Source: an archaeon 13_2_20CM_2_53_6
GTDB taxonomy: Archaea > Thermoproteota > Bathyarchaeia > 40CM-2-53-6
DNA: 64,000 nt
NCBI GenBank assembly: GCA_001915065.1
Contig: MNDT01000006.1
Coordinates: 35,330-99,329, forward strand
Direction: 5' to 3'
The notes beneath the pieces were generated by a model. It ran no database searches, was not told where the DNA came from, and worked only from the letters and a program-made list of their open reading frames with translations. Within the stretch, counting starts at the first letter, position 1; each line of letters begins with the position of its first letter. Positions 1 through 64,000 of the stretch are shown one piece after another. A program made the translations under genes and the position numbers.

Positions 1-2
1 CG

Positions 3-521
3 CTGGGACTGAAACCGTTCGGAACCACGTCCCTCAAACTGGTCAGCGTATACGCGGTCTTTCCCATCGTCGTGACGGTTCTAGGACAAGTCAACATTAT
101 CCTGGATGCACCTAGCGGAATGACGGTTCAGCTTGCACCTCTAAGAGCGAGCGACATTATCTTCGTAACGGGACTGGTGCTCGTCGGAATAGGTCTATTC
201 TTCCTACCACTCCTAAGCATCCACCGCCGACTCCGGGAAGCAAAGCGTACTGAGCTGGGCTGGGTCAATTCGCAGTACACGGCTATTGTTCGCAGGCTAA
301 AGGAGCTCATGGCCACCGGACGCGGGGATGAGCATAGGGATGAACGGCGGGCATTGGCTGACGATCTGACGATGGTTCGCCAGCTCCAGTCTGATGTTCT
401 CCGGATTCAAGCGTGGCCTTTTGATCTTGGCGTCATCACAAGACTGGGAACGTTGCTGGTTCTGCCGCCCTTCCTCGGAGTGTTCGCGAGAATTCTCATC
501 CTGACATTTCTACATATCTAG
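3..521 (+). CDS. C-terminal part of a membrane protein (5' end lies outside the window)
   Basis: The frame of ORF 72..521 stays open back to position 3. Hydrophobic segments FVTGLVLVGIGLFFLPLL and LGTLLVLPPFLGVFARILILTFL. No family recognised. Confidence 0.4.
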   Translation: MGLKPFGTTSLKLVSVYAVFPIVVTVLGQVNIILDAPSGMTVQLAPLRASDIIFVTGLVLVGIGLFFLPLLSIHRRLREAKRTELGWVNSQYTAIVRRLKELMATGRGDEHRDERRALADDLTMVRQLQSDVLRIQAWPFDLGVITRLGTLLVLPPFLGVFARILILTFLHI

Positions 522-638
522 GGCCATCAAGCAGAAAGCTGGACATGATTGACCGTCTATGTTTGGCCGCGTCGAGATCTAATGCTTTTGCCTCGAAACC
601 CTTCTTACTGTCTTAGAGGTAACTCAGTCTCAGGGTAA

Positions 639-1046
639 TCACCGCTTCATCCTTCGGCTCTTTCGCCCCGTTCGCCGTGTGGCTCGTGGCTTCGAGGCTT
701 TACGATGGGGGAGCTTCGTATACTTTGGCTGGTATAGTTCGACTTCCATGTTTCCAGGCATTCGAAAGTGAGTTAGTGATCCCCATTCCTCTTCAGTGAT
801 CCCCGAGGAAAATTCGACGCCACGTGATCTCAAGTCCTCGACTGTCTTGTGAATGTCGTCGCAGTAGAAAGAGATCGAATGGAACACCTTGTCTGATGGA
901 TGAACACCCAAGTCTGCCTCGGGTATGTCGAAGACTAGGTACCCCTCGCCCGTATCAGTATGGGCAAAGCCCAGCTTATCTCGGATAAACGCACGCACTT
1001 CTTCGGCTTTGGGTGTGTAGAATAATCCATGCATTCCTTTGATCAT
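639..1046 (-). CDS. VOC / glyoxalase-bleomycin resistance family protein with a basic C-terminal tail
   Basis: Single VOC-like beta-alpha-beta-beta-beta module (GMHGLFYTPKAEEVRAFIRDKLGF, HSISFYCDDIHKTVEDLRSRGVEF). Confidence 0.65.
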   Translation of the reverse strand: MIKGMHGLFYTPKAEEVRAFIRDKLGFAHTDTGEGYLVFDIPEADLGVHPSDKVFHSISFYCDDIHKTVEDLRSRGVEFSSGITEEEWGSLTHFRMPGNMEVELYQPKYTKLPHRKASKPRATRRTGRKSRRMKR

Positions 1047-1315
1047 TTCTCGACTTCTCCCTGTATGGAGGGACGATTGCTACGTTGTATGTTTAAGCCT
1101 GCGTGTGCGAGGCACGAAGTGACGTCGGGAGAAGTTTGATTTCTCGAGTTGAAGATCTAGAGTGTGATGCTGGTTCGTCTTAGGCTTGCCCAATGATTCC
1201 CTACTGTAACCATAGATTATAATAGTAGCCCCCCGACCTTGAGGTGGTAAGCTTTACCGATTAACGGCTTAGAGGAAATGTAGGAAGGTTAGTGAATTAT
1301 GGAGGTTAAACTTTC

Positions 1316-2593
1316 ATGGTTGAACCGTCGCAGTATGCTTCGACAACAAAGTACATAGTAAAAGCCAAGTTTGATGTAGAGGGCGTAGTCGAAAAGCCTG
1401 ACGTGGTCGGTGCCGTCTTCGGCCAGACAGAAGGCCTCTTCGGCCCAGACCTTGATCTTAGAGAATTACAGAAATCCGGACGAATAGGCCGGATAGAAAT
1501 CAATCTAGATTCAAAGAAAGACAAGACTACCGGCTCAATCGTAATCCCATCCAGCCTAGACAAGGTATCAACGGCCATCATAGCCGCCGCGATCGAGAGC
1601 GTCGACCGGATCGGACCCTGCGAGGCAAAGATCAGCCTAGAGAAAGTCGAGGACGTGAGGGAGGAGAAAAGGAAGGCCATAATGACGAAGGCCAAAGACA
1701 TTCTCAGAAAATGGGTCGTCGAATCCTCACCAAGCACAGAAGAGGTCGTGAAAGAAGTCGCGGGATCTCTGCGAGGAGTCGACGTGATCGAGTATGGGCC
1801 CGAGAAATTACCCGCGGGACCCGAGGCCGAGAGGGGCGATATCATCGTTGTCGAGGGGCGCGCGGATGTCATACTTCTCATGAAGGTCGGCATCAAGAAC
1901 GTAATCGCATTGAACGGGACCAAGGTCCCCGAGACGATCATCAAGCTGACGAAGGACAGAGAGGTCACGGCGTTCCTCGACGGAGACAGGGCAGGCGACC
2001 TGATTCTCAAAGAGCTGACGCAGGTGGCAGACATCGACTATGTCGCCCGCGCCCCCTTCGGGAAAGAGGTAGAGGAGCTTACTCCAAAGGAGGTAATGAG
2101 AGCTCTGAGAGAGCGCGTCCCAGTCAATCTAGCAAAACCAATCGAGAGACAACAGTTCACGCGGCCCGAGAGACCCGAGCGTGCTTATGGGGAGCGGTCC
2201 TACACGGAGAGAGCTTACGGACCCCAGGAGCGGCCGTATGTGCCTGCTGAAGTGCCAGTCCGTGCGGCAGCACCGATGGAAAAGCCGAATCTCCCACCAC
2301 CAGTCTTTGATGCTGCAAAGGACCTACGTGGGACATTGGAGGCGGTAGTCTTCGACGAGGGTGGCAAGGAACTGTCAAAGATGCCTGTTAGCGAGCTTGC
2401 GGAGAAGATACCGACCCTGGACCACGCCCAGGTAGTTCTCTTCGACGGGGTCGTAACTCAGAGGCTTCTCGACACCGCGGCGAGCAAGGGCATCAAATAT
2501 GTGATAGGCGACAGAGTCTCTGACGGGGCCAAGCGGCCCGCGAATGTCAGCGTCATGACTCTCAACGACCTATCCTCGTTCGCTCCTGCCTGA
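1316..2593 (+). CDS. dnaG: Archaeal DnaG primase-like protein (exosome-associated, TOPRIM domain)
   Basis: Characteristic archaeal DnaG N-terminus TKYIVKAKFDVEGVVEKPDVVGAVFGQTEGLFG and LRELQKSGRIGRIEI. TOPRIM residues IIVVEGRADV and FLDGDRAGD. GGAGG lies upstream of the ATG. Confidence 0.9.
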   Translation: MVEPSQYASTTKYIVKAKFDVEGVVEKPDVVGAVFGQTEGLFGPDLDLRELQKSGRIGRIEINLDSKKDKTTGSIVIPSSLDKVSTAIIAAAIESVDRIGPCEAKISLEKVEDVREEKRKAIMTKAKDILRKWVVESSPSTEEVVKEVAGSLRGVDVIEYGPEKLPAGPEAERGDIIVVEGRADVILLMKVGIKNVIALNGTKVPETIIKLTKDREVTAFLDGDRAGDLILKELTQVADIDYVARAPFGKEVEELTPKEVMRALRERVPVNLAKPIERQQFTRPERPERAYGERSYTERAYGPQERPYVPAEVPVRAAAPMEKPNLPPPVFDAAKDLRGTLEAVVFDEGGKELSKMPVSELAEKIPTLDHAQVVLFDGVVTQRLLDTAASKGIKYVIGDRVSDGAKRPANVSVMTLNDLSSFAPA

Positions 2594-4939
2594 GAGACGA
2601 ATCTGCGAAGCTGGTTCGGCCATAAGCTGATCCTCTTTCACGCCAAGGACTTCTAGAATCCGTGCCGCAGCTGGAACGATCTGGTTGTGGACATAATAGT
2701 CGTAATCTATATCGTCCGTAGAGACTCTGTAGTGGGGTTCCGCTTTCTGGTACAGTTTTCCAGGCTTTTTCGTAATGACGAAGCCGACCTTGTCGCCCGC
2801 CGTGACTGACCAGCCTTCCTTCGCCATCTTCTTCGCCGCCTCTACGTGGGGAGCATTGACCTCGTAATCGGCCACTGGCTTTGTGAGTGTCTTCCAGATC
2901 ACATACGCAGACAAGGGTAGGTTCTTGGACCTGACATCCGATGTCAAGTTCTTGACGTACGCTGCCGCCCTAGCCGGCTTCGCATCTTCCAACACCATTC
3001 TTAGAACGTTATTCTGTACATCCCGGGCCAGGTTGGACCAGTCTCCTCGGACCGCCTCAAGGCCTACGACGTCGATCTGACCATCGATTCTCAGCCCAGC
3101 ATACTTCTTCTTGGCCTCGGTGAAGAGTATTCTCTTGTAAACCTCAGATAGGTTGATCTCAAGTCCGAGCTGCCGATCGATCTCGTCTTGGAACTTCTGG
3201 ACAAGTTTCTCATCATAATTCACAAAGAGACTGTCAGTATCTCCATAGAAGACTGTGAGTCCGAGGCTCTTTGCTATTGATATCGCGCGATTGATCGTCT
3301 CTCTTCCGAGGGCAGCCGCTGATTCTGCAACCTCCTTCGAATACCAACGTGCACCGGCCCAGCCAGCGTAGCCGTAGACCGCGTTCGTCATCACCTTCAC
3401 GGCCTTCTCACGGGCCTTAAGCAGAGTATATCGGGGATCGCTCTCGGACGTTCGTTTCAGCTCTGCCTTGGTCGTCTTCCGGGCTTCGATGAGCTTCGTT
3501 AGAACTATTCTGTAGAACCCTGAGGGATTTTTTCTGAAACGATGCGCGACCTCAGGGACTTCGAAGATGTCGTCTGTCTCCTTCCCAGTGACGAGCGTGT
3601 CGGGTGAGATGTTGTACTTGATCATCAAACTGGGGTACATGGAGGAGAAGTCGAGACTAGCTATATTGTCATGGAGCCCTATCTTTGGTTCGAGGACAAT
3701 CGCTCCCTTGTATGGGATAATGGGCTGCTCCATCCTGGAGGGTATGAGCTGGCCGAGGTTGTGGGTCTCCATCATCAGATAATTGTCCACGCGGAATCCA
3801 ACAGCCGCGGCTATCACTTGGTCAGGCGGCAACCCTGAAAGCGCTGACATCTGGATGACATAGTCGATCGCTTCCTGACCTATCTTGAGGATGGCCTCGG
3901 TCTGCTCTTCCACGTGCTTGACGAGATTCTTTCTCTGGTTCAGATTTGACCAGTGTTCGAAGTAGGCTGTCTCATCAATAGGATTCTGACTTGATAATTC
4001 AATTCCCAGATATTTCGCCACATCCTCGATCGTCTTGTTCTTGACCGCGTAGAGGTCGTCGGCGAAGTTGAGAAGGTCAACATTCGCTCGTCCGATCAGC
4101 GAATAATGGCCGTAGAGGCTCTGGTGTGGTGGACCCCCGTCCCGGCCAACCCTGAGGGGAGTCTTGGTCTTGTCAGCCCTCTTGACAAGATACGGCCAGT
4201 GGACACTGTTTCCGTCGAAGGTCAAAACAAAATCAGGATTGGTCTTGGAGACATGGCCCCCGAACTCTCGAATGGTTTCATCGTCGGAGTCGGCCTTGGT
4301 CTGGAGAACTTCGTTCTCGGCCTTGCTTGTTCTCCAGCCGATGATCTGGATCGGGTCCCGTATCGGGCTGGGCGCGCCCGTCTTGCTGACGGATAAAAGT
4401 GAGAAGGAGAAGAGATCTAGTCTAGGTGGTTCTTCCTTCGAGATCGGTTTCGGATGATCTGTAGCTGTAAGGGTTTCTTGGACACTGTAATCTTTTGGAT
4501 CTATCGTTGAGGAGGAGGTGTCCACCTCGTACCATTGACAAGGCTTGATTCCAAAGTCGTACTGGTACTTGATGGCAGATCGGAGCTTCTCCTCGTAGGT
4601 AGCAGCAGCACCAGTTTTTTTCAGCGTGTCGCGCGCAGCTCTCTCCAAAAACTCCGGGTTTTTACAGAATATTTTGAGGACGAAACGTTCCTCGGCTAGC
4701 AGTTTCTTTTTCTCGATTGTCGCATTTTCGATGGTGGGATGGGGCTTTTCCTCTTCCAAGCTCTTCCTGAGATGCTCCGAGTCCTGACCTTCCCTCGGCA
4801 GGAGGTAGAAGTAGGCTCGATAGTTGCTATCAGTGACTAGAACGCGCTTTCCATCATGGGTGATTCCCCAGAGCCAGATCGACGATTTTCCCTGGTAGGT
4901 CTCATGGTTGAGGTCGAGAAGCCAAAACGTCCGTTTCAT
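2570..4939 (-). CDS. polB: Family B DNA polymerase; polymerase motifs intact, exonuclease motifs degenerate
   Basis: Motif A LDFSSMYPS, motif B KVMTNAVYG, motif C YGDTDS. The Exo I/II/III positions read FSFSLL, SVHWPYL and HVEEQ. The start overlaps the stop of the upstream small ORF (TAATG). Confidence 0.9.
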   Translation of the reverse strand: MKRTFWLLDLNHETYQGKSSIWLWGITHDGKRVLVTDSNYRAYFYLLPREGQDSEHLRKSLEEEKPHPTIENATIEKKKLLAEERFVLKIFCKNPEFLERAARDTLKKTGAAATYEEKLRSAIKYQYDFGIKPCQWYEVDTSSSTIDPKDYSVQETLTATDHPKPISKEEPPRLDLFSFSLLSVSKTGAPSPIRDPIQIIGWRTSKAENEVLQTKADSDDETIREFGGHVSKTNPDFVLTFDGNSVHWPYLVKRADKTKTPLRVGRDGGPPHQSLYGHYSLIGRANVDLLNFADDLYAVKNKTIEDVAKYLGIELSSQNPIDETAYFEHWSNLNQRKNLVKHVEEQTEAILKIGQEAIDYVIQMSALSGLPPDQVIAAAVGFRVDNYLMMETHNLGQLIPSRMEQPIIPYKGAIVLEPKIGLHDNIASLDFSSMYPSLMIKYNISPDTLVTGKETDDIFEVPEVAHRFRKNPSGFYRIVLTKLIEARKTTKAELKRTSESDPRYTLLKAREKAVKVMTNAVYGYAGWAGARWYSKEVAESAAALGRETINRAISIAKSLGLTVFYGDTDSLFVNYDEKLVQKFQDEIDRQLGLEINLSEVYKRILFTEAKKKYAGLRIDGQIDVVGLEAVRGDWSNLARDVQNNVLRMVLEDAKPARAAAYVKNLTSDVRSKNLPLSAYVIWKTLTKPVADYEVNAPHVEAAKKMAKEGWSVTAGDKVGFVITKKPGKLYQKAEPHYRVSTDDIDYDYYVHNQIVPAAARILEVLGVKEDQLMAEPASQIRLSGRSERG

Positions 4940-5223
4940 TAGGACTCTCGATCTTCTCGCTCGCTCTCGACTTTGACCATCGAGATAACCACGATTCCTG
5001 CAATGACTAGTGTAAGTCCTGATGGGAGTAAGCTGGCAGTTATGGCCAGAGCTGGATAATAGATGCAGCCACCGGCCGGACAGTTAATCGGATTGGTTAG
5101 CGTGATGACAGTCAGCGTCCCAATCATGGTCAAGATTGTTCCGATTACTATGAAGGCGAATCCAAGAGTCTGGAACGAATGCCTCCAGGCCGGCACCCGG
5201 GTCATTGTTATCTCACCATTCAA
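4939..5223 (-). CDS. Small membrane protein (2-3 TM), translationally coupled to polB
   Basis: Hydrophobic segments FAFIVIGTILTMIGTLTVITL and ITASLLPSGLTLVIAGIVVISMV. Its stop overlaps the polB ATG. Confidence 0.5.
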   Translation of the reverse strand: MNGEITMTRVPAWRHSFQTLGFAFIVIGTILTMIGTLTVITLTNPINCPAGGCIYYPALAITASLLPSGLTLVIAGIVVISMVKVESEREDRES

Positions 5224-5288
5224 CGGCTTGCGAGTAAATGGTTTAAATTCGCCTGATAGGAACCGGGCTCCTCGGGATAGTTGGTATC

Positions 5289-5702
5289 ATGGCGGAGAAG
5301 GTAGACAAGGCCAAGCAGGTCGACCATTGGGGAATCGCGCACATCTACTCCAGTTTCAATAATACGATGGTGCACATTACCGATCTGACTGGTGCTGAGA
5401 CTGTTTCCCGAAGCGCTGGTGGTCAGCATGTCAAGGCTGACCGTCTTCAGGGTACTCCCTATGCGGCTATGCAGGCAGCCGCGGCCGCTGCGAAGGTGGC
5501 TAAGGATAAGGGGATTACTTCTCTCCATATTCGTGTTCGGGCTCCGGGCGGCCACAAGGCCAGGACTCCTGGTCCGGGTGCGCAGGCGGCGATTCGAATG
5601 TTGGCGCGTCAGGGTTTCCGGATCGGAAGAATCGAGGACGTGACTCCGGTTCCCCATGATGGCACTCGTAGGCCGGGCGGCCGTCGCGGTCGCCGCGTCT
5701 AG
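5289..5702 (+). CDS. rps11: 30S ribosomal protein uS11
   Basis: [25 protein letters not shown] and [43 protein letters not shown] are typical uS11. Confidence 0.95.
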
Positions 5703-5753
5703 CCTGATCGGGAGTTTTCTCCCACGTCCTATGCCGGTCAGATCCGGAGGATA

Positions 5754-6902
5754 GTGGGCAAGCATCAGAAGTGGCGGGCGGAGGAATGCCTCAACCTGAT
5801 CCCGTCCGAGAATCTGACCAGCCACACTGTAAGACAGCTACTCTCCGGGGATATGGGCCATCGATATCGGGCCGATGACCGGTTCTACAAGGGAGCCAGG
5901 TTCATGGACGAGCTAGAGTCTCTCGGCGAGAAGCTAGCCTGTGAGGTCTTCGGAGCCGACTGGGCGAGCCTCCGGCCCTTGTCAGGCCATATGGCCGATA
6001 TGATAGCTGTGTCGACCCTTACGAAGCCTGGCGGTTCAATCCTCACCGTCAATCCTGGGGACGGGGGATACCCGGGGTTGAGTGACCAGGCAGGATATCC
6101 AACCTTTGTCAATGTCCGGAACCTGTATTTTCCGTTTGATTCCGAGCGGATGAATATCGATGTGGAAAAGGCGCGGGGCATGATCGAGGACGAGAAGCCC
6201 TCGCTTGTAGTGTTCGGCCAATCATTCTTCCTCTTTCCTCACCCGGTGAGAGCGCTAGTCGATGCTTGTACCTCGGCAGGGTCGAGGATCGCGTTCGATG
6301 GATCGCACGTGCTGGGGTTGATTGCCGGGGGCAAATTTCAGAAACCATTGGAGGAAGGTGCAGAACTGATACTAGGGTCTACTCATAAGAGCCTGTTCGG
6401 TCCCCAGGGTGGGATCATCGTCGGGAAGAGGGGTTGTGAATCTGAGGTGAAGGGGCGCCAGTTTCCGGGCTTGGTAGATAACGCGCACTGGAATCGGGTC
6501 GCCGCGCTGGTGTGGGCGTTGGACGAGGCCCGTCGGGTTGGTGGAAAATACGCCGTGCAGGTCATAACGAACTCGAAGGCGTTAGCTAGGGCGTTGCATG
6601 AAGGAGGGGTCCCGGTGAAGTGCTCGGAATACGGGTTCACTGAGTCGCACCAGACGATTCTGGACGTGAAAGATCAGAAGGAGATTGAGGGGTTTACGCA
6701 ACGGTTAGAGGATGCGAATATCATTGTTGACCATGGGATTCGTATCGGGACCTGTGAAGCAACGCGACGGGGGATGAAGGCACAGGATATGGAACGGGTG
6801 GCAGAGCTTATCGTTCGGGTCTACAAAGGGGAGGAGCCGAGCAAGGTTAGAGCGAAGGCGACGAAGCTTCGGCGGGAATTCAACAGGATATTATACACGT
6901 AG
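5754..6902 (+). CDS. glyA: Serine hydroxymethyltransferase
   Basis: LNLIPSENLTS, and the PLP-lysine motif GSTHKSLFGPQGG. The N-terminal helix seems to continue upstream of GTG 5754, in frame back to the rps11 stop, with a candidate ACG at 5724. Confidence 0.85.
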   Translation: MGKHQKWRAEECLNLIPSENLTSHTVRQLLSGDMGHRYRADDRFYKGARFMDELESLGEKLACEVFGADWASLRPLSGHMADMIAVSTLTKPGGSILTVNPGDGGYPGLSDQAGYPTFVNVRNLYFPFDSERMNIDVEKARGMIEDEKPSLVVFGQSFFLFPHPVRALVDACTSAGSRIAFDGSHVLGLIAGGKFQKPLEEGAELILGSTHKSLFGPQGGIIVGKRGCESEVKGRQFPGLVDNAHWNRVAALVWALDEARRVGGKYAVQVITNSKALARALHEGGVPVKCSEYGFTESHQTILDVKDQKEIEGFTQRLEDANIIVDHGIRIGTCEATRRGMKAQDMERVAELIVRVYKGEEPSKVRAKATKLRREFNRILYT

Positions 6903-6932
6903 CAGCCTCGAATCTCGGAGCTGGGTAGGGGT

Positions 6933-7910
6933 TTGTTGATCACCGAGCATCCTCTAGAGCCCGTTTCCCTTGTTCAGATAGAAAGCGCGCGTAAACGGAT
7001 CCACGGCCTAGTCCTACGCACTCCTATTGTGAGGCTGAACGTTGACGATCCTGAAAGGGAAGTCTATCTGAAGCTGGAGAATTTGCAGCCGACGGGTTCT
7101 TTCAAGGTTCGAGGTGCCTCCAACGCGATCGCGCTCGCAGGGCAGGGGGCGAAATCTCGTGGAGTATACACGTGTAGCGCGGGAAACATGGCACAGGCCC
7201 TGGCCTGGCAGGCTCGGCAGAAAGGCATTCCGTGTACTGCAATAGTTCCCGATAACGCTCCCAAGACGAAGCTGCAGGCTATTGAACGGTTCGGAGCGAA
7301 GACGATCCAGGTCTCTTACGATGAGGTCTGGAAGGTGGTGACCAGTCACCGGTATGCTCCTCTCGCTGATGCCTTGTTCATCCATCCGTTCAGCGACGAG
7401 AGGATGATCGCAGGGAACGGGACCATCGGCTTGGAGATACTCGAAGACGTTCCAGGAGTGGATTCGGTGATCATCCCTTTCGGAGGGGGCGGGCTTACTG
7501 CCGGAATTGCTAGCGCTATCCGTGCGAGCAAGCCAAATACGAGGGTCTACGCGGTTGAGCCGGAGACGGCCGCCCCTCTCGCAGCGTCCCTCCGAGAAGG
7601 CAGAGCGATGGATGTAAACCGTGTTCCCAGCTTTGTGGATGGGATCGGCGGGAAGAGCGTTCTTCCGGAAATATTCAAGATCTTGAGACCGTTGGTCGAT
7701 GGCAGTATCACTTCTTCGCTGAGGGAGATTGCGGATGCTGTTCGCCAGCTCGTCGAGCGGAACCGGGTCGTGGCTGAAGGCGCTGGCGCGGCCTCTGTGG
7801 CGGCGGCTCTTTCAGGCAAGGCGGGCGCAGGGAAGATCGTCTGTGTAGTCTCTGGGGGAAATATCGACACAGTCACGTTAACAAGGATTCTATCGGGAGA
7901 GGTGCCCTGA
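6933..7910 (+). CDS. PLP-dependent threonine/serine dehydratase (or serine racemase) family enzyme
   Basis: PLP-lysine motif GSFKVRGASNAI, the glycine loop PFGGGGLTAGIA, and a fold-type II beta-family layout. Confidence 0.8.
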   Translation: MLITEHPLEPVSLVQIESARKRIHGLVLRTPIVRLNVDDPEREVYLKLENLQPTGSFKVRGASNAIALAGQGAKSRGVYTCSAGNMAQALAWQARQKGIPCTAIVPDNAPKTKLQAIERFGAKTIQVSYDEVWKVVTSHRYAPLADALFIHPFSDERMIAGNGTIGLEILEDVPGVDSVIIPFGGGGLTAGIASAIRASKPNTRVYAVEPETAAPLAASLREGRAMDVNRVPSFVDGIGGKSVLPEIFKILRPLVDGSITSSLREIADAVRQLVERNRVVAEGAGAASVAAALSGKAGAGKIVCVVSGGNIDTVTLTRILSGEVP

Positions 7911-8229
7911 GACCCAGCTGGAATCATGGCGTCGATATCTCAGGAATAATCCGGCTTCATCAGGCGGCTACGCCCTATCACCCGGTCAGGTCGAACGATG
8001 AGGTCTCCCTCAACCCGGCACCCTTCCGATGGGTGTACAATCGAGTCGCAGTCTCCCTCTGGGTTGTTTCTCGGCAGCCCTTGCGGGAAGATTTCGGACC
8101 TAGACAATCTCACGTGACGCGAATTTCTACAGTTATCACCAGATAGCACACAGTATCCCACATACGGCGGTAATTGTGGACGTTGTCCTATTATCTCCAA
8201 GCCGGGAATAGGGATATCTGTGGTGAAGA

Positions 8230-8424
8230 TTGAACATCAAGTTCATGCAGACAGTTGAGAGAGACGTCTACAGAAAACTTAGGGATATCGCGAAAGAAAG
8301 AGGAGTAACCGTGCAAGAGCTCTTGAGAGCTGTCATTCTACCTGACTGGATGGCAAACTACAACGGCAAGCAGCGCAAGAGCAGGATGGCTAGAGCTGAA
8401 AGACGACTGGTCACCGCTTCTTGA
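8230..8424 (+). CDS. Small ribbon-helix-helix (CopG/Arc-like) protein, paralog of 37789..38004
   Basis: RHH-like pattern VERDVYRKLRDIAKERGVTVQELLRAVILPDW. It shares RG[VI]T[VI]QELLRAV[IV][IL]PDW with ORF 37789..38004. ATG 8245 may be the true start. Confidence 0.5.
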   Translation: MNIKFMQTVERDVYRKLRDIAKERGVTVQELLRAVILPDWMANYNGKQRKSRMARAERRLVTAS

Positions 8425-8563
8425 GGATTTAGCGAGATCCGTCCGGACCATCGAGTGGATAGAAAGACAGCGAAGGAATTGGAGAACGCTGAGATAAAAT
8501 ACCCGACTCCGTGACGGTATTACATATATACTTAGTAGCATGGATTGACTTGTCGTACGATTC

Positions 8564-9625
8564 ATGACGTCTACGGCTGAACATGTCGGCCTCATCCGAG
8601 GATTACACCACATCACCCTAGTCACATCGAACGAGGAGGTCAACCGGAGATTCTACACGGAAGTGCTGGGTCTCCGACGCGTGAAGCTCACCGTCAACCA
8701 GGACGATGTGCATCACAGGCATCTATTCTACGCTGACGAGAAAGCGACCACAGGGAGCGCTATTACATTCTTCGAATGGCCGCACATGCGGCCAGGAAGA
8801 GTAGGGCTTGGCTCTCCGCATCACCTCTCCTACACCACCCCGAAATTCGACTCCCTACCAAAGTGGAATTTTTGGCTACGGCAGAAAGGAGTGTCAGTCG
8901 AGGGCCCTCTCGTACGGGATGATCGAACCTCGATATATGTGCGGGACCCTGACGGCGTAATTGTCGAAATCACATGTCCCAACAAGGATGAAGTCACCCA
9001 TGACTATGCCCAGGAAGCGTTCAGAAACCCACCACCGGTTAGTGGCATAACCAGTGAGATGAAGCTCACCACCTTCCACCATGCTAGTCCTTTGACATAT
9101 GATCCAGAGACCACAGCGGAGTTCTTCGACAAGTTCCTGGGTCTGACCGACAAGTTCACAATTCCCAACCCTGACCAGAGCGACACGAATATCCTCGGGA
9201 TTGGAAGCGAGGAGCGTCCCGGCTTCCTACGATACCTAGCAATACCGAAGCCACCAGAAGGATACGTTGGCGAGGGGAGCATCCACCATATCGCGATGGC
9301 GGTTGAGGATGATGAGGCGCAGCAGAAGATCCTGAAACGTCTGAATGAGGTTGGGATAGAGAACTCGGGGATCATTGACCGGTTCTGGTTCCACTCATTG
9401 TACTTCCGCGACCCCGACGGGAACCTCCTGGAGGTAGCTACGAAGAATCCTGGATACTCGGCAGATGAGCCCCCAGAGAAGCTTGGGACCTTTCTCGTTC
9501 TTCCCAAGTGGCTGGAGCCCAGAAGGACAGAGATCGAATCTGCACTAAAGCTGACTGACGCGAACAACCATGGCAAATGGCCGCCAGACTACCCGGAGCT
9601 CCAGTCTCCGCCTGAAGCCATGTAG
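8564..9625 (+). CDS. Two-domain VOC family protein (ring-cleaving dioxygenase / glyoxalase-like)
   Basis: Repeated VOC modules: GLHHITLVTSNEEVNRRFYTEVLGL with IYVRDPDGVIVEI, and HHIAMAVEDDEAQ with LYFRDPDGNLLEV. Confidence 0.7.
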   Translation: MTSTAEHVGLIRGLHHITLVTSNEEVNRRFYTEVLGLRRVKLTVNQDDVHHRHLFYADEKATTGSAITFFEWPHMRPGRVGLGSPHHLSYTTPKFDSLPKWNFWLRQKGVSVEGPLVRDDRTSIYVRDPDGVIVEITCPNKDEVTHDYAQEAFRNPPPVSGITSEMKLTTFHHASPLTYDPETTAEFFDKFLGLTDKFTIPNPDQSDTNILGIGSEERPGFLRYLAIPKPPEGYVGEGSIHHIAMAVEDDEAQQKILKRLNEVGIENSGIIDRFWFHSLYFRDPDGNLLEVATKNPGYSADEPPEKLGTFLVLPKWLEPRRTEIESALKLTDANNHGKWPPDYPELQSPPEAM

Positions 9626-9732
9626 GACAAAATGCTAGAACCGTGCGATTCTACGCAACCCGGCATTTTAATGTCTAGAATCACGAACCGGCACGGCCTG
9701 ACTGCAGATCTGCGGTGGCCGTGGCTCGATCA

Positions 9733-10173
9733 TTAGTTTGATGGATGGATGCCTAGGCTAGATATTTTCCTTTGGTGTTGAACGGCGACGAATCCGAATA
9801 TGCCTCCTGCTATGAGTAGTACTGGCGCAGGAGTCAGTGTGACTATCACATCGGCGGGGACAGTCTGACTTCCGAGAAATCCAAAATAGACCGGGGTGAT
9901 CCACTGGATGATCATATTTCCCAGGTTTGCAACTCCCATCGCCATTATTATCGCCGGCCAGGCGGCGCGTTGGGGGTCACGGCTATCCATGAGATGGCTG
10001 ATCGCCCAGAACACGACCACGGTCGCTATTATGATCCAGACACCACTGATGCCAAAATAGTAGTTGTAATTGTACCGGTTGTCGACCAAGTAGGCGAGTC
10101 CGTACGCTACCATCTGGTAGGCTGCGCCCAGCAATGACATTGTGAACGCGGCAATTGCGGCCCTGTCCGCCAT
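9733..10173 (-). CDS. Integral membrane protein (about 4 TM)
   Basis: Strongly hydrophobic throughout. No family recognised. Confidence 0.5.
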   Translation of the reverse strand: MADRAAIAAFTMSLLGAAYQMVAYGLAYLVDNRYNYNYYFGISGVWIIIATVVVFWAISHLMDSRDPQRAAWPAIIMAMGVANLGNMIIQWITPVYFGFLGSQTVPADVIVTLTPAPVLLIAGGIFGFVAVQHQRKISSLGIHPSN

Positions 10174-10225
10174 ACTCAGACTGGTCTGGTTGCCGTGCGA
10201 TTAAAGTTATGGGAGGAATTGTCGC

Positions 10226-11149
10226 TTAAACTCCCGGCTCATCCTCCGCGCGAGGATAACGGAGCGCTCTCAGAGAGACATAGACTCCAATTACAGAGAA
10301 GGGCAATCCGGCAACAAGAAGAATCGAGGTTCTTAGCGTTGGAGGAGAGGGAGGCAAGAGGCCCAATAGGTCGGGCACGTTCATTCCGATCGGAACGACG
10401 CTTAGGATCAGACTGAGAACATAGCCTCCCGGCCTTCTCTTGTAGATTAGTAAGAACGCCGTTACACCTACTCCGAAGGTGTAGAAGTACCAGACGGTTC
10501 CCCAGAGATCGAAGAATTGGTTCAAGGAAAACTCTCGTTCCTCACCGATTCCCGGAATAAGTAGGACAGCCAAGAGTAAGCTAACAAAGAGAGTCCAGAG
10601 TAGAATCGAGCGAAACTCATTGGGAATGTTCGGCTCTGCAAGTTTGTCTCGCCATTTTGGCTTCCATGGTCCCAGCCAGCGCAACCATCTTTCAGCCTGA
10701 GCATTCTTGTTTGAAGCCAACAGACCCAGACTGGAGACGAAGAGCAACATTCCCGTGAGAAAGAAGAATGTTCCAGTTGCAGCAAGGGCGATAGCAGTCG
10801 CTGAAGCAGTTATGCTAGCACCGATCTGGAGGAAACAAGAGAGACAGGCGTTTCCAGTAACACTTAGAGCCGGATAAACTACCCATAATCCGAAACTCCA
10901 CGATAAGGGTGCTAAAAGCTGAAGAAGAATGGCAGTCTCGTATCTGCCAGGCAAACTAGTAATGGACTCGGTAGGTGCCAAGCAATTCTCCAAGAGAGTT
11001 CCTAACCCCGCACTAATATCGATAGCTCGTTCGACAACAGAAATTGTCACCATCTTCCCGTTACTTCGGTTGAACTCGACTATTATCCAGTATCGAAACA
11101 GCCCGATCCACAGATGAAAGCCAACGCGTCCGACAGATGCAGGTGCCAT
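10226..11149 (-). CDS. Integral membrane protein (multi-TM)
   Basis: Multiple hydrophobic helices, for example LLWTLFVSLLLAVLLIPGIG and VLSLILSVVPIGM. Antisense ORFs rejected. Confidence 0.5.
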   Translation of the reverse strand: MAPASVGRVGFHLWIGLFRYWIIVEFNRSNGKMVTISVVERAIDISAGLGTLLENCLAPTESITSLPGRYETAILLQLLAPLSWSFGLWVVYPALSVTGNACLSCFLQIGASITASATAIALAATGTFFFLTGMLLFVSSLGLLASNKNAQAERWLRWLGPWKPKWRDKLAEPNIPNEFRSILLWTLFVSLLLAVLLIPGIGEEREFSLNQFFDLWGTVWYFYTFGVGVTAFLLIYKRRPGGYVLSLILSVVPIGMNVPDLLGLLPPSPPTLRTSILLVAGLPFSVIGVYVSLRALRYPRAEDEPGV

Positions 11150-11315
11150 TGCGGATGCAAGAGAAAGGGAGCAGAGGTCAAAGGAATCAACGGCACAACA
11201 TTTCGACTGGCATTGTGCAAAGATTGCTCAGAAAAGCATGAAACACGAAGGCTGAGATGAGCTTCGAACAACCTGGCTGTCAGGTTATTATTCGACCTAG
11301 TGGTATTCTAGACGT

Positions 11316-11516
11316 ATGTCTCTGCCCAAGCCGGGGGATACTGTCAAGGTTACCCTATTGAACCGGGAGACGATTGAGGGTGTCGTCGAATGGGTTGATG
11401 GCAACGGTCTCTGGATCAAGGGGGCTCAGAGGTCGAGATGGGTCCCGCTTGAGGCTCTCTCCATGCCACACGACTCGCACGAAGTTGAAGGCGTCCAAGA
11501 ACAAGCGGCAGAATAG
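11316..11516 (+). CDS. Small hypothetical protein (beta-rich, acidic tail)
   Basis: ORF with ATG. A TA-rich box (GTTATTATT) lies about 30 nt upstream. Sequence GDTVKVTLLNRETIEGVVEWVDGNGLWIKG looks like a small beta-barrel. Confidence 0.35.
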   Translation: MSLPKPGDTVKVTLLNRETIEGVVEWVDGNGLWIKGAQRSRWVPLEALSMPHDSHEVEGVQEQAAE

Positions 11517-11743
11517 ACCCGCCGGATGACAAGCGATGAGAACTCGGTTGGACTCATGAGTTTTACATTTAGCTTCGCCTGGGCATTATTCCTAGTCTTC
11601 GAGAAGACTACTCCACGACTACCCTGGCCGCTGAGAGAATTTCTTCTGAGACAGTTCCCCGACGAGATTGCAGCCCAAAGAGTGGTGGTTCGGTTGCAAG
11701 AACAAAAGTTCTCCTAGCCATCGACGCGTATGGCTAGCTCCTT

Positions 11744-12520
11744 TCATTTCACGGCTGTTATGAGTACTCTGTGCGTATTGGTCTTGATGCCTTTCGATGC
11801 TGTGAAGCGTTTCACAATTTCCTGGACATGTCGCGCGTCGAATTCCTTGTCGAAATTGGGTATTATCGGCGAGTTCTCTAGCCTCATCAGCACATCCTGA
11901 ATCGTTGCAAAGTATTCGATGGCTTCAAACTCGTCCACGCTGATATTCCTGAAACCTTCTCTGGCAAGCTTTTCTTTGAGTTCTGTTGAAACCTTGTTCG
12001 TCCTTGAGTACATCTGGCCTCGACCGAAGACCTGAGCCCAGTTCTGTTTGTCTCTCTCGCCAATCTCCTCTAACATGAGTTGCCCATTCTTCTTCAGCAC
12101 TCTGCAAGCCTCTCTAATCGAGTCGGCTGTGTCCGCTGCTGGTCCTCTCCGGCTTATAGCTAGGTCGAATCTCTCTTCCGGATACGCAAGCTTGTCTGCA
12201 CGGGAGAGCCTGAATTCCAGATTGGAGATATTTGTTGAGCGCAAGTTTTCGAGAGCCTTTTTCACTGCTCTCTGCGAGAAGTCGATACCTGCAACTGTTC
12301 TTGCTGCGGCAGCGATCTCGAGAGTGAACTCACCTGTTCCACAGCCGATGTCGATAACGTCACGGCCCTTCACGCTGGCGAGGACTCTTCGCTCGAATTC
12401 TCGCTCTCCATCCTCTCCCTCTGTCGAGGAACGCTCTATTCTTCCCGTAGCCAACTGATTCTCGTCTGCAGCGTAGAGCTTCTCCCAGACCTCTTCATCG
12501 TCGAATTCCCTCCTTGGCAA
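11744..12520 (-). CDS. Class I SAM-dependent methyltransferase
   Basis: SAM-binding motif I VIDIGCGTGEFTLEIA and the post-I acidic residue (GIDFS). Confidence 0.8.
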   Translation of the reverse strand: MPRREFDDEEVWEKLYAADENQLATGRIERSSTEGEDGEREFERRVLASVKGRDVIDIGCGTGEFTLEIAAAARTVAGIDFSQRAVKKALENLRSTNISNLEFRLSRADKLAYPEERFDLAISRRGPAADTADSIREACRVLKKNGQLMLEEIGERDKQNWAQVFGRGQMYSRTNKVSTELKEKLAREGFRNISVDEFEAIEYFATIQDVLMRLENSPIIPNFDKEFDARHVQEIVKRFTASKGIKTNTHRVLITAVK

Positions 12521-12636
12521 GATGTCACTTTTCCGAACATATGGAGGAAAGATCTTCCAAATCTAACCAGACTTGATGGGTTCGCATACTGTCGACGACA
12601 CTGCATGATGAGCTAATAGAACACGTTCGTTTGCAG

Positions 12637-13236
12637 CTAGGATTTTCCGGTATCGTCGGACGTTGATAATGCCGGGCCAAGTGGGTCCTCCCTGAGGTCA
12701 AGGATGTTCTTCAGTTCCTTTTTCATCAGCGCTGGGTCGTGGTTGAGGTTGAAGTAGTCAGCGAACGTTGTGGTCGTCCGTAGAGTCTTTGATCGTCCCA
12801 GCTTTTCGTAGCTGATCAGGTCCATCTCTTTCAGCTGCTTGACGTGCTGGTAGGCAAGTTTCCCCCGGACCGCTATGACTCGTGACTGAGCGATCGGCTG
12901 TCTGAGAGCGATGAACGACAGGGTCCGGAGTGGACCCGGGGTCAGCAGTGGCCTGTTCGAGAGCTTCCGGACGTGCTTTGCAAACTCTGGTTTCAGTTGC
13001 ATTACAAATCTTCCATCAGGCAGTTCCAAGACCTGGATCGGGCTGTCTGACTTGGCGTATCTCTCTGCTATGGTATGGACTATCGACTTGATCTTCTCCT
13101 CTGACCTTGCGCCGATGATGGATCCTATCGTCTTGATGTCCAGAGGTCTGCCTGAGACGTATAGCGCTGCCTCGCAGAGCTGTTGCTGCGCGCCAGGCGT
13201 TTTGGGGGCTGGTTCAGTCTGAGACTGCGCTTCCAT
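12637..13236 (-). CDS. scpB: Segregation and condensation protein B
   Basis: EAALYVSGRPLDIKTIGSIIG and tandem winged-helix layout. It overlaps the scpA 3' end and lies downstream of smc. Confidence 0.85.
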   Translation of the reverse strand: MEAQSQTEPAPKTPGAQQQLCEAALYVSGRPLDIKTIGSIIGARSEEKIKSIVHTIAERYAKSDSPIQVLELPDGRFVMQLKPEFAKHVRKLSNRPLLTPGPLRTLSFIALRQPIAQSRVIAVRGKLAYQHVKQLKEMDLISYEKLGRSKTLRTTTTFADYFNLNHDPALMKKELKNILDLREDPLGPALSTSDDTGKS

Positions 13237-13846
13237 CCTTCCTCATCTCTATCTCGATGTCTCCAAACTCATCCAGCTGATTCAGACCAACCTTTCCTTC
13301 GAACGCGAGGAAGAGCAGCATGATGAACATTCTTACAGCCTGAACCGCGTCCCCATCTCCTAAAAGCTTGAGAAAGGACAGTGATCTATCTCGAACGGTC
13401 TCTTTCATGAGTCTGTTGTAGAAGGCCTTCATCTCTTCCTCTATCTTCACGAGCCAATCGTCACCCTGCTCAAACACAGCCGGGGTCCTGCTAACCAGCT
13501 GCGACGTCCCCACCGGCAAGAGCCTCTCAGCCTTCAAGACCTCCAAGATCCCCTTCAGAACCTCTTCTAGCGATGTAGTCGTCGACTGGTACCTGATCGG
13601 AAACGCGAGCGGGGGAGGAACATAATCGGTCGGCCTCTCTGGGGGAGGCTTAGGCGGCTCTTCCATCTTCAGAACCAGTTCTGATTTCATTCGCAGTAGG
13701 ACGGCTGAGGTGAGGAGTGCTGTTCCGGAGACTGAGAAGTCGATGTAGCCCCGGCCTCTCATCTCGCCCATCAATCCAGTCAAGAGTTCGGCGAGATGCA
13801 CATCCCATGGCTTCACGCGGTGGAGGTGGAGCAGATCAAACAGCAC
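13214..13846 (-). CDS. scpA: Segregation and condensation protein A (kleisin)
   Basis: LFDLLHLHRVKPWDVHLAELL resembles the ScpA N-terminal helix. The frame stays open upstream to the smc stop (ACG at 13885-13883), so the start is uncertain. Confidence 0.8.
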   Translation of the reverse strand: MLFDLLHLHRVKPWDVHLAELLTGLMGEMRGRGYIDFSVSGTALLTSAVLLRMKSELVLKMEEPPKPPPERPTDYVPPPLAFPIRYQSTTTSLEEVLKGILEVLKAERLLPVGTSQLVSRTPAVFEQGDDWLVKIEEEMKAFYNRLMKETVRDRSLSFLKLLGDGDAVQAVRMFIMLLFLAFEGKVGLNQLDEFGDIEIEMRKDGSAVSD

Positions 13847-13887
13847 CGAGTAGGGCTGCTTTAGCCAGTACGAGTCTTGGGGCGTTG

Positions 13888-16800
13888 TCAGTCCCTGACC
13901 ACTCCCTTGTTCGGCAGCGAGATCATCTTGCTCTGCCCGTTGTCGATGAAGACCCCGAAGACCCTGTCAGCCCGCGAGATGGTCGTGTCTTTGAGCGAGA
14001 TTACTATGAACTGGGACTCGCCGCTCTTCGACGCCACCAGGGTCGCCAACCGTCTCGTATTCAATACATCAAGGTGAGCATCAATCTCATCCATGATATA
14101 GAACGGCATGGGATGGATCTGTTGCAAAGCGAGTAGGTAGCAGACTGTCGAAACTGACTTCTCTCCACCGCTGGCCGCCGCCATCGTAAGCTCAGTCTTC
14201 CCGGGGAACTGGAGAAACACGTCCAGCCCACCCTCGAACGGATTGTCTGGATTGTCGAGGGCCATTCTTCCGTTGCCACCCTCTGTTATGTCGTGGAAGA
14301 TCTGCTGGAAGGTCTCGTTGACCTTCGTGAACGCGCTCATGAACGTGTCCAGTTTCTTCTTCTCCAGCTCGCCCATGAAGTTGAGAATTCCTAGTTTGTC
14401 TCTCTCAAGCTCGCCAATCCGCTCCGACAGGTGCTTGTAGCCGTCCTTCAAACCCTCATACTGCTCAACGGCCAATTGGTTTACGGCGCCAATCTCTTCC
14501 AGCTCCTTCCCAAGACCAAGCTTGAGCTTTGTAGCATCCTCAATCCCCTCAGGAGTTGTCTCCAGCGTGGTTCCAAAACCGAGACTGTGCAGTTGTGAAT
14601 TCAGCATGACTACCTGCGTGTCCAGCTCTCGAAGCGTCGCCTTCAATTCTGATACGTTCGCGTTGAGCGGGTCCATCCTCTCGATAAGCTGGGTCAGCGA
14701 CTTTTCGATCTCAGAGAACCGTTCCTCGTACTTTCTCCGTTCCTCGCCCACCGATTTGAGGCTCTCGACCAGACGAGCCTTCTCCTCGTTGAGCTTCTTC
14801 ATCTCCTGCTGGAGTTCTTCTGATCTCTTGCCGGCCTCTTCGCCTCTCACTTCTTCACGTCGGATCTCGGATTCTAGCGCACGGGACTGTATACGTAACT
14901 GGTCGTATCCAGGTCTTAGAGTGTCCAGTGTCGCCTGGCTCGACGCTAGTTTGTTCTCAAGCTCTAGTTTCTCCCGCAGCAGTGCCTCAGCCTGAGCCAC
15001 CGCCCCGTCTCTCTCGCGTTCCGCCTGAAGGATCGCCGTTCTTCGCTGCTCGACCTTCAGCTTCGCAAGGTCTTCCTCTTGAACTTTGAGTCGCCGTTTC
15101 ATTTCTCCCTGCTTAGACGCCATCTCCTGCAGCAGCTCTCTTTCTCGCTGCATCGAATTCTCCAAGCTGTCAATCCGCCGTTTCGTCTGCTGAAGCGATA
15201 ATCGGGTGCGCTCCAGGCTCCTCTGAGCCAGCTCAACATCACGGGTCAGCGCCTCGCGCGTCTTGCTGGTGGAGACCCGGTCCTCCTTCAGCTTCACAAT
15301 CTCAGATTCCAGTCGATCAAGCTCTGACCGGGACCTCTGAACAATCGACTCTAGCGACTTGACTGTCCGTTCGAGACCTTCCAGAACATTAGACCTAGGA
15401 ATCAGGGTAGACGCGTCAAACGGCGCGCGATAATACCCGCTCTCTAGCCCACCGCCGGGCTCATATAGGTCTCCGCTCGTGACGACACATCTCTGTCCCT
15501 TCGCGGCGGTGAGAAAGGCCGCTCGCTGGTTCGTGGCAAGCATCGTATCACCGAACACAAACTCGACAGCAGGCGCTATCCGCTTCTCTACCTTGATGAC
15601 CCGTGAGACCGGACCAACGATCCCGGGAGCCTCGTCAAACCCCTCATTCTCGGGCTGAAGCTCCAGATCTTCGAGCGGGATAATCTTTGCACGGCCCAGC
15701 TTTGTGCGTTTCAGACTCTCGACGCACTTGATGGCCACTTCAAGGTCTCTCACTACTAAGGCTCTCATCCAGCCTGCGCTGGCAGCCTCTATCGCCTTGC
15801 TGTGCTCGTCGCTGAACTTGACAAGGTCTTGCAGTCGTCCGAGAACTCCGCTGATCGCGCCCTCATCCGCCATCTCTTCGATCTTCCGGAGCGCTCTTTC
15901 CTCTGCCTGGAGAGTATCCGCTAGAATCTTCTGAGTGTTAAACTCGGTAACTGTAACCCGTGCTCTTTTGGCAACGTCTAGGGCTTCTTCGATCTCCTTG
16001 TGGCGTTGGTTCTTGAGCGCCGTGTACTCCTTCGCCTTCTCCTCGATATCCTCGAGCCTCTTCTCCTCCTCTTTGCCGAGCTTCTCCATCTCACGGATTC
16101 TCTTCTTCAGCTCCTCGGCGAGATTCGTGTACTCCTTGTGACGAGCCTCTAGGGACTGGAGATGACTTGCGGTCAGATCTAGTTTGGTAGAGCTGCCCTT
16201 GCTCGACGCGATTAGCCCGGATAGTTCGCTCTCTATTGCGCGGATCTCTGCGTCGAGGGCTTCCTGAATCTCTGCGTCCTTCGACAACGAGTCCCTCGTG
16301 TTTACGAGCGTAGTGTTGAGCTTCTCGGCCCGCGCATTCGCCTCCTCGAAACGATTCTCTAGATCCGCCTTTCCGCCGGTGAGGGTGCGGATTGTCGCCA
16401 TGAGTTCTTTCGTGCTGTTCTGAATGTTCTCTCCTTGTTTCTGGAGAGACTCTAGTTGTTTGATCCGTGTGTTGAGAATGTTGCGGGCGGCCTCCGCTTC
16501 CGCCTTGGCTCTAACTACCCCATTGCTGGCTTCAGCTATCTTTCTCTCAACATCAAACAGGACCTGGTTTCCCTGTGTGACCGTGTTCTCCTCGTACTGG
16601 CGTCTCTCAGCGGCGACCTTGGCTCTCTGTCCGGTCAGCTCGTCCCGTTGTTGACGGAGGGCTTCGAGATTCTTCTGCTCATTCTCCAACTCTTGGAGGG
16701 CGCCGACTCTCTTTGCTTGGAGGGAGAGTATCTGAGAGGATAGTATCAGTGCCTGCTGGTTTGAGATCTCCTTCTGGATTAGCCTTGAGCGTAGTAAGTC

Positions 16801-17427
16801 GTTCCTCTCACGTTCCAGCCTTTCGATATTCGTCCTAACATCGTCGACCTTGGCGGTAGCCACCTTTAGGTTCACATCCGCCTCCTGAAGCTGGACCTTT
16901 GCCTCAGCCTTCTTCGTCTCGAAGACGCCCAGCCCGATAAGGTCCTCAAGAATCCGCCTCCTCTCCTCAGTACTGATCTCAGCCAGACGAGTGATCGAGT
17001 GCTGGGCGATCAGGTTGAACCCGGTCACCTGGATGTCGGCGGAGCTGAGAATATCCTGCGCCTGCTTCCTCGAGAGGCGTCGGCCGTTCATCCTGTAGAT
17101 TCCCTCGCCTCCCGTCGAGAATTCTCTCGATACGGTTACGAGGTCGGAGTCTACGGGAATCTTGCGGTCGGTGTTGTCGAACTGGACCGCTACATGGGCC
17201 GATCTCGCCGTCTCTGCTCCCGACTTGTGGATTAGGGCAGAGAGGCTCCCGCCCCTGAGCTCTCTAGCGCTCAGTTCCCCGAGCGAGAATTTCAGCGCGT
17301 CGAGAATGTTAGACTTTCCCGCGCCGTTCGGTCCAGTTATTACAGTGAACCCTGGGTCTAGAGGGATAGAGACCTTCTTGTTGAAGGTCTTGAAGCCTCG
17401 GATGTCGATTCTCTTGATATAGACCAA
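13888..17427 (-). CDS. smc: Chromosome segregation protein SMC
   Basis: Walker A GPNGAGKSN, long coiled coils, a hinge, signature motif SGGEKS, and Walker B FYIMDEIDAHLD. Confidence 0.95.
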   Translation of the reverse strand: MVYIKRIDIRGFKTFNKKVSIPLDPGFTVITGPNGAGKSNILDALKFSLGELSARELRGGSLSALIHKSGAETARSAHVAVQFDNTDRKIPVDSDLVTVSREFSTGGEGIYRMNGRRLSRKQAQDILSSADIQVTGFNLIAQHSITRLAEISTEERRRILEDLIGLGVFETKKAEAKVQLQEADVNLKVATAKVDDVRTNIERLERERNDLLRSRLIQKEISNQQALILSSQILSLQAKRVGALQELENEQKNLEALRQQRDELTGQRAKVAAERRQYEENTVTQGNQVLFDVERKIAEASNGVVRAKAEAEAARNILNTRIKQLESLQKQGENIQNSTKELMATIRTLTGGKADLENRFEEANARAEKLNTTLVNTRDSLSKDAEIQEALDAEIRAIESELSGLIASSKGSSTKLDLTASHLQSLEARHKEYTNLAEELKKRIREMEKLGKEEEKRLEDIEEKAKEYTALKNQRHKEIEEALDVAKRARVTVTEFNTQKILADTLQAEERALRKIEEMADEGAISGVLGRLQDLVKFSDEHSKAIEAASAGWMRALVVRDLEVAIKCVESLKRTKLGRAKIIPLEDLELQPENEGFDEAPGIVGPVSRVIKVEKRIAPAVEFVFGDTMLATNQRAAFLTAAKGQRCVVTSGDLYEPGGGLESGYYRAPFDASTLIPRSNVLEGLERTVKSLESIVQRSRSELDRLESEIVKLKEDRVSTSKTREALTRDVELAQRSLERTRLSLQQTKRRIDSLENSMQRERELLQEMASKQGEMKRRLKVQEEDLAKLKVEQRRTAILQAERERDGAVAQAEALLREKLELENKLASSQATLDTLRPGYDQLRIQSRALESEIRREEVRGEEAGKRSEELQQEMKKLNEEKARLVESLKSVGEERRKYEERFSEIEKSLTQLIERMDPLNANVSELKATLRELDTQVVMLNSQLHSLGFGTTLETTPEGIEDATKLKLGLGKELEEIGAVNQLAVEQYEGLKDGYKHLSERIGELERDKLGILNFMGELEKKKLDTFMSAFTKVNETFQQIFHDITEGGNGRMALDNPDNPFEGGLDVFLQFPGKTELTMAAASGGEKSVSTVCYLLALQQIHPMPFYIMDEIDAHLDVLNTRRLATLVASKSGESQFIVISLKDTTISRADRVFGVFIDNGQSKMISLPNKGVVRD

Positions 17428-17505
17428 GGCCCGGGCCCTGGAATCGTTCCCTGTCTAGTTAGATAAGTCCGTCCGTCATCATCGAAGCCTCAGAACATAT
17501 CCGAC

Positions 17506-18288
17506 TCAGCGGCCGAATCTTCGATGGCGCATCTGATAGAGGCGTATGGCTCGGAGAAAATCTATCCTCCGGAACTCTGGCCAGTAGACATCGACGAATA
17601 CTAGCTCGCTGTAGGCTGACTGCCACAACAGGAAACCGCTCAAACGTTCCTCGCCCGAGGTTCGTATAACAAGATCAGGGTTAGGATTAGGAAGGTGGGC
17701 CGTGTAGAGATACTTGTCAAAAGTATCCTCGTCGATCTGCTGAGGAGAAAGATTACCCTGGTGAACGTCTTCCACGATCTTCTTTGTCGCATCAACAATC
17801 TCCGCCCTCCCCGTGTAGGCTATTGCCAGGTTCAGAAAGTGGCCGTCGTACTTGCCCGTCTCATCCTCCAGTCTCTTGAAGACGCCTTGGAGGCTCTCCG
17901 GGAGCAGATCGGTCCGACCTATTGCCTTGACTCGTACCTTCTGGGAGTGTAGTCTACTGTCCTTCCCCAGCTTCTTGGTCTCTTCCTCGACGATCTTGAG
18001 GATCGCGCTAACCTCTGCACTGGGTCTCGAAAAATTCTCGGTCGAAAACGTATAGAGGGTGAGGGTCTTTATTCCGTATTCGAGGCACCAGTCGAGCACC
18101 TGTTCTCCAACCTTCGCGCCGGCCCAGTGTCCGTCGGTCGCGTTGAGGGATTTCTCCGTGGCCCAGCGCCTGTTGCCGTCGAGGATTATTCCGATATGTT
18201 CCGGCATCTGGCCCCATTTGACCTGTTGATTCAGATACTTCTCGTAGGCCTTGTAGACCCCGGCGACTCGGAGTAGACTGTCTATCAT
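17506..18288 (-). CDS. uppS: Cis-prenyltransferase (undecaprenyl diphosphate synthase family, archaeal GGPP-type)
   Basis: HIGIILDGNRRWA, TLYTFSTENFSRP and RTSGEERLSGFLLWQSAYSELVF. The probable start ATG 18288 overlaps the MTAP stop (ATGA). The ORF track extends to 18345. Confidence 0.9.
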   Translation of the reverse strand: MIDSLLRVAGVYKAYEKYLNQQVKWGQMPEHIGIILDGNRRWATEKSLNATDGHWAGAKVGEQVLDWCLEYGIKTLTLYTFSTENFSRPSAEVSAILKIVEEETKKLGKDSRLHSQKVRVKAIGRTDLLPESLQGVFKRLEDETGKYDGHFLNLAIAYTGRAEIVDATKKIVEDVHQGNLSPQQIDEDTFDKYLYTAHLPNPNPDLVIRTSGEERLSGFLLWQSAYSELVFVDVYWPEFRRIDFLRAIRLYQMRHRRFGR

Positions 18289-19088
18289 TGCGCGACCTCT
18301 ACGACTTCCTTCTTCAGCTGAGCCTGGGCCAGCGCGGTTCCGCATGGACAGTCTTTTCTAGATTCTGGCATTCTTCCAATGGCGCCGGCGAGTATCTTGT
18401 TGAGCACCTGGCTGGTCTCTCGTCCCTTGTCTTCTACTTCTCTCGCTGATAATGTTCTCTGCAGTCCCGCGGCCATGTTGGACACGAAGCTTATCGAGGC
18501 ATAACAGATCTCCAGCTCTCGGGCGAGGAACGCCTCTGGGGCTCCGGTCATCCCGACTACCTGGCAGCCTAGGGTCCGGAGCATCTTGATCTCAGCAGGC
18601 GTCTCATAACGCGGACCCTCCGTGCAGGCCATCACTACCTCTTTCGGCGGTCCTCTGCCAGCCGAGGAAGTTGAACTCGTGAGAACTTCTCGTTCTCTGG
18701 GGCAGTATGGCTGGGAGACGTCCACATGAGTCACCGGGGACCAGTCGTAGAAAGTGCCGGGTCTAGACTTTGTCATGTCGACGAGGTCGGATGGGATCAC
18801 TATTTCCCCGGGGGTTAGTTTTTGGTCTATCGCGCCGACCGCGTTTGTTGCAATGATCCGTTCGACTCCGAGAGTCTTGAGTCCCCATATGTTTGCTCGA
18901 TAGTTTACCCGGTGGGGAGGGCTTGAGTGCGCTTCGCCGTGTCGTGGCAAGAAGACCGCGGGTCTGCCATCAATCTCACCGATTGTAAGACTGGGCGTTG
19001 GACCATAGGGTGTTCCGAGAATCTTCTGTTCGCCTTTGAGGATCGATTTGACTCCGGACCCGCCGATGATCGCGATGGGACGCTTCAC
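18285..19088 (-). CDS. mtnP: S-methyl-5'-thioadenosine phosphorylase
   Basis: IAIIGGSG, FLPRHGEAHSSPPHRVNYRANIWGLKTLG and GMTGAPEAFLARE. Confidence 0.85.
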   Translation of the reverse strand: MKRPIAIIGGSGVKSILKGEQKILGTPYGPTPSLTIGEIDGRPAVFLPRHGEAHSSPPHRVNYRANIWGLKTLGVERIIATNAVGAIDQKLTPGEIVIPSDLVDMTKSRPGTFYDWSPVTHVDVSQPYCPREREVLTSSTSSAGRGPPKEVVMACTEGPRYETPAEIKMLRTLGCQVVGMTGAPEAFLARELEICYASISFVSNMAAGLQRTLSAREVEDKGRETSQVLNKILAGAIGRMPESRKDCPCGTALAQAQLKKEVVEVAQ

Positions 19089-19957
19089 TCCTCTTCCCCC
19101 TCGTAGAGTGCTCCGAGTTCGTACAGCGTCAGCTTCTCGCCCTTGCTCAGCTTCCTCTGCGCCTCCCCCTTCAAAGCCTCCTTTAGAGCTTCCTCCTTCT
19201 CCCGCCGTATCCTCTTCTCATTATCAGTCAGCTCATTCCTCAACTCAACAAAATTCTGATTGATCTCACCCACTTTCGCGCGCAGATCATCGAGGCTCTT
19301 CTGTTGCTCATCCCGTTTCGCCCGCAAAGTCTGGAAGGCCCCGGACAACTGCACAACATCCTCGTGGTGTTTCTGACTCTCAGCAGCCAGCTCCTGAATC
19401 CTGGCATGGACCTGGTCAGCCTCCTCGCGCTGTTTCGTGATCTCTTCTCTCAGCTTGAGGACATTGTGGTAGCCTGAGACTCGAATCTCCAAACCCCGGA
19501 TCTTCGTCATCAACCGCTTCTCCTCGTCCTTTCCGAGGGGCGAGGTCTGGACGTGCCACTCCAGTGATGCTAGTTCTTTCTCCGCAATTGAGGCGTGTGG
19601 TCGATCGCTCATCTTTTTGAGAAGTTCTCGAAGGGCTACCAGTTTTTCCTTTGACGAGTCTCGCAGACGGTCTCGCGTCTGCTTGAGCGCTCGAACGGTA
19701 TCATTCAATCCGTCGCGGGTCTTGCGTAGCTGTTGTAGCTCTTCGCGGACTTTTGAGAGTTTGGCCCTGGTCTCATTGAGCTTATCTAGACTCTTCCGCA
19801 GATCCATTCGAAGCTTCTGGCGTTGATCGTCGAGCTCGTCGATCTTGCTCACAGACTGGACCCCGTTACAACCAAGTGACTTGGAACGAGAAGAAAGGTA
19901 GATTGACCGCCATATAGGCATTGAAAGAGAAAACGAAGGTTCCAGTTTCGTCAGCAA
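19085..19957 (-). CDS. Archaeal coiled-coil protein (COG1340-like)
   Basis: Nearly entirely heptad-like charged coiled coil. First gene of the coiled-coil / mtnP / uppS string. The true start is probably downstream of 19957. Confidence 0.55.
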   Translation of the reverse strand: MLTKLEPSFSLSMPIWRSIYLSSRSKSLGCNGVQSVSKIDELDDQRQKLRMDLRKSLDKLNETRAKLSKVREELQQLRKTRDGLNDTVRALKQTRDRLRDSSKEKLVALRELLKKMSDRPHASIAEKELASLEWHVQTSPLGKDEEKRLMTKIRGLEIRVSGYHNVLKLREEITKQREEADQVHARIQELAAESQKHHEDVVQLSGAFQTLRAKRDEQQKSLDDLRAKVGEINQNFVELRNELTDNEKRIRREKEEALKEALKGEAQRKLSKGEKLTLYELGALYEGEEE

Positions 19958-20640
19958 TAGAGAAGATCGGCGATCGTCTCAGTCTCATAGGGACCATCCA
20001 CGTGGACCCAAAAAGCGCCAGCTTTGTCAGAGAGACCATCCTCCGCCTACGACCCGAGGTCGTCGCGTTGGAGCTTGACGAGGGACGGCTGGCCGCACTA
20101 GAAAATCCTGGAAGAGCAACGGGTCGCGGTGGAGGAGGCTCGTTCCTGGCAATGATGCTTCTGGAACGCTTCGCGGGCGAGATGACCGGTTCGCCACCCG
20201 GCTCAGAGATGCTTCGAGCAGTTGAAGCTGCAAGGGCTGTCGGGGCCAGAGTCCAGTTCATCGATCTTCCCATAGGAATGACCCTCGGGTCTTTGCGGAA
20301 TCTTCCCCTAAAAGAGAAAGTGAGGCTAGGCGTCGATTCGTTAGTCAGCATGGCTTTGCTGCCGTTTGGCGGCTTCAACCTGTCGAAGCTTACGGAAAAC
20401 CTAGAGGAGCAGTTGGGGCTGTTCAGGCTCCGCTATCCAACGCTGAGCAGGCTTTTACTGGATGTTCGAGAGGAGCATATGGTTGCGAAGATTCGGGATA
20501 TCATGTATTCCACGACCGGGCAAGTAATCGCAGTCGTCGGATTCGGACATATGAAATCCCTCGCAAAGTCGCTGGCCTCCATCAAGATGAAGCCGACTTA
20601 TTCGACCAGCATCACTTGGAGCTTGCCCGCTGGACGGTAG
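19921..20640 (+). CDS. TraB/PrgY family protein
   Basis: LSLIGTIHVDPKSASFVRETILRLRPEVVALELD and VVGFGHMKSL are typical of the TraB family. Confidence 0.75.
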   Translation: MKEKTKVPVSSAIEKIGDRLSLIGTIHVDPKSASFVRETILRLRPEVVALELDEGRLAALENPGRATGRGGGGSFLAMMLLERFAGEMTGSPPGSEMLRAVEAARAVGARVQFIDLPIGMTLGSLRNLPLKEKVRLGVDSLVSMALLPFGGFNLSKLTENLEEQLGLFRLRYPTLSRLLLDVREEHMVAKIRDIMYSTTGQVIAVVGFGHMKSLAKSLASIKMKPTYSTSITWSLPAGR

Positions 20641-20699
20641 CCTGCCTCGCACCTGCAAATCCAAGATAATACCACAGTTCCAATCCTCCCCCGATAACG

Positions 20700-20705
20700 T
20701 TAAAT
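20700..20705 (+). promoter_or_regulatory. Candidate TATA box for a near-leaderless transcript of 20731..21273
   Basis: TTAAAT is centred about 28 nt upstream of the ATG at 20731. This is spacing logic only. Confidence 0.3.
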
Positions 20706-20730
20706 TGGCAATCAAGGCTCGTCGCCCTTT

Positions 20731-21273
20731 ATGAAAATCGCTAGACTTATTGCGACTTTAGGGCTCCTTGTGACTTCCATGACGCTCGTACTCGCATCTT
20801 CGACGTTTGCGGCGACCGGGGCATCTTTTGATTTTTCGTTGTCAAACCCTGGCTTGATACATCTCTATCCCGGAGGAAATGGGGGCAACACCCTCACGGT
20901 GACCCTCGTCAGTGGTAGCTCACAACGAGTGGTATTGTCTTGTACTGATGGGCTACCCTCGGGGGCTTTCTGTTTCTTCAACCCTGGCGTGTCAATGCCA
21001 AGTTACTCCAGCCATCTAACGATCGCCGCCGGGTCGTCTGTCCCGACTGGGAGGTATACGATCACAGTCTCGGGCGTTAGCGGGGTGCTGAGCCACACGA
21101 CTCAGTTCACTCTGCTCGTTACACCAGCGCCGGCTCTTGGTGGCACCTCAACCCCGGTAGATACGCTAGGACTGATCATTCCTTACATCAGCCCAATCTT
21201 ACTACTCGTCAGTGCCGCGGTCGCGATAGCCGTGGCTGTCCATTTCGGACGCGTCAGGCCAGTTCTTAAGTGA
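20731..21273 (+). CDS. Secreted, C-terminally anchored surface protein with an Ig-like domain
   Basis: Signal peptide MKIARLIATLGLLVTSMTLVLASSTFA, a beta-rich module (FDFSLSNPG, GRYTITVSG), and a C-terminal TM helix followed by basic residues. Confidence 0.6.
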   Translation: MKIARLIATLGLLVTSMTLVLASSTFAATGASFDFSLSNPGLIHLYPGGNGGNTLTVTLVSGSSQRVVLSCTDGLPSGAFCFFNPGVSMPSYSSHLTIAAGSSVPTGRYTITVSGVSGVLSHTTQFTLLVTPAPALGGTSTPVDTLGLIIPYISPILLLVSAAVAIAVAVHFGRVRPVLK

Positions 21274-21792
21274 ACACGGTTCGAACGGGACCTAGCCAAG
21301 CTATCCGTTCCTGAGTGAGCACTACTGGACAGTTTTCAGGACAGGGATCGTATCAGGAGTAGGAACGATCCAGCTCGAAGGCTCTTGCAACCGTCTCTCC
21401 CAACCTGGAGATCGGGACTGGAGAGGACATTACCGGCTCTCGAAATACTCTTGGCTTCATCTGCAAACCATTGCTTTTTCGGCGCGAAGCCAAAGGAGAA
21501 TGAGAAAATGGACTTTGCAAGTTCGTATAGGGAACGTCTTCGTCATCAACAGCTTGATATTCGCACTTCCTAAGCCACGCGAATGTCTTTGCTCCATTTG
21601 AGACGCTAGCGAGTTCGTTCCGACGGAGAAGGGAATGAAAATCGAGCCATGATGGCGGTCAGCGGTTCGAAGGGAGGAAGCACGTGAAAAAGGCCGAGGA
21701 TCGCAAACGCGCTTCAGAGTATGTGAACAGCTATAGGAAGAGACAAGCTGACATGACAAGCATCGCTTCTAATGGCCCCTGACTTGATACAG

Positions 21793-22755
21793 TCAACCCT
21801 CGCCGAGTCTTCTTAGACCGTAAACAATCCCTATCACCGGCAGAAACATTATGGCTAGTAGGGTCAGCCCTCCAATTAGCATCAGTCTTTGCGAGAATCG
21901 TTGCTGGGCGAGACCTCCTTTGTCGAGATAGCTCAGCGAAGCGTGATAGGATGGATCGGGGCCGAGGGTTCTCACGGTACTACTGACCGCGTCTCTCGTT
22001 GACTGTCCATTCGTAAGTCCTTGAACAAAGGAGACTATGCCAGCGTCAGTATGTGTGACGCTCACGGCTCCATCCCATCCCACATAAGCCCCGGCGCCCT
22101 TGTCTAGGAATGCTGCGGCCATTTGTCTATCCGGGGCTAGTCCAGAGCATCCCATATTGACGATAATCGAGTTTTTGAATGTACCGTGCATGCTGAGGCG
22201 GACAAACTGGTCCGTGATTGCAAAGCGGAATCCAGTCATGGATGCAGTACCATCTTCAAGTTGATCAGTGAGCTGCTCCAAGACGTACTTTGTGCTACTG
22301 TACGGTTCTCCCGTGAAAATTGCCGGACTAGTATGAGCTCTTATGATGACTAGCCCGTAGCCTTTCAGGGGCAGATCCTGGAACAGCTGAACCGTGGAAT
22401 TGTTGGGACCATAATAGTCGACGAGATAACCCGCGCTTGTTAGGAGAGTTGTTGTAGTCTGAACAAAGTATGAGTCTGGGAGAGTTTCTGATAGTGGATC
22501 TATCAACACTGCTCGCTTAGAGCTCTCTCCCGCGTAACCCATCAGATTCCACAGATAGTCCTGAGATAACCACACGGTCGCCCCGACGGCAAGTGCAATG
22601 AGGATCGCACCAAGTAGTTTGGGGCGTCGAAGTCTTTTCTGCAAGCGGGGCGGGCCCTCGCTCAGAGATCGAGCCGAAAGTTCTCGTTTGCGTTGCGCGA
22701 TTACCTCTAGTAGGAGTTCGTCGTACCTTGACTCGCTCTCAGAATTCCGCGTCAT
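21793..22755 (-). CDS. Membrane-anchored protein with an extracytoplasmic domain (weak caspase-fold peptidase resemblance)
   Basis: N- and C-terminal TM helices. Segments LVIIRAHTS and IIVNMGCSGL weakly recall a clan CD His/Cys dyad. The family is not established. Confidence 0.5.
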   Translation of the reverse strand: MTRNSESESRYDELLLEVIAQRKRELSARSLSEGPPRLQKRLRRPKLLGAILIALAVGATVWLSQDYLWNLMGYAGESSKRAVLIDPLSETLPDSYFVQTTTTLLTSAGYLVDYYGPNNSTVQLFQDLPLKGYGLVIIRAHTSPAIFTGEPYSSTKYVLEQLTDQLEDGTASMTGFRFAITDQFVRLSMHGTFKNSIIVNMGCSGLAPDRQMAAAFLDKGAGAYVGWDGAVSVTHTDAGIVSFVQGLTNGQSTRDAVSSTVRTLGPDPSYHASLSYLDKGGLAQQRFSQRLMLIGGLTLLAIMFLPVIGIVYGLRRLGEG

Positions 22756-22931
22756 CAGACATCAAGCAGTCAGTCTATCGGCCTTTTAGGCATTTCTCGG
22801 GTAGATTCCGGGGAGAGGAAATTTGCCGCCGTCTGTAAGTTTTCGATCTCGGTGCCAGGCGTTCTCGCCCCGCGCAATGACTAGGGGTCTTGACATTGAC
22901 TTGCTGAAGCCCGGACCCGTTGTCGGGTACG

Positions 22932-23150
22932 CTATCCAACCTGGCCTTTCTTATCGCTAACGTATAGAGCTGTTCGATACCCTACCATTGCGCCAATGAT
23001 AAGCCCAGATATGAGCCCTGCTATCCCTAGGAGAAGGTACGAGATGAGCCCCGATAAGACGCCTGCGACGATTCCGGCTAGTACGGCATGACCTCGCGGC
23101 CGCCTTACGTCGGATGGTTGGGTCAATTCTGCCCCGCCCCTCTCGAGCAT
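22932..23150 (-). CDS. Small 2-TM membrane protein (72 aa from the internal ATG)
   Basis: Only the C-terminal part of ORF 22932..23516 looks protein-like (AVLAGIVAGVLSGLISYLLLGIAGLISGLIIGAMVGY). The upstream 120 codons are R/S/C-rich and unlikely to be coding. Confidence 0.4.
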   Translation of the reverse strand: MLERGGAELTQPSDVRRPRGHAVLAGIVAGVLSGLISYLLLGIAGLISGLIIGAMVGYRTALYVSDKKGQVG

Positions 23151-23555
23151 CTGTCTCTTATTATTGCTCCGCAAGCTGCGCGGAGAATCCCGATGCCACC
23201 AATCACATGTGAGTGGTTTGGTGCTCCCTAAGTCTTGAACCCTAGAAGAAACCTCGAAAAAACACGAGTCGGTGTTGCTGCTGCGACAGCTATTTTTCTC
23301 TTGCGATTGTGATAAAACTCGTCTTGTCCCCTCTTCGGGGTCGGTGGTTTGGTGACCGCGCCGGCACGAGCTACCGAATTCAGTAGTCCTGCACTCTACC
23401 GTCCCAAGAAGGTCAGGGCAGACGTCGCCCTCTCTTGTAATCGAGTTCTCGAGTTGGCTACGAAATTTCACTGTTCTGACGGTGAACCTGGCGGCACTAC
23501 GTGACGTGAAAGGCATAACGCGTTCAAGGACCTTGTCCGGTCAGACGTAGCGGCC

Positions 23556-23957
23556 CTATTGAACGACTATCCTGCTAAGGATGAAGTAGAAGCCGACCCC
23601 GACCACGACGACGGAAATGGCTAGGATCAAAGTCCCGTACAGTCCCCTGTCCTTGTATGATTGGAACCAGGGGTGAAACTCGACGATGACAAGAACAGCA
23701 GGAACGATTAGTAGCTTGATCATCCAGCCCCAAGGCGTATTCCATGTCAGCCGAGCCAACGGATTCCCCTCTACTCCTACTCCATAGCGAGACACGAGAG
23801 CCCAAGTTTGGAAATAGTCTACGTATTGAAGAATGGCCGCCAACAGGAAGGGGCGAAGAAAGAGAGACCGTTGCTGAACCATCTCAGGTTCACTTCTGTC
23901 CTTCATCAAATCATTGTTGGTGGTCGGCGTTCCGCTAGAGTCAATAGGCCACACCAT
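23556..23957 (-). CDS. Multi-TM membrane protein (DUF5658-like)
   Basis: Four hydrophobic helices and an EGNPL motif (YGVGVEGNPLARL), as recalled for DUF5658. Lies 57 nt downstream of the HerA-like gene. Confidence 0.5.
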   Translation of the reverse strand: MVWPIDSSGTPTTNNDLMKDRSEPEMVQQRSLFLRPFLLAAILQYVDYFQTWALVSRYGVGVEGNPLARLTWNTPWGWMIKLLIVPAVLVIVEFHPWFQSYKDRGLYGTLILAISVVVVGVGFYFILSRIVVQ

Positions 23958-24014
23958 AGGCTGTCGAGGCCGTCTGGCTGTATCTGAATGAGCCCCCTGC
24001 TCAGTTTCTACTCT

Positions 24015-25442
24015 CTAGGAGAAGAACATTCGTGTTTCTCCCATAGTTCTGACATCTAGCTGTTCAACGTCGACCATTAGGGGTAGGTCGTGGACCACGT
24101 TTCCTAGAAGAAGGCATCTTCTCGCTGGGGTCCCTTTGATCAATGAGCGAATTGTCTCGCTGTCGGACTTTGCTACTTTGCCGATTGTTTCTATGTCGTG
24201 TTCGTTTGTGAAGTTGAATATGAAGACGTTGTCGGCTTGTCGATAGATCGTCTCCTGTACAGTGTCAGGTTGGTTCGTGATGAACGTTGTGAAGAGGCCG
24301 ATGTGGCGCATTCGAGTGATGATGTCGTCCCAGTAAGTCTCTCTAAGATAGAGGTGAGCTTCCTCGGCGAAAAGGAACGCGGCTCGGAGCCAGTTCGACG
24401 AGAGAATCTTCGTAAGCTCGCCTAGGAATATCTCTACGAGTATTCGTCGGACAATGTGGCTCTGGTTCTTGAGATTCACTACCAGGATTCCGCCACCTTC
24501 GATTGCGTGGAGAATCTTCTCTTCGGTCAACGGGTTTGTTTCGTCGTAGAAGAGACCCGACTCTGACAGCACTTGGAGTCTTGAGATTAGTGCCTCTCTA
24601 ACACTCTCGTGACAGCTCCAAGACTGGACCGTCTGGATCAGACTCGGAAGGGTAAGGTCTGCTCTCAACTCTAGTTCTCGCCAGATCGTGCTGAACACCT
24701 TCGACGAGGTTGCTGGAAGGTCTAGGGCGTTGCTCAGGACCCCGGACATTGTTCGTAAGCCTAGCTTCGCTAGGGCGAAGTTAATGCCGCTACGCGGTGC
24801 GAGCACTGTGAGCCTCGACGATGACAAGCGTCCGTCCTTAGACTTGTGCAGGTTGACGTATTCTCCGTTCACGTCCAAGACAACGCATGGGGCCCCTAGT
24901 CCGCTCATAGACAGAAGTAGAAGCTTCGCAAGGTGGGACTTGCCGGTGCCCTTCCGGCCGGTGATGATGTTCAGGCCACCGTCCAGTGCGCTGGCGTCGA
25001 TCTGTATGGGGTCGCCGTCGTTGTAGCCGACTTTGAGTGGCAGTTTCCCTCCATTCATGATGAGACGGTTGACCGGGTAGGGGCGGATTCGTGAGGAGGT
25101 CCGTGACGGGAGCCAGGATGTGGTCGGCGAGAGGTCTTTTTCTCCTGTGATTGTTCCTCGTATTTTGCAGACCGCGAGCCGTGTGTCCTTCAGAGCATCT
25201 ACTTCGCTGGAGATATTCAACGGGTCCATGTCTTCGCCAGCTAGCTCTCCGTCAGTCATCACGTCTCTGAGGATATCCTCTAGAATTCCTGGAACGTTGG
25301 CATACTGCAGATCAATGACCTGGACGAGAAGGCCCTTGCCGAGTCCCGCGTCTTCGATCAGGAAATAGTCGCCACGTTGTATGTGTTCGTCAGGGAAAGC
25401 GATGATCTGGATCTGGTCGCCTTCTTTCCGGTAGATGCGCAT
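24015..25442 (-). CDS. HerA-like (DUF87/FtsK-HerA superfamily) ATPase
   Basis: N-terminal barrel-like region (IQIIAFPDEHIQRGDYFLIEDAGLGKGLLVQVIDL), Walker A ITGRKGTGKSHLAKL, and Walker B-like AAFLFAEEAHLYL. The start lies 2 nt after the stop of the NurA-like gene. Confidence 0.75.
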   Translation of the reverse strand: MRIYRKEGDQIQIIAFPDEHIQRGDYFLIEDAGLGKGLLVQVIDLQYANVPGILEDILRDVMTDGELAGEDMDPLNISSEVDALKDTRLAVCKIRGTITGEKDLSPTTSWLPSRTSSRIRPYPVNRLIMNGGKLPLKVGYNDGDPIQIDASALDGGLNIITGRKGTGKSHLAKLLLLSMSGLGAPCVVLDVNGEYVNLHKSKDGRLSSSRLTVLAPRSGINFALAKLGLRTMSGVLSNALDLPATSSKVFSTIWRELELRADLTLPSLIQTVQSWSCHESVREALISRLQVLSESGLFYDETNPLTEEKILHAIEGGGILVVNLKNQSHIVRRILVEIFLGELTKILSSNWLRAAFLFAEEAHLYLRETYWDDIITRMRHIGLFTTFITNQPDTVQETIYRQADNVFIFNFTNEHDIETIGKVAKSDSETIRSLIKGTPARRCLLLGNVVHDLPLMVDVEQLDVRTMGETRMFFS

Positions 25443-25444
25443 TG

Positions 25445-26551
25445 CTAGGCCACGTACCTGCTGGTCCCAAAGGGTCCGAAGAGTGACCGCCGGATGCTGG
25501 GGCGTGACTGGAGTGTGATGTGGTGATTTGAGGCGACGAAGCGTTGGATTGCAAGAATCTCGTTGGCCGTAAAGGTGCTGAATATGTGGGCGATTCTCAA
25601 CGTTTCAGGATATCCGTGGAAGATCACGTCAGTGCCGGATAATCGTCCGAGGGCGAGCTGTGTCTCTTCCTCGGTGGATTCTCGGTCAATGTCTGTTCTG
25701 AACAGGAATCCGTCGCTCGACAGCTTCGCGACATAGACCCGGCCTAGGAATCTCACTGGGTAGGGAGGATACTCCTCCTCGACCAGAGGAGTGATGTCCA
25801 ATAGGTGTGGGACGCTGTCGTCGTTTGAGAGTCCGAGAATGTTTCTTCCCCCGACTGTTAGCTGGGTTGACTTGGATATCCCGATGACAATCGAATTGTT
25901 GCTCCGAGCAGTCGCGAGGATGTTGTTGACGCGTGCGGCCGGATTGTCAGGGGTTCCTGCCGTGAGAGACCCGTCGATGAGGAGTATCCCGTCTTTGAGG
26001 GTTTCCGAGAGGACTTCTTGGACCCAGCGTTCGACATGGTTTCGGAGGCGTGTTAGTACCCTGAGGGTTTTGAGTGAGAGTCCGCCGAACGCCCTAGCCT
26101 CGTCGTCCCGGTACTGTCTTGAATCCTCGGAATTCGGCACATGGAATAGGAGGGGACCCCATCGATTGTAGAGTATCCTACCGGTCTGTCTCGAGACCGC
26201 GACCGCTCGGATGGCGAATATCATCCCGGTGTCTGTCTCGCCGATCTTGACGCTGGACGCGTCGCACGCGACGATCGGGACCTGCTCCTTAACGGGGCTG
26301 ATTGGACTCCGTTTCAAATCCGAGGAAGCGAACGAGGCTCCGATGTCGAGTCTCTCCTCCAGGTCGGCATCGTCAACCCCCATTTCGACAAGCGAGACTG
26401 GTCTCGGGTTGAATTTTGAGCCTTGGAGCCTGTTCATTGACCGGTTGGAGAGCTCGACCAGCGAGTCTGGTATGCCGGGGAGCCCGAGCCTTTCCGGTAT
26501 GCTTTTAATTTGGAGTAGAGGTTCAGTAACCTCTTGGGTGCGGTGGAGCAA
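25445..26551 (-). CDS. NurA-like nuclease
   Basis: NurA-type motifs VACDASSVKI (first Asp motif) and DGILLIDGSLTAG. Size and position directly upstream of a HerA-like ATPase also fit. Confidence 0.6.
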   Translation of the reverse strand: MLHRTQEVTEPLLQIKSIPERLGLPGIPDSLVELSNRSMNRLQGSKFNPRPVSLVEMGVDDADLEERLDIGASFASSDLKRSPISPVKEQVPIVACDASSVKIGETDTGMIFAIRAVAVSRQTGRILYNRWGPLLFHVPNSEDSRQYRDDEARAFGGLSLKTLRVLTRLRNHVERWVQEVLSETLKDGILLIDGSLTAGTPDNPAARVNNILATARSNNSIVIGISKSTQLTVGGRNILGLSNDDSVPHLLDITPLVEEEYPPYPVRFLGRVYVAKLSSDGFLFRTDIDRESTEEETQLALGRLSGTDVIFHGYPETLRIAHIFSTFTANEILAIQRFVASNHHITLQSRPSIRRSLFGPFGTSRYVA

Positions 26552-26618
26552 GGTTAGAATCCCCTGTTTTCAGACGGGAAACCCCCCTTTCCCGTCTGAC
26601 CCCGCACCCTCTTCCATA

Positions 26619-27164
26619 TCATCCTGAAGCAGCCACCGGCCTCTCACGAGGCGTACTAGCAGCGCGGGCAGTGAGACCCTTCGCAATCTCATGCGCCTTC
26701 CGGATTCCCTGAATGCTAAGCTTGTAACCACCATCTGCGGTCCGGTCAATGATCCCCGTCTTCGTCATCATAGCTAGGGTGTTCCGGACAGTCTTCACCG
26801 CCTTCCCTATTGCCCGGCTGATCGCCTCCGGGTCCATCTCAACGCTCGGCCTAGTGCCGACCGCATGTGCGACCCTGGCAGCTAGCAATACCATGGCAAT
26901 CGAGCTTTCCGCCGACATCTCTGGCTTCAACAGGACCGCTTCACCCTCGGGCGTGAGTTGGACAGCGCTGGAGAGGTCGTCGACCATTGATGAGTAGTCC
27001 GGCGAGAAGGTCAGCTTCGACGCCAGGGAATAGTTCGGTAGCACCTTGGCGGCGAACTGCATAACCTCTCGGACGACCGTCTCCAAGTCGCCCTCTGCTG
27101 TGTGTTTGATGTCTCCCCACTCTATCGAGACCTTGATCTTAGGCTGTTCTGACATGATCCTCAC
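26619..27164 (-). CDS. Winged-helix protein, paralog A of a three-member family
   Basis: N-terminal IKVSIEWGDIKHTAEGDLETVVREV, a central TPEGEAVLL segment, and a C-terminal wHTH AISRAIGKAVKTVRNTLAMMTKTGIIDRTADGGYKLS. Collinear similarity to 27161..27709. Confidence 0.6.
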   Translation of the reverse strand: MRIMSEQPKIKVSIEWGDIKHTAEGDLETVVREVMQFAAKVLPNYSLASKLTFSPDYSSMVDDLSSAVQLTPEGEAVLLKPEMSAESSIAMVLLAARVAHAVGTRPSVEMDPEAISRAIGKAVKTVRNTLAMMTKTGIIDRTADGGYKLSIQGIRKAHEIAKGLTARAASTPRERPVAASG

Positions 27165-27709
27165 CTATCCGGAAGCTGCGAGACCCGTGGCATCAGGTCC
27201 TTCATGATGACTCTGGTACCCATGGTAGTCAGCCGGTACGAACCCTTGCCAACCCGCTCGACGAGCTGCTCGTTGCAGAGCTCGCTCAACCTCCCTGCGA
27301 CAGTGCCAGTAGATCGTCCTGTTGTTTTCGTAATCTCGTCCAAGGACAGAGTGTCACTCTCTCTCCTCGCGAGCTGATGTAGAAGGCGGGACCCGGCGAG
27401 ATGAACCATCAAGAGCTCCTTATCTTTGAGGCCCTCCAAGTTCTTCAAAACGACCAATCCTTCAGGTGAGGTCGCCAAGATTCCGGGACAGCTCTGAAGG
27501 AATTCCGCGCTGTCAACGGAGAGAACGAGCCTGGAGACGAGTTCTATCGAAGGGTAGATCTTTGAGAAGTATGAGATTAGCTCCCTCAGAACCGATTCAG
27601 GGCTACCGATTATCCGATTCTCCATGCCAGAGTGCTTTACTGTGACCTCAATCGCTGAGGATGGCTCGGCTGTACTGGGTTTTCGTTCGACGATTTCGAG
27701 TCCTGACAT
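27161..27709 (-). CDS. Winged-helix protein, paralog B
   Basis: IEVTVKHSGMENRIIGSPESVLREL, SPEGLVVLK, and the wHTH LDEITKTTGRSTGTVAGRLSELCNEQLVERVGKGSYRLT. It overlaps paralog A by 4 nt. Confidence 0.6.
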   Translation of the reverse strand: MSGLEIVERKPSTAEPSSAIEVTVKHSGMENRIIGSPESVLRELISYFSKIYPSIELVSRLVLSVDSAEFLQSCPGILATSPEGLVVLKNLEGLKDKELLMVHLAGSRLLHQLARRESDTLSLDEITKTTGRSTGTVAGRLSELCNEQLVERVGKGSYRLTTMGTRVIMKDLMPRVSQLPDR

Positions 27710-27776
27710 TTTTTCCTCTTGCCCGTTGGCTTTGCAGAGTTGAGATATAACGCTTTTCTGTCCCGATACTTTGACA

Positions 27777-27861
27777 ACAAGGTGTTACTTTGGGAATCGG
27801 GAATGAAAGTGAAAGTATTTCGGTTCAGCAGCATAACCGGGCGTCATGACAAGGTGTTACT
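27777..27861. promoter_or_regulatory. Two copies of a 13-nt direct repeat ACAAGGTGTTACT in a divergent intergenic region (candidate operator)
   Basis: Perfect copies at 27777-27789 and 27849-27861, both preceded by TGAC. They lie between the operon start (27709, minus strand) and the 82-aa wHTH gene (27957, plus strand). Confidence 0.4.
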
Positions 27862-27956
27862 ATTAGCCGGACAGGTGAACCGCATAGTTTCTGGGATAAA
27901 CTCTAAGAATGAACAATAATCGCTCGACCGAGCGAGAGTGGTAGGGGATTGGATCT

Positions 27957-28205
27957 TTGGATTACAACCAGTTGAAGATACGGATCCTCAACCTCTTCCA
28001 TGGGTCCCAGGAGCTCGCGAGCGAAGAGATTCTCAAGCTTCTTCAAGAATCGAAGGTTGAGTCATCCGATAAGGCTGTGAAGATGGCGTTAATGCGTTAC
28101 TCGCGTCAGGGGCTATTGGCTCGGGGCAAGAAGGCAGGAGTCTTTCACTACCGGTTGACGGAGAAAGGGTTGGCCCGACGAAATTGGTTGTCCAAGACTA
28201 GGTGA
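27957..28205 (+). CDS. Small winged-helix transcription regulator
   Basis: 82 aa. ASEEILKLLQESKVESSDKAVKMALMRYSRQGLLARGKKAGVFHYRLTEKG is a typical wHTH with a wing. Confidence 0.6.
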   Translation: MDYNQLKIRILNLFHGSQELASEEILKLLQESKVESSDKAVKMALMRYSRQGLLARGKKAGVFHYRLTEKGLARRNWLSKTR

Positions 28206-28698
28206 CTTTCTGCAGACGGGGTAGCACATCGTTCTGAATCCACTGAACACCCGCCCCAGAGAGGACGTAGTTCCCACGCTCAGTGATAACTTTCCCCTCT
28301 CTCCGAAGCTCGCTTATCCTCGCTCTCACAATGCTCTCACCTGTCGTTTTCCATGATGAGCTGAGAAGTGAGCTGAGGTCATCATCCCCCAGAGGCTTTG
28401 GGTGCAGGGAAAACATCACGAGCGAGATCGCCTCTTTAGCCGACAATGTATCGACCGGGACTGTGAGGTGTGGCTTGCCTTCGGATGTGAATTCGACAAT
28501 TCCAGCAATTCCGACCGTAGATTCAGGATCTGGCGCAATGCTGGGCTGTGGTTCTGTACTCCGAGGAACGCCCCCGACGGGTCTTAGGGAACTTTCTAGT
28601 TCCTCAAACTGGTTCTTGACATAGTCGAAATCTCCTTCGAGCTCAACCTCGAAATCGCCCCGGCGAATTCTGAACTTGAGCTTCTTCTCTGACGACAA
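28198..28698 (-). CDS. Winged-helix protein, divergent paralog C
   Basis: LKFRIRRGDFEVELEGDFDYVKNQFEEL, FTSEGKPHLTV, and the wHTH GESIVRARISELRREGKVITERGNYVLS. Same three-part layout as paralogs A and B. Confidence 0.55.
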   Translation of the reverse strand: MSSEKKLKFRIRRGDFEVELEGDFDYVKNQFEELESSLRPVGGVPRSTEPQPSIAPDPESTVGIAGIVEFTSEGKPHLTVPVDTLSAKEAISLVMFSLHPKPLGDDDLSSLLSSSWKTTGESIVRARISELRREGKVITERGNYVLSGAGVQWIQNDVLPRLQKVT

Positions 28699-28908
28699 GA
28701 CCCGGCCGTTCCTCCCTTTGGCGGTCTAATAGGGTTTATCGAATTGCAGGGATAGTTTTCGAGGGTTGTATGATCTTCTCTTCTATCTCATCTCGGATCG
28801 TTCTTACTTCTTCCAGCAGTCTGCCTTTTATCGCTGGTATTTGGAACTGGGCTATAGGCTTCGTCGGTATGTGTATAAGATTGGCCGCGGAGTAATACTT
28901 GCTGGTTC

Positions 28909-29631
28909 TTGGAGCGGCTGCGCCGGTTTAGCGGGTTCGAAAGGATCAGGACCGGTCCTAGTCCAGAGGACGACGCGCTCCTCCACCTCACTCGGGAACT
29001 AGCACTGTTCTTCGACATCCGGTTCTGGTACAAACAGATTCTCTGGGGAAAGTTCAACCGTAGCGCGACCGGCTGGATGATCTCGAAACCGGTCCTCTTC
29101 TCGCCCGGACAAGTGGAACTCATGCTACCCGAATTCCTGAAGGGAAAACTGTCGCTGGACAATTGGAGGTTCTTGATTGCGATACACTTGGTCCGGTTCA
29201 AGGGTTACAATTCAGGAAGGATGATCAAGGAGGCTGGTACTACGATTCTGATCATCCTCGGCACATTCGTGCTTGCACTTGTCCTCCAAGAGATTGTCGG
29301 TGGACCGCTGGGTTCCGCTCTTTTCTTTCCTGCTTGGAGTCCCGGATTCCTGCTCGTGTCTCTCTCACTGAGAAATGGATTTAGAAAATGGGTGTTTGAG
29401 CTCGATAGGGAAGTAGCCAACAAGCTCGGCCCTGAAGGAATACTGGAAGTTCTTGACAGGATGAAATCTCTAGATCCGAAAGCAAATCCTTCGACAGGTC
29501 TGGCCCGTTTTCTGGCCTTCTGGAGTCCAAGTATCAGCGACAGAATTAACGAGTTGAGAAACCCACAGCCGATTACTCTTCCAAAGCGTATGTCTAAGCA
29601 CTTCTTGTCGGTCAATGGTCTTGGGTTGTGA
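28909..29631 (+). CDS. Membrane protein resembling M48-type peptidases but without an HExxH motif
   Basis: The C-terminal part (LDREVANKLGPEGILEVLDRM, SPSISDRINELRN) recalls HtpX/M48 C-termini. The position expected for HExxH reads AIHLVRF. The start is uncertain. Confidence 0.4.
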   Translation: MERLRRFSGFERIRTGPSPEDDALLHLTRELALFFDIRFWYKQILWGKFNRSATGWMISKPVLFSPGQVELMLPEFLKGKLSLDNWRFLIAIHLVRFKGYNSGRMIKEAGTTILIILGTFVLALVLQEIVGGPLGSALFFPAWSPGFLLVSLSLRNGFRKWVFELDREVANKLGPEGILEVLDRMKSLDPKANPSTGLARFLAFWSPSISDRINELRNPQPITLPKRMSKHFLSVNGLGL

Positions 29632-29673
29632 ATCGTAAGATACATGAACCCACAGGTAGACGGTCGAGTCCGT

Positions 29674-29793
29674 GCGGCCGTAGTCTAGCCTGGTCTAGGA
29701 CATAGCCCAGCGCGTCCAGTGGCCTTCCAAGCCAACGACCCGGGAGACCATCAAATCGGTGGTCCGGGAATTCAAATCCCGGCGGCCGCACCA
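29674..29793 (+). tRNA. tRNA-Gly (anticodon UCC) with two predicted non-canonical introns and an encoded CCA
   Basis: Acceptor GCGGCCG/CGGCCGC, UA, and D arm GUCU-AGCCUGGUCUA-GGAC. Removing 29704-29719 (16 nt) and 29745-29770 (26 nt) gives anticodon arm UUGGC-CUUCCAA-GCCAA, a 4-nt variable loop CGAC, T arm CCGGG-UUCAAAU-CCCGG, discriminator A and CCA. Folded by hand only. Confidence 0.75.
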
Positions 29794-29800
29794 CAATAAT
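29787..29800. repeat. 14-nt direct repeat CGCACCACAATAAT (att-like core, copy 1, overlapping the tRNA 3' end)
   Basis: Identical to 32341-32354. Followed by (CA)6 at 29801-29812. Confidence 0.5.
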
Positions 29801-29905
29801 CACACACACACAGAAAATTCAACTACCCATTTCTTTGACGGCCCGACGGAGGTTGACGGGATCCTCATCGAGACAGACAACATCGCCAAGAAAGCCGTTT
29901 CACGA

Positions 29906-31507
29906 TTAGGTTTTGTAGTCCCAGAATTCATGAATTTCGACGGCAAGGAGGTCGTGGACCTCGATCTGTCCATCCATAGAGTTGGCGATCCCGCTGGCGA
30001 TATCGTCTCGGCATGGAGATGTGTTCGTGTAAGGCCCGGTGCCATAGCATGTTTGGAACTGATTGACGTAAACCTCATTGATGTCATTGACGTCTACAAC
30101 CCGGTCGTTGTTTACGTCGAGAGCGCGGTTCAGATCGATTGTAACGATCCCTTGATGGATCTTGATAGCTGCGCTTACGTTGAAGGGAAGGCCTTGGTAG
30201 CTCTGGGGTCTGAAGTTTGTTCCCAGTACGAATTTCACGTCTCCGCTAGAGGGGTAGTTGATGTCGAACGTACGAGTGTAGGCTGTGCTTGACGAACCGA
30301 TTCCGTATCCCCTTGTCGTGTTTGTCACCGCAAGCGCTAGTACCCCGTTGACGGAGGTCGTGTTGTGGAGGAGACCGTTTATCGCGATGGTGACATTGCT
30401 GTAGTTGTGCGGACCTTCAGCCCATCCCAACACCTGGTTATAGCTTACGCTGATACCCGGCACGCTCACTGAGATTGCCCACGAATGCTGGAGATTCGTC
30501 CCTAATGTAGTGCGTCCGATGATATTCCAGCTGTAAGTGCCTTCAGCGTTGGGGTTGCAGGGAGCAGTTATTGAGTAGCTGGTCGATCCACTGCTACCAG
30601 GTTGGAGTTCTACTGAAGTTGGTGAAACCCTCGTTGTGAAACCGGAATGCGGGCTATCGGAGAATGAAATGTTGCCGAAAAAGTTCGGGTCAGCCGTCGC
30701 AGTCGTCGTCGTCACGGTTGTGCTGCAAGGAGCCTCCGATATACTAGCCGGGCCGGAGAGCCTGAAGTCAGGATCTGGGCCGGTAGGGCTTTCGCTGAGA
30801 TTGTACTGAGTACCGTAGCAGGTTGTCCCGTCAACCATCACTTGACACAGATACGTGACGAAAACCTGGGCATTGAACTGGACGGTGAAGCCGCTGAAGG
30901 CCTCGGGCACTTGGACTACTGTGCCGAAATCAGCATGGCTGCCGAGGACTCCCTGACGGCATGTGCTTAGACAGAATTCATCGGATGTGTCGTCATTGAC
31001 TGTCCAAGTGTACGTGAGGTTGCCGCTTCCTCCTCCGCCACTGCTCACTGCTGTGGTTGACTTGGCGGGTAGAAGCAGGCTGATCGAGATACCGCTGTAG
31101 GCCAAGGTCACGGGCGATTGGCTGCTAACAGACTGGGTCTGAGGATCAAACCGCCCGAGGTCGGCAGCTTGGCTCGGAAATTGGAAATATGTGTTGGAGA
31201 TCTGCACGACATAGCTCTGTGCGGTAGTTGCATTATGGGCGATGATGTGCATGTCCGCCCCAAAGATGTCGTGGTTGGGGTCGGCCTCGTCGTTGTCTTT
31301 CCAGATGTCTCCGGAGAGTCCCATGCAGAAATTCCCCTGCGTGCCTAAGGGTTTGCAGAGATAGGTCTGTGTTCCGGGTACACTGCCGAAAGTGTTGACG
31401 AGCGTCTCGCTAGCGTGGGCCTTTTGAATACCGGTCAATGCGAAAGCCGAAATAATTAGCAGTGAGACGAGGAGGGCGTGTCGGAGTCCGCTCCGTGCCC
31501 GCCCCGT
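29906..31507 (-). CDS. Secreted beta-rich protein with a C-terminal dockerin-like (EF-hand type) module
   Basis: Signal-peptide-like GRARSGLRHALLVSLLIISAFALTGIQKAHA/SE begins at ACG 31507. The only upstream ATG (31741) adds about 100 implausible residues. The C-terminus has LDVNNDRVVDVNDINEV (a DxNxDxxxDxxD loop) and a second, degenerate loop. Confidence 0.6.
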   Translation of the reverse strand, partial: TGRARSGLRHALLVSLLIISAFALTGIQKAHASETLVNTFGSVPGTQTYLCKPLGTQGNFCMGLSGDIWKDNDEADPNHDIFGADMHIIAHNATTAQSYVVQISNTYFQFPSQAADLGRFDPQTQSVSSQSPVTLAYSGISISLLLPAKSTTAVSSGGGGSGNLTYTWTVNDDTSDEFCLSTCRQGVLGSHADFGTVVQVPEAFSGFTVQFNAQVFVTYLCQVMVDGTTCYGTQYNLSESPTGPDPDFRLSGPASISEAPCSTTVTTTTATADPNFFGNISFSDSPHSGFTTRVSPTSVELQPGSSGSTSYSITAPCNPNAEGTYSWNIIGRTTLGTNLQHSWAISVSVPGISVSYNQVLGWAEGPHNYSNVTIAINGLLHNTTSVNGVLALAVTNTTRGYGIGSSSTAYTRTFDINYPSSGDVKFVLGTNFRPQSYQGLPFNVSAAIKIHQGIVTIDLNRALDVNNDRVVDVNDINEVYVNQFQTCYGTGPYTNTSPCRDDIASGIANSMDGQIEVHDLLAVEIHEFWDYKT

Positions 31508-31722
31508 ACGGCGACGGCCACCCCAAGGAGGGAGAGGGTTATTACGATGCCAGTAAAAAATCCCGCCCCTGCTCCCTGACCGCCAGTGTTCAGGGCCATG
31601 CCCCAAAGATAGCCAGCCACTGTAGAAAATATCACGATAAACACTCCGATGACCAGGATGAACTCCAGGGTTTGGTCCCTTCGCGGCTGACTTTGTTTGG
31701 TGGAGAACAAAATAGGAGTCAT
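31456..31722 (-). CDS. Small 2-TM membrane protein
   Basis: LEFILVIGVFIVIFSTVAGYLWGMAL and GFFTGIVITLSLLGVAVAV. It is out of frame with, and more protein-like than, the 5' extension of ORF 29906..31741. Confidence 0.45.
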   Translation of the reverse strand: MTPILFSTKQSQPRRDQTLEFILVIGVFIVIFSTVAGYLWGMALNTGGQGAGAGFFTGIVITLSLLGVAVAVRGGHGADSDTPSSSHC

Positions 31723-31775
31723 TAGAGTCCGACTTCGTCAATCCCTCCTCCTAAAAACATTCCCCACGATCTTAG

Positions 31776-32348
31776 CTAAACCCACGAATAGGAAGAAGAC
31801 CATCCAATGCGAAATCTGTGGCGCGATCTTAGTGCCCTTTTCGTCAGAACTCTCTTCCATAGGATCTTTCCAGGAAATCCAGGTTGATCGATCGAAAAGG
31901 CGAATGGTCGGATAGTTTGCCGCGTCTGACATTGGATGATGTTATAGTGTGAGTTTAGTATAGGTGTTAGAGGGGGGTGGTAGTGTGCTAGGGGGAAATG
32001 GTTTTTCTTCTCCTCTAGGTGTTTGGCGGCGAGTAGTTGTTTTCTGAGTTCTTCGTTCTCCTTTTTTGGGTCTGCGAACATTTGGCGTAGTTGTTCCATG
32101 GCTTGGTAGGCTTGTCTGCCTTCTTCCAGTCGTAGTTTCTCGACTTCGAGGCGGGCCTTCTCTACATCGAGGAGTTCTACTGTCTCGGGTGGTGCTTGCA
32201 TGAACAACATGCGTGGTTCTACCATCTTCTTCCAGTCTGCGGCGACCTGGTCGATTACTGGGATGTAGTGTGCTTGTGTGCTTCGCTTGCCGTGTCCTAC
32301 CATCTGCTTGACTACATCGGCGGGGAAACCGGTGTGTGTGCGCACCAC
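31776..32348 (-). pseudogene. Truncated tyrosine recombinase: C-terminal catalytic fragment only
   Basis: VRTHTGFPADVVKQMVGHGKRSTQAHY matches box II of tyrosine recombinases (Arg, His, and the Tyr nucleophile 9 residues after His). No N-terminal or core domain lies upstream. The frame closes at 32391-32393. The rest of the ORF is a coiled-coil-like tail of doubtful significance. Confidence 0.55.
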
Positions 32349-32354
32349 AATAAT
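32341..32354. repeat. 14-nt direct repeat CGCACCACAATAAT (att-like core, copy 2)
   Basis: Identical to 29787-29800. Preceded by GTGTGTGTG at 32332-32340. It encodes IIVVR within the recombinase fragment frame. Confidence 0.5.
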
Positions 32355-32361
32355 GTCGTCG

Positions 32362-33585
32362 TTACGATTCTTGGAAGACAGTTGTATAGATCAGCCTGTG
32401 GAACCAGTGAGGGCCTAGTTCTTCTCGAGGAGCGAATCGGCCTCTGGGTGCGAAGCCGGATCGCGCGCCCTTGCCTACGAGGCTGATCGCTTCTATATCC
32501 TCAGCGTCGACTTGTTCGTTGAGCCAGACCTTGTTTCTTTGGTTGAACTTCGCTTCGTCCAATGAATATTGGAACCAGTGAAACCTGGTCCTATCAGGTC
32601 TTCCCTGCACCGGCATATGCTGGTTAACAGAAAGGCCCATGGGTAGAAGTTGAGGGTAGTGTTGGGAAAGATGAACCACCAGAGGGCGAAGACCCGCTTG
32701 TCGCCATCGTTGGGATCCTTGAACCGAGTCACAACTTGTTCCGGAGCAAACCCTTCCTTCGGTCGGCGAGCATAAGCCCACTGTAGCGCACTATATTGAT
32801 GGAGTTCTGTCGTGTACGTTTCTAGGTCAATAGCGTCAGCCAGTCCTCCAGGTCCTTTATGGACGAAGCGAATGTGATAATTGTCCATGTAGTTCCAAGC
32901 ATGCTGCTTCCAATTACCGTCAACCTCTCGGACCTCATCGGCAACCGGTCTGTACTTGAAGGACTCAAGGTCGATTCCAGGGATAGACTCCTTGACGTTT
33001 TCTATAATCTTCTTGAAAGGTGCCAAGGGCTCTCCTAGGCATAGAAGTGAGCGGACCCCAGTTCTCAACAAGCAGTTTTCTTAGATTGTCAGACTCTCTC
33101 GGGAAATCCTCTAGCTTCTCAAAGCCCTCGTGAGATACGAATCTTCCCTCAGAGTCAAACTCACGTCCGTGTTGGGGGCAGACAATGGAGCCGCCGATGC
33201 TGGCCGATTCTACGAGAGGATGCCAAGCATCGGTGCAGACGTTCGGAAAGCAGTTGATTTCCCTTTTGGAGTTCGTTTGAAGGAAGAGAGGTTTTCCCAA
33301 GAGCGAGAATGGGACTCGGGAACCCGGTTTGCGGAGAAGTTCGGAGAAGTCTGTTGAACGAACAGGTGAGTCATGATGAGGGACGAGCATCCAGGTCCTG
33401 TTGAAAATCGTTCCTAATTCGAATTCGAGAAAGTCGGAGTCTACGAACGCTAAATCTGGCAATGATTCCGCTCTTCTAATATCTGGATCTACGAGGAAGT
33501 CTTTGTTCGAGAACTCCCGCATAATAGAAATCCAACCTTTCGCACAAAAAACGCGAAGGGTCTTGTATATAGTGACATGAGTCAA
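32362..33585 (-). pseudogene. Rieske non-heme iron oxygenase alpha-subunit-like gene disrupted by two frameshifts
   Basis: Three collinear ORF pieces (33585-32965, 33071-32493, 32781-32362). They carry a Rieske-like CTDAWHP...CPQHG, the catalytic DNYHIRFVH, and C-terminal FPNTTLNFYPW / GLSVNQ...EDIEAISLVGKGARSG...HWFHRL. The frame switches near 33055 and near 32640. Confidence 0.7.
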
Positions 33586-33600
33586 TTCTGTGTCTTCGAT

Positions 33601-34059
33601 TCACATGGGTCCTCTAGTCCCGTATCGTTTGATCCATCCTTCTATCGTGTTCTTCCAGGTCTCTGCGTAGAGTTTGTCTGCGTCTGTTAGGCAGGCTTCG
33701 AATTCTCTAACGAGTTCTTGACTAACCGATCTTCTGCCAAGTTCACTCAGCTCTTTCACAAGCGCTTCCGATTCCGGCTCGTCAACTTCGTCGCCAGTCT
33801 CGGTCCAGTACCTTCGCTCGTATTCGAGGCTCGCCTTCAACCTTGATAGCCGCGACCTGAAGAGCACCTCGTCCAGTGCATGTCCAGGCAGTTCGTGGCC
33901 ACTTTGGGCGGGCACAGAAGCGACGCTTCCATTGTCAACCGCCAGCCGGACAAGTGTTTCTACAGCCTCACCAGGACGCAGTTTCTCCGCCTTGCAGAGT
34001 TGCTGAAACTGTTTGAAGAGGACCCGGTCTATTCTAAGACCCGTCTGCTGCTTAGACAT
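33601..34059 (-). CDS. Hypothetical protein with an N-terminal ribbon-helix-helix-like segment
   Basis: GLRIDRVLFKQFQQLCKAEKLRPGEAVETLVRLAV has the RHH pattern. The remainder is helical and acidic. Confidence 0.4.
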   Translation of the reverse strand: MSKQQTGLRIDRVLFKQFQQLCKAEKLRPGEAVETLVRLAVDNGSVASVPAQSGHELPGHALDEVLFRSRLSRLKASLEYERRYWTETGDEVDEPESEALVKELSELGRRSVSQELVREFEACLTDADKLYAETWKNTIEGWIKRYGTRGPM

Positions 34060-34293
34060 CGCTACAATATAGATCTAGATTTCGCACTAAAGCGGGAGAG
34101 CCGACCGACAAACACACAGGACCCAGCCCTGCTGGGCCCTGCTCACAACCAGAACCCGGGAACAGTACGCATTTGAAATTGGACTAAGCCTCGATGTTAC
34201 CATTCACGGTTACCAAACCCGTGACCACCGCACAAATCTCAAAAAGCAATTGATCCTCGCGTCACAAAAAGTGAGAAACTGGACCCGCGGACC

Positions 34294-34632
34294 CTACGGT
34301 CGCTTGATGTTTGTAACTCGCAGCTTGAACTGGAGCGTCTTGCCTGCCATCGGGTGACTGCCAGACTTTCCATAGGCCTTCTCGGGCGGAATAACGACCT
34401 CCTTCTCCTCGTTCATCTTCATCCCGATCAACGCCTCTTCGAAACCCACGACGACCTTGCCCGTCCCGAGGGTAACTTGGAGGGGCTTGTAGTCGCGGGC
34501 CGCGTTATAGAGCCCAGCGTTCTTTGCTTCCTTCTCCATCGACGTGTCGAAGACCTTTCCACCAGGAAACCGTCCAAGATAGTGAACCGAGACAGTATCG
34601 CCCTTCTGCGCTTTCAGGTCGCTCTGGCTCAT
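34294..34632 (-). CDS. FKBP-type peptidyl-prolyl cis-trans isomerase
   Basis: GDTVSVHYLGRFPGGKVFDTS and VVGFEEALIGMKMNEEKEVVIPPEKAYG. Confidence 0.85.
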   Translation of the reverse strand: MSQSDLKAQKGDTVSVHYLGRFPGGKVFDTSMEKEAKNAGLYNAARDYKPLQVTLGTGKVVVGFEEALIGMKMNEEKEVVIPPEKAYGKSGSHPMAGKTLQFKLRVTNIKRP

Positions 34633-34718
34633 GAGAAGTCGTCAAAACGCGCTCTCAGTCGGTCTAAATAGCTAACGGCAAGCCGAGAAAACGAGCCCGA
34701 CGACCCTCCTAACCTAGT

Positions 34719-34726
34719 CTTATAGA
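34719..34726 (+). promoter_or_regulatory. Candidate TATA box for a near-leaderless transcript of 34752..35027
   Basis: CTTATAGA is centred about 29 nt upstream of the ATG at 34752. This is spacing logic only. Confidence 0.3.
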
Positions 34727-34751
34727 AGAGCTAGCCCCTTCTGGGAGAGCT

Positions 34752-35027
34752 ATGATGTCTGAGAAGCAGACCCCCAAAGCCCGCTTCTCCACAAAACTCC
34801 CAAATGGAGACTTTCTAGGAGTCACCATATGGCAAGGCAAAACCGACCCCAGCGCGGAAGTCGTAACCGTCCAGATCCGCCACCCCACCGGAGAAGGCTG
34901 GGAGACTACGGCGCGAATAGCTCTTTATCGTACCCCCGATGGGAAGTACTCCCTGCTCCCGGAGAGACCGGTAACGAAGTCTTCAGAAAAGACCGAGCCG
35001 GTATCTATAGAGGCACAAGGAGAATAG
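34752..35027 (+). CDS. Small hypothetical protein
   Basis: ORF with a tandem ATG and protein-like composition. No family recognised. Confidence 0.35.
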   Translation: MMSEKQTPKARFSTKLPNGDFLGVTIWQGKTDPSAEVVTVQIRHPTGEGWETTARIALYRTPDGKYSLLPERPVTKSSEKTEPVSIEAQGE

Positions 35028-35033
35028 GAAAAA

Positions 35034-35435
35034 ATGGCAACAAGCGAGATAATGCTGGAAGAGACCCCCTACCTGAACCTAACCACACGAGGCAGGAAGA
35101 CCGGGCTAAAGCATGACGTGGAGCTATGGTTCGCCTTCGAAGACTACAAGCTCTATTTCCTCGCCCACGAATCCTCACACTGGTGGAAGAACATCGCCAA
35201 GACCCCAAGGATCGAGGTGGAAGTCTCAGAGATCCTCTTCGAAGGAAAAGGAAGAATAGTCCAGGACAAGCTCGACCACATCTTCGAACTATTCCGACGC
35301 AAGTACGGACCAGAACAGGTCGAGAGATGGTACGGCGCCAGCAGATCAAAGAGACGGGCGGTTGAGATAGAGCTGGGAAGAGTCCTCGGAAAGAGGCCTA
35401 GCAGCAGGAACCAGCTCCTAGAGATAGCCATATAG
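35034..35435 (+). CDS. Split beta-barrel flavin/deazaflavin-dependent oxidoreductase family protein (DUF385/PNPOx-like)
   Basis: LNLTTRGRKTGLKHDVELWFAFEDYKLYFLAHESSHWWKNIAKTPRIEVEV matches the pattern of F420H2-dependent nitroreductase-like proteins. cofD is present in the same window. Confidence 0.6.
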   Translation: MATSEIMLEETPYLNLTTRGRKTGLKHDVELWFAFEDYKLYFLAHESSHWWKNIAKTPRIEVEVSEILFEGKGRIVQDKLDHIFELFRRKYGPEQVERWYGASRSKRRAVEIELGRVLGKRPSSRNQLLEIAI

Positions 35436-35468
35436 CAAGTCGACAAGCTCCACGCAGAACGAACGGTC

Positions 35469-35732
35469 ATGGCCTACGGTCTGGCAGAGGGCTTCAGAAA
35501 GACGGTCGTGCGACTAGGCGGCAAAAAGAAAAACCGAGCGGTCGTCATAGCGACATTCGGCAACCACTTCAGCATGAACGACGCCCTAGAAAGATTCCGA
35601 AAGGAAGGCCTACAATTCGAAACCGAGAAAGGCCACATCGTCAAGATCTACCTGGACAAGAATACGAAGGAGAGAGCGGAACAGGTTCGAAGTATCATAC
35701 GCGAGCACCTCGGCTACGTCGAACCGTTGTAG
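35469..35732 (+). CDS. Small hypothetical protein
   Basis: ORF with an ATG and balanced composition. No family recognised. Confidence 0.35.
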   Translation: MAYGLAEGFRKTVVRLGGKKKNRAVVIATFGNHFSMNDALERFRKEGLQFETEKGHIVKIYLDKNTKERAEQVRSIIREHLGYVEPL

Positions 35733-35781
35733 ACCATTCCACAATCTAATTCTACCGCTCGCGTTCTGAGCCATTCAGCCA

Positions 35782-36441
35782 TTGACAGTACGCAAATTCG
35801 TCATGGTCAGCTTCGACGTTGACAAGACTCTATTCCGCAAACCCGCACTAACCACCGTTGCGAGAGCCCTCGGGATCGGTGAGCGGTGGGACGGGCTCGA
35901 CGAGATGGAACAAAAGAAGCGAATAACCATCGGCCAATGCCTTGCCCGACAATACGAGCTTCTCGTCGGCATGAAACTCCAAGATGTTCTCCGCGAAGTG
36001 TCGAAGGTTGAGATGATGCGGAACATCCGGGAGACCGTCGACAAGCTCCTCGGCCAAGGCCTACAGGTCATCCTCACCACCGACAACCCAGACTTCCTAT
36101 GCCAATACCTCGTGGAACATTTCGGCTTCAACGGATTCGTATCATCCAAGGTGGCAGTCAAGAACGGCGTCATCTCCGATGATATCGAGCCTTTACCGGA
36201 CAAGAGGCTGGGCATCAGGAAGTACTGCGCATGGATGTCCATCCCTCTAAGCAAGGTCGTACACGTCGGCGACGGATTAAACGACGTGCCGGTCTTCCGA
36301 GTCGTCGGCTACTCTATCGCGCTAAACACGAACATAGACAAGGTCAAGAAAGCAGCCTCATACCAAATGGAGACGGATAACCTGCTGGGCGTGTACGAGC
36401 ATATTCACGCGGTAATGTCGAAGCCAGCATCAGTAGATTAG
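35782..36441 (+). CDS. HAD superfamily hydrolase (subfamily IB, phosphoserine phosphatase-like)
   Basis: Motif I VSFDVDKTL, motif II ILTTDN, motif IV GDGLNDVPVF. Confidence 0.75.
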   Translation: MTVRKFVMVSFDVDKTLFRKPALTTVARALGIGERWDGLDEMEQKKRITIGQCLARQYELLVGMKLQDVLREVSKVEMMRNIRETVDKLLGQGLQVILTTDNPDFLCQYLVEHFGFNGFVSSKVAVKNGVISDDIEPLPDKRLGIRKYCAWMSIPLSKVVHVGDGLNDVPVFRVVGYSIALNTNIDKVKKAASYQMETDNLLGVYEHIHAVMSKPASVD

Positions 36442-37491
36442 TGAACTACTCAGTCTCAACTTCTTCCTATCCAATAAGAAGGCGACTTCTTTGAGCCTTC
36501 TCGACCTAGCCAGTTCTAGCGCGAGATATTGAAACGAAAACGCAGCCTCCAAACCTGCAACCACAGGATCTCTCGCTTGAATGTCCAAGAGGTTGGAATG
36601 AAACCCGTTCTTTGAGAGAACCCGTGACACGTAAGCGGTCTTTCTATCTTGACGCGAAGCCAAACATACTATGTTGTCCCTCGTTTGTAGTGAGAACAGC
36701 TTTGAGTGGCCAAGTTGCTCGGTCTGTGCATAGTCCGCGGGGTTTCCAAGAACCTCGTGGATTTTGAAGGAGCCATAGGCAGACAGAGCATAACCGAACT
36801 CGGAGCCCACGAATAAGAATCCTCCTCGAGGAACCGTCCTCAAACCGCGTGCCCACTGCTTCGCACGTGCCTCAGCCTTGTCAAGATCGCGGAGTCTTGG
36901 AAGAGTTCTGGTTCTGGAAGCGAGAGCGAGAAGGCTCGTCGTGAAGCTCACCGTCCCAGACGTGACAGGTCCTAGTAATCTGCTGGGTAGGGGAAGAGTC
37001 TCGTCACATTCCTTTGCTAGTGGACTTGCCGGGTTCGCTGTCACAGCAACCCGCTTCCTCGCCAGCCGTTTGATCCGTCTTGCCAGTCGGAGATTAGCCC
37101 TAGTTCTGCCGCTTACAGATGTTATGAAAACAGTCTTGCCAATAGCCAGTTCTGGATATTGCTGAAGCTCGTAAGGGTCAGCGGCGCGAGCCAGTCCTCT
37201 TGAGAGGTAGCTTGCAAAGAGCGAGCATGCGAATGAGTCTCCCGACCCGGTGAAGATCATGTCAGAAGGACGTTGTAGATGTCCGCCTTGTGCTCCAATC
37301 TCGTTGGCGAAGACTCGGAGCTCTTCAACCTGGCCCCGTAGCTGTTCCTCCATTACTTCGAGCGAAGAGCTTCTACTCAGCCTTCTCTTCTCTCTGTCTA
37401 TAGACCCCACCGGAGTAGGTCCATTTCTTGCCGCACTCTTTACACTCAAGATTGAATCCCGTCCGCCATCCGTCTGAGCTTCGTATCTCAC
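36430..37491 (-). CDS. SIS (sugar isomerase) two-domain protein
   Basis: IFTGSGDSFACSLFASYL, FITSVSGRTRANLRLA, and a second SIS-like half. The probable start is ATG 37353 (MEEQLRG). Confidence 0.7.
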   Translation of the reverse strand: MRYEAQTDGGRDSILSVKSAARNGPTPVGSIDREKRRLSRSSSLEVMEEQLRGQVEELRVFANEIGAQGGHLQRPSDMIFTGSGDSFACSLFASYLSRGLARAADPYELQQYPELAIGKTVFITSVSGRTRANLRLARRIKRLARKRVAVTANPASPLAKECDETLPLPSRLLGPVTSGTVSFTTSLLALASRTRTLPRLRDLDKAEARAKQWARGLRTVPRGGFLFVGSEFGYALSAYGSFKIHEVLGNPADYAQTEQLGHSKLFSLQTRDNIVCLASRQDRKTAYVSRVLSKNGFHSNLLDIQARDPVVAGLEAAFSFQYLALELARSRRLKEVAFLLDRKKLRLSSSLIY

Positions 37492-37788
37492 CTGTGATAA
37501 CTAGCTCTCCTTGGCATGAGCATCGGGGAACTATTCTCGACAGAGAACTCACTTATCCAGCTCCACTAGTACAGACGCTTCAGGTCTCCTCCGCGTCCTA
37601 TTCGTAACAAATATCCTGCTCCAATCGCAAAGTCTCGAAAAAGTGTGCGGGGAGTCCCGCGCAGAGGCGGTATTCTTATATGCCTTGCCCCTTGCCCCGT
37701 ACCACATGGGAGTTCGAAGGATCCGAGGATCGTAAAATCCAGGATATTCGAAAACCCGGTAGCGTGAAGAAAAATATCGTATAAGGTC

Positions 37789-38004
37789 ATGGTGGCCTTC
37801 GGCGAACAGACATTCACTTTACTTAGCGAAGAGGCACGAGCACGTGGAATAACCATCCAGGAGCTTCTCCGAGCCGTAGTCATACCAGACTGGTTCAAAG
37901 CCAAGTACGAACCAATCCCCAGACACAATCCGATCTCGGAGAGAAGGGTGAGAGAAGAGGAGCCCGTACCGCCGAATTCCCTCTCCAACAAGCTCAGATA
38001 CTAG
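37789..38004 (+). CDS. Small ribbon-helix-helix protein, paralog of 8230..8424
   Basis: TFTLLSEEARARGITIQELLRAVVIPDW shares the RGxTxQELLRAVxxPDW block with ORF 8230..8424. Confidence 0.5.
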   Translation: MVAFGEQTFTLLSEEARARGITIQELLRAVVIPDWFKAKYEPIPRHNPISERRVREEEPVPPNSLSNKLRY

Positions 38005-38292
38005 TTCCAGCTGCCACATTCCTTCTTTTTCACTCTAATCGAAGCATTGTTCTTCCATGACTCTATCTGCTAACGAATCTTGCCCGTATAGTTCCAAGCA
38101 ATATGCGAAAACGTCCAATCACGACGGGTATCGTCGTAAACCCTTCGACATGCAGAATAACAGCGGAATGGCGAATCCCAACATGTTTGCCGTCAGAACT
38201 TTGCGTCGAGCCTTCTCCAGCCCCTCTGTTAGTCCAGTCGGGCAAGTAACAACGAGTCTCGGTATGACCCCTCGTTGATCTCGACAAGAAGG

Positions 38293-38448
38293 TTGTGTCC
38301 GATGTGTAAATCGGAGAGAATCTCACTCTGGATGGGAGGATATACTGGGGCAATGTACCGGTGTCCGGACTGCGGTTACGTGGGACCGCTAGTCATAGAG
38401 ACGAGCGACGACGTGCCGAGAAATGAAGACAAAGACGATCAGGAATAA
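38293..38448 (+). CDS. Small four-cysteine zinc-ribbon protein (below the ORF-track size cut-off)
   Basis: Hand translation gives (M)CPMCKSERISLWMGGYTGAMYRCPDCGYVGPLVIETSDD, stop TAA 38446-38448. Two CxxC knuckles. Start is TTG 38293 or ATG 38302. Confidence 0.45.
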   Translation: MCPMCKSERISLWMGGYTGAMYRCPDCGYVGPLVIETSDDVPRNEDKDDQE

Positions 38449-38505
38449 CAGTACGTCTTGTAAGAAGTTCTCAAGCCGATTCCGACGACGAACGATAGGT
38501 TCTCT

Positions 38506-39708
38506 TCAGATGAGAGCCATTTCTCTGCCCGCCTTTTCAAACGCGTCAATAGCCTCATCAAGATCCTTCTTGGTGTGCGCGCTGGTCACTATGGTTCTGA
38601 TTCTTGCTTTATCCTTCGCGACCATCGGGTAGACGATCGGGAGGACGAAGACGCCTAGCTTGAACATGCTGTCAGCAAGTTTGCGGGCTTTTCCGCTTTC
38701 GCCGACAATCACTGGGGTTATTGGAGTCTCGCTGTTTCCAGTGTCAAACCCGAGATCCTTCAATCCTTTCTTGAAATAGCGCGTGTTGTCCCAGAGCTTC
38801 TTCACAAGCCCAGGGCTCCTCTGCACCAGCTGGATCGCAGCAATGCAAGCACCCGGCACAGAAGGCGGCTGGGACCCAGACAGGAGATAGCTGCGCACCT
38901 TGTTCTGAAGATAACTGCACAGAACCGTCGATCCGACAACGTAACCGCCAACGCAGCCGAATGCTTTCGAGAATGTTCCCATGTCAACATCTACCTTGCC
39001 CTCTAGGTGGAAATGGTTGGTGATTCCGCGTCCGTTTTCTCCCAATACTCCATCGCCATGAGCGTCATCAACATATGTAATTGCTTGGCGCTCCTTGGCC
39101 AGGTCCACTATTTGCTTTAACGGTGCTATGTCGCCGTCCATGCTGAATACTCCGTCCGTGATGATGAGCACTCTTCGAAAATGGTCCGTGTCCTGTAGCT
39201 GCTTCTCTAGGTCATTCATGTCTTTGTGTTTGTAGACGCGCCTCGCAGCTTTCGTCATCCGACAGCCGTCGATTATGCTTCCGTGATTCAGTTCATCACT
39301 GACTATCAAGTCCCGCTCATCAACTAGGGAGAAGATCGTCCCTGCGTTGGTGGCGTAGCCTGACTGGAACGTGATCGAAGCCTCCGCGCGGCGATAATCA
39401 GCCAGAACCTTCTCTAGTTTCAGGTGCAGGTCCATCGTCCCAGCAATAACTCGAACAGAACCTGAGCCTGCTCCGTACTTTCTTGTCGCTGCAATCGCGG
39501 CCTGTTTCAGCTTGGGATGATTTGCCAATCCGAGATAGTTGTTGGAACACAATACCAGCACGTTCTTGCCATCAACCTTCGCGCGAGGCGCCGAAGGGCT
39601 CTGGAGCGTCCGAATCCGCCAGAGAAGATCGTCCCTATCGAGACCTTCCAGTTCACTCCGAAGACTATCAAGAAGCGGCTCCCTCTGTAGCCCTGATTGT
39701 TGGCTCAT
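38506..39708 (-). CDS. kbl: 2-amino-3-ketobutyrate CoA ligase (glycine C-acetyltransferase)
   Basis: Alpha-oxoamine synthase family with the PLP lysine in GTFSKAFG and DDAHGDGVLG. Divergent from tdh. Probable start at ATG 39708; the ORF track extends to 39849. Confidence 0.85.
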   Translation of the reverse strand: MSQQSGLQREPLLDSLRSELEGLDRDDLLWRIRTLQSPSAPRAKVDGKNVLVLCSNNYLGLANHPKLKQAAIAATRKYGAGSGSVRVIAGTMDLHLKLEKVLADYRRAEASITFQSGYATNAGTIFSLVDERDLIVSDELNHGSIIDGCRMTKAARRVYKHKDMNDLEKQLQDTDHFRRVLIITDGVFSMDGDIAPLKQIVDLAKERQAITYVDDAHGDGVLGENGRGITNHFHLEGKVDVDMGTFSKAFGCVGGYVVGSTVLCSYLQNKVRSYLLSGSQPPSVPGACIAAIQLVQRSPGLVKKLWDNTRYFKKGLKDLGFDTGNSETPITPVIVGESGKARKLADSMFKLGVFVLPIVYPMVAKDKARIRTIVTSAHTKKDLDEAIDAFEKAGREMALI

Positions 39709-39850
39709 GGCTAGATGAACCTCCTCGCGAGCTATGTAAAACGCTTTACGACCCGATGAGAAGACAAGCACATCTCGGATTGGCAATAATGTTTTACACC
39801 TCATCATAACGCGCGTGGAAGCGAGTCCGAGGAACCTGTCAAGAGACAAG

Positions 39851-40915
39851 ATGCACGCTGTCGTGAAGACCTCGCCGGGTCCCGGAGCGGTTTACGAGCC
39901 CTGGCCTTATCCGACAAAACCCGGTCTTCGAGATATTCTGGTCCGGGTCGAAGCAACATCGATCTGCGGCACCGACATGCAGATCTATGACTGGCACGAA
40001 CTCATGGCCCACCGCGTCAAACCTCCCCTGGTGATGGGTCACGAGTTTGCGGGAAAAATTGTCGAAGCAGGTAAAGAGGTCTCGGACCTTAGAGAAGGAG
40101 ACATTGTCTCTGGAGAGACCCACATCAACTGTGGAAAATGTTTCCAGTGTCGCACCGGTAATGGTCACATCTGTGAAAGAATGCTTCTACGAGGGGTCGA
40201 TACTGATGGTTGCTTTGCCGAGTATCACATGCTCCACGAGCAGAGTGCCTGGCTAAACGACAAGAAAATTCCGATCGAGACGGCTTCTGCTCAAGAACCT
40301 CTCGGCAACGCTGTGCATGCAGCGTCCGCGGCGGAGATTCCGGGAAACAAAGTCGCCATCTTTGGTTGCGGGCCGATCGGAGCCTGTCTCATCGGACTAT
40401 GCAAGTCATTCGGCGCGAGCAAGATCTTCGGCGTCGACATAGTCGACTATCGCCTGAACTTGGCAAAGAACATGGGGGGAGATGTTCTCATCAATGGATC
40501 GCAAGAGAATGTCGTAAAAAGAATCATGGATTCGACAGATGGTCGAGGCGTCGATGTATTCTTCGAGATGTCTGGCGCCCCTCCCTCATTCGAGGAGGGA
40601 TTCAAGGTCCTACGGCCCGGGGGAACCGCGATACTGTTCGGACTCCCAGCGAAGAACGTCGAGATGGACATTGCAAACTGGATAGTCTTCAAGGACGCTC
40701 ACATCCGCGGCGTCTTCGGGCGTCGACTCTGGAATACATGGTACAAAACGGCGGAGGTCTTGAAAGCGGGAGAAGTTGATCTTTCTAAAGTGATAACTCA
40801 CAGGTTCGCTCTGGAGGAGTTTGCGGAAGCATTCACTCTCATGAAATCAGGTCATTCCGGAAAAATCGTCATGTATCCCAACAGAAACCTCCTTCCAACT
40901 AACCGTCAGAGCTGA
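39851..40915 (+). CDS. tdh: L-threonine 3-dehydrogenase (zinc alcohol dehydrogenase family)
   Basis: SICGTDMQIY, GHEFAG, structural zinc CGKCFQCRTGNGHIC, Rossmann motif FGCGPIG, and pairing with kbl. Confidence 0.85.
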   Translation: MHAVVKTSPGPGAVYEPWPYPTKPGLRDILVRVEATSICGTDMQIYDWHELMAHRVKPPLVMGHEFAGKIVEAGKEVSDLREGDIVSGETHINCGKCFQCRTGNGHICERMLLRGVDTDGCFAEYHMLHEQSAWLNDKKIPIETASAQEPLGNAVHAASAAEIPGNKVAIFGCGPIGACLIGLCKSFGASKIFGVDIVDYRLNLAKNMGGDVLINGSQENVVKRIMDSTDGRGVDVFFEMSGAPPSFEEGFKVLRPGGTAILFGLPAKNVEMDIANWIVFKDAHIRGVFGRRLWNTWYKTAEVLKAGEVDLSKVITHRFALEEFAEAFTLMKSGHSGKIVMYPNRNLLPTNRQS

Positions 40916-40926
40916 CGATCGGTCGC

Positions 40927-41451
40927 TTAGGAGACTAGGCCTTTCTTTTCCAGGCTCTCGAAGGCGATTCTAAACCAAGGCGTGTACCTGTCTGGGTGCT
41001 TTTCTAGGTCTTCCCTGAGTTTGGTTGGAGTGGTCCATTTCCAGTCATCAATCTCTTCCGGGTTTGGCTTTGGGACGCCGTCAAATTTTCCGGTGAACAC
41101 ATGATCGAACTCGTGCTCGGTAAGCTTGCTCTCGGGGTCTGTCGCTTTGTAGATGAAGCTAAACGCCTCGTCTAGGTTTGTGTCGAATCCGAACTCTTGC
41201 TTCAGTTTTCTGTGTGCCGCCTGTTCGAGTTCTTCGCCTTTTCGTGGGTGGCTGCAGCAGGGATTAGTCCAAAGGTTGCGAAAATGGTGCTTGGCTTTCG
41301 CCCGGAGTTGAAGCAGGACTTCTCCCTTGGAGTTGAAGACGAATATTGAGAATGCCCTGTGAAGTTTGCCGCCGTTGCTATGTGCGCTTATCTTTTCTTC
41401 GTATCCGATGGGACGGTCTTTCTCATCTACAAGGATCACTGTTTCGGTCAT
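40927..41451 (-). CDS. idi: Isopentenyl-diphosphate delta-isomerase, type 1 (Nudix fold)
   Basis: LHRAFSIFVFNSKGEVLLQLRAKAKHHFRNLWTNPCCSHP and LTEHEFDHVF. Confidence 0.85.
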   Translation of the reverse strand: MTETVILVDEKDRPIGYEEKISAHSNGGKLHRAFSIFVFNSKGEVLLQLRAKAKHHFRNLWTNPCCSHPRKGEELEQAAHRKLKQEFGFDTNLDEAFSFIYKATDPESKLTEHEFDHVFTGKFDGVPKPNPEEIDDWKWTTPTKLREDLEKHPDRYTPWFRIAFESLEKKGLVS

Positions 41452-41525
41452 GGTACTTCTCGTCCCGTATGTCTATCTCGATTTAGGAGTGTCACATATT
41501 TACGGGTGAGTGTACGGGTGCCACA

Positions 41526-41843
41526 CTATCGCTTCTTTGGAACTATGGCTTGAGCTTCTTTCTGTCTGTTTTTCAGGATCTCGCCAGCTATGTTCTTCAA
41601 TACTACGGGTCTCGGTCCTGTTTTCTTGATAGCGACGTAGCCAGTCTTCTCCCAGGGAGACTTGGACAGAGCAGCTTTCTCCGTAGTCTCGGGCGAATAT
41701 CCGAGGGTCATGGCGGCCTGCCAGACTTCCTTCGTGCTGGGCTGTTTGACTGCTCGCGAGACGGGTAGCCTGCGTCCTTCGCCTCTCGTCTTCGAGCTAT
41801 CGAGGTGTGCTGGCCATACTATGAGAAATCCGGGGCGCTTCAA
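41526..41843 (-). CDS. srp19: Signal recognition particle protein SRP19
   Basis: IVWPAHLDSSKTRGEGRRLPVSRAVKQPSTKEV is typical of archaeal SRP19. Confidence 0.85.
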   Translation of the reverse strand: MKRPGFLIVWPAHLDSSKTRGEGRRLPVSRAVKQPSTKEVWQAAMTLGYSPETTEKAALSKSPWEKTGYVAIKKTGPRPVVLKNIAGEILKNRQKEAQAIVPKKR

Positions 41844-41865
41844 CCGCCCGACCTCTTCGCTCCAG

Positions 41866-42261
41866 TTACTTTTGGGTTTTCTCTAAGAGAATTGCATTGA
41901 TTACCCCGTCTTGTCCCGGACGCGATGTTACTCTTGCCTGGCCGAGTTCCGTCTCAACGATTGCTCCTTTCGTTATGACGCCCCTCCTCTGATAGTCCAC
42001 GTTCGCAGGGTTTCTGATGACTCGGAGAAGTTTAGACTTTGAGGTCTTACCAGAGGTTTTGTCTGTCACGACGGCCGAGTCGGCGGCGGCGAGACGGACT
42101 TTCAAGCCTCCACCGCGGGTCCCGACCCATCTCTTCTTCGCAGGACCAAGGGTCGTCTCGGTCGGCTCTGAGCCTGCTTCGTAGGCTCGTTTTCCCCTCC
42201 ATGCACGCTTGGTTCCTCCGGTGGGTTTTTTCTTGTATTGGCTACCATGACTCTGGGGCAT
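41866..42261 (-). CDS. rps8e: 30S ribosomal protein eS8
   Basis: MPQSHGSQYKKKPTGGTKRAWRGKR, RVIRNPANVDYQRRGVITKGAIVET and RVTSRPGQDGVINAILLE. Start taken at the internal ATG 42261. Confidence 0.9.
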   Translation of the reverse strand: MPQSHGSQYKKKPTGGTKRAWRGKRAYEAGSEPTETTLGPAKKRWVGTRGGGLKVRLAAADSAVVTDKTSGKTSKSKLLRVIRNPANVDYQRRGVITKGAIVETELGQARVTSRPGQDGVINAILLEKTQK

Positions 42262-42420
42262 TGAACACTGCCGGAGATGGGCTGGGGCTCTGGCATAATT
42301 AACCGTTCCTCCAAGGAACTGTCGCAGATAGAATCTTTGCGGTTTTTGTCGCCGAAGTAACCGAATCTTTATCTGTTCGGGCCCGCTCTCGCCTTTCAAA
42401 TTCGAGGCGCATGCGAGAGA

Positions 42421-42636
42421 ATGCCGAACTATTGCTTAGAGTGCGGTGGCAACCTAAGTTACGACTCCGCAATCAAGCAATATGCGTGCAAGAGTTGCGG
42501 ACTGACGTTCACACAGCAGGATCTTCTTCAGGGTCGTGAAAAAATGTTTCAGAGCCAAGAGACAGTGGACGAAGAGAAGAAACGCCGCCAGAAAGAGTAT
42601 CTTAAATGGTGGCTAAGCGACAAGAAGAAACCCTAG
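42421..42636 (+). CDS. Zinc-ribbon protein with a basic/acidic C-terminal helix
   Basis: CLECGGNLSYDSAIKQYACKSCG (two CxxC pairs) followed by a charged helix. Confidence 0.5.
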   Translation: MPNYCLECGGNLSYDSAIKQYACKSCGLTFTQQDLLQGREKMFQSQETVDEEKKRRQKEYLKWWLSDKKKP

Positions 42637-42920
42637 TAATCCACGGTAGCAACAAGTCCGTGTTATCAGCAGGGTCAGCCACAGGCCTTATTCCCGATCC
42701 ATTCCCGACTCGTACCTGAACCACCCTGGTCCGCTCAAAACCGAACAGCATCGTTGATGTTATTCTTGAAGGCTGGAGGCGCGGAGCCCGGGGGCCTCTA
42801 CCCCAAATAAGCGCTCTTCAACTTCTCAGTGCACTCGTTCTAATCGAACGGGAAGGACCGCTTGGAAGGAGAGCTCTCTCCCAGGCGCTCCACATCAAAG
42901 ACGGCATAGCTCGAGGACTG

Positions 42921-43373
42921 ATGGAAAGGCTTGCTGAGAGCAAGGTCGTTTCAGTTACCGAGACTGGGGTCCAGCTTTCCAAACTGGGAAAGCAAAGCCT
43001 TCACAAGCTTCTCCGCCAACTATCCATCAAGAAGATCCTCCCTCTCCCAGAGTCGGATCTCGTCATAGGCAGCGCGGCGATGAGCATACACGTCATCGGA
43101 GCATATAGGCCGGGCATGACAGGAGTCCCTCAGAGGGACGAAGCAATCAAAGCAGGTGCCGAAGGCACAATCACCGTAGCGGCGATGGGTAGAAAACTGG
43201 TAATTCCTCCAGACAACAAAAACCTCGCCGTTCTCGCTCCCAGGGAGAACGCTCGCCTCCGTGAGGGGTTTGAACCATCAGACAAGGATCTCGTAGTAAT
43301 CGGATTTGGGAAAGACTCGTCACGTGCGCTCGCCGGGGCCCTCGCAGCCGTCCTTTCTCTTCAAGAACGGTAG
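42921..43373 (+). CDS. Hypothetical protein. A winged-helix-like N-terminal region is encoded upstream of the first canonical start.
   Basis: The frame is open from 42720. Upstream codons read ...QISALQLLSALVLIEREGPLGRRALSQALHIKDGIARGLMERL (wHTH-like), but there is no ATG/GTG/TTG between 42720 and 42921. Confidence 0.5.
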   Translation: MERLAESKVVSVTETGVQLSKLGKQSLHKLLRQLSIKKILPLPESDLVIGSAAMSIHVIGAYRPGMTGVPQRDEAIKAGAEGTITVAAMGRKLVIPPDNKNLAVLAPRENARLREGFEPSDKDLVVIGFGKDSSRALAGALAAVLSLQER

Positions 43374-43403
43374 GGGCGAGTCTCGTCGAGAAAGAAGGAT
43401 TCC

Positions 43404-44192
43404 GTGGAGCCTACCGGCGAGATCATATCCATCGGGAACGAGCTCCTGATAGGACACACGCTAGACACGAACTCGCATTGGCTCGCGATACAGCTCAACC
43501 GTCGCGGATGGGTCCTTCAGCGAGTCACACAATTACGAGACTCGCTAGACTCGATAGCGTCCGGAGTCCGTGAAGCGGTTCTGAGAAAACCTCTCGTTCT
43601 CATAACCCTTGGAGGTCTGGGTCCGACCTATGACGACATGACACTCGCCGGGATAGCTCGAGCTCTCCACAAGCCTCTGAGATTGAACACAGAAGCCCTA
43701 CGGCTCGTGGAAGAGCACTATCGCAGACTCGAGACCCGGCCCAAGCTCACGAAGTATCGGACGAAGATGGCTACACTTCCCCGAGGCGCCACGCCCCTGC
43801 CGAATCCTGTTGGCACGGCTCCAGGCGTGAGGATGAAGCAATCATCCACGACGATATTCTCCCTGCCAGGTGTGCCGTCTGAGATGAAGGCGATCTTCCG
43901 AACCTCGATTGCGCCATTCCTCACAACGTTCGGGGTGAACCGCCCAAGAGAGTTTCAGTTCAAGATCGCGGGCATCATAGAGTCCGCTCTGGCCCCGATT
44001 CTCGACGAGGCTCGTCGAGCATATCCTGGACTGTACTTTAAGTCTCATCCTAGAGGAAGGGAGACTGGACCCAGGCCGCTGATCCTGCTTCACATATACA
44101 GTACTCGACCTGGGTCGGTGGAGGAGGTTGCCCGAGCTGCGGGGCATGTCATTCAGCGGATTTCTGGTTCAATCAGAAAGGAACGCTTGTGA
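43404..44192 (+). CDS. CinA-like / MoaB-MogA-type molybdopterin-binding domain protein
   Basis: EIISIGNELLIGHTLDTNSHWLAIQL and ITLGGLGPTYDDMT. Confidence 0.7.
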   Translation: MEPTGEIISIGNELLIGHTLDTNSHWLAIQLNRRGWVLQRVTQLRDSLDSIASGVREAVLRKPLVLITLGGLGPTYDDMTLAGIARALHKPLRLNTEALRLVEEHYRRLETRPKLTKYRTKMATLPRGATPLPNPVGTAPGVRMKQSSTTIFSLPGVPSEMKAIFRTSIAPFLTTFGVNRPREFQFKIAGIIESALAPILDEARRAYPGLYFKSHPRGRETGPRPLILLHIYSTRPGSVEEVARAAGHVIQRISGSIRKERL

Positions 44193-44224
44193 CAATCGCT
44201 GAGAACGCTATAGAAGTCTTGATT

Positions 44225-45778
44225 TTATTCGCTGGCCACTTCGACCAGTTCGTCTGCTGATCGGTTGCTCAACTCGGCGAGGTTCATGATTCCCCCGGTC
44301 AGGCTCTGGGCCACCACACCCGTCTTTGTCAGTATCTCTGCGGCCCGGAGGGAAGTGCCACCTACCATGCACACCAGAAGGGTCCTTGACCTACCCTTGG
44401 GGAGGAGTTCGCTGATTCCTTCAGGGATAGCCTCGCGCACAATTAGTGCTTGAACGTCTTGCACCTTCGCAACCTTCACCTTGTCTTTATCGCAGCCGAG
44501 GGTCGAGGCTACGAGCTCGATGCCCGCCTCTCTGGGCACAAACATTGCATGAGTCCAGATAACCCGCTCGTAGCTTGATGCATTGGAGGTTACTGCATCG
44601 ACGTTTGTCTCCAGGCTGTCAGGAATCCCAGTCGGGACCTCGAGCCTTCTTATGTACTTCTGCGGACCGTCGGCTATGATGACTACGAACTTGTTACCTG
44701 CGCCGTAGTTTATCATCTGCAGGCATGAGTACAAAGCCAGCGCGCCGCTCTCCCCGATCCCGTATCCTCTGCCAGCGAAGAATTTGAGAAGTCGCTTTGC
44801 GGCTTCAAAATCGACCTCGTGCTCCCCACCATACAATTCGGGCTGGTAGAACCTTAGCCCGGCCGCCTTGTCCTTTGTTCTAATCCCGGCAACTTCTTGG
44901 TCGAGGAGGGGGAAGACGACATGCACGGATTTGCGCCTGTACTTCGTCTGGACGTATCTTGCAATTCCGGTTGATGTCCCGCCGGTTCCGAATGCGGTTA
45001 GTATCTCGAACTGGTCCATTGAGTGTCCTTGAGCTTTGAGCTGCTCGTCGATCTCGGCAGCCGTAATGGTTTCGTGAGATTTTACGTTCAGCTCGTTGTC
45101 GTACTGTTCCGGGCAGAACCCGTCATAGATTCTGGCCAGGAGCTTTGCCAGGTTGATGATGTCCTGTTTTGCGAGCAGGTCTTCCGCCTGGGATCGTGCC
45201 CCGTCGAAGGTTCGAACGTCCAGTCCTGTTTGAGACAGCTGGTCGCGAAGGTTTGAGGCAGCGGCTTTCGCCATTACCGTGTTCTGGTCGACTTTGAGCC
45301 CGGGCGCTGGGCATATGTCAACATCTAGGTTGATGGATCGCACTCCCTGGCCCTTGAGCTCGTCTAGTACGCCGCCTTGGAGCCTCCTTGAGACGAGAGC
45401 GATTACTTCGATTCCAAGATTTCTAGCCATCCCGAGGGCAAGTCCGAAATTGCCCGAGGTGGCTTCGAAGATCGTCTGACCGGTCCTGAGCTTTCCGGTG
45501 CGAATAGCGTTCCTGAGGATCTCCACTGCCGGGCGGACCTTGACGGAGCCGCCGAATATCTGTGAGTCGAACTTGGCGAAGACACGGGACGTCTCCGTCG
45601 GGAGGCTGAGTCCGTACTCGACCCTGGCGCACTCGGACAATGTACCCGTAATATCGACTAACGGAGTGGGATTGGCAATATGACCCGACTGGGACGAGTG
45701 GGGCGTCTTGTTCCAGATCTCCTTGTCGAATCTGGCGAGTAGGTCTTTGTCGATATTCGGTGCCAGAGCCTCTTGCAA
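44225..45778 (-). CDS. PLP-dependent cysteine synthase/CBS-family enzyme fused to a C-terminal rhodanese-like domain
   Basis: PLP lysine in FGGSVKVRPA, SGNFGLALG, FGTGGTSTG, and a C-terminal LLVCMVGGTSLRAAEIL (rhodanese-type Cys loop). Confidence 0.7.
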   Translation of the reverse strand: MQEALAPNIDKDLLARFDKEIWNKTPHSSQSGHIANPTPLVDITGTLSECARVEYGLSLPTETSRVFAKFDSQIFGGSVKVRPAVEILRNAIRTGKLRTGQTIFEATSGNFGLALGMARNLGIEVIALVSRRLQGGVLDELKGQGVRSINLDVDICPAPGLKVDQNTVMAKAAASNLRDQLSQTGLDVRTFDGARSQAEDLLAKQDIINLAKLLARIYDGFCPEQYDNELNVKSHETITAAEIDEQLKAQGHSMDQFEILTAFGTGGTSTGIARYVQTKYRRKSVHVVFPLLDQEVAGIRTKDKAAGLRFYQPELYGGEHEVDFEAAKRLLKFFAGRGYGIGESGALALYSCLQMINYGAGNKFVVIIADGPQKYIRRLEVPTGIPDSLETNVDAVTSNASSYERVIWTHAMFVPREAGIELVASTLGCDKDKVKVAKVQDVQALIVREAIPEGISELLPKGRSRTLLVCMVGGTSLRAAEILTKTGVVAQSLTGGIMNLAELSNRSADELVEVASE

Positions 45779-45808
45779 TCTCTTCTGAGGAATTCCAGGG
45801 GATACGGC

Positions 45809-45817
45809 TTTATATAA
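45809..45817 (+). promoter_or_regulatory. Candidate TATA box (TTTATATAA) for a leaderless transcript starting at ATG 45838
   Basis: A strong TATA-like element centred about 25 nt upstream of the in-frame ATG 45838. Confidence 0.4.
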
Positions 45818-45837
45818 CGTATGTCATACGCGCGTTC

Positions 45838-46218
45838 ATGAGCGGGACGTACCGCGCCCCCGAGGTTCCCAGCGAACGGATTACCGGCGAATTCGTCAGG
45901 GACGAATTGTTGAGGTGTTTCGAGAGCGCCAATAGGGAGTTCCTCACTCTCCTCAGACAGCCGGTCGCCGATGAGGCGTTGAAGGCGCAGGTCAAACAGT
46001 TCGTTGAGGGGGTGTTCCAGAACTGCGGCGTAAACTATGTCCACCCTACTAAGACGGGGATATTGACGGCGATCGCCCAATGCAAGAGCAACGCTGAGAG
46101 TATGATGGGTCCACAAGGTGCGAGCATTATCCATCATCACTACGCTGAGATGATGAAGCTCGTCGACCGGTTACCCCCTGATGCCGCCCGCGCGTCCCCT
46201 GACATGATCCGATTATAG
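45838..46218 (+). CDS. Hypothetical helical protein
   Basis: Internal ATG of ORF 45760..46218, placed right behind a TATA-like box. No family recognised. Confidence 0.45.
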   Translation: MSGTYRAPEVPSERITGEFVRDELLRCFESANREFLTLLRQPVADEALKAQVKQFVEGVFQNCGVNYVHPTKTGILTAIAQCKSNAESMMGPQGASIIHHHYAEMMKLVDRLPPDAARASPDMIRL

Positions 46219-46266
46219 GCTAATTAGGCACCACCCAAATCCCCGGTCCGCAAGGATATTGTCCAC

Positions 46267-46377
46267 ATGGCAGAGAAGCCAAGCCTCATTGTCAACCCGA
46301 TCCTGTTCATCATAGTAGCCGGCCTCTCAATCCTCTTCGTAGCAGCCCTACTCTACCAAATCCTCGGCTCCCGGTAG
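46267..46377 (+). CDS. Possible 36-aa single-TM micro-protein
   Basis: Hand translation gives MAEKPSLIVNPILFIIVAGLSILFVAALLYQILGSR, stop TAG 46375-46377. Short, so weakly supported. Confidence 0.25.
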   Translation: MAEKPSLIVNPILFIIVAGLSILFVAALLYQILGSR

Positions 46378-46656
46378 ACTCTACGCCACTTCAACCGGCA
46401 CAGCCCAAAAATAAGGCGATCCGCCACGCCTTGGTAAAACGCTGTACGACGCAAATCGTAGAAACCACCACGGCAACAGCCCCGTCAGCTCAAAGACGCC
46501 GGACAAGGACGAAAAGCTACGTTCTCCGTCTAGAAATAAGCATGCTTAACCAGACCCCCCGGGGGGGCCAAATTCTCCCCGGAGCCCTCAAGCAAATCTC
46601 GCCGGCCCGATTCTCAAAACTAATTAGTAATCCATCCATGGCCCGGAACAACGCCC

Positions 46657-47490
46657 TTGGAACAGACCCAACAGCCACTCCACACCCCACGCACAGTCAA
46701 GCTTGACCGGATAATCGACGAGACACCCTCAATCCGCTCCTTCTGGTTCAGCGACACCACCCTCCATCAAGCCAATCCCGGACAGTTCGCCATGGTCTGG
46801 GTCCCAGGCGTTGACGAAGTACCGATGAGCGTCCTAGCCATCCATGGAAAGAGCGAAGCCGGAGTAGTCATCAAGAAGGGGGGACCCGTCAGCACAGCCC
46901 TCTGGGAAAAGAAGGTCGGGGACATATTCTTCGTCAGAGGACCCTACGGACACCCCTTCAGCGTAGGCCACCACCACAGACTCCTCGTCGTAGGCGGCGG
47001 TACGGGGTTGGTCCCCCTCCTCTCCCTTCTCGTCCATTTTCGGGGCCGGGACGTAACACTCATAACCGGAGCCAGAACCTCAAGCGAACTCCTCTTCAAA
47101 GACTGGCTAATAGCAGACAGCAAGGAACACCGGTTCAAACTCATCTTCGCAACCGACGACGGAACCTACGGAGAGAAGAACCAGGTACCAAAGGTAGCGG
47201 AGGAGATTCTAGGAAAACAACGATTTGACGCGATATACACCTGCGGACCCGAGCCTATGATGAAGAAGATCTACGACCTAGCAACGAAGATGCACTGCCA
47301 CATCCAGGTGAGCCTCGAAAGAGTCTTCAAATGTGGCGTGGGAATATGCGCCGCCTGCGTGATCGGACCCTATCTCGTCTGCCACGATGGACCCGTGTTC
47401 TCCGAGATAGAGCTTAGCGGAATGCCAGAGTTCGGACACACCAGACGGGACCTGTCCGGAAAGAAAGTCCCCCTCAACGCATCACACTAA
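46657..47490 (+). CDS. PyrK-like FAD/NAD(P)-binding oxidoreductase with a C-terminal 2Fe-2S cluster motif
   Basis: Ferredoxin-reductase-type layout (FAMVWVPGVDEVPMSV, VVGGGTGLVPL) and the cysteine cluster CGVGICAACV...C. No pyrD is adjacent. Confidence 0.7.
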   Translation: MEQTQQPLHTPRTVKLDRIIDETPSIRSFWFSDTTLHQANPGQFAMVWVPGVDEVPMSVLAIHGKSEAGVVIKKGGPVSTALWEKKVGDIFFVRGPYGHPFSVGHHHRLLVVGGGTGLVPLLSLLVHFRGRDVTLITGARTSSELLFKDWLIADSKEHRFKLIFATDDGTYGEKNQVPKVAEEILGKQRFDAIYTCGPEPMMKKIYDLATKMHCHIQVSLERVFKCGVGICAACVIGPYLVCHDGPVFSEIELSGMPEFGHTRRDLSGKKVPLNASH

Positions 47491-47571
47491 ATCAGCGCCT
47501 GTACCGGGAGGACGAAGCGTTAATTAACGCGGCAGAGCATCACGAGCCAGTAACCTAGGAGAACGAGACAC

Positions 47572-47739
47572 ACGCCAACTCACGGCTCATTGACAAAGGC
47601 AGGAAAGGTCCGACAACAGACTCCAAAGATAGCGGCTCAGAACAAGACAAGCATCCCGCCACGTGAGCGTGTACGCAGGAACGCGCAGAAAAGGTTCGTG
47701 CTAGGCAGAAAACCCGGCCAGAACTACATCCGAGTCTAG
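47572..47739 (+). CDS. rps30e: 30S ribosomal protein eS30 (absent from the ORF track)
   Basis: Hand translation gives (T)PTHGSLTKAGKVRQQTPKIAAQNKTSIPPRERVRRNAQKRFVLGRKPGQNYIRV, stop TAG 47737-47739. The codon at the expected Met position is ACG 47572. GGAG at 47558-47561. The canonical alternative is TTG 47590. Confidence 0.75.
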   Translation, partial: TPTHGSLTKAGKVRQQTPKIAAQNKTSIPPRERVRRNAQKRFVLGRKPGQNYIRV

Positions 47740-47867
47740 CCTCCTTCTCATCCCATTAGAGCGATTCTCCAAGCTAGTCTGGGCTCTCCCGGCCCCGATC
47801 GACAGAATTTATAGTCGAGCCAGCCCGTTCAAGCAAACCCGGACCAATACAAGCACGGTAACACAAC

Positions 47868-49061
47868 TTGTCTCTGATAATCGATGCGCTTCTAGGAGCC
47901 CAATCAGTCTTCATCTTCCTCTTTGCCGGTTACGAGTATCTCACGCTGATGCACTTTCCCTCGCTGCCCAGCGATGCAAAAGATTCCCCTACCTCACCGT
48001 TCGTCTCGATAATCCTCCCCGTCCGAAATCAGGCGAGGACCGTTGCCGAATGCGTCAGATCCCTTGCCGGACTAGCGTATCCTAACAAAGAGATTATCAT
48101 CGTTGATGGAGGCTCGACCGACGCGACGAGAGATGAGATCGCCAGTTTCAATGGTCAAGTCACATTGGTCAAAGAAGAACCTCTTCCTCCGGACTGGGTT
48201 GGGAAGAACTGGGCTTGCCATCTTGGCTACAAGAAATCGAAAGGCGAACTATTGCTATTCACAGATGGCGATTCGGTCCACACCACAGACAGCTTGACAA
48301 GAGCCGTGACCTATCTGCAAGCCGAGAACGCCGATCTAGTTACGCTTGCTCCAGCCACGATTCTCCGAAGCTTCTGGGAGAAACTCCTCCAGCCACCCAT
48401 CTTCCTCCTGATAATGATCCTGGTCGGAGGAAGGCTGGTCAACGATGACAGGCGGGGAAACGCGATCGGAAACGGACAATACATGCTCTTCCGCAGAACG
48501 TCCTATGAGAAGGTTGGCGGACATGCGGCGGTCCGTGACAAGATCGTTGAGGATTACACTCTCGCAAGACTCTTGAAGAGAGGGGGCGGGAGACTGAGGT
48601 TTGTTACGGCCCAGGACGCTCTAGGAGTTAGAATGTACGCGAGCCTAGCCGAGATCTGGAGGGGATGGAGGAAAAACTTCTACACGGTCTCAGAGAGACA
48701 CATGCTGAGGAAGGCTCTCGCGAGAATCGTGCTCATGTTCACATTTCTCGTACTCCCATTCGTCGTCCTAATCTACGGGATCACTCTCGCCCCAACAAAC
48801 CTGCTCAATCCCTACCTTATTGCTGGAGCTTTCATGTCCTTCCTACTATGGCTTGGAATAATCATCCTTGACCGATCGATAGACGTCCCCTCAACCTATG
48901 CCCTGCTTTTTCCCGTCGCAATACTCGTCTACATCGCTATCGGAATCGACTCCACGATTCGAGGCTCACTGGGATACGGGTTCTCCTGGAAGGGACGCAC
49001 CTACGGCAGACCAACAGAAAGACAGTTAGAGCCTACACATGTGCAGGTTGAGACTGTCTAA
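47868..49061 (+). CDS. Membrane-bound family 2 glycosyltransferase
   Basis: VSIILPVRNQARTVAECVRSL, IIIVDGGSTD, FTDGDS, an N-terminal TM helix and several C-terminal TM helices. Confidence 0.75.
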   Translation: MSLIIDALLGAQSVFIFLFAGYEYLTLMHFPSLPSDAKDSPTSPFVSIILPVRNQARTVAECVRSLAGLAYPNKEIIIVDGGSTDATRDEIASFNGQVTLVKEEPLPPDWVGKNWACHLGYKKSKGELLLFTDGDSVHTTDSLTRAVTYLQAENADLVTLAPATILRSFWEKLLQPPIFLLIMILVGGRLVNDDRRGNAIGNGQYMLFRRTSYEKVGGHAAVRDKIVEDYTLARLLKRGGGRLRFVTAQDALGVRMYASLAEIWRGWRKNFYTVSERHMLRKALARIVLMFTFLVLPFVVLIYGITLAPTNLLNPYLIAGAFMSFLLWLGIIILDRSIDVPSTYALLFPVAILVYIAIGIDSTIRGSLGYGFSWKGRTYGRPTERQLEPTHVQVETV

Positions 49062-49073
49062 GGTCGCGAGAAG

Positions 49074-50669
49074 ATGAGCGGGGTCGCCGGGCAGGTCTCC
49101 AACGAGATCCTTGAAAGACTGTTAAGCCTAGAAAACCCTTCGAGGGATGATGTCAACAGACTAAAGATTGAAGTCTGCAGGAAATACAGGTCGCCACTTG
49201 TCCCTGCAAATTCCCAGATCCTCAAGCTAATCTCCGAATCTCTTCTCCCCAAGTTTGGCCCACTCCTAGTCGACAAACAAGTCCGCAGCCTGAGCGGCGT
49301 TACAACTGTTGCCGTGATGCCCAAACCTTACGGCTGTCCACATGGAAAATGCACATACTGCCCTGGTGGACCCGATGAAGGGGTGCCCAGGGCCTACACT
49401 GGCAAGGAGCCTGCAGTCATGAGGGCTCTCGAGTCCGGCTATGATCCCCATCTACAGGTGGCGAGTAGGCTCTTTCAACTCCGAGGAATGGGCCATCCTG
49501 TCGACAAAGTCGAACTGATTCTTGTAGGCGGCACTTTCCCATTCATGCCTCGCTCCTATCAGGAGGATTTCGTGAAGAGGTGTCTGGACGCTCTCAACGG
49601 CGAGGACTCTGGGTCGCTGGACGAGGCGAAGGTGCGCTCGGAGAATGCTCCGATCAAGAATGTAGGAATCACAATCGAGACCCGCCCCGACTGGTCCCGT
49701 AGAGGCCATGTCGATCATATGCTCTCAATGGGAGTAACCAGAGTCGAGATCGGCGTCCAGACACTCTACGACGACGTGTACGAGAGGATCCACCGAGACC
49801 ACAAGGTTGCAGATGTTGTCGAGGCAACGATAACACTGAAGGATTCAGCTCTCAAAGTGGGATATCACATGATGCTAGGACTGCCCGGATGTGATCCGGG
49901 GCGTGACCTGGACGCGTTTCGAAAGATTTTCGAGAACTCGGAATTTAGACCGGACATGCTGAAGATCTACCCCTGCCTTGTAACGCCCGGAACCCAGTTG
50001 TACGAGGAGTGGAAGAAGGGTGAATACAAGCCGTATTCGACAGAGCAGGCCGCTCGTCTGATCGTGGGGATAAAGCGACTAATTCCTCCCTGGGTCAGGA
50101 TCATGAGAATTCAGCGTGAGATTCCCGCCGACGGCATCGCGGATGGGGTCACAAATGGAAACCTCCGCCAGCTGGTCCAGGAAGAACTCGCCCGCCGCGG
50201 TATCGCATGCCGCTGCATAAGATGCCGCGAAGTCGGGCAGCATGCAATGAGAAACAATACGACCCTGCTAACCAACGATATCAGACTGCAGCGACTAGTC
50301 TATGATGCTTCTGGGGGTACAGAGGTCTTTCTCTCCTTCGAAGACGCCAAACAGGATATTCTAGTCGGATACGTCCGATTGAGAGTCCCCGGCGAAGAGG
50401 CTCATAGGACAGAAATCAAGGACCAGAACGCTGCAATGATTCGAGAGCTTCACGTCCTAGGCCAAACAGTGCCGGTTGGTGCAAGGATCGCGTCAGCCTA
50501 CCAGCACAGGGGCTACGGTGCCAGACTGATAGCTGAAGCCGAGAGAACGGCCTTCGAAGACTATCACAGGACCAAGATGGTCGTGATAAGCGCCCTCGGA
50601 ACCAAAAACTACTACTCCCGATTCGACTATGAACACGACGGACCCTACATGTCGAAACGTCTCAACTAG
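49074..50669 (+). CDS. elp3: Elp3-type radical SAM / GNAT tRNA modification enzyme
   Basis: Radical SAM cluster GCPHGKCTYCPGG, a C-terminal acetyltransferase domain (YQHRGYGARLIAEAE), and typical Elp3 length. Confidence 0.9.
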   Translation: MSGVAGQVSNEILERLLSLENPSRDDVNRLKIEVCRKYRSPLVPANSQILKLISESLLPKFGPLLVDKQVRSLSGVTTVAVMPKPYGCPHGKCTYCPGGPDEGVPRAYTGKEPAVMRALESGYDPHLQVASRLFQLRGMGHPVDKVELILVGGTFPFMPRSYQEDFVKRCLDALNGEDSGSLDEAKVRSENAPIKNVGITIETRPDWSRRGHVDHMLSMGVTRVEIGVQTLYDDVYERIHRDHKVADVVEATITLKDSALKVGYHMMLGLPGCDPGRDLDAFRKIFENSEFRPDMLKIYPCLVTPGTQLYEEWKKGEYKPYSTEQAARLIVGIKRLIPPWVRIMRIQREIPADGIADGVTNGNLRQLVQEELARRGIACRCIRCREVGQHAMRNNTTLLTNDIRLQRLVYDASGGTEVFLSFEDAKQDILVGYVRLRVPGEEAHRTEIKDQNAAMIRELHVLGQTVPVGARIASAYQHRGYGARLIAEAERTAFEDYHRTKMVVISALGTKNYYSRFDYEHDGPYMSKRLN

Positions 50670-50707
50670 AGAATATCCTTAACCCTCCTCTGAGTCGTTC
50701 GAGACCA

Positions 50708-52045
50708 ATGTCCGTCTCGGAACTTGAAGGATACCATGGAGAAATCCTTCGTAGGCTAAAGACCGCCAACGCAAAGGTCGGAGACATAGTCAAGATCACC
50801 ACAATGACTGGAGAGGTCTTCGAAGGAGCACTATTCCCACGCTCCGAATATGGCGATCCCAACCATATCGTTCTCAAGCTGAAGAACGGCTACAACGTCG
50901 GGATCCACTTCCAGCGGACGGAGAAGATTGAAGTTGTCGGAGGAGGCCAGAAACCCCACTTTACCAGACCATCTCCCCCACCGAAGCAACCCGGTCTTCC
51001 CAGAGTAGCAATCATCAGCACAGGAGGAACGATCGCGAGCAGAGTGGACTATCGAACTGGTGCCGTCCAGCCAGCTCTCACAGCAGCAGACCTGGCAAGC
51101 GTCGTCCCCGAACTTGCCAACATAGCAGAAGTCGAGGCCGACATACTGTTCAGCGAATTGAGCGAGAACGTCACACCATCGCAATGGAAGACTCTCGCAG
51201 AGGATATCTCCAGAAGAATAACAGAAGGAGTAAGCGGGGTCGTTGTAAGCCAGGGAACTGACACGATGCACTACACCGCAGCAGCCTTGAGCTTCGCGCT
51301 TCAACATCTCCCCGTCCCAGTCCTCTTGGTCGGAGCCCAGAGATCCTCGGATCGCCCCAGCTCCGACGCTGCATCCAACCTGACCGGAGCCGTTGCGATG
51401 GCGGCCAACGCGGATCTCGGCGTGGTTGGAGTCACAATGCACCAAGACCTCTCGGACCGTTACATCGTTGCACACAGGGGGACGAGAGTACGAAAATGTC
51501 ACACGAGCCGTCGCGACGCATTCAAGTCCATCAACTCAAATCCTCTCGCCCGGTACGATCTGCACACTCGACAGATCGAATATTTCGAGAGCCCTCCCAG
51601 ACGGAGGTCAGATCACAATTTCAGCCTCAAACCGGAATTCGACCACCACGCATACCTCCTGAAATTCTACCCAGGCTTCGATCCTCAAATCATAGATGCC
51701 GTGATCAAAGCCGGCGCCCGCGGTCTAGTTCTGGAAGGCACTGGCCTTGGACACGTTTCCAAATACTGCTACGACTCCATCCGGAACGCCGTGAAAAACG
51801 ATGTTCCCGTTTTCATGACGTCCCAGACAATATGGGGAAGAGTCGACCTGAACGTCTACGTCACGGGACGAGACCTGCTCAACCTCGGCGTTGTCCCCCT
51901 CGAAGATATGATCCCAGAGACAGCGCTTGTGAAACTCATGTGGGTGCTCGGCCAGACCAGGTCCATAGACAAGGTCCACGGACTCATGCTCCAGCCGATA
52001 GCTGGAGAAATTACCGAGAGGACGACGATAACGGAGGCGGCCTAG
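50708..52045 (+). CDS. gatD: Glutamyl-tRNA(Gln) amidotransferase subunit D
   Basis: N-terminal GatD domain plus the asparaginase-like STGGTIASRVDYRTGAV and HGTDTM-like QGTDTMHYTA. Confidence 0.9.
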   Translation: MSVSELEGYHGEILRRLKTANAKVGDIVKITTMTGEVFEGALFPRSEYGDPNHIVLKLKNGYNVGIHFQRTEKIEVVGGGQKPHFTRPSPPPKQPGLPRVAIISTGGTIASRVDYRTGAVQPALTAADLASVVPELANIAEVEADILFSELSENVTPSQWKTLAEDISRRITEGVSGVVVSQGTDTMHYTAAALSFALQHLPVPVLLVGAQRSSDRPSSDAASNLTGAVAMAANADLGVVGVTMHQDLSDRYIVAHRGTRVRKCHTSRRDAFKSINSNPLARYDLHTRQIEYFESPPRRRSDHNFSLKPEFDHHAYLLKFYPGFDPQIIDAVIKAGARGLVLEGTGLGHVSKYCYDSIRNAVKNDVPVFMTSQTIWGRVDLNVYVTGRDLLNLGVVPLEDMIPETALVKLMWVLGQTRSIDKVHGLMLQPIAGEITERTTITEAA

Positions 52046-52063
52046 GCGCCCCAGAACTACTCG

Positions 52064-53950
52064 ACGGTCGGTCTCAGAGTCGGACTCGAAGTACACAGGC
52101 AGCTGGACACTCGCCACAAGCTCTTCTGTGAGTGTCCAACAATCCTGTCGACAAAACCGCCGACGCTCACATTCGAACGGAGGCTCAGACCAACACAGAG
52201 CGAGCTGGGCCAGGTGGATCCCGCGGCTCTCTTCGAGTTCAACAAAGGACGAGCCATCAATTACGAAGCCGACCCAGAAACAACCTGCTTAGTCGAGCTA
52301 GACGAGGAGCCGCCGCACCAACTCAACCCTGAAGCAGTCGACATCGCGCTCACCATCAGCCTCCTCCTGCACGCTCGTCCGATGGACGAGGTGCACGTGA
52401 TGCGCAAGGTCGTCATCGACGGGTCCAACACGACAGGATTCCAGCGCACCGCGATAATCTCGCTCAATGGCAAACTAGACGCGGACGGAAAAGAAATCCC
52501 GATTCAGCAGATATCACTAGAAGAGGACGCTGGACGCAAGACAGGCGAGGATCAGAACGCGGTCATCTTTCGCCTCGACCGGCTCGGGGTCCCCCTCATC
52601 GAGATTGCTACCGGTCCGGTAATCAACGACGCTCAAGAAGCGGGCAGAGTGGCCCTCGCAATAGGACAGGTGCTACGGGCCACGAAGAAGGTGAAGCGAG
52701 GTCTCGGTAGCATAAGGCAGGACCTCAACGTGTCGATAAGGGATGGTGCTCTTATCGAGATCAAAGGGGTCCAAGAACTCGACCTGGTCTCCAAAGCGGT
52801 AGAGCTTGAAGTCCAGCGTCAAACCACTCTTCTACAGATACGAGACGAGCTGAGGAGCAGAAAAATCAAGCCGGCAGACCTCAAAGAGGACTACAATGAT
52901 CTTACATCGCTCGTGTCTCAATCAGAATCGAAGATAGTCCAGTCAGCCCTGAAGCAAGGAGGAACCGTTCAAGGGGTTAAGCTAGCAGGCTTCGCGGGCT
53001 TGCTGAAGAAAGAGCTGATGCCGGGAATCAGATTGGGGACGGAGATGGCGAAGCGGGCTGCCTTCTGGGGACGGGTGGGAGGAGTCTTCCACTCTGATGA
53101 GCTGCCCGGGCACGGAATAAGTCAGGCAGAGGTTGATGCTATCGCGGGGAAGCTCGAATGCCACACAAGCGATGCCTTCGTTCTAATTGCTGACTCTAGG
53201 GAAAACGTGTTGGACGGGTTGAGGGCTGTTGTCGAAAGAGCTAGGGAAGCATTAGTCGGAGTGCCTGAGGAGACGAGGACTGCCAACCCGGATGGTACAA
53301 CACACTACATGAGACCGAGACCAGGCGCGGCCAGAATGTATCCGGAGACTGATGTGCCGCCGGTTCAGATCAGTTCCGACAGAATCAGGCAAATCGGAGA
53401 CAACCTGCCACGAATGCCCGAGGAGCTCGCCAAAGAGATAGGGTCAAAATACGATATCAGCCCAAAGCTTGCAGCTCAACTCGTCAACTCCGAATACGTA
53501 GACACCTTCGGTGAAATAACCGCTACCGCGAAGGACATAGCGCCAAGCTTCGTCGCCACCGTACTCACAGAATCTATGCGAAGCCTAGCGAGAGATCGTG
53601 TCCCTATAGAAAGTCTTGAAGATACACATCTGAAGGATATCTTCCGGCTCGTTGCTGAAGGCAAGACTGCCAAAGAATCGGTGCTAGAGATCCTCAAGTG
53701 GTTGGCCATGCATCCTGCGGCAAACGCAGCCTCCGCTATTGACGAGTTGAATCTCGGCATGATGGGTAAGACAGAGTTGAAGGGGATAATATCGAAAGTT
53801 TTGGAGTCACACCGATCGTTTGTCCAGAAGAATGGAGCCAAGGCGCTCGGGAAGATGATGAACTTGGTCATGGCGGAAGTCCGAGGAAGAGCCGACCCAA
53901 GACTGGTAACCGAGCTACTACAGGCGGAACTTGAACAAGCCAGAGGATGA
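52064..53950 (+). CDS. gatE: Glutamyl-tRNA(Gln) amidotransferase subunit E (start unresolved)
   Basis: The conserved N-terminus NYSTVGLRVGLEVHRQLDTRHKLFCECP...RRLRPTQSELGQVDPAALFE is encoded from 52046, right after the gatD TAG and in the same frame. The first canonical start is GTG 52214. A candidate ACG lies at 52064. Confidence 0.85.
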   Translation, partial: TVGLRVGLEVHRQLDTRHKLFCECPTILSTKPPTLTFERRLRPTQSELGQVDPAALFEFNKGRAINYEADPETTCLVELDEEPPHQLNPEAVDIALTISLLLHARPMDEVHVMRKVVIDGSNTTGFQRTAIISLNGKLDADGKEIPIQQISLEEDAGRKTGEDQNAVIFRLDRLGVPLIEIATGPVINDAQEAGRVALAIGQVLRATKKVKRGLGSIRQDLNVSIRDGALIEIKGVQELDLVSKAVELEVQRQTTLLQIRDELRSRKIKPADLKEDYNDLTSLVSQSESKIVQSALKQGGTVQGVKLAGFAGLLKKELMPGIRLGTEMAKRAAFWGRVGGVFHSDELPGHGISQAEVDAIAGKLECHTSDAFVLIADSRENVLDGLRAVVERAREALVGVPEETRTANPDGTTHYMRPRPGAARMYPETDVPPVQISSDRIRQIGDNLPRMPEELAKEIGSKYDISPKLAAQLVNSEYVDTFGEITATAKDIAPSFVATVLTESMRSLARDRVPIESLEDTHLKDIFRLVAEGKTAKESVLEILKWLAMHPAANAASAIDELNLGMMGKTELKGIISKVLESHRSFVQKNGAKALGKMMNLVMAEVRGRADPRLVTELLQAELEQARG

Positions 53951-53994
53951 CGGCTTCGCCTCGCGACAGTCCAGACAAGACCTTGGCCCTCGAG

Positions 53995-54432
53995 ATGGAT
54001 GATCTCGACCGACGAATCCTCCAAGCATATCTCATGGACGCTAGACTATCCTACAGGGAGCTGGGCCACAAGCTCGGAGTCTCAACGACCACGATCCAGT
54101 CACGAACCATCAAACTGGAAAAGGCCGGAATCATACGAGGATACTCCGCAATCTACGACCATGAAAAGATAGGATTCCAGCTGACCGCCATAACAGAGGT
54201 ATCAGTCGCCAAGGGGAAATTGCTAGAGCTAGAACGGGAAGTGGCTAAGATGCCTCAGGTCTTGGCTGTCTACGATGTCACGGGTCTCACTGATGCTATT
54301 GTGATTGCCAAGTTCAAGAGTCGTGAAGACTTGAGTAGGTTCACAAAGGCACTGTTGGCGATGCCTTTCGTCGAACGGACGAATACCCACATGGTTCTAA
54401 CGACTGTCAAAGAAGACTTCAGGTTACTCTGA
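53995..54432 (+). CDS. Lrp/AsnC family transcription regulator
   Basis: LDRRILQAYLMDARLSYRELGHKLGVSTTTIQSRTIKLEKAGIIRGY plus a RAM domain. The ORF track extends to 53947. Confidence 0.8.
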   Translation: MDDLDRRILQAYLMDARLSYRELGHKLGVSTTTIQSRTIKLEKAGIIRGYSAIYDHEKIGFQLTAITEVSVAKGKLLELEREVAKMPQVLAVYDVTGLTDAIVIAKFKSREDLSRFTKALLAMPFVERTNTHMVLTTVKEDFRLL

Positions 54433-54433
54433 A

Positions 54434-55279
54434 TCAAAATTTCCGGGTGGCATGTTTCAGCTCGGCGACATGCTTCTTCAACAATTCTTCCATTTCGCCA
54501 GCATTGCTCAAATGGTCCTGGATGATCTGCACTAGTGCGCTTCCTACTATTGCTCCGTCCGCGCCGGCCTTTATCAGGGTTCTAACGTGGTCTGGTGTGG
54601 AGACGCCGAAGCCTGCTGAGACTGGAGTTCTTCGCTTGTTGATGGAACTTACTCGTTTGAGTGTGTCCAATGCCTGTGGTCCAAGCGTCTTTCGTGGACC
54701 TGTCACGCCGTAGAGAGAGACTAGATAGAGAAATCCGGTGGTCTCTGCGAGGATCCGTCTCAACCTCGTCTCTGGAGTGTTTGGTGCAGCAAGGAGAATA
54801 GTGTCGATGTCATTCTTCGAGGCTAGCTTGTGGAATTGGGGATCAGCGTTGGCCGGCATGTCTGGAACCACCACTCCGCTCACACCGGATCTTTGGGCGA
54901 TTTGGAAGAAGCGTTCGGCTCCCATTGCGAGAATCGGATTGCAATAGGTGAGAAGGACGAGGGGTACGTCGTGCTGGGCAGAAAATTCTCCTGCTAGCGA
55001 TAGAACTTTCTTGGTAGTTATGCCTGCGGTCAAGGCTCTCTGGCTTGAGGCTTGGATTACCGGTCCATCGGCAATGGGGTCCGAGAACGGGATGCCAATC
55101 TCAACGATATCTGCGCCTCCCTCGACTAGTGCTGAGGCGTTAGCGTGGAACTCTTCGGGTGTCGGGTCTCCTCCGGTCAAGTATGCGATCAGAGCGCCCT
55201 CTCTTCGGGACCGGAGTTCCTCGAACTTGGAGGCTATAGGGTGCTCATTGTGGGAAGTGTCTTGCAACGATCTCGACAT
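54434..55279 (-). CDS. trpA: Tryptophan synthase alpha chain
   Basis: [28 protein letters not shown] and GFGVSTPDH. Confidence 0.9.
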
Positions 55280-56441
55280 CTTTGTCGCCTCGTCCTGAGA
55301 GGTTCACGATGATAGAATCGCTGGTTGGATACCTTTTCGCCAGTTTGAGAGCGTAGCTCAGAGCGTGGGCAGGTTCCAGAGCCGGCATTATTCCTTCTTG
55401 ATCAGACAGTCTCTTGAACGCGTCCAGCGCATCATTGTCCGATACTGCCCTGTACTTTACTCTCCCAGTGCTCTTGAGATAGGCATGCTCTGGTCCAACA
55501 GCCGGGTAGTCCAGGCCCGCTGAGATGCTCCTAGTGTTCTGGACCTGGCCGTTCTTGTCTTGTAGGAGATAGGTTAGCATGCCATGAAGGACACCCTCGC
55601 TGCCCGCTACCAGTGCCGCTGCATGATGACCTGGTTGGATGTCTTGCCCTCCCGCTTCGACTCCGTAAAGGTCTACTTCGAGATCATGGAGGAATTGGTG
55701 GAAGATTCCGATGGAGTTGCTTCCGCCCCCAACGCAGGCGATCACAGCCCGGGGGAGCTTGTCTTCTCGCGCGAGGATCTGGTGTCGGGCCTCCTTTCCG
55801 ATGATGCTCTGGAAGTCGCGGACTATGGTCGGGTATGGGTGGGGTCCCACGGCGGAGCCGAGCAGGTAGTAGGTGTTCTCTACGTTGGTTACCCAGTCCC
55901 TGAGGGACTCGTTGATTGCGTCTTTGAGGGTTCTTGAGCCCGAGTCTACCGGGTGGACTTCGGCACCCAGCATTTTCATCCGGTAAACGTTGAGCTTCTG
56001 CCTTTCCATATCTTCGCGGCCCATGTATATCTCGGATTGTAGTCCGAGAGCGGCGCATGCCATGGCCGTTGCAACGCCGTGCTGCCCAGCCCCTGTTTCC
56101 GCGATGATTCTCTTCTTTCCCATTCGTCCGGCGAGGAGGGCTTGTCCGAGAGTGTTGTTGATCTTGTGTGCTCCGCCGTGAAGGAGGTCTTCTCTCTTCA
56201 GATAGATCTTTGCGCCTCGGAGATTCCTTGTGAGGTTCCGAGCGAGATAGAGTGGCGTGGGGCGTCCTGCGTAGGATTCCAGCAGATTCCTGAGTTCTTT
56301 CTTGAAGGATGGATCTCGTGAGTATTCGTCATACGCTTCTTCCAGATCCTGCAACGGCTTCATCAGGGTCTCTGGCACGTATTGGCCGCCGTACTTGCCG
56401 AACCTACCGCGAGAGTTTGTCGCGGCTTGCCTGATCTTCAT
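55245..56441 (-). CDS. trpB: Tryptophan synthase beta chain
   Basis: [24 protein letters not shown] (PLP lysine) and GGGSNSIG. Confidence 0.95.
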
Positions 56442-57214
56442 GAGTTTACGAGTTCCCTGACTTTCTGCTCGACGTTTGAGGACTTCATTATGCAGGTTCC
56501 AACGAGAAAAGCTTGGGCGCCTGCTGTCTTGAGCCGTTTTATGTCGGCTACGGTTTCTATTCCGCTTTCGGAAACTACGGGAGCGCTAACGGGTTTGGTT
56601 TCTGCAAGAATTCTTTCTGTGGTGTCAAGGTCGACTTGGAAGCTGGAGAGTTTGCGGTTGTTTATTCCGTAGAGGTCTGGCTGAAGGGTTCGCACCTTTT
56701 CGAACTCAGAGGGCGTGTTGGCTTCGACTAGTACCTCGAGGCCTAAGCCTCTGGCTTCCTGCATCATAGTGGTAATATCAACATCCGTTAGACCTGCGCT
56801 GAAAAGTTCCGATATCAGGACGACCGTATCTGCTCCAAGTCTTGCGGCCGCTCTCAACTGTCGTGGGGATACGATGATGTCCTTCATTATCAAAGGCGCA
56901 ATCACACTCCGCGCCACTTCCGACAGAATGTTGAGGCCGCCCTTGAAACTTACAGGGTCGGTGATTATGGATAGCCCGCAGGCTCCGCCCGCTAGCATTT
57001 CTTTCGCGATTCTTACAGCTGGTTCATAGTCACGTATTTTTCCGGATGACGGAGATGCATATTTTATCTCGGCGATAATTGGGGTCTTCCCGCTTGCTCT
57101 TACTGCCCGGATCAGGCTTTTGCGTCTTCGGCTTATCGCAGTAACTGTGTCATAATATCCGGCGCCGACCCTTTCCCGGGCAAGTTCTGACAGTTCTGCT
57201 AAGCGGTCTGGCAA
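56438..57214 (-). CDS. trpC: Indole-3-glycerol phosphate synthase
   Basis: [29 protein letters not shown]-like INNRKL and ESGI. Confidence 0.9.
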
Positions 57215-57217
57215 TCG

Positions 57218-58267
57218 TTATGCCAGACTATCTATGCGCTGAGTACTTCCGCCCGAGAATTCAACCATGTCTTGTAGCGTCCCCAATGCCGCGCCATCGC
57301 TGATGATGTTGCTTGCGATCTCGATTCCATCAGAAAAGTCATGAGCTTTCTCGGATAGGATAAAGGCGGCAGCGGCGTTTGCCATCACCGTCTGGACGCG
57401 AGGATCGTCCCTACTCATCTTTCCGGACAGAATGCGGCTAGTTAGGCGTGCGTTCTCTTCTGGGCAAGAGCCGCCCAGCTCCCGAGGATGCGTCCTCTTG
57501 AAACCTAGATCTTCGGGTTCAATCTCATCTAGGACAAAGCTACCGTTAGTTGCTTGGAGAATCTCAGTCTTGCCTGTCAGAGATATTTCGTCAATGCCGT
57601 CTATGCCGTGGACTGTCATTACAGATCTGGCTCCAAGATTGAGAGCGGCTCGGGCCATGGGTTCGAGTAGATCTAGGTCACAGACTCCAATTAGCTGGGC
57701 GTTGGCGCCTGCGGGGTTGGTCAAAGGGCCGAGGATATTGAAGACCGTCCGTACCCCGATCTCCCTCCTCACTGGACCTACGTTCTTCATCGCCGGATGA
57801 AAATTTGGGGCATACAGGAACCCGATTCCCACCTCATCGATAGACCGTTCCACATTCTCCGGGTCCATGTCGAGGTTCAGTCCCAATTGTTCGAGCAGGT
57901 CCGCGCTGCCACACTTACTTGTGAAGGAGCGATTGCCGTGTTTGGCCACGGGTATCCCGGCTGCGGCGACAACGAACGCGCTCGTGGTGCTCACATTGAA
58001 CGTCTTGATCTTGTCACCTCCAGTCCCGCACGTGTCCACTAATAGGCCGCCTACGCTCGGGTGAATTCTCCTGCTGAACTCTCTCATCACACTTGCAAAG
58101 GCTGTCACCTCTTCCACCGTTTCTCCCTTCTTCCTCAAGACAACGAGGAACGATCCGATCTGAGCGGGGCTTGCCTCTCCCGTCATGATCTCCTTCATGC
58201 ACTGCGTTGCCTCTTCCTTTGTCAGATTCTCGTTCGCTAGGAGGGTGGAAATACACTCCCTGATCAT
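57218..58267 (-). CDS. trpD: Anthranilate phosphoribosyltransferase
   Basis: AQIGSFLVVLRKKGET, DTCGTGGDKIKTFNVST, NRSFTSKCGSADLLE. Start taken at MIRECIS; the ORF track extends to 58297. Confidence 0.9.
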   Translation of the reverse strand: MIRECISTLLANENLTKEEATQCMKEIMTGEASPAQIGSFLVVLRKKGETVEEVTAFASVMREFSRRIHPSVGGLLVDTCGTGGDKIKTFNVSTTSAFVVAAAGIPVAKHGNRSFTSKCGSADLLEQLGLNLDMDPENVERSIDEVGIGFLYAPNFHPAMKNVGPVRREIGVRTVFNILGPLTNPAGANAQLIGVCDLDLLEPMARAALNLGARSVMTVHGIDGIDEISLTGKTEILQATNGSFVLDEIEPEDLGFKRTHPRELGGSCPEENARLTSRILSGKMSRDDPRVQTVMANAAAAFILSEKAHDFSDGIEIASNIISDGAALGTLQDMVEFSGGSTQRIDSLA

Positions 58268-58626
58268 GATAGACATCCTCCCCAGGAATAGGCGCATTTC
58301 GCGAGTTGGCCTAGTTCCGCTATTGATTGAGCAAAGTTGTGTGAGGATTGTTGACGCGTGATCTCAGTTTGTTGGAAAAGGCAGACGGAAACTTGGTTAA
58401 TAGTGCGGTCCAGTTTTCTCAGTCGGTGGAGTGGTTGTCCAAAGTCTATACCCCATGGACGCAGCCTTGAGAGTTGTTCATACATACACTATTTATTGCT
58501 TGCGTGACCACTTCTGTACATATGAGAGTCGGAACTCGATCCTATTTCCAGAGGGAGCTTTGGCTTAGGATTCTTCCGAAAACATCCACATTGCTCGGTT
58601 CCTCTCTCCTCGCAAACCCGTCTCGG

Positions 58627-59439
58627 CTAAGTCGCTGCCATTGATGGCGCAGTACCTTCGGCCAGAATGGCGAGAGCTTGAGATGCACTCGCGCCGTGGT
58701 GAACAATGTCGACAAGCGCCCTTGTCATCCGAGTCGGGTCATGGTGCTGGAAGACGTTGCGGCCGATCGAGACCCCTGCAGCACCAGCCTTGATAGAGTC
58801 AGAAATCATCTGCAGCGCGTCATTGTCGCTGGAAGCCTTTGGCCCCCCTGCAATCACTACCGGAACCTTCACGGTCCCAACGACATTACGAAAGCTCTCG
58901 GTATCCCCGGTGTAATTGGTTTGTACGATGTCCGCGCCAAGCTCAAAGCCAAGCCTAGCTGCATGACTCACCACCTCATAATCGCCTTCACTCTGGATTC
59001 CAGGACCCCGAGGATACATCATTGCCAAAGCTGGTAAGCCGAAGTCGTCGCATTCCTCAATGATTCGGGAAAACCTGTCGAGCATGTCCTGCTCACGCTG
59101 AGAACCCACGTTGATGTGCACGGAGACGGCGTCTGCGCCCAGGCGTAGCGCTTCCTTGACCGTAGAGACCTGCGTCTTCCAGTGAGGATCAGCGGACAGT
59201 CGAGTTGCTCCCGAAAGATGAAGAATAAGGCCGAGTCGATTCATATCTACAGTCTTAGCGATTCCCGCGTGAACGAGAATGGCGTCAGCCTCGCCTTGCG
59301 AGACGTCGCCTACTATCCTCGCCATATCTTCCAGCCCATGTGTGGGTCCCGCTGAAACGCTGTGATCCATCGGTATAATGACTGTCCTATGGTCGTCGCG
59401 GAAGATCCGCCTCAGACGTCGGGTCTTTCCTGTTTCCGT
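58627..59439 (-). CDS. DhnA-type class I aldolase / ADH synthase (AroA') family homolog, possibly inactive
   Basis: Close collinear resemblance to ADH synthase / FbaB-type proteins (TVIIPMDHSVSAGP, AVSVHINVGS, MMYPRG, VVIAGGPK, GVSIGRNVFQ). The conserved N-terminus GKTRRLRRIF lies upstream of ATG 59370 with only ACG 59439 as a candidate start. The motif ADIVQTNYTG has Gln where Lys is expected. Confidence 0.7.
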   Translation of the reverse strand, partial: TETGKTRRLRRIFRDDHRTVIIPMDHSVSAGPTHGLEDMARIVGDVSQGEADAILVHAGIAKTVDMNRLGLILHLSGATRLSADPHWKTQVSTVKEALRLGADAVSVHINVGSQREQDMLDRFSRIIEECDDFGLPALAMMYPRGPGIQSEGDYEVVSHAARLGFELGADIVQTNYTGDTESFRNVVGTVKVPVVIAGGPKASSDNDALQMISDSIKAGAAGVSIGRNVFQHHDPTRMTRALVDIVHHGASASQALAILAEGTAPSMAAT

Positions 59440-59746
59440 TAGTCCATCACTGAATGTATTTTTGAGCCAGGGGGAATTCCGCGTTGACTATTGAGCAGCC
59501 TGCCCCGCCTCTGAGCGTTGTGTGCCAGAGGGATGTATTTGATGCCTTTCATGGCAGGGTCCTTTCTGATCCGTCCCACCCTGACGGTCATTCCTCCTCC
59601 CTAATGAAGGTCCAGCCTGGTCTGCGGCCGCTCTTGCTCACACTGCGACTCGGCTATCGAAAGCACCTGAATATGTTGGTATCGTTTCCCTCGCAATTTG
59701 GTTACTGCTTTATACGGAAGGACCGCACGATTAGCAGCTGATCGCT

Positions 59747-59923
59747 ATGCCTGAAAGGACAGAAACATCGCCGGCATCTCTGGCTGAAGTATTGGAGAAG
59801 ATTTCAGAGAAGGATCGCGCCTTCAACTTTGACGTCAGTCTGGAACTCACGACCCCCTCCTTACGTGTGGGGACCTTGAGAGTTCACGGCAAAGTGGAAG
59901 CCATGGCTCCCAGGAAGAAATAG
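59747..59923 (+). CDS. Possible 58-aa protein (below the ORF-track cut-off)
   Basis: Hand translation gives MPERTETSPASLAEVLEKISEKDRAFNFDVSLELTTPSLRVGTLRVHGKVEAMAPRKK, stop TAG 59921-59923. No family recognised. Confidence 0.2.
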   Translation: MPERTETSPASLAEVLEKISEKDRAFNFDVSLELTTPSLRVGTLRVHGKVEAMAPRKK

Positions 59924-60126
59924 TCTCCCTGTTCAAGACGATCGCACGATAAGAAGCGTTGCGAGCAAAAGCTCAGCCTAAGCCAACTCCTCCCCTTTTT
60001 CATAGAGCACTTTGCTAGAATGTTTTTGTATTCGATGGAGCCATGTTGGGTCGGCGTGGCTCTCGACTGGAGTGAAGGGAGTCGCAATATAGGCACACCT
60101 CGACAACATCGCGCTACGTAGCGGTA

Positions 60127-60660
60127 GTGGCTGTCCTCACAGCCATCTACGCCGGATACGGATACGTCTCCGGTACACTGCAGCCTCTAACAAAGTCTCT
60201 CGACCTTTTCTTCTTGCTCCCAGTCTTCTTCGCAATACTTGTCTCCCTCACAGGCAAGAAGTGGAGTTCAACTCTTCTCGGAACAATAGTCGGGCTCCTC
60301 TTTCTCTATCCGACAGCAGGAGTCCCGCTCTCCCCACACATTACAATCTCGCTGATCGTGAATGGGCTTGTTTTTGACATGTATCTTAGAGAATCCAAGA
60401 CCAGTCTGTATGACTTATCGAGAAGGCAACTTGTCACGGCGGGGGCGTTGAGCAATCTCGGGATGGCCGTTGCTGGGCTACTCGTATTCCAGATTTTCGG
60501 GCAGGCGCAACCTGCTTACCTGTGGGCTCTCGCCCTGATAGGGAATCCATCGGTAGGTGCTGGTGGAGGGTTCTTCGGAGCGATCGTTGTTGAAAGAGTG
60601 AAGGGGCTACAAACGAGAAGGGTTCTTGAAGCTACAGCGTCTACGAAGGTTAGAGCATAG
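60127..60660 (+). CDS. Integral membrane protein (5-6 TM)
   Basis: Hydrophobic throughout, GTG start. Possibly a small-molecule transporter component, but no family is established. Confidence 0.5.
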   Translation: MAVLTAIYAGYGYVSGTLQPLTKSLDLFFLLPVFFAILVSLTGKKWSSTLLGTIVGLLFLYPTAGVPLSPHITISLIVNGLVFDMYLRESKTSLYDLSRRQLVTAGALSNLGMAVAGLLVFQIFGQAQPAYLWALALIGNPSVGAGGGFFGAIVVERVKGLQTRRVLEATASTKVRA

Positions 60661-60763
60661 CTCGGTGTTGCAGGGCTCTTCTTCCGTGGCCTTTCCTGGA
60701 AACTGGATAGATATTAGCTAGGGTTACAGTTCACCCAAATCCAAAGAGTGGCCGTAGGTTGGG

Positions 60764-61222
60764 TTGTCGAAGACTGAGTGTGGTATGTCGAAAGCGGAGA
60801 ACGTGGAGCATTCCGATTCCGTTAGACCTAGACGTAAGTCGCTCTTCTTTTTCTGTACGTTCATATTCCTGATAGCAGCCGGGGTTGCGGTTGAATATGT
60901 TCACAGTGTATCCTTCCAGAACCTTTTGATCAACTTCCTCCAAGCCCAAACGTCGATGTTCCGAGTTACCCTGATCGCCTGTTTTGGGGGAAGTCTGATG
61001 TCAATTCCCCTTCTCCGCAGGCGAAACCAGAAGAGGAGAGTTCCAAATACCACTCTCATCACCTCTGCGGCGGGCAAGGTAGTGAGGGTTCACCCTCTAA
61101 TGATGACTTCGAGACCTTCTAGAGATTCGAGCTTTGTAATTCGGAAGACAAAGAATAGGGGGCGGATTTCAAGAAACCGAGCCGGAGAAAGGCTCCCTGC
61201 GACGCATCTGGAAGTGGACTGA
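60764..61222 (+). CDS. Questionable ORF: two hydrophobic segments and a very basic tail
   Basis: FFFCTFIFLIAAGVAVEYV and VTLIACFGGSLMSIPLL, then an R/K-rich tail. No other support. Confidence 0.25.
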   Translation: MSKTECGMSKAENVEHSDSVRPRRKSLFFFCTFIFLIAAGVAVEYVHSVSFQNLLINFLQAQTSMFRVTLIACFGGSLMSIPLLRRRNQKRRVPNTTLITSAAGKVVRVHPLMMTSRPSRDSSFVIRKTKNRGRISRNRAGERLPATHLEVD

Positions 61223-61366
61223 TCACTCTCCTATTGAGTGCTACAACTCTCTCCCGCAAGTCGACAGGCTCGCCCAATTATTACAACCAAGGCGAAAGGG
61301 TGCCAGAACTCTTAATGCCCAGTGGAAACTTCGAATAGTACCACCTCACAATAAGAGCTCTCCTCC

Positions 61367-63193
61367 ATGTGCGGTATCTTTGGCTGCGTTCTCCACGACG
61401 GTTCACAAGCTGCGCCGCTCATCCACGCAGCACTCAAACGCCTTGAGTATCGGGGTTATGACTCTGTGGGAGAGGTAACGATCGACGGAGACAAGCTCAC
61501 CGTCAAAAAGGACAGTGGTCGATTGGAGGAGGTTCATGCGAAATATGACCTCGACGATCTTCCCGGACCCGTTGGCGTTGGACATACTCGATGGGCGACT
61601 CATGGAAGACCAGTGTATGAGAACTCGCACCCGCTGGTTGATTGCAAGTCCCGGATAGCAGTCGTCCACAACGGCATCATCCAGAATTATCTAGACATTA
61701 AGCGAGAGCTGGAATCCAAGGGGCATCACTTCCAATCTAGAACTGATACAGAGGTTGTCCCTCATCTCGTCGAGGACTATCTCACCCAGGGAATGTCATT
61801 AGAAGAAGCATTCAGGAAGACGGTCAACCGGCTAGAGGGAGCCTATGCGATAGTTCTCACGAGCACTGAACAGCCGAAGACGATACTGTGTGCCCGCCAA
61901 GAAAGCCCTCTAGTGCTGGGTATCGGGGAGGGCGAATATTACTGCGGGTCGGACTTTGCAGCTTTCCTTCCACTCACAAGGAAGGCCGTTCTTCTCGACG
62001 AGGGAGAGATGGCCGTTCTCAACCCGAATGGAGCCAGGATTCTGAAGCTGAAAAATGCTGCTCCAGTCAAGAGAGACCCGATAACGATCACATGGGATCC
62101 GGAATCCGCCAAGAAACAAGGCTTCAAACACTTCATGCTCAAAGAGATTCATGAGCAAGCCCAGTCACTGCGGGACGCTCTCAGAACCGAGCAGCTCTAC
62201 TACGACCAGTTCGCCAAGAAGATCATCGAAGCAGACAAGATGTTCATCGTTGCCTGCGGAACCTCATATCACGCCGGACTCGTTGGCAGCCTCGCCCTCG
62301 CCAAGCTTGCTGGAATAAACGCGAGAGTTGTAGTAGCGAGCGAATTCTCCGAGGAGGCTCTCGACCTAGTTGGCCCCAAAAGCGTGATACTCGCGATAAG
62401 TCAGTCTGGAGAGACAATGGACACGCTCAACGCAGTGCGCGACGCCAGAGCCAAAGGCGCGACGATTCTGAGCGTCCTCAACGTTCTAGGCTCGACCCTG
62501 ATGCGTCTGTCGACCGTCTATATTGACCAAAACGCGGGCCCAGAGATCGGAGTCGCCTCAACCAAGGCATTCACCAGCCAGATCGCAGTCTTGCTCAGGC
62601 TCGCCTCAACCGTGGGCCGGAGAAAGGGAGAGGTATCAGCCAAAGAAATCACCGAGCTAGAGGCGGAGTTGCACAGGGTCCCAGCGCTCATCCAGACCAT
62701 CCTCAACACGAAAATCGACGAGATTCGAAGGATCGCAGAGGAATGCGATGCTGCCTCAAGCATCTGTTTCCTAGGCCGCGGAGTCAACGTACCCACAGCC
62801 CTTGAAGGACGCCTCAAGCTCCTCGAGCTGAGCTATGTTCCAGCCATCGCCTATCCTGCCGGGGAGAGCAAGCACGGCTTCATTGCCCTCATCGAGGAAG
62901 GATTCCCGGTCATCTTCGTGGCACCGAAAGACGAGACGCACAAACGCATTATTGGCAACATTATGGAGATGAAAGCACGGGGTGCTCGGGTCATATCGAT
63001 TATCGAGGAGGGAGACGAGGAGATTCGTAACCTATCGGATCGGGTCGTGGAAATCGGAGAATCCCTGCCGTCATTAGTGACCCCGCTGGTCTACGTAGTA
63101 CCTATGCAGCTCTTGGCCTATTATCTCTCAGTGATCAAGGGGCATGACCCCGACTATCCCCGAAACTTGGCGAAGAGTGTCACGGTAGAGTAG
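61367..63193 (+). CDS. glmS: Glutamine--fructose-6-phosphate aminotransferase (isomerising)
   Basis: N-terminal MCGIFG nucleophile, GHTRWATHG, two SIS domains, and a C-terminal ...LAKSVTVE. Confidence 0.95.
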   Translation: MCGIFGCVLHDGSQAAPLIHAALKRLEYRGYDSVGEVTIDGDKLTVKKDSGRLEEVHAKYDLDDLPGPVGVGHTRWATHGRPVYENSHPLVDCKSRIAVVHNGIIQNYLDIKRELESKGHHFQSRTDTEVVPHLVEDYLTQGMSLEEAFRKTVNRLEGAYAIVLTSTEQPKTILCARQESPLVLGIGEGEYYCGSDFAAFLPLTRKAVLLDEGEMAVLNPNGARILKLKNAAPVKRDPITITWDPESAKKQGFKHFMLKEIHEQAQSLRDALRTEQLYYDQFAKKIIEADKMFIVACGTSYHAGLVGSLALAKLAGINARVVVASEFSEEALDLVGPKSVILAISQSGETMDTLNAVRDARAKGATILSVLNVLGSTLMRLSTVYIDQNAGPEIGVASTKAFTSQIAVLLRLASTVGRRKGEVSAKEITELEAELHRVPALIQTILNTKIDEIRRIAEECDAASSICFLGRGVNVPTALEGRLKLLELSYVPAIAYPAGESKHGFIALIEEGFPVIFVAPKDETHKRIIGNIMEMKARGARVISIIEEGDEEIRNLSDRVVEIGESLPSLVTPLVYVVPMQLLAYYLSVIKGHDPDYPRNLAKSVTVE

Positions 63194-63205
63194 AGCAGAA
63201 CACCA

Positions 63206-63604
63206 GTGGCCGAGGATTCTTCTGAAGAGAAGAAGTCTCTCGAAGAAAAGGTCAACAAGGCATTTGAGGAAACTTGGTCCAAGGTCAACATCGCAGTAGA
63301 CTCCATCGCTGGACGACCGGGAGAGTCAGTGATGGCGCTTTGGTTGGCAGCCGAGGCCGCAGAGTACACCAGCGCTCTCTTTAGCCTAGCATACGGCTTG
63401 GAAGACCTGGACCCGGAGGTCAAGATCACCAGGGGGCGCGAGTTGCTGGGGCTTGTGAAGGATTCTATGGAGGCTTTGAAGAGGGCCCGCGAACTACGCC
63501 CAAAATCCGTAGCCGAAGCCTACACGAGCCTAAGGACCGCAGCTGGCTATCTGAAGGCGGCATACTTGGACCAATCCAAGAAAACTGCGAAGAAACCAAG
63601 CTAG
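63206..63604 (+). CDS. Hypothetical helical protein
   Basis: ORF immediately downstream of glmS. Charged, helical composition. No family recognised. Confidence 0.4.
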   Translation: MAEDSSEEKKSLEEKVNKAFEETWSKVNIAVDSIAGRPGESVMALWLAAEAAEYTSALFSLAYGLEDLDPEVKITRGRELLGLVKDSMEALKRARELRPKSVAEAYTSLRTAAGYLKAAYLDQSKKTAKKPS

Positions 63605-63655
63605 TCTTTAACTAGCACTCCACTCGGGTCGAGACGCTTTCGCGGGCGTCGCTGC

Positions 63656-64000
63656 GTGCTTCGTTCCATCACATGCTTCGCCGGGGGCGTCGGTGCCGCG
63701 CGCTTCTTGGAGGGACTCGCAAACATTTTCCCGCCGGAGAAGATTACAGTCATAGTCAATACCGGCGATGATCTCCAATACCTGGGATGCCATGTCAGCC
63801 CCGACCTTGACATTGTAACCTACGCGCTCGCTGGAATCGCCGACCGGGAGAAGGGATGGGGAATAGAGGGTGATACTCACAACTGCTTGGATCAGCTGGA
63901 ACATTACGCTGCTGAGACCTGGTTTCGGATCGGAGACAGAGATTTTGCAACCCACCTCCTACGGACAGCCTTTCTTCAGCAAGGCTTCAGCCTATCAGAG
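63656..64000 (+). CDS. cofD: 2-phospho-L-lactate transferase (F420 biosynthesis), N-terminal part; runs off the window
   Basis: Hand translation from GTG 63656 gives MLRSITCFAGGVGAARFLEGL...VIVNTGDDLQYLGCHVSPDLDIVTYALAGIADREKGWGIEGDT...WFRIGDRDFATHLLRT, typical of CofD. It is absent from the ORF track because no stop falls within the window. Confidence 0.8.
   Translation, partial: MLRSITCFAGGVGAARFLEGLANIFPPEKITVIVNTGDDLQYLGCHVSPDLDIVTYALAGIADREKGWGIEGDTHNCLDQLEHYAAETWFRIGDRDFATHLLRTAFLQQGFSLSE

Follow-up and report, generated by a model that had tools for sequence, protein, structure and literature searches.

In bacteria, rare start codons are known from AUU in infC and pcnB and from CUG, AUA and AUC in NCBI translation table 11. 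Near-cognate initiation at CUG, ACG and GUG also takes place in eukaryotes and viruses, where it is policed by eIF1 and eIF5, and in plant organelles AUG starts are created from ACG by C-to-U RNA editing, which involves PPR-DYW proteins. In archaea, on the other hand, the starts described are limited to AUG, GUG and UUG, and in Sulfolobus AUU is rejected by aIF1 (PMC4705826, PMC7531240). More generally, discrimination against AUU and other non-canonical starts is the task of aIF1 in archaea (PMC4705826, PMC8211752).

Here we analysed a stretch of 64,000 nucleotides (the window) from a soil Bathyarchaeia genome, aligning start columns over about 20 species of the same genus. Non-canonical codons at orthologue start positions are real, reproducible and far above chance in this genome. 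In this soil archaeon and its relatives, roughly every tenth gene, among them essential ones such as SecY and ribosomal proteins, appears to carry ACG or CUG in the column where related genomes have ATG. The genes of the window that are discussed below are the following:

5724..6902, + strand: glyA (serine hydroxymethyltransferase), start ACG 5724-5726, with GGGAG about 9 nt upstream
13214..13891, - strand: scpA, start CTG 13891-13889, overlapping the smc stop TGA 13890-13888
29906..31507, - strand: secreted protein, probable start ACG 31507-31505, with a signal peptide directly after it
42726..43373, + strand: winged-helix regulator (CggR_N + DUF4443), probable start CTG 42726-42728, alternative ATC 42753-42755
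47572..47739, + strand: ribosomal protein eS30, start ACG 47572-47574, with Shine-Dalgarno (SD) motif GGAG 47558-47561
52046..53950, + strand: gatE, directly after the in-frame gatD stop TAG 52043-52045
58627..59439, - strand: class-I aldolase/ADHS-like protein, start ACG 59439-59437

Start columns within the window

In the eS30 gene the ACG is followed by CCA ACT CAC GGC TCA TTG (P T H G S L), the first canonical codon being TTG 47590. None of the 15 genus genomes has a canonical codon in the start column, which holds ACG in six of them, ATA in four, ATT in three and ATC in two; the five outgroup genomes have ATG (four) or TTG (one) at the same place. With four near-cognates among 15 genomes, eS30 has the character of an infC-type weak start, kept by selection while the codon itself drifts. 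Archaeal eS30 begins with M-P, its Pro2 touching helix h44, and the protein lies at the mRNA entry channel, close to the A site and to the site of aIF1A (PMC11698992). This place on the ribosome is circumstantial evidence that eS30 might feed back on its own weak start.

The aldolase frame is open from 59487, and the first ATG, GTG or TTG in it is ATG 59370. The ACG at 59439 falls in a column that holds ATG in the sister genome, which is 98% identical, and in another 11 members of the genus, TTG in genome G014, and ATG, GTG or TTG in the outgroups. For the secreted protein there is a single homologue (32% identity), whose ATG start overlaps the TGA of the upstream ORF with two transmembrane segments and whose signal peptide lies in the same register to within one residue. 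The ACG of the secreted protein is preceded by an SD with a pairing energy of -9.9 kcal/mol, calculated with an assumed anti-SD sequence, and ACG 31507-31505 is probably its start. A preliminary description of this DNA had proposed ACG as the start of eS30, of the aldolase gene and of the secreted protein gene; all of its coordinates proved correct on the sequence, and the start columns bear out the three proposals, the one for the secreted protein with the reserve just given.

Two genes that the same description had ranked as weaker cases came out differently from each other. In glyA, where GTG 5754 had been left as a possible start, ACG occupies the start column in 10 of 10 genus genomes, and position 1 of the Pfam SHMT profile falls on the ACG residue. 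The region 5' of the ACG contains indels that are not multiples of three and, in three species, an in-frame TAG five codons upstream. The column of GTG 5754 reads GTG, GTA, GTT or CTG, that is, an ordinary Val/Leu codon, so the ACG start is strengthened and the reservation about GTG falls away. In scpA, on the other hand, the proposed ACG 13885-13883 had to be given up, its column varying between ACG, GTT, GTG, GCT and GCG; GTG 13846 was rejected as well (column GTG/GTC/GTA). The conserved column is instead the one at the smc TGA, with CTG in five and TTG in six of 11 genus genomes, and the CTG is preceded by a strong SD, GGGAGTGGT, at -13.1 kcal/mol (anti-SD sequence assumed).

The winged-helix regulator probably starts at CTG 42726-42728. 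The DNA-binding domain recognised by Pfam spans residues 40-97 of its open frame, in which the first ATG comes only at residue 68. The CTG column holds CTG in eight genomes, GTG in one and CCG in one, while the column of the alternative ATC holds ATC in eight and ATG in two.

Start columns across the genus and the genome

Further start columns followed the same lines. The SecY column reads ACG in all 12 genus genomes compared and likewise in the sister genus, whereas other families have ATG or TTG; in genome G005 a TAG stands immediately 5' of the ACG. For uL11 the column holds CTG in 10 of 11 genus genomes and GTG in one, and all 10 outgroup genomes are canonical. The thermosome gene has ACG in four species and ATG in 17, and in G034 the ACG is preceded by TGA TTT GAC. 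A MetE-like gene has ACG in this genome as against ATG or TTG in all relatives, and the Ku column alternates between CTG, ATG and TTG.

Canonical starts of relatives or outgroups define the start column of nine genes (eS30, aldolase, thermosome, SecY, uL11, Ku, MetE-like, DUF72 and scpA), and in each of them that column is occupied by a near-cognate codon in the present genome, ACG in six and CTG in three. Since ACG and CTG together make up about 4% of sense codons, nine out of nine would be expected by chance with a probability of about 1e-13. Open-frame analysis combined with Pfam coordinates found no canonical in-frame start between the upstream stop and the conserved N-terminus. Altogether, seven of about 50 genes in the window are without a canonical start; genome-wide this is the case for at least 5-8% of genes, and of another 30 genes tested, about 20 have a Pfam domain whose onset precedes the first ATG, GTG or TTG. 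As the aligned columns show, the non-canonical codons are either conserved over long periods or interchange with canonical starts. The phenomenon is broader than ACG, with CUG used equally and AUA, AUU and AUC used too.

The initiator tRNA gene is an ordinary one, with a CAU anticodon and a normal GGG/CCC stem. As for the initiation factors, three paralogues of the fidelity factor aIF1 are present in the genus and one in the outgroups.

The possibility of a systematic sequence problem, raised in the preliminary description, did not survive comparison with independent data. Contigs from four independent soil metagenome runs, belonging to four studies, match positions 47400-47800 and 51900-59600 of the window, and the ACGs of eS30, GatE and aldolase are identical in all four public assemblies. 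Together with the conservation of ACG or CTG in up to 13 species, this effectively refutes sequencing or assembly error.

The gatD-gatE junction

The 56 codons that follow the gatD stop contain no canonical start, as had been pointed out before. One candidate is GCG 52046-52048, 8 nt downstream of the SD GGAGG 52033-52037; the other is ACG 52064-52066. The latter had been put forward as the start, a proposal that we could not sustain: its column holds GCC in most relatives, and ACG is common to the closest sister genome only. The codon right after the gatD stop is TCG in 14 genus genomes, GCG in two, TCA in one and TTG in one, and in four outgroup genomes the same column reads ATG, ATG, GTG and TTG. 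In several species no near-cognate codon precedes the conserved GLKVGLE motif of gatE.

Perhaps, then, GatE has no start codon of its own and is made either by read-through of the gatD stop, as a GatD-GatE fusion, or by termination-reinitiation. At all 18 genus loci the two genes share one frame, with a single stop, TAG or TAA, between them; GGAGG stands 8-9 nt upstream of the post-stop codon; several species offer no near-cognate ahead of the conserved motif; and GatD and GatE function as a complex. At the same time, both TAG and TAA occur as gatD stops, which makes a single recoded stop unlikely, and read-through is usually inefficient and would not yield stoichiometric GatE. Moreover, TTG in one genus member and GTG in another near the post-stop position imply that independent initiation is used. 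For GatE we therefore regard this explanation as a serious candidate, but one that is on balance doubtful.

Explanations and comparison with known systems

The non-canonical starts stand out by their ribosome-binding sites. With the anti-SD sequence assumed, because the assembly lacks the 16S 3' end, the 12 validated non-canonical starts have a median pairing energy of -8.7 kcal/mol at functional spacing, compared with -5.5 for operon-internal canonical starts (n = 176; p = 7e-4) and -4.0 for other canonical starts (n = 643). When all 61 sense codons are compared at positions before the first canonical start, ATG, TTG, CTG and ACG show the strongest association with an SD. We think it probable, if by no means certain, that about a tenth of the genes, throughout the family, initiate directly on near-cognate codons, mainly ACG and CUG and also AUA, AUU and AUC, positioned by the ribosome-binding site. 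This reading is favoured, also over RNA editing, by the much stronger SDs of the non-canonical starts and by the non-editable ATH codons at the eS30 start. In such a scheme, a strong SD/anti-SD duplex would set the codon into the P site of the small subunit, and Met-tRNAi with its CAU anticodon would be accepted with two of three base pairs, since the start-codon check, normally kept by aIF1 together with aIF2, is proposed to be looser than in other archaea. The initiator tRNA would thus place methionine at the non-canonical starts as well, start-codon fidelity would be relaxed in the lineage, and the two additional copies of aIF1 found in the genus would have a part in it. At the same time, the sister genus has ACG at SecY and thermosome, yet only one aIF1 copy was detected there, so the extra paralogues are not strictly required. 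Against direct initiation, crude genome-only tests gave only a modest ACG enrichment (1.4-1.8 fold); nearly all of the non-canonical codons can be derived from canonical starts by T-to-C changes, as editing too would predict; and, while ACG, CUG, AUA, AUU and AUC are each one mismatch from AUG, the TCG or GCG that follows the gatD stop in 16 of 18 genus genomes is not.

Alternatively, the initiation code itself could be reprogrammed, with C counting as U at codon position 1 or 2 and ACG, GCG, UCG and CUG acting as full-strength starts, by way of editing or of a modified initiator tRNA or P site; the three aIF1 paralogues and the never-canonical eS30 start may then form a regulatory circuit that tunes start stringency, by analogy with eIF1 and eIF5. 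We consider this unlikely. If by editing, C-to-U changes like those of plant organelles would turn ACG, CUG, UCG and GCG in the mRNA into AUG, UUG, UUG and GUG ahead of translation, with the few AUA, AUU and AUC starts being ordinary table-11 alternatives. Nearly every validated non-canonical start is indeed one C-to-U step from a canonical one (ACG in at least seven genes, CTG in four, TCG/GCG in GatE), and editing alone would explain the conserved TCG/GCG after the gatD stop with its well-spaced GGAGG, while giving the essential and abundant SecY, uL11 and thermosome a full-strength start. On the other hand, 9 of 15 species have ATT, ATC or ATA as the start of eS30, none of which C-to-U changes can convert to AUG, the non-canonical starts have significantly stronger SDs, for which an edited AUG would have no need, and the sites share no common sequence context. 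The DYW-type deaminase family PF14432 had no match in any of 37 genomes, but control genomes gave no match either, and among eight metatranscriptome runs compared with five stretches no contig spans any start-site base. We found no report of archaeal mRNA C-to-U editing in the literature and know of no case of it; editing of start sites would be unprecedented in archaea. On all this, we give it a low probability.

If by decoding, the initiator tRNA or P site would take C as well as U at the middle codon position, perhaps because anticodon position 35 or nearby rRNA is modified, and the code would become N-Y-G plus A-U-H instead of the check being loosened in general. The observed set of ACG, GCG, UCG, CUG, AUG, GUG, UUG and AUH fits this rule, which would also cover the TCG/GCG column of GatE without editing. 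However, GatE may instead reflect termination-reinitiation coupling, the initiator tRNA gene is normal (although modifications are invisible in DNA), and to our knowledge such a modification has no precedent, which leaves this route slightly less probable again than editing. Least credible of all, to the point of being nearly negligible, is that the sites are sequence errors or belong to decaying pseudogenes that have lost their start codons. The ACGs of the aldolase and MetE-like genes are found in this species alone, the closest sister having ATG, and two other ORFs, purA and sufS, do appear to be N-terminally truncated; but the same sites recur in four independent assemblies, essential genes (SecY, glyA, uL11, eS30) retain ACG or CTG in as many as 13 species, the frames are intact and the SDs are kept.

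A family of abundant soil archaea thus seems to have ACG or CUG as the sole start of essential, highly expressed genes. If true, this would be the first natural prokaryotic case in which the initiation code is broadly relaxed or reprogrammed, and a natural experiment on the control of start-codon stringency by the eukaryote-like factors aIF1 and aIF2 and by ribosomal protein eS30. It would also mean that in these genomes standard gene callers shorten about one gene in ten or overlook it altogether, with distorting effects on protein databases, on the annotation of domains, on the prediction of signal peptides and on completeness estimates of Bathyarchaeia MAGs.

The starts described here share with canonical archaeal initiation the SD-led, operon-internal mode, a CAU initiator tRNA and the presence of aIF1, but they routinely use ACG, CUG and AUH next to AUG, GUG and UUG, in a genus with three aIF1 paralogues instead of one. 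As with the rare starts of bacteria, a near-cognate behind an SD would be read by the initiator tRNA, and eS30, canonical in none of 15 species, resembles infC as a weak start held by selection. However, bacteria have a handful of such genes per genome and not about 10%, with SecY, uL11, GlyA and thermosome among them; table 11 does not include ACG, the commonest non-canonical start here; and the factor involved in bacteria is IF3, whereas archaea have aIF1, aIF1A and aIF2. Plant organelles offer the likeness of a genomic ACG exactly at a conserved initiator, with T-to-C changes at starts being tolerated, but they differ in that eS30 here has the non-editable ATT, ATC and ATA, and PF14432 is without a match in the 37 genomes (as in the control genomes). 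With eukaryotic and viral near-cognate initiation, finally, the pattern shares the codon hierarchy, CUG and ACG being prominent, as well as a factor, aIF1, homologous to eIF1, variants of which may set stringency. In eukaryotes, though, near-cognate starts are mostly alternative or regulatory, inefficient, and reached by scanning in a Kozak context, whereas here they appear to be the sole starts of housekeeping genes, positioned by SD pairing.

Start columns compared across relatives

Comparison with sister genomes bore out the recurrent ACG at expected initiator positions that the preliminary description had noticed: canonical starts (ATG, GTG or TTG) in relatives or outgroups fix the start column, that is, the alignment column holding the start codon of the orthologues, in nine genes, and in every one of them the codon found here is ACG or CTG. 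For this comparison, DNA around each N-terminus was aligned from up to 21 species of the genus plus other families of the order, and the start-column codons were extracted from the alignments by script. ACG and CTG together account for about 4% of sense codons, yet they occupy 9/9 fixed columns, and chance is therefore negligible.

Table. Start-column codons by gene, within the genus and outside it
SecY: genus, ACG 12/12, with TAG directly 5' of the ACG in one relative (G005); outside, ACG in the sister genus (G034), and TTG in six and ATG in three of nine other-family genomes
glyA: genus, ACG 10/10; outside, glyA found in one outgroup genome only
uL11: genus, CTG 10, GTG 1; outside, ATG, GTG or TTG in 10 outgroup genomes, the sister genus G034 included
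eS30: genus, ACG 6, ATA 4, ATT 3, ATC 2, canonical never; outside, ATG 4, TTG 1
Thermosome: genus, ACG 4 (this genome and three relatives), ATG 17; outside, ACG in the sister genus G034
Aldolase: genus, ACG in this genome only, ATG 12 (including the 98%-identical sister G009), TTG 1; outside, ATG, GTG or TTG
MetE-like: genus, ACG in this genome only, ATG 7, TTG 4; outside, TTG in the sister genus G034
DUF72: genus, ACG 9, ATG 1, ACA 1; outside, GTG in the sister genus G034, two codons 5' of the ACG
Ku: genus, CTG 2, ATG 2, TTG 5
scpA: genus, CTG 5, TTG 6

In the thermosome column (loci L147-L167 and L297), four species of the genus share ACG with the sister genus and 17 have ATG, which implies that ACG and ATG flip on short evolutionary time scales. 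In this genome the thermosome start codon lies at C32:11744-11746 and that of uL11 at C56:20931-20933, and SecY is on contig C6.

The sites themselves are genuine features of the DNA. All coordinates of the six genes first proposed were correct on re-check, and the possibility of a systematic sequence problem, raised at the same time, is excluded, since contigs from four soil metagenome runs, each from a different study and assembled independently, are identical to the window at 47400-47800 and 51900-59600. Moreover, the genome (1.79 Mb in 69 contigs) shows no shortage of ATG, so that a global T-to-C artefact is excluded. The window corresponds to C1:35330-99329 of this genome.

Start regions of individual genes

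The eS30 start region reads GGAG-N10-ACG CCA ACT CAC GGC TCA TTG. Archaeal eS30 begins with Met-Pro, and after Met removal Pro2 touches helix h44 (PMC11698992); the ACG-CCA register is therefore the exact initiator position, confirming the ACG start proposed for this gene. In the aldolase no ATG, GTG or TTG occurs between 59487, from where the frame is open, and 59370, and its ACG start was likewise confirmed by the start column. For glyA the ACG start stood while its grading as weak did not: the column of the supposed alternative, GTG 5754, reads GTG, GTA, GTT or CTG, so that this GTG is, judging from the aligned codons, an ordinary Val/Leu codon, and the case is a strong one. The residue encoded by the glyA ACG corresponds to position 1 when the Pfam SHMT profile is projected onto the protein, and the region upstream of it has indels that are not multiples of three, with an in-frame TAG five codons 5' of the ACG in three species. 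The ACG proposed for scpA, on the other hand, lies in a variable column and was rejected; the start is CTG 13891-13889, which overlaps the TGA of smc (CTGA here, TTGA in relatives).

An ACG start for the secreted protein, at 31507 and directly adjoining the signal peptide, is probable, as the ATG start of the only homologue (32% identity) matches this register to within one residue, and that ATG overlaps the stop of an upstream ORF with two transmembrane segments (2-TM). A small 2-TM ORF (window 31456-31722, minus strand) also lies just 5' of the secreted protein here, with about 50 nt of overlap at the start of the latter; in G003, the genome with the homologue, the two are joined via a TGATG overlap.

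Extent in the window and the genome

Seven of about 50 window genes have no usable canonical start: glyA, scpA, the secreted protein, a CggR-like regulator (42726), eS30, gatE and the aldolase. Genome-wide, 12 or more codons of coding-like sequence precede the first ATG, GTG or TTG in 113 of 1405 predicted genes; the share of genes lacking a canonical start is an estimate. When 30 genes (20 from the list of 113 and 10 from the window) were scanned against Pfam, the domain started upstream of the first canonical codon in about 20. In an ABC ATPase, for example, the Walker A motif lies 60 codons ahead of the first canonical start, and the same arrangement was seen in BirA, NnrD (where the start-region alignment was ambiguous), a proteasome beta subunit, eL31, two PIN toxins and a KaiC-like ATPase. 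The eL31 frame (C56 minus strand, index 4721) is open for 122 codons without a canonical start, and about 85 Lys/Glu/Pro-rich codons, a putative extension, precede its L31e domain. Two further genes were excluded as N-terminally truncated ORFs: purA (C1 minus strand, index 5644), whose Pfam match begins inside the profile, and sufS (C29 minus strand, index 7519), whose match begins at profile position 34. Each of the two ORFs opens within the conserved domain, and PurA lacks its P-loop; a frameshift or a split gene thus seems a better reading of both than a non-canonical start.

Models built from the genome alone were less informative. An EM model that weighed all 61 sense codons as starts by hexamer coding potential and Shine-Dalgarno (SD) bins had too poor a resolution, with weight leaking to non-coding-type codons (AGA, AGG, CAA), and was set aside; GTG as a start was barely enriched in it. 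Among genes with a canonical start near the upstream stop, ATG was found in 398, TTG in 288 and, rarely, GTG in 133. A PWM approach was dropped because the nucleotide profile around ATG starts holds almost no positional information. Within 8 codons of the upstream stop ACG was enriched 1.76-fold and CTG 1.69-fold, and around coding-potential change points ACG was enriched 1.45-fold; across the full stretch ahead of the first canonical start ATA ranked top (1.57-fold, p = 1e-5) and ACG was not enriched. These three signals are weak and confounded and serve as a caution only, and the case therefore rests on homology.

Editing, initiation and aIF1 paralogues

C-to-U editing of mRNA would turn ACG, CUG, UCG and GCG into canonical starts, and no other simple reading accounts for the GatE column. 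All 18 genus loci (L021-L037 and L081; window 52033-52048) have gatD and gatE in one frame with a single TAG or TAA between them. The codon directly after this stop aligns with outgroup gatE starts ATG, ATG, GTG and TTG and has GGAGG 8-9 nt 5' of it; 14 species have TCG there and one has TTG, while this genome has GCG. The 56 codons after the gatD stop do lack a canonical start, as had been noticed, but the ACG proposed among them is not conserved, being common to the nearest sister genome only, where a GTG adjoins it, and in several species no near-cognate codon precedes the conserved GLKVGLE motif of GatE. Editing is disfavoured, however, by the ATT, ATC and ATA starts of eS30, by a search for a DYW deaminase (without a positive control) that found nothing, and by the stronger SD sites of non-canonical starts. 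With an assumed anti-SD sequence (the assembly lacks the 16S 3' end), median pairing was -8.7 kcal/mol for 12 validated non-canonical starts; canonical starts had a median of -5.5 kcal/mol where internal to operons (176 starts; p = 7e-4) and of -4.0 kcal/mol elsewhere (643 starts). In eight metatranscriptome runs the matching contigs were short, sparse and often from related strains, and none reported the start-codon base.

A rival reading of a different kind is that the initiator tRNA is modified so as to accept C in the middle of the codon; in the gene for this tRNA the anticodon is a normal CAU. When every sense codon was ranked, without bias, by its association with an SD, ATG and TTG came first, followed by CTG and ACG. 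Together, SD strength, codon ranking and the normal anticodon fit initiation in which the SD positions the ribosome at near-cognate codons and the start-codon check is relaxed. The initiator tRNA gene (GGGCTCATAACCC; C44 minus strand, index ~100-250) shows an apparent insertion after the anticodon stem, and almost all tRNA genes contain introns (ARAGORN found 5 without intron search and 27 with it; Rfam tRNA gave 12 matches).

Nearly all 22 members of the genus have three SUI1/aIF1 genes per genome, while the sister genus has one and at most one was detected in each of 13 outgroup genomes (none in two). In this genome the three paralogues lie outside the window:

C21:7924-8142, plus strand, SUI1/aIF1 paralogue
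C44:4637-4846, minus strand, SUI1/aIF1 paralogue
C60:8079-8294, minus strand, SUI1/aIF1 paralogue

Copy 1 has a zinc knuckle and 95% identity to the single copy of the sister genus; copies 2 and 3 (40% and 33% identity to copy 1) are missing the knuckle, and in copy 3 a His-rich loop 1 replaces the basic R-K-W-G-K loop and LHGELR replaces LQGDHR. A link between these paralogues and non-canonical starts is suggestive only, and triplication as a requirement for ACG starts is weakened by the sister genus, which has ACG at SecY and thermosome with one aIF1 detected. Full-text literature searches turned up neither archaeal ACG or CUG starts nor any account of unusual start codons in Bathyarchaeia; archaeal starts are described as AUG, GUG and UUG and as guarded by aIF1, which rejects AUU and further non-canonical codons (PMC4705826, PMC8211752, PMC6237735).

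Follow-up and report, generated by a model that had tools for sequence, protein, structure and literature searches.

The locus described here raises the question of what kind of system is formed by a HerA-like ATPase and a NurA-like nuclease when their operon is headed by three paralogous winged-helix (wHTH) proteins and Mre11-Rad50 is not encoded nearby. All of the ORFs reported in the first-pass annotation were found where it had placed them in the window, i.e., the whole 64-kb stretch of DNA analyzed (Table 1). Its central claims, a HerA-like/NurA-like operon with three wHTH paralogs at its head that fall outside any curated family, were also borne out, as both enzyme assignments were above the Pfam thresholds and the paralogy was significant by BLASTP. 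The tight packing of the genes was confirmed as well, with the ATPase ATG (25442) located 2 nt past the nuclease stop; the intergenic gap between paralog B and the nuclease gene is 67 nt.

Table 1. Coordinates of the NurA-HerA module and its upstream region in the window
Feature	Position	Strand	Basis or remark
Paralog C (166 aa; X1-type, position -3)	28198-28698	-	BLASTP matches to B and A; convergent with the 82-aa gene, 8-nt overlap
Distal copy of putative 13-nt operator AGTAACACCTTGT	27849-27861	-	Exact direct repeat
24-nt noncoding block CGAAATACTTTCACTTTCATTCCC between both operators	27799-27822	-	Nearly invariant in nine aligned relatives
Proximal copy of putative 13-nt operator AGTAACACCTTGT	27777-27789	-	Exact direct repeat
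Putative BRE/TATA-like promoter element GAAAAGCGTTATAT	27745-27758	-	~40 nt upstream of the A start codon; read from the sequence
Paralog A (182 aa; A-type, position -2)	27161-27709	-	4-nt overlap with B
Paralog B (181 aa; B-type, position -1 before NurA)	26619-27164	-	BLASTP match to A
NurA-domain nuclease (368 aa)	25445-26551	-	Pfam NurA
P-loop ATPase, HerA-like and of hexameric type (475 aa); final operon gene	24015-25442	-	Pfam DUF87/HerA
82-aa wHTH protein gene, divergent	27957-28205	+	Weak wHTH matches; kept in relatives
Gene for tRNA-Gly(TCC); two introns, at 29704-29719 and at 29745-29770	29674-29794	+	Syntenic anchor upstream of the module; a neighbor and no functional part of it

The nuclease and the ATPase

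Judged from its sequence, the 368-aa protein is a NurA-domain nuclease with intact catalytic motifs and predicted activity. It matches Pfam NurA with 29.4 bits (gathering cut-off, 21), residues 93 to 322 aligning to positions 3 to 249 of the 254-position model, and the same family was matched by all of the nuclease orthologs (38/38). Residues D97, D193-G-S-L, D287, D289, and H322 are invariant across the orthologs, and E105 is nearly so. A PDB profile search with the nuclease gave no match, and its AF2 single-sequence model had a pLDDT of 32.

The 475-aa protein is, on the evidence of its intact motifs, a HerA-type ring ATPase, as had been proposed. It scored 43.9 bits (4e-11; cut-off, 23.2) against the Pfam DUF87/HerA central domain, and the solved Sulfolobus HerA structure 4d2i was matched at residues 158 to 469 (E = 1.9e-5), while the best PDB sequence match was the ATPase of Sir2-HerA (8j4u; E = 9.4e-7). 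Walker A (GxxGTGKSH), Walker B (FAEEAH), and the TRMRH, NQP, and RQADN motifs are invariant in 74 orthologs, which share 45% to 92% identity across the class. Against the NCBIfam canonical HerA equivalogs, the ATPase reached only 12.8 to 18.4 bits versus cut-offs of 800 to 970.

The small winged-helix paralogs

Paralogs A and B align across ~155 aa (BLASTP E = 4e-13), and paralog C matches B in its N-terminal half (2e-7) and A in the C-terminal wHTH (5e-6). The AF2 model of A (pLDDT, 81) comprises a β-hairpin and a helix (residues 20 to 51), a β-hairpin carrying the PEG motif (residues 78 to 87), and the wHTH (residues 96 to 177). When this model was compared with known structures using Foldseek, only the wHTH half found matches, namely, MarR/ArsR/AspA-like proteins (top matches: probability, 1.0; TM on the target, ~0.7); the C-terminal halves of A, B, and C share their fold with MarR/ArsR-type wHTH proteins and the centromere-binding AspA of pNOB8. 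In contrast, no structural match was found for the N-terminal domain of ~90 residues, which includes the PEG hairpin, all Pfam wHTH families scored below their cut-offs, and, unlike those proteins, the paralogs are tied to NurA-HerA in their genomic role. The paralogs are an unannotated family that combines a small N-terminal β-hairpin/helix domain with a MarR/ArsR-like wHTH.

Four ancient ortholog groups of these paralogs occur in the fixed gene order X1-X2-A-B, an arrangement that, from the sequences compared, is ancestral; of the four types, this genome carries A, B, and X1 (paralog C). The position-specific B-type group comprises 65 genes and the X1 group 36 genes. Paralog B is 77% to 84% identical in relatives, and the ortholog of paralog C in related locus L001 is 85% identical and occupies the same position. 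Orthologs of A show almost no variation in the wHTH, which, together with the identity levels of the ATPase, suggests purifying selection. Relatives of the paralogs are also found fused to a PD-(D/E)xK-like region beside an XPB-type helicase and to a protein kinase, which shows that the paralog module can act as a DNA-targeting appendage of other enzymes.

Upstream region and a probable 82-aa regulator

The divergent 82-aa wHTH gene noted earlier upstream of the operon is present in 28 of 56 loci and is conserved and divergent in L001 and L003. Its product shows weak matches to the PaaX, HTH_12, and Penicillinase_R wHTH families. In the region in front of gene A, GAAAAGCGTTATAT, which is nearly invariant in nine aligned relatives, may act as the promoter of A. 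The direct repeats of AGTAACACCTTGT are spaced 72 nt apart and are the only exact occurrences in the window; in a shuffle control, none of 100 shuffles reached four matches at two or fewer mismatches. The operator pair was found in 26 of the 28 loci that have the 82-aa gene versus 0 of the 28 that do not; given this association, the 82-aa protein probably serves in this sublineage as a local regulator dedicated to the transcription of the operon. Lineages lacking the regulator have no shared operator-like element upstream of the first paralog.

Distribution and genomic neighborhood

NurA-like relatives are encoded in 457 genome stretches at the species level; Bathyarchaeia account for all of the best 80 of these, including a complete 2.17-Mb chromosome. 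A HerA-like gene lies directly downstream of the nuclease gene in 76/76 loci, the two genes overlapping by 1 to 4 nt in L007 and L009, and two to four paralogs are located upstream on the same strand in 50/56 loci. The gene order, whose recurrence in other genomes had been suggested as a check, therefore recurs widely. In the other 6 of the 56 loci, no paralog was detectable within 5 kb of NurA-HerA, and an association in cis is hence not obligatory. The same module was identified on Nitrososphaerota-labeled and Wolframiiraptor contigs and also in unrelated metagenomes.

The first-pass annotation had assigned the module to an accessory stretch beside a tRNA integration site. The tRNA is real: tRNA-Gly(TCC) was missed by ARAGORN and Rfam searches of the window, but its sequence without the two inserts gave a perfect cloverleaf in ARAGORN; in addition, it aligns over its full length with the tRNA-Gly that ARAGORN called in L070. 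Its 5' 22-mer was found divergent and upstream of the module in 26 loci, showing that the adjacency is ancestral synteny. Signs of integration, in the form of a putative integrated remnant, lie on the far (3') side of the tRNA, away from the module, which is not part of an accessory stretch. Its neighbors include genes for PyrK-like (21 loci) and NUDIX (13 loci) proteins as well as ribosomal protein S30, thermosome, GatDE, TBP, and other ribosomal proteins. Neither defence nor integrase genes were enriched downstream of the module in related loci, and no member of the family was found in the viral contigs searched. The module is near class-wide and apparently single copy, and its fixed order, housekeeping neighbors, and ATPase conservation likewise speak against a mobile stretch; there was no indication of the roles initially considered, namely, DNA uptake, maintenance of mobile elements, or defence.

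The two small multi-TM proteins that had been counted with the module do not belong to it. The supposed protein at 22932 to 23150 is the C-terminal portion of a longer ORF (194 aa; 22932 to 23516), and 23556 to 23957 encodes a DUF5658 membrane protein; neither has a homolog in any of the ~90 related loci, which places both genes outside the module.

Comparison with known HerA-NurA systems

Neither mre11 nor rad50 was found in the 64-kb window, confirming the earlier observation, or in the flanks of the ~90 loci. The only SMC-like ORF of the window has a hinge and is a true SMC, with ScpA/ScpB encoded next to it. The accompanying generalization that archaeal herA-nurA normally sits with mre11-rad50 holds for (hyper)thermophilic archaea, where these genes cluster (PMC7690668), but it is too strong, since a HerA-NurA pair unaccompanied by Mre11-Rad50 has already been described for Deinococcus (PMC12977600). 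Even for the canonical pair, end resection has recently been questioned, and it was proposed in 2026 that canonical HerA-NurA may destroy foreign dsDNA (PMC12977600).

As in the canonical mre11-rad50-herA-nurA operon of Sulfolobus, Pyrococcus, and Thermococcus, the nuclease gene in Bathyarchaeia is directly coupled to a HerA-family ATPase gene, the motifs of both enzymes are conserved, and the operon is chromosomal and conserved and so probably of an essential type. However, the ATPase falls far below the NCBIfam HerA cut-offs, and the canonical operon lacks the two to four wHTH paralogs that precede the operon described here. The Deinococcus-Thermus pair, a minimal machinery for end resection, also works without adjacent Mre11-Rad50, but it is bacterial, whereas the present module is archaeal and of a different subfamily; the extra regulatory element is an N-terminal extension of NurA in the former and would correspond to separate wHTH proteins in the latter.

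Alternative explanations and proposed mechanism

The reading that we prefer, and to which as a whole we give about an even chance, is that of an operon inherited vertically on the chromosomes of Bathyarchaeia and some related Thermoproteota, and not a mobile defence island; it would encode a housekeeping HerA-NurA machine for DNA processing, to which the wHTH proteins add a hetero-oligomeric adaptor. The small paralogs could instead be ordinary transcription factors, autoregulators or regulators of a local regulon, located ahead of a HerA-NurA repair pair that is divergent but standard in other respects, with no physical adaptor complex. Their only recognizable part is a MarR/ArsR-type wHTH, such regulators often head operons, a homolog in Nitrososphaerales is solitary and apart from any NurA-HerA, and the six loci mentioned above lack adjoining paralogs. 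We nevertheless consider this unlikely. Two to four ancient paralogs have kept their order over class-level divergence, the overlapping frames of A and B suggest stoichiometric coproduction, a dedicated regulator with a covarying operator is already there where regulation is visible, the lineages without it show no common operator-like element, and family members are fused to enzymes. The ancient groups in fixed order, the 4-nt overlap, the separate regulator, and the fusions all argue that the paralogs are subunits and not mere regulators.

A defence system of the HerA-effector type, in which the wHTH proteins sense foreign DNA and NurA-HerA destroys it, is a rather doubtful alternative. Like the Sir2-HerA and DUF4297-HerA antiphage systems, the module pairs a HerA-family ATPase with an effector enzyme; Sir2-HerA is the best PDB match, the best non-Pfam profile matches of the ATPase are to defence-associated HerA models, namely, PADLOC mad8 (1.3e-12) and HerA (4e-10) and NCBIfam HerA_antiphage (2e-10), fused paralog relatives in L090 lie within a defence-like cluster, and the proposal for canonical HerA-NurA cited above would fit. 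Yet the effector here is NurA and not Sir2 or DUF4297, every defence-model score is far below its family cut-off (39.8 versus 800 bits), the nuclease and paralog C have no PADLOC match, and A and B match only generic wHTH parts of the CARF/Csa3/AbiEi models (best, 8e-6). Those systems are patchy and located in defence islands, whereas this module is strongly conserved, syntenic, and vertical. It is improbable, too, that the module is a chromosome-handling translocase, an archaeal analogue of FtsK whose wHTH paralogs read orienting sequences in trans for segregation or dimer resolution. The FtsK gamma domain, a winged helix, reads KOPS, and multiple-copy wHTH readers next to a motor of the same superfamily recall it. 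SMC-ScpA-ScpB is encoded within 7 to 8 kb of the module in the window and in L001, and HerA and FtsK form one superfamily, with archaea lacking FtsK (PMC12977600, discussion). Against this, the readers here are stand-alone proteins of several paralogous types, all 76 loci pair the ATPase obligatorily with a nuclease whose catalytic residues are invariant, the SMC proximity is limited to the soil lineage (absent in L007, L009, and L095), the ATPase has no Pfam FtsK_SpoIIIE match, and no repeated chromosomal motif was identified. Least probable by far is a Ced-like or conjugative DNA import/export apparatus, for which a weak NCBIfam CedD match (9e-8), TrwB/VirB4-like P-loop matches, and the DUF5658 gene directly downstream could be cited; it is largely refuted by the CedD score (31 bits versus a cut-off of 600), by membrane genes not being kept with the module in any related locus, and by downstream neighbors that elsewhere are cytoplasmic housekeeping enzymes.

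In the preferred housekeeping machine, a HerA hexamer carrying a docked NurA dimer would thread and degrade DNA with ATP, as in the canonical system, and the adjacency of the two genes suggests that nuclease and ATPase production is coupled. The small paralogs may assemble via their shared N-terminal domain, whose oligomerizing role is a guess, into a hetero-oligomeric DNA-binding adaptor. Such an adaptor could recognize the DNA substrate (ends, structure, or sequence) and recruit or gate the motor-nuclease, which in the canonical system would be, at least in part, the role of Mre11-Rad50. The 82-aa protein would control transcription by binding the two AGTAACACCTTGT operators upstream of the gene A BRE/TATA element. 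The cellular role is likely housekeeping DNA end processing, recombination, or repair, and the wHTH adaptor would represent a previously undescribed DNA-recognition add-on to a known HerA-NurA type of machine.

Gene layout and synteny of the NurA-HerA operon

The ORF table confirmed the coordinates that the first-pass annotation had proposed for the minus-strand cluster of three small winged-helix-turn-helix (wHTH) proteins (A, B, and C), a NurA-domain nuclease, and a HerA-like ATPase. The claimed paralogy of A, B, and C is statistically sound: A and B are similar with an E value of 4e-13, C matches B through its N-terminal half (2e-7) and A through its C-terminal half (5e-6), and exactly these three family members are present in the window. 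Also in line with that annotation, neither mre11 nor rad50 was found in the 64-kb window or in the flanks of related loci. The small membrane ORFs downstream, which it had listed with the cluster, have no counterpart in the related loci compared and were discarded as components, since they are not conserved with the module elsewhere.

Coordinates of features in the window or, where an L number is given, in the related locus of that name
Feature	Position	Strand	Remark
Paralog C, 166 aa	28198-28698	-	ORF table
82-aa ORF	27957-28205	+	Between C and A
AGTAACACCTTGT, two exact copies	27777-27789, 27849-27861		Candidate operators, 72 nt apart
24-nt block CGAAATACTTTCACTTTCATTCCC	27799-27822	-	Between both AGTAACACCTTGT copies
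BRE/TATA-like GAAAAGCGTTATAT	~40 nt before ATG of A
Paralog A, 182 aa	27161-27709	-	ORF table
Paralog B, 181 aa	26619-27164	-	ORF table; 4-nt overlap with A
NurA-domain protein, 368 aa	25445-26551	-	ORF table
HerA-like ATPase, 475 aa	24015-25442	-	Start 2 nt past stop of 368-aa gene
tRNA-Gly(TCC)	29674-29794	+	Alignment and spliced ARAGORN call; two introns at non-canonical positions (29704-29719, 29745-29770)
Direct repeat CGCACCACAATAAT	29787-29800, 32341-32354		14 nt, exact; first copy overlaps tRNA 3' end
ORF at second CGCACCACAATAAT copy	31776-32348	-	Copy at first codons (IIVVR)
Stretch missing in L001	29.8-34.3 kb		~4.5 kb on tRNA 3' side
Rieske [2Fe-2S] domain ORF	32493-33071	-
Ring-hydroxylating dioxygenase alpha catalytic domain ORF	32965-33585	-
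Extra small-protein type	L009 2803-3252; L094 1348-1797; L079 4014-4511
Extra small-protein type	L095 8476-8955; L097 2390-2803	-
Cluster of four linked genes	L090 1094-5592		ENA ERZ27256501 contig k141_4062102
Ogg gene	L094 4375-5043; L095 11384-12121		Directly after HerA-like gene

The gene order, whose recurrence had been left for checking, is found in other genomes as well. In a species-level census (one genome per species; profile from an alignment of five NurA-like proteins), 457 stretches encoded a NurA-like relative, and the best 80 of these 457 were all from Bathyarchaeia, including a complete 2.17-Mb chromosome, with a few of the 80 placed in bins mislabeled as bacteria. The HerA-like gene directly follows the NurA gene in all 76 evaluable loci, and same-strand members of the small-protein family lie within 5 kb in 50 of the 56 loci that have at least 3 kb available upstream (two members in 20 loci, three in 23, and four in 7). 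One Bathyarchaeia sublineage (L075, L077, L081, L084, L087, and L089) carries the NurA-HerA pair with no family member detected in the 3.5 to 5 kb upstream, the pair being preceded by DnaK/DnaJ in L075; its paralogs may have been relocated in the genome or lost. Contigs L011, L015, L060, and L082 and metagenomic proteins P0133 and P0140 carry the module in MAGs with bacterial labels ("bacterium Centralia_MAG_577," Dormiibacterota/Dormibacteraeota, Acidoferrum, and Acidiferrales), which are likely due to bin contamination or mislabeling.

Both flanks of the module in the window are ordinary chromosome. One encodes a DnaG-type primase, PolB, SHMT, SMC-ScpA-ScpB, UPP synthase, and PNP, and the other encodes FKBP, an aminotransferase, a NUDIX protein, ribosomal protein S8e, PALP, a PyrK-like protein, Elp3, GatD, GatE, and GlmS. 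The cassette of a 182-aa protein, an ~179-aa protein, NurA, and the ATPase recurs on long contigs of related genomes amid housekeeping genes for SMC-ScpAB, GatDE, Elp3, a PALP enzyme, a PyrK-like protein, and ribosomal protein S30. Paralog C is kept at the same place in the related locus L001 (85% identity) and is missing in L003; the 82-aa gene is kept in both. In these two relatives, a block of PALP, PyrK-like, GT2, Elp3, GatD, and GatE genes directly follows the ATPase gene, while in the window it is located at 44 to 54 kb; the segment from the ATPase to a HAD hydrolase is inverted relative to L001 and L003, a rearrangement that spares the module.

Downstream of the ATPase in ~50 loci, PyrK-like oxidoreductase (21 loci) and NUDIX (13 loci) genes dominate, and integrase and Cas12f-like genes are single instances only. 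An enrichment of DNA repair genes at this position was considered and rejected: 8-oxoguanine DNA glycosylase (Ogg) occurs in two loci, and L009 has an AP-endonuclease-like gene. Ogg, whose gene overlaps that of the ATPase in L095, is the sole recurrent DNA repair neighbor seen in the related loci.

A family of small winged-helix paralogs

A, B, and C lie outside any curated family, as had been supposed from the sequence. The best Pfam matches of the paralogs were below threshold (PF25213, 26.3 bits versus 35; MarR_2, 20.3 bits versus 27); all matches of A and B in Pfam, NCBIfam, and PADLOC were subthreshold wHTH models, and C had no match in these databases. When 1.84 billion representatives were searched exhaustively with a profile, 324 clusters (50% identity) were found at an E value of ≤1e-3 and 149 at ≤1e-10; most are full-length proteins of 160 to 175 aa. 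No member was found in a scan of viral contigs.

In the AF2 model of A (pLDDT 81), a β-hairpin and a helix (residues 20 to 51) are followed by a pair of short helices and by another hairpin, which coincides with the conserved PEG motif (residues 78 to 87); a long helix, the wHTH, and a C-terminal helix come last (residues 96 to 177). The pLDDT is 87 to 98 over residues 71 to 190 in 10-residue blocks. Foldseek matched the wHTH half only, to MarR, ArsR/SmtB, IclR, and the pNOB8 centromere-binding protein AspA (probability, 1.0). The C-terminal halves of A, B, and C are thus predicted to adopt a MarR/ArsR-type wHTH fold, and profile and Foldseek searches of Pfam, NCBIfam, PDB, and BFVD returned no match for the N-terminal halves.

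Clustering of 201 family members from the related loci resolved position-specific groups. B-type genes adjoin the NurA gene (65 genes), A-type genes lie one step upstream (59 plus 12 genes), and positions -3 and -4 are taken by the X1 and X2 groups. The architectures are X1-A-B (25 loci), A-B (13 loci), X2-A-B (12 loci), X2-A (10 loci), and X1-X2-A-B (9 loci); the window has X1-A-B, C being of the X1 type. The fixed positions of these groups across loci indicate that the duplications are older than the radiation of the class and that the gene order has been kept since. An extra small-protein type of about 137 to 165 aa combines the N-terminal β-hairpin motif of the family with a different wHTH. 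Its gene has the opposite orientation in the Nitrososphaerota-labeled and Wolframiiraptor loci, where it immediately precedes the NurA gene (L095) or lies before a downstream gene truncated by the contig end (L096 and L097).

The NurA-domain nuclease and the HerA-like ATPase

The 368-aa protein matched Pfam NurA (PF09376) with 29.4 bits (gathering score, 21) over model positions 3 to 249 of 254, and the same model was matched by all 38 sampled orthologs (best E value, 2.6e-10). No variation was seen in 38 NurA-like sequences at D97, D193-G-S-L, D287, D289, and H322, and E105 hardly varies; these acidic and histidine residues probably correspond to the published catalytic residues. A single-sequence AF2 model of the protein had a pLDDT of 32, and the NurA profile had no match among PDB sequences.

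The ATPase belongs to the HerA clade of the HerA/FtsK superfamily, as had been proposed. It scored 43.9 bits against Pfam DUF87 (PF01935, "HerA central domain"; cutoff, 23.2) and matched the Sulfolobus HerA structure 4d2i over residues 158 to 469 (E value, 1.9e-5), with the Sir2-HerA ATPase also being matched. Walker A (GxxGTGKSH), Walker B with the catalytic Glu (FAEEAH), and the Arg-containing TRMRH are invariant in 74 orthologs, as are the NQP and RQADN motifs. The Pfam HAS-barrel gave no match at an E value of ≤1, though the N-terminal 150 aa are conserved. Identity across Bathyarchaeia is 45% to 92% (median, 53%), and hundreds of relatives at 83% to 98% identity are found on soil contigs labeled Bathyarchaeota or "Crenarchaeota archaeon 13_1_…". 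The scores fall far below the NCBIfam cutoffs for canonical archaeal HerA (NF040819 and NF040937, 12.8 and 18.4 bits versus 970 and 800) and HerA_antiphage (39.8 versus 800) and below that of the CedD equivalog (31.2 versus 600). By these profile scores, the ATPase is a distinct HerA-clade subfamily that is orthologous to no named one.

Occurrence beyond Bathyarchaeia and fusion proteins

L095, a locus with a protein labeled "Nitrososphaerota archaeon," encodes the same NurA/HerA subfamily with members of the small-protein family in front; its ATPase is 38% identical to that of the window (E value, 3e-114). In Candidatus Wolframiiraptor contigs, three small genes lie consecutively before the contig end, and a Nitrososphaerales homologue is solitary, beside a HEPN/MNT pair.

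Metagenomic protein P0306 (535 aa) has a Ser/Thr protein kinase domain followed by two tandem PEG-hairpin-plus-wHTH halves. P0375 and P0405 begin with an ~200-aa region without a Pfam match, in which we read "PDG…YELK" as a PD-(D/E)xK-like signature, and continue with a full A/B/C-type module. The four linked genes of L090 encode such a PD-(D/E)xK-like fusion, a 141-aa half-module protein, an XPB/ERCC3-type helicase, and a protein of 258 aa in which an unannotated N-terminal region precedes the family wHTH. This cluster is possibly a separate helicase-nuclease or defense-like system sharing the DNA-binding module. The two kinds of fusion, to a kinase and to a PD-(D/E)xK-like region beside an XPB/ERCC3-type helicase, suggest that DNA enzymes can use the module as a portable unit for DNA targeting.

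The 82-aa gene and its candidate operators

The 247-bp spacer that separates the 82-aa gene from A holds the AGTAACACCTTGT pair, the CGAAATACTTTCACTTTCATTCCC block, GAAAAGCGTTATAT, and GAGG just 5' of the ATG of A, all of which are nearly invariant among relatives. The two listed copies of the AGTAACACCTTGT 13-mer are the only exact ones in the window. Of 56 loci, 28 have the 82-aa gene, and 26 of these carry the motif (≤2 mismatches); none of the other 28 does. On the simplest reading of this association, a lineage-specific regulator, the 82-aa wHTH protein, has been inserted between X1 and A and would bind the 13-mer as its operator. The CGAAATACTTTCACTTTCATTCCC block could serve as an additional binding site, perhaps one for the A, B, and C proteins. 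No operator-like element common to the lineages without the 82-aa gene was found 5' of their first paralog.

The adjacent tRNA-Gly and possible traces of integration

ARAGORN and Rfam, the latter at any threshold, reported no tRNA in the window, and it was a conserved 15-mer upstream of the module in relatives that pointed to its tRNA-Gly. The gene aligns end to end with the intron-less tRNA-Gly(TCC) of the related locus L070 except for inserts of 16 and 26 nt, upon removal of which ARAGORN calls a perfect tRNA-Gly(TCC). Its 5' 22-mer is located divergently upstream of the module in 26 loci, distant lineages included, and the adjacency of tRNA and module is therefore ancestral synteny.

The two CGCACCACAATAAT copies lie 2.5 kb apart. 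The N terminus of the ORF at the second copy (VVRTHTGF…VGHGKRSTQAHY) resembles a C-terminal box of tyrosine recombinases. Together with the stretch missing in L001, the repeat and this resemblance suggest a decayed SSV-type integration into tRNA-Gly. The reading of the ORF as an integrase fragment draws solely on the 14-nt repeat and the motif resemblance; among the ORFs right of the tRNA, Pfam identified no integrase and PHROGs gave no integrase or viral match. The tRNA integration site of the first-pass annotation is thus partly borne out: the tRNA is real and integration is plausible, but the putative remnant is on the far (3') side of the tRNA and the module is outside it. The same lineage-specific stretch holds the Rieske and dioxygenase ORFs, which overlap in different frames, probably because of a sequencing error or because the gene has become a pseudogene through a frameshift.

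Discussion

Throughout Bathyarchaeia, the genes for a NurA-domain nuclease and a HerA-family ATPase form a strongly conserved, syntenic operon in housekeeping surroundings, with two to four ancient wHTH paralogs, members of a family without annotation, in front; the notion of an accessory or mobile stretch is not supported. By analogy with the canonical system, a NurA dimer on a HerA hexamer would translocate and degrade DNA (PMC7690668, PMC12977600). The small proteins may form a hetero-oligomeric DNA-binding adaptor for this machine, a proposal based on the fixed gene order, the overlapping frames, the fusions, the presence of a separate putative regulator, and the ancient subfunctionalization of the paralogs. 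As the cellular role, which is the least certain point, we favor DNA processing of the recombination or repair type, with a confidence that is about evenly balanced.

That the small paralogs are pure transcription factors seems rather unlikely, since the separate putative 82-aa regulator with its co-occurring candidate operator weakens the idea of A, B, and C as mere regulators of the operon. We give a low probability to a defense role, although a 2026 study suggests that canonical HerA-NurA too may attack foreign DNA (PMC12977600). The ATPase is remote from the antiphage HerA model, its partner is NurA and not a Sir2/DUF4297-type effector, with no PADLOC match, its context is conserved housekeeping synteny and not patchy defense islands, and the paralog family is absent from the viral contigs scanned; the conserved context and the absence from viral contigs also speak against the mobile-element maintenance first considered. 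An FtsK-like role in chromosome handling is improbable: the proximity of SMC genes was rejected as a functional link because it is confined to the soil lineage. DNA uptake, another early suggestion, is essentially excluded by the CedD score and by the lack of conservation of the downstream membrane genes.

The recombination- or repair-type reading can be extended, tentatively and with considerable doubt, to an unrecognized DNA-processing holoenzyme of Bathyarchaeia and related Thermoproteota, in which as many as four or five ancient wHTH paralogs of a new family would, as a hetero-oligomer, replace Mre11-Rad50 as the substrate recognition module of HerA-NurA, the wHTH module having been recruited repeatedly for other nucleases, helicases, and kinases. 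In the four-gene operon described in reviews for (hyper)thermophilic archaea, mre11 and rad50 adjoin herA-nurA (PMC7690668), whereas here they are absent beside the pair. HerA-NurA without Mre11-Rad50 is already known, e.g., in Deinococcus (PMC12977600). In the searchable literature, which excludes subscription-only comparative genomics and arCOG annotations, we found no description of the wHTH paralog family, of its obligatory-looking NurA-HerA partnership, or of the regulator-operator pair.

HerA-NurA is considered central to archaeal recombination, and how it finds its substrate and whether it truly resects ends are still open in model systems (PMC7690668, PMC12977600). A lineage-wide variant with dedicated, genetically linked DNA-binding partners offers a concrete handle on substrate recognition. 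It also shows that HerA-type systems can belong to the core chromosome and not to defense, which is relevant as automated pipelines score such ATPases against defense models. A family of >300 sequence clusters, so far without annotation, gains a likely context, and a probable regulator-operator pair is recognized in an uncultured, globally abundant archaeal class.
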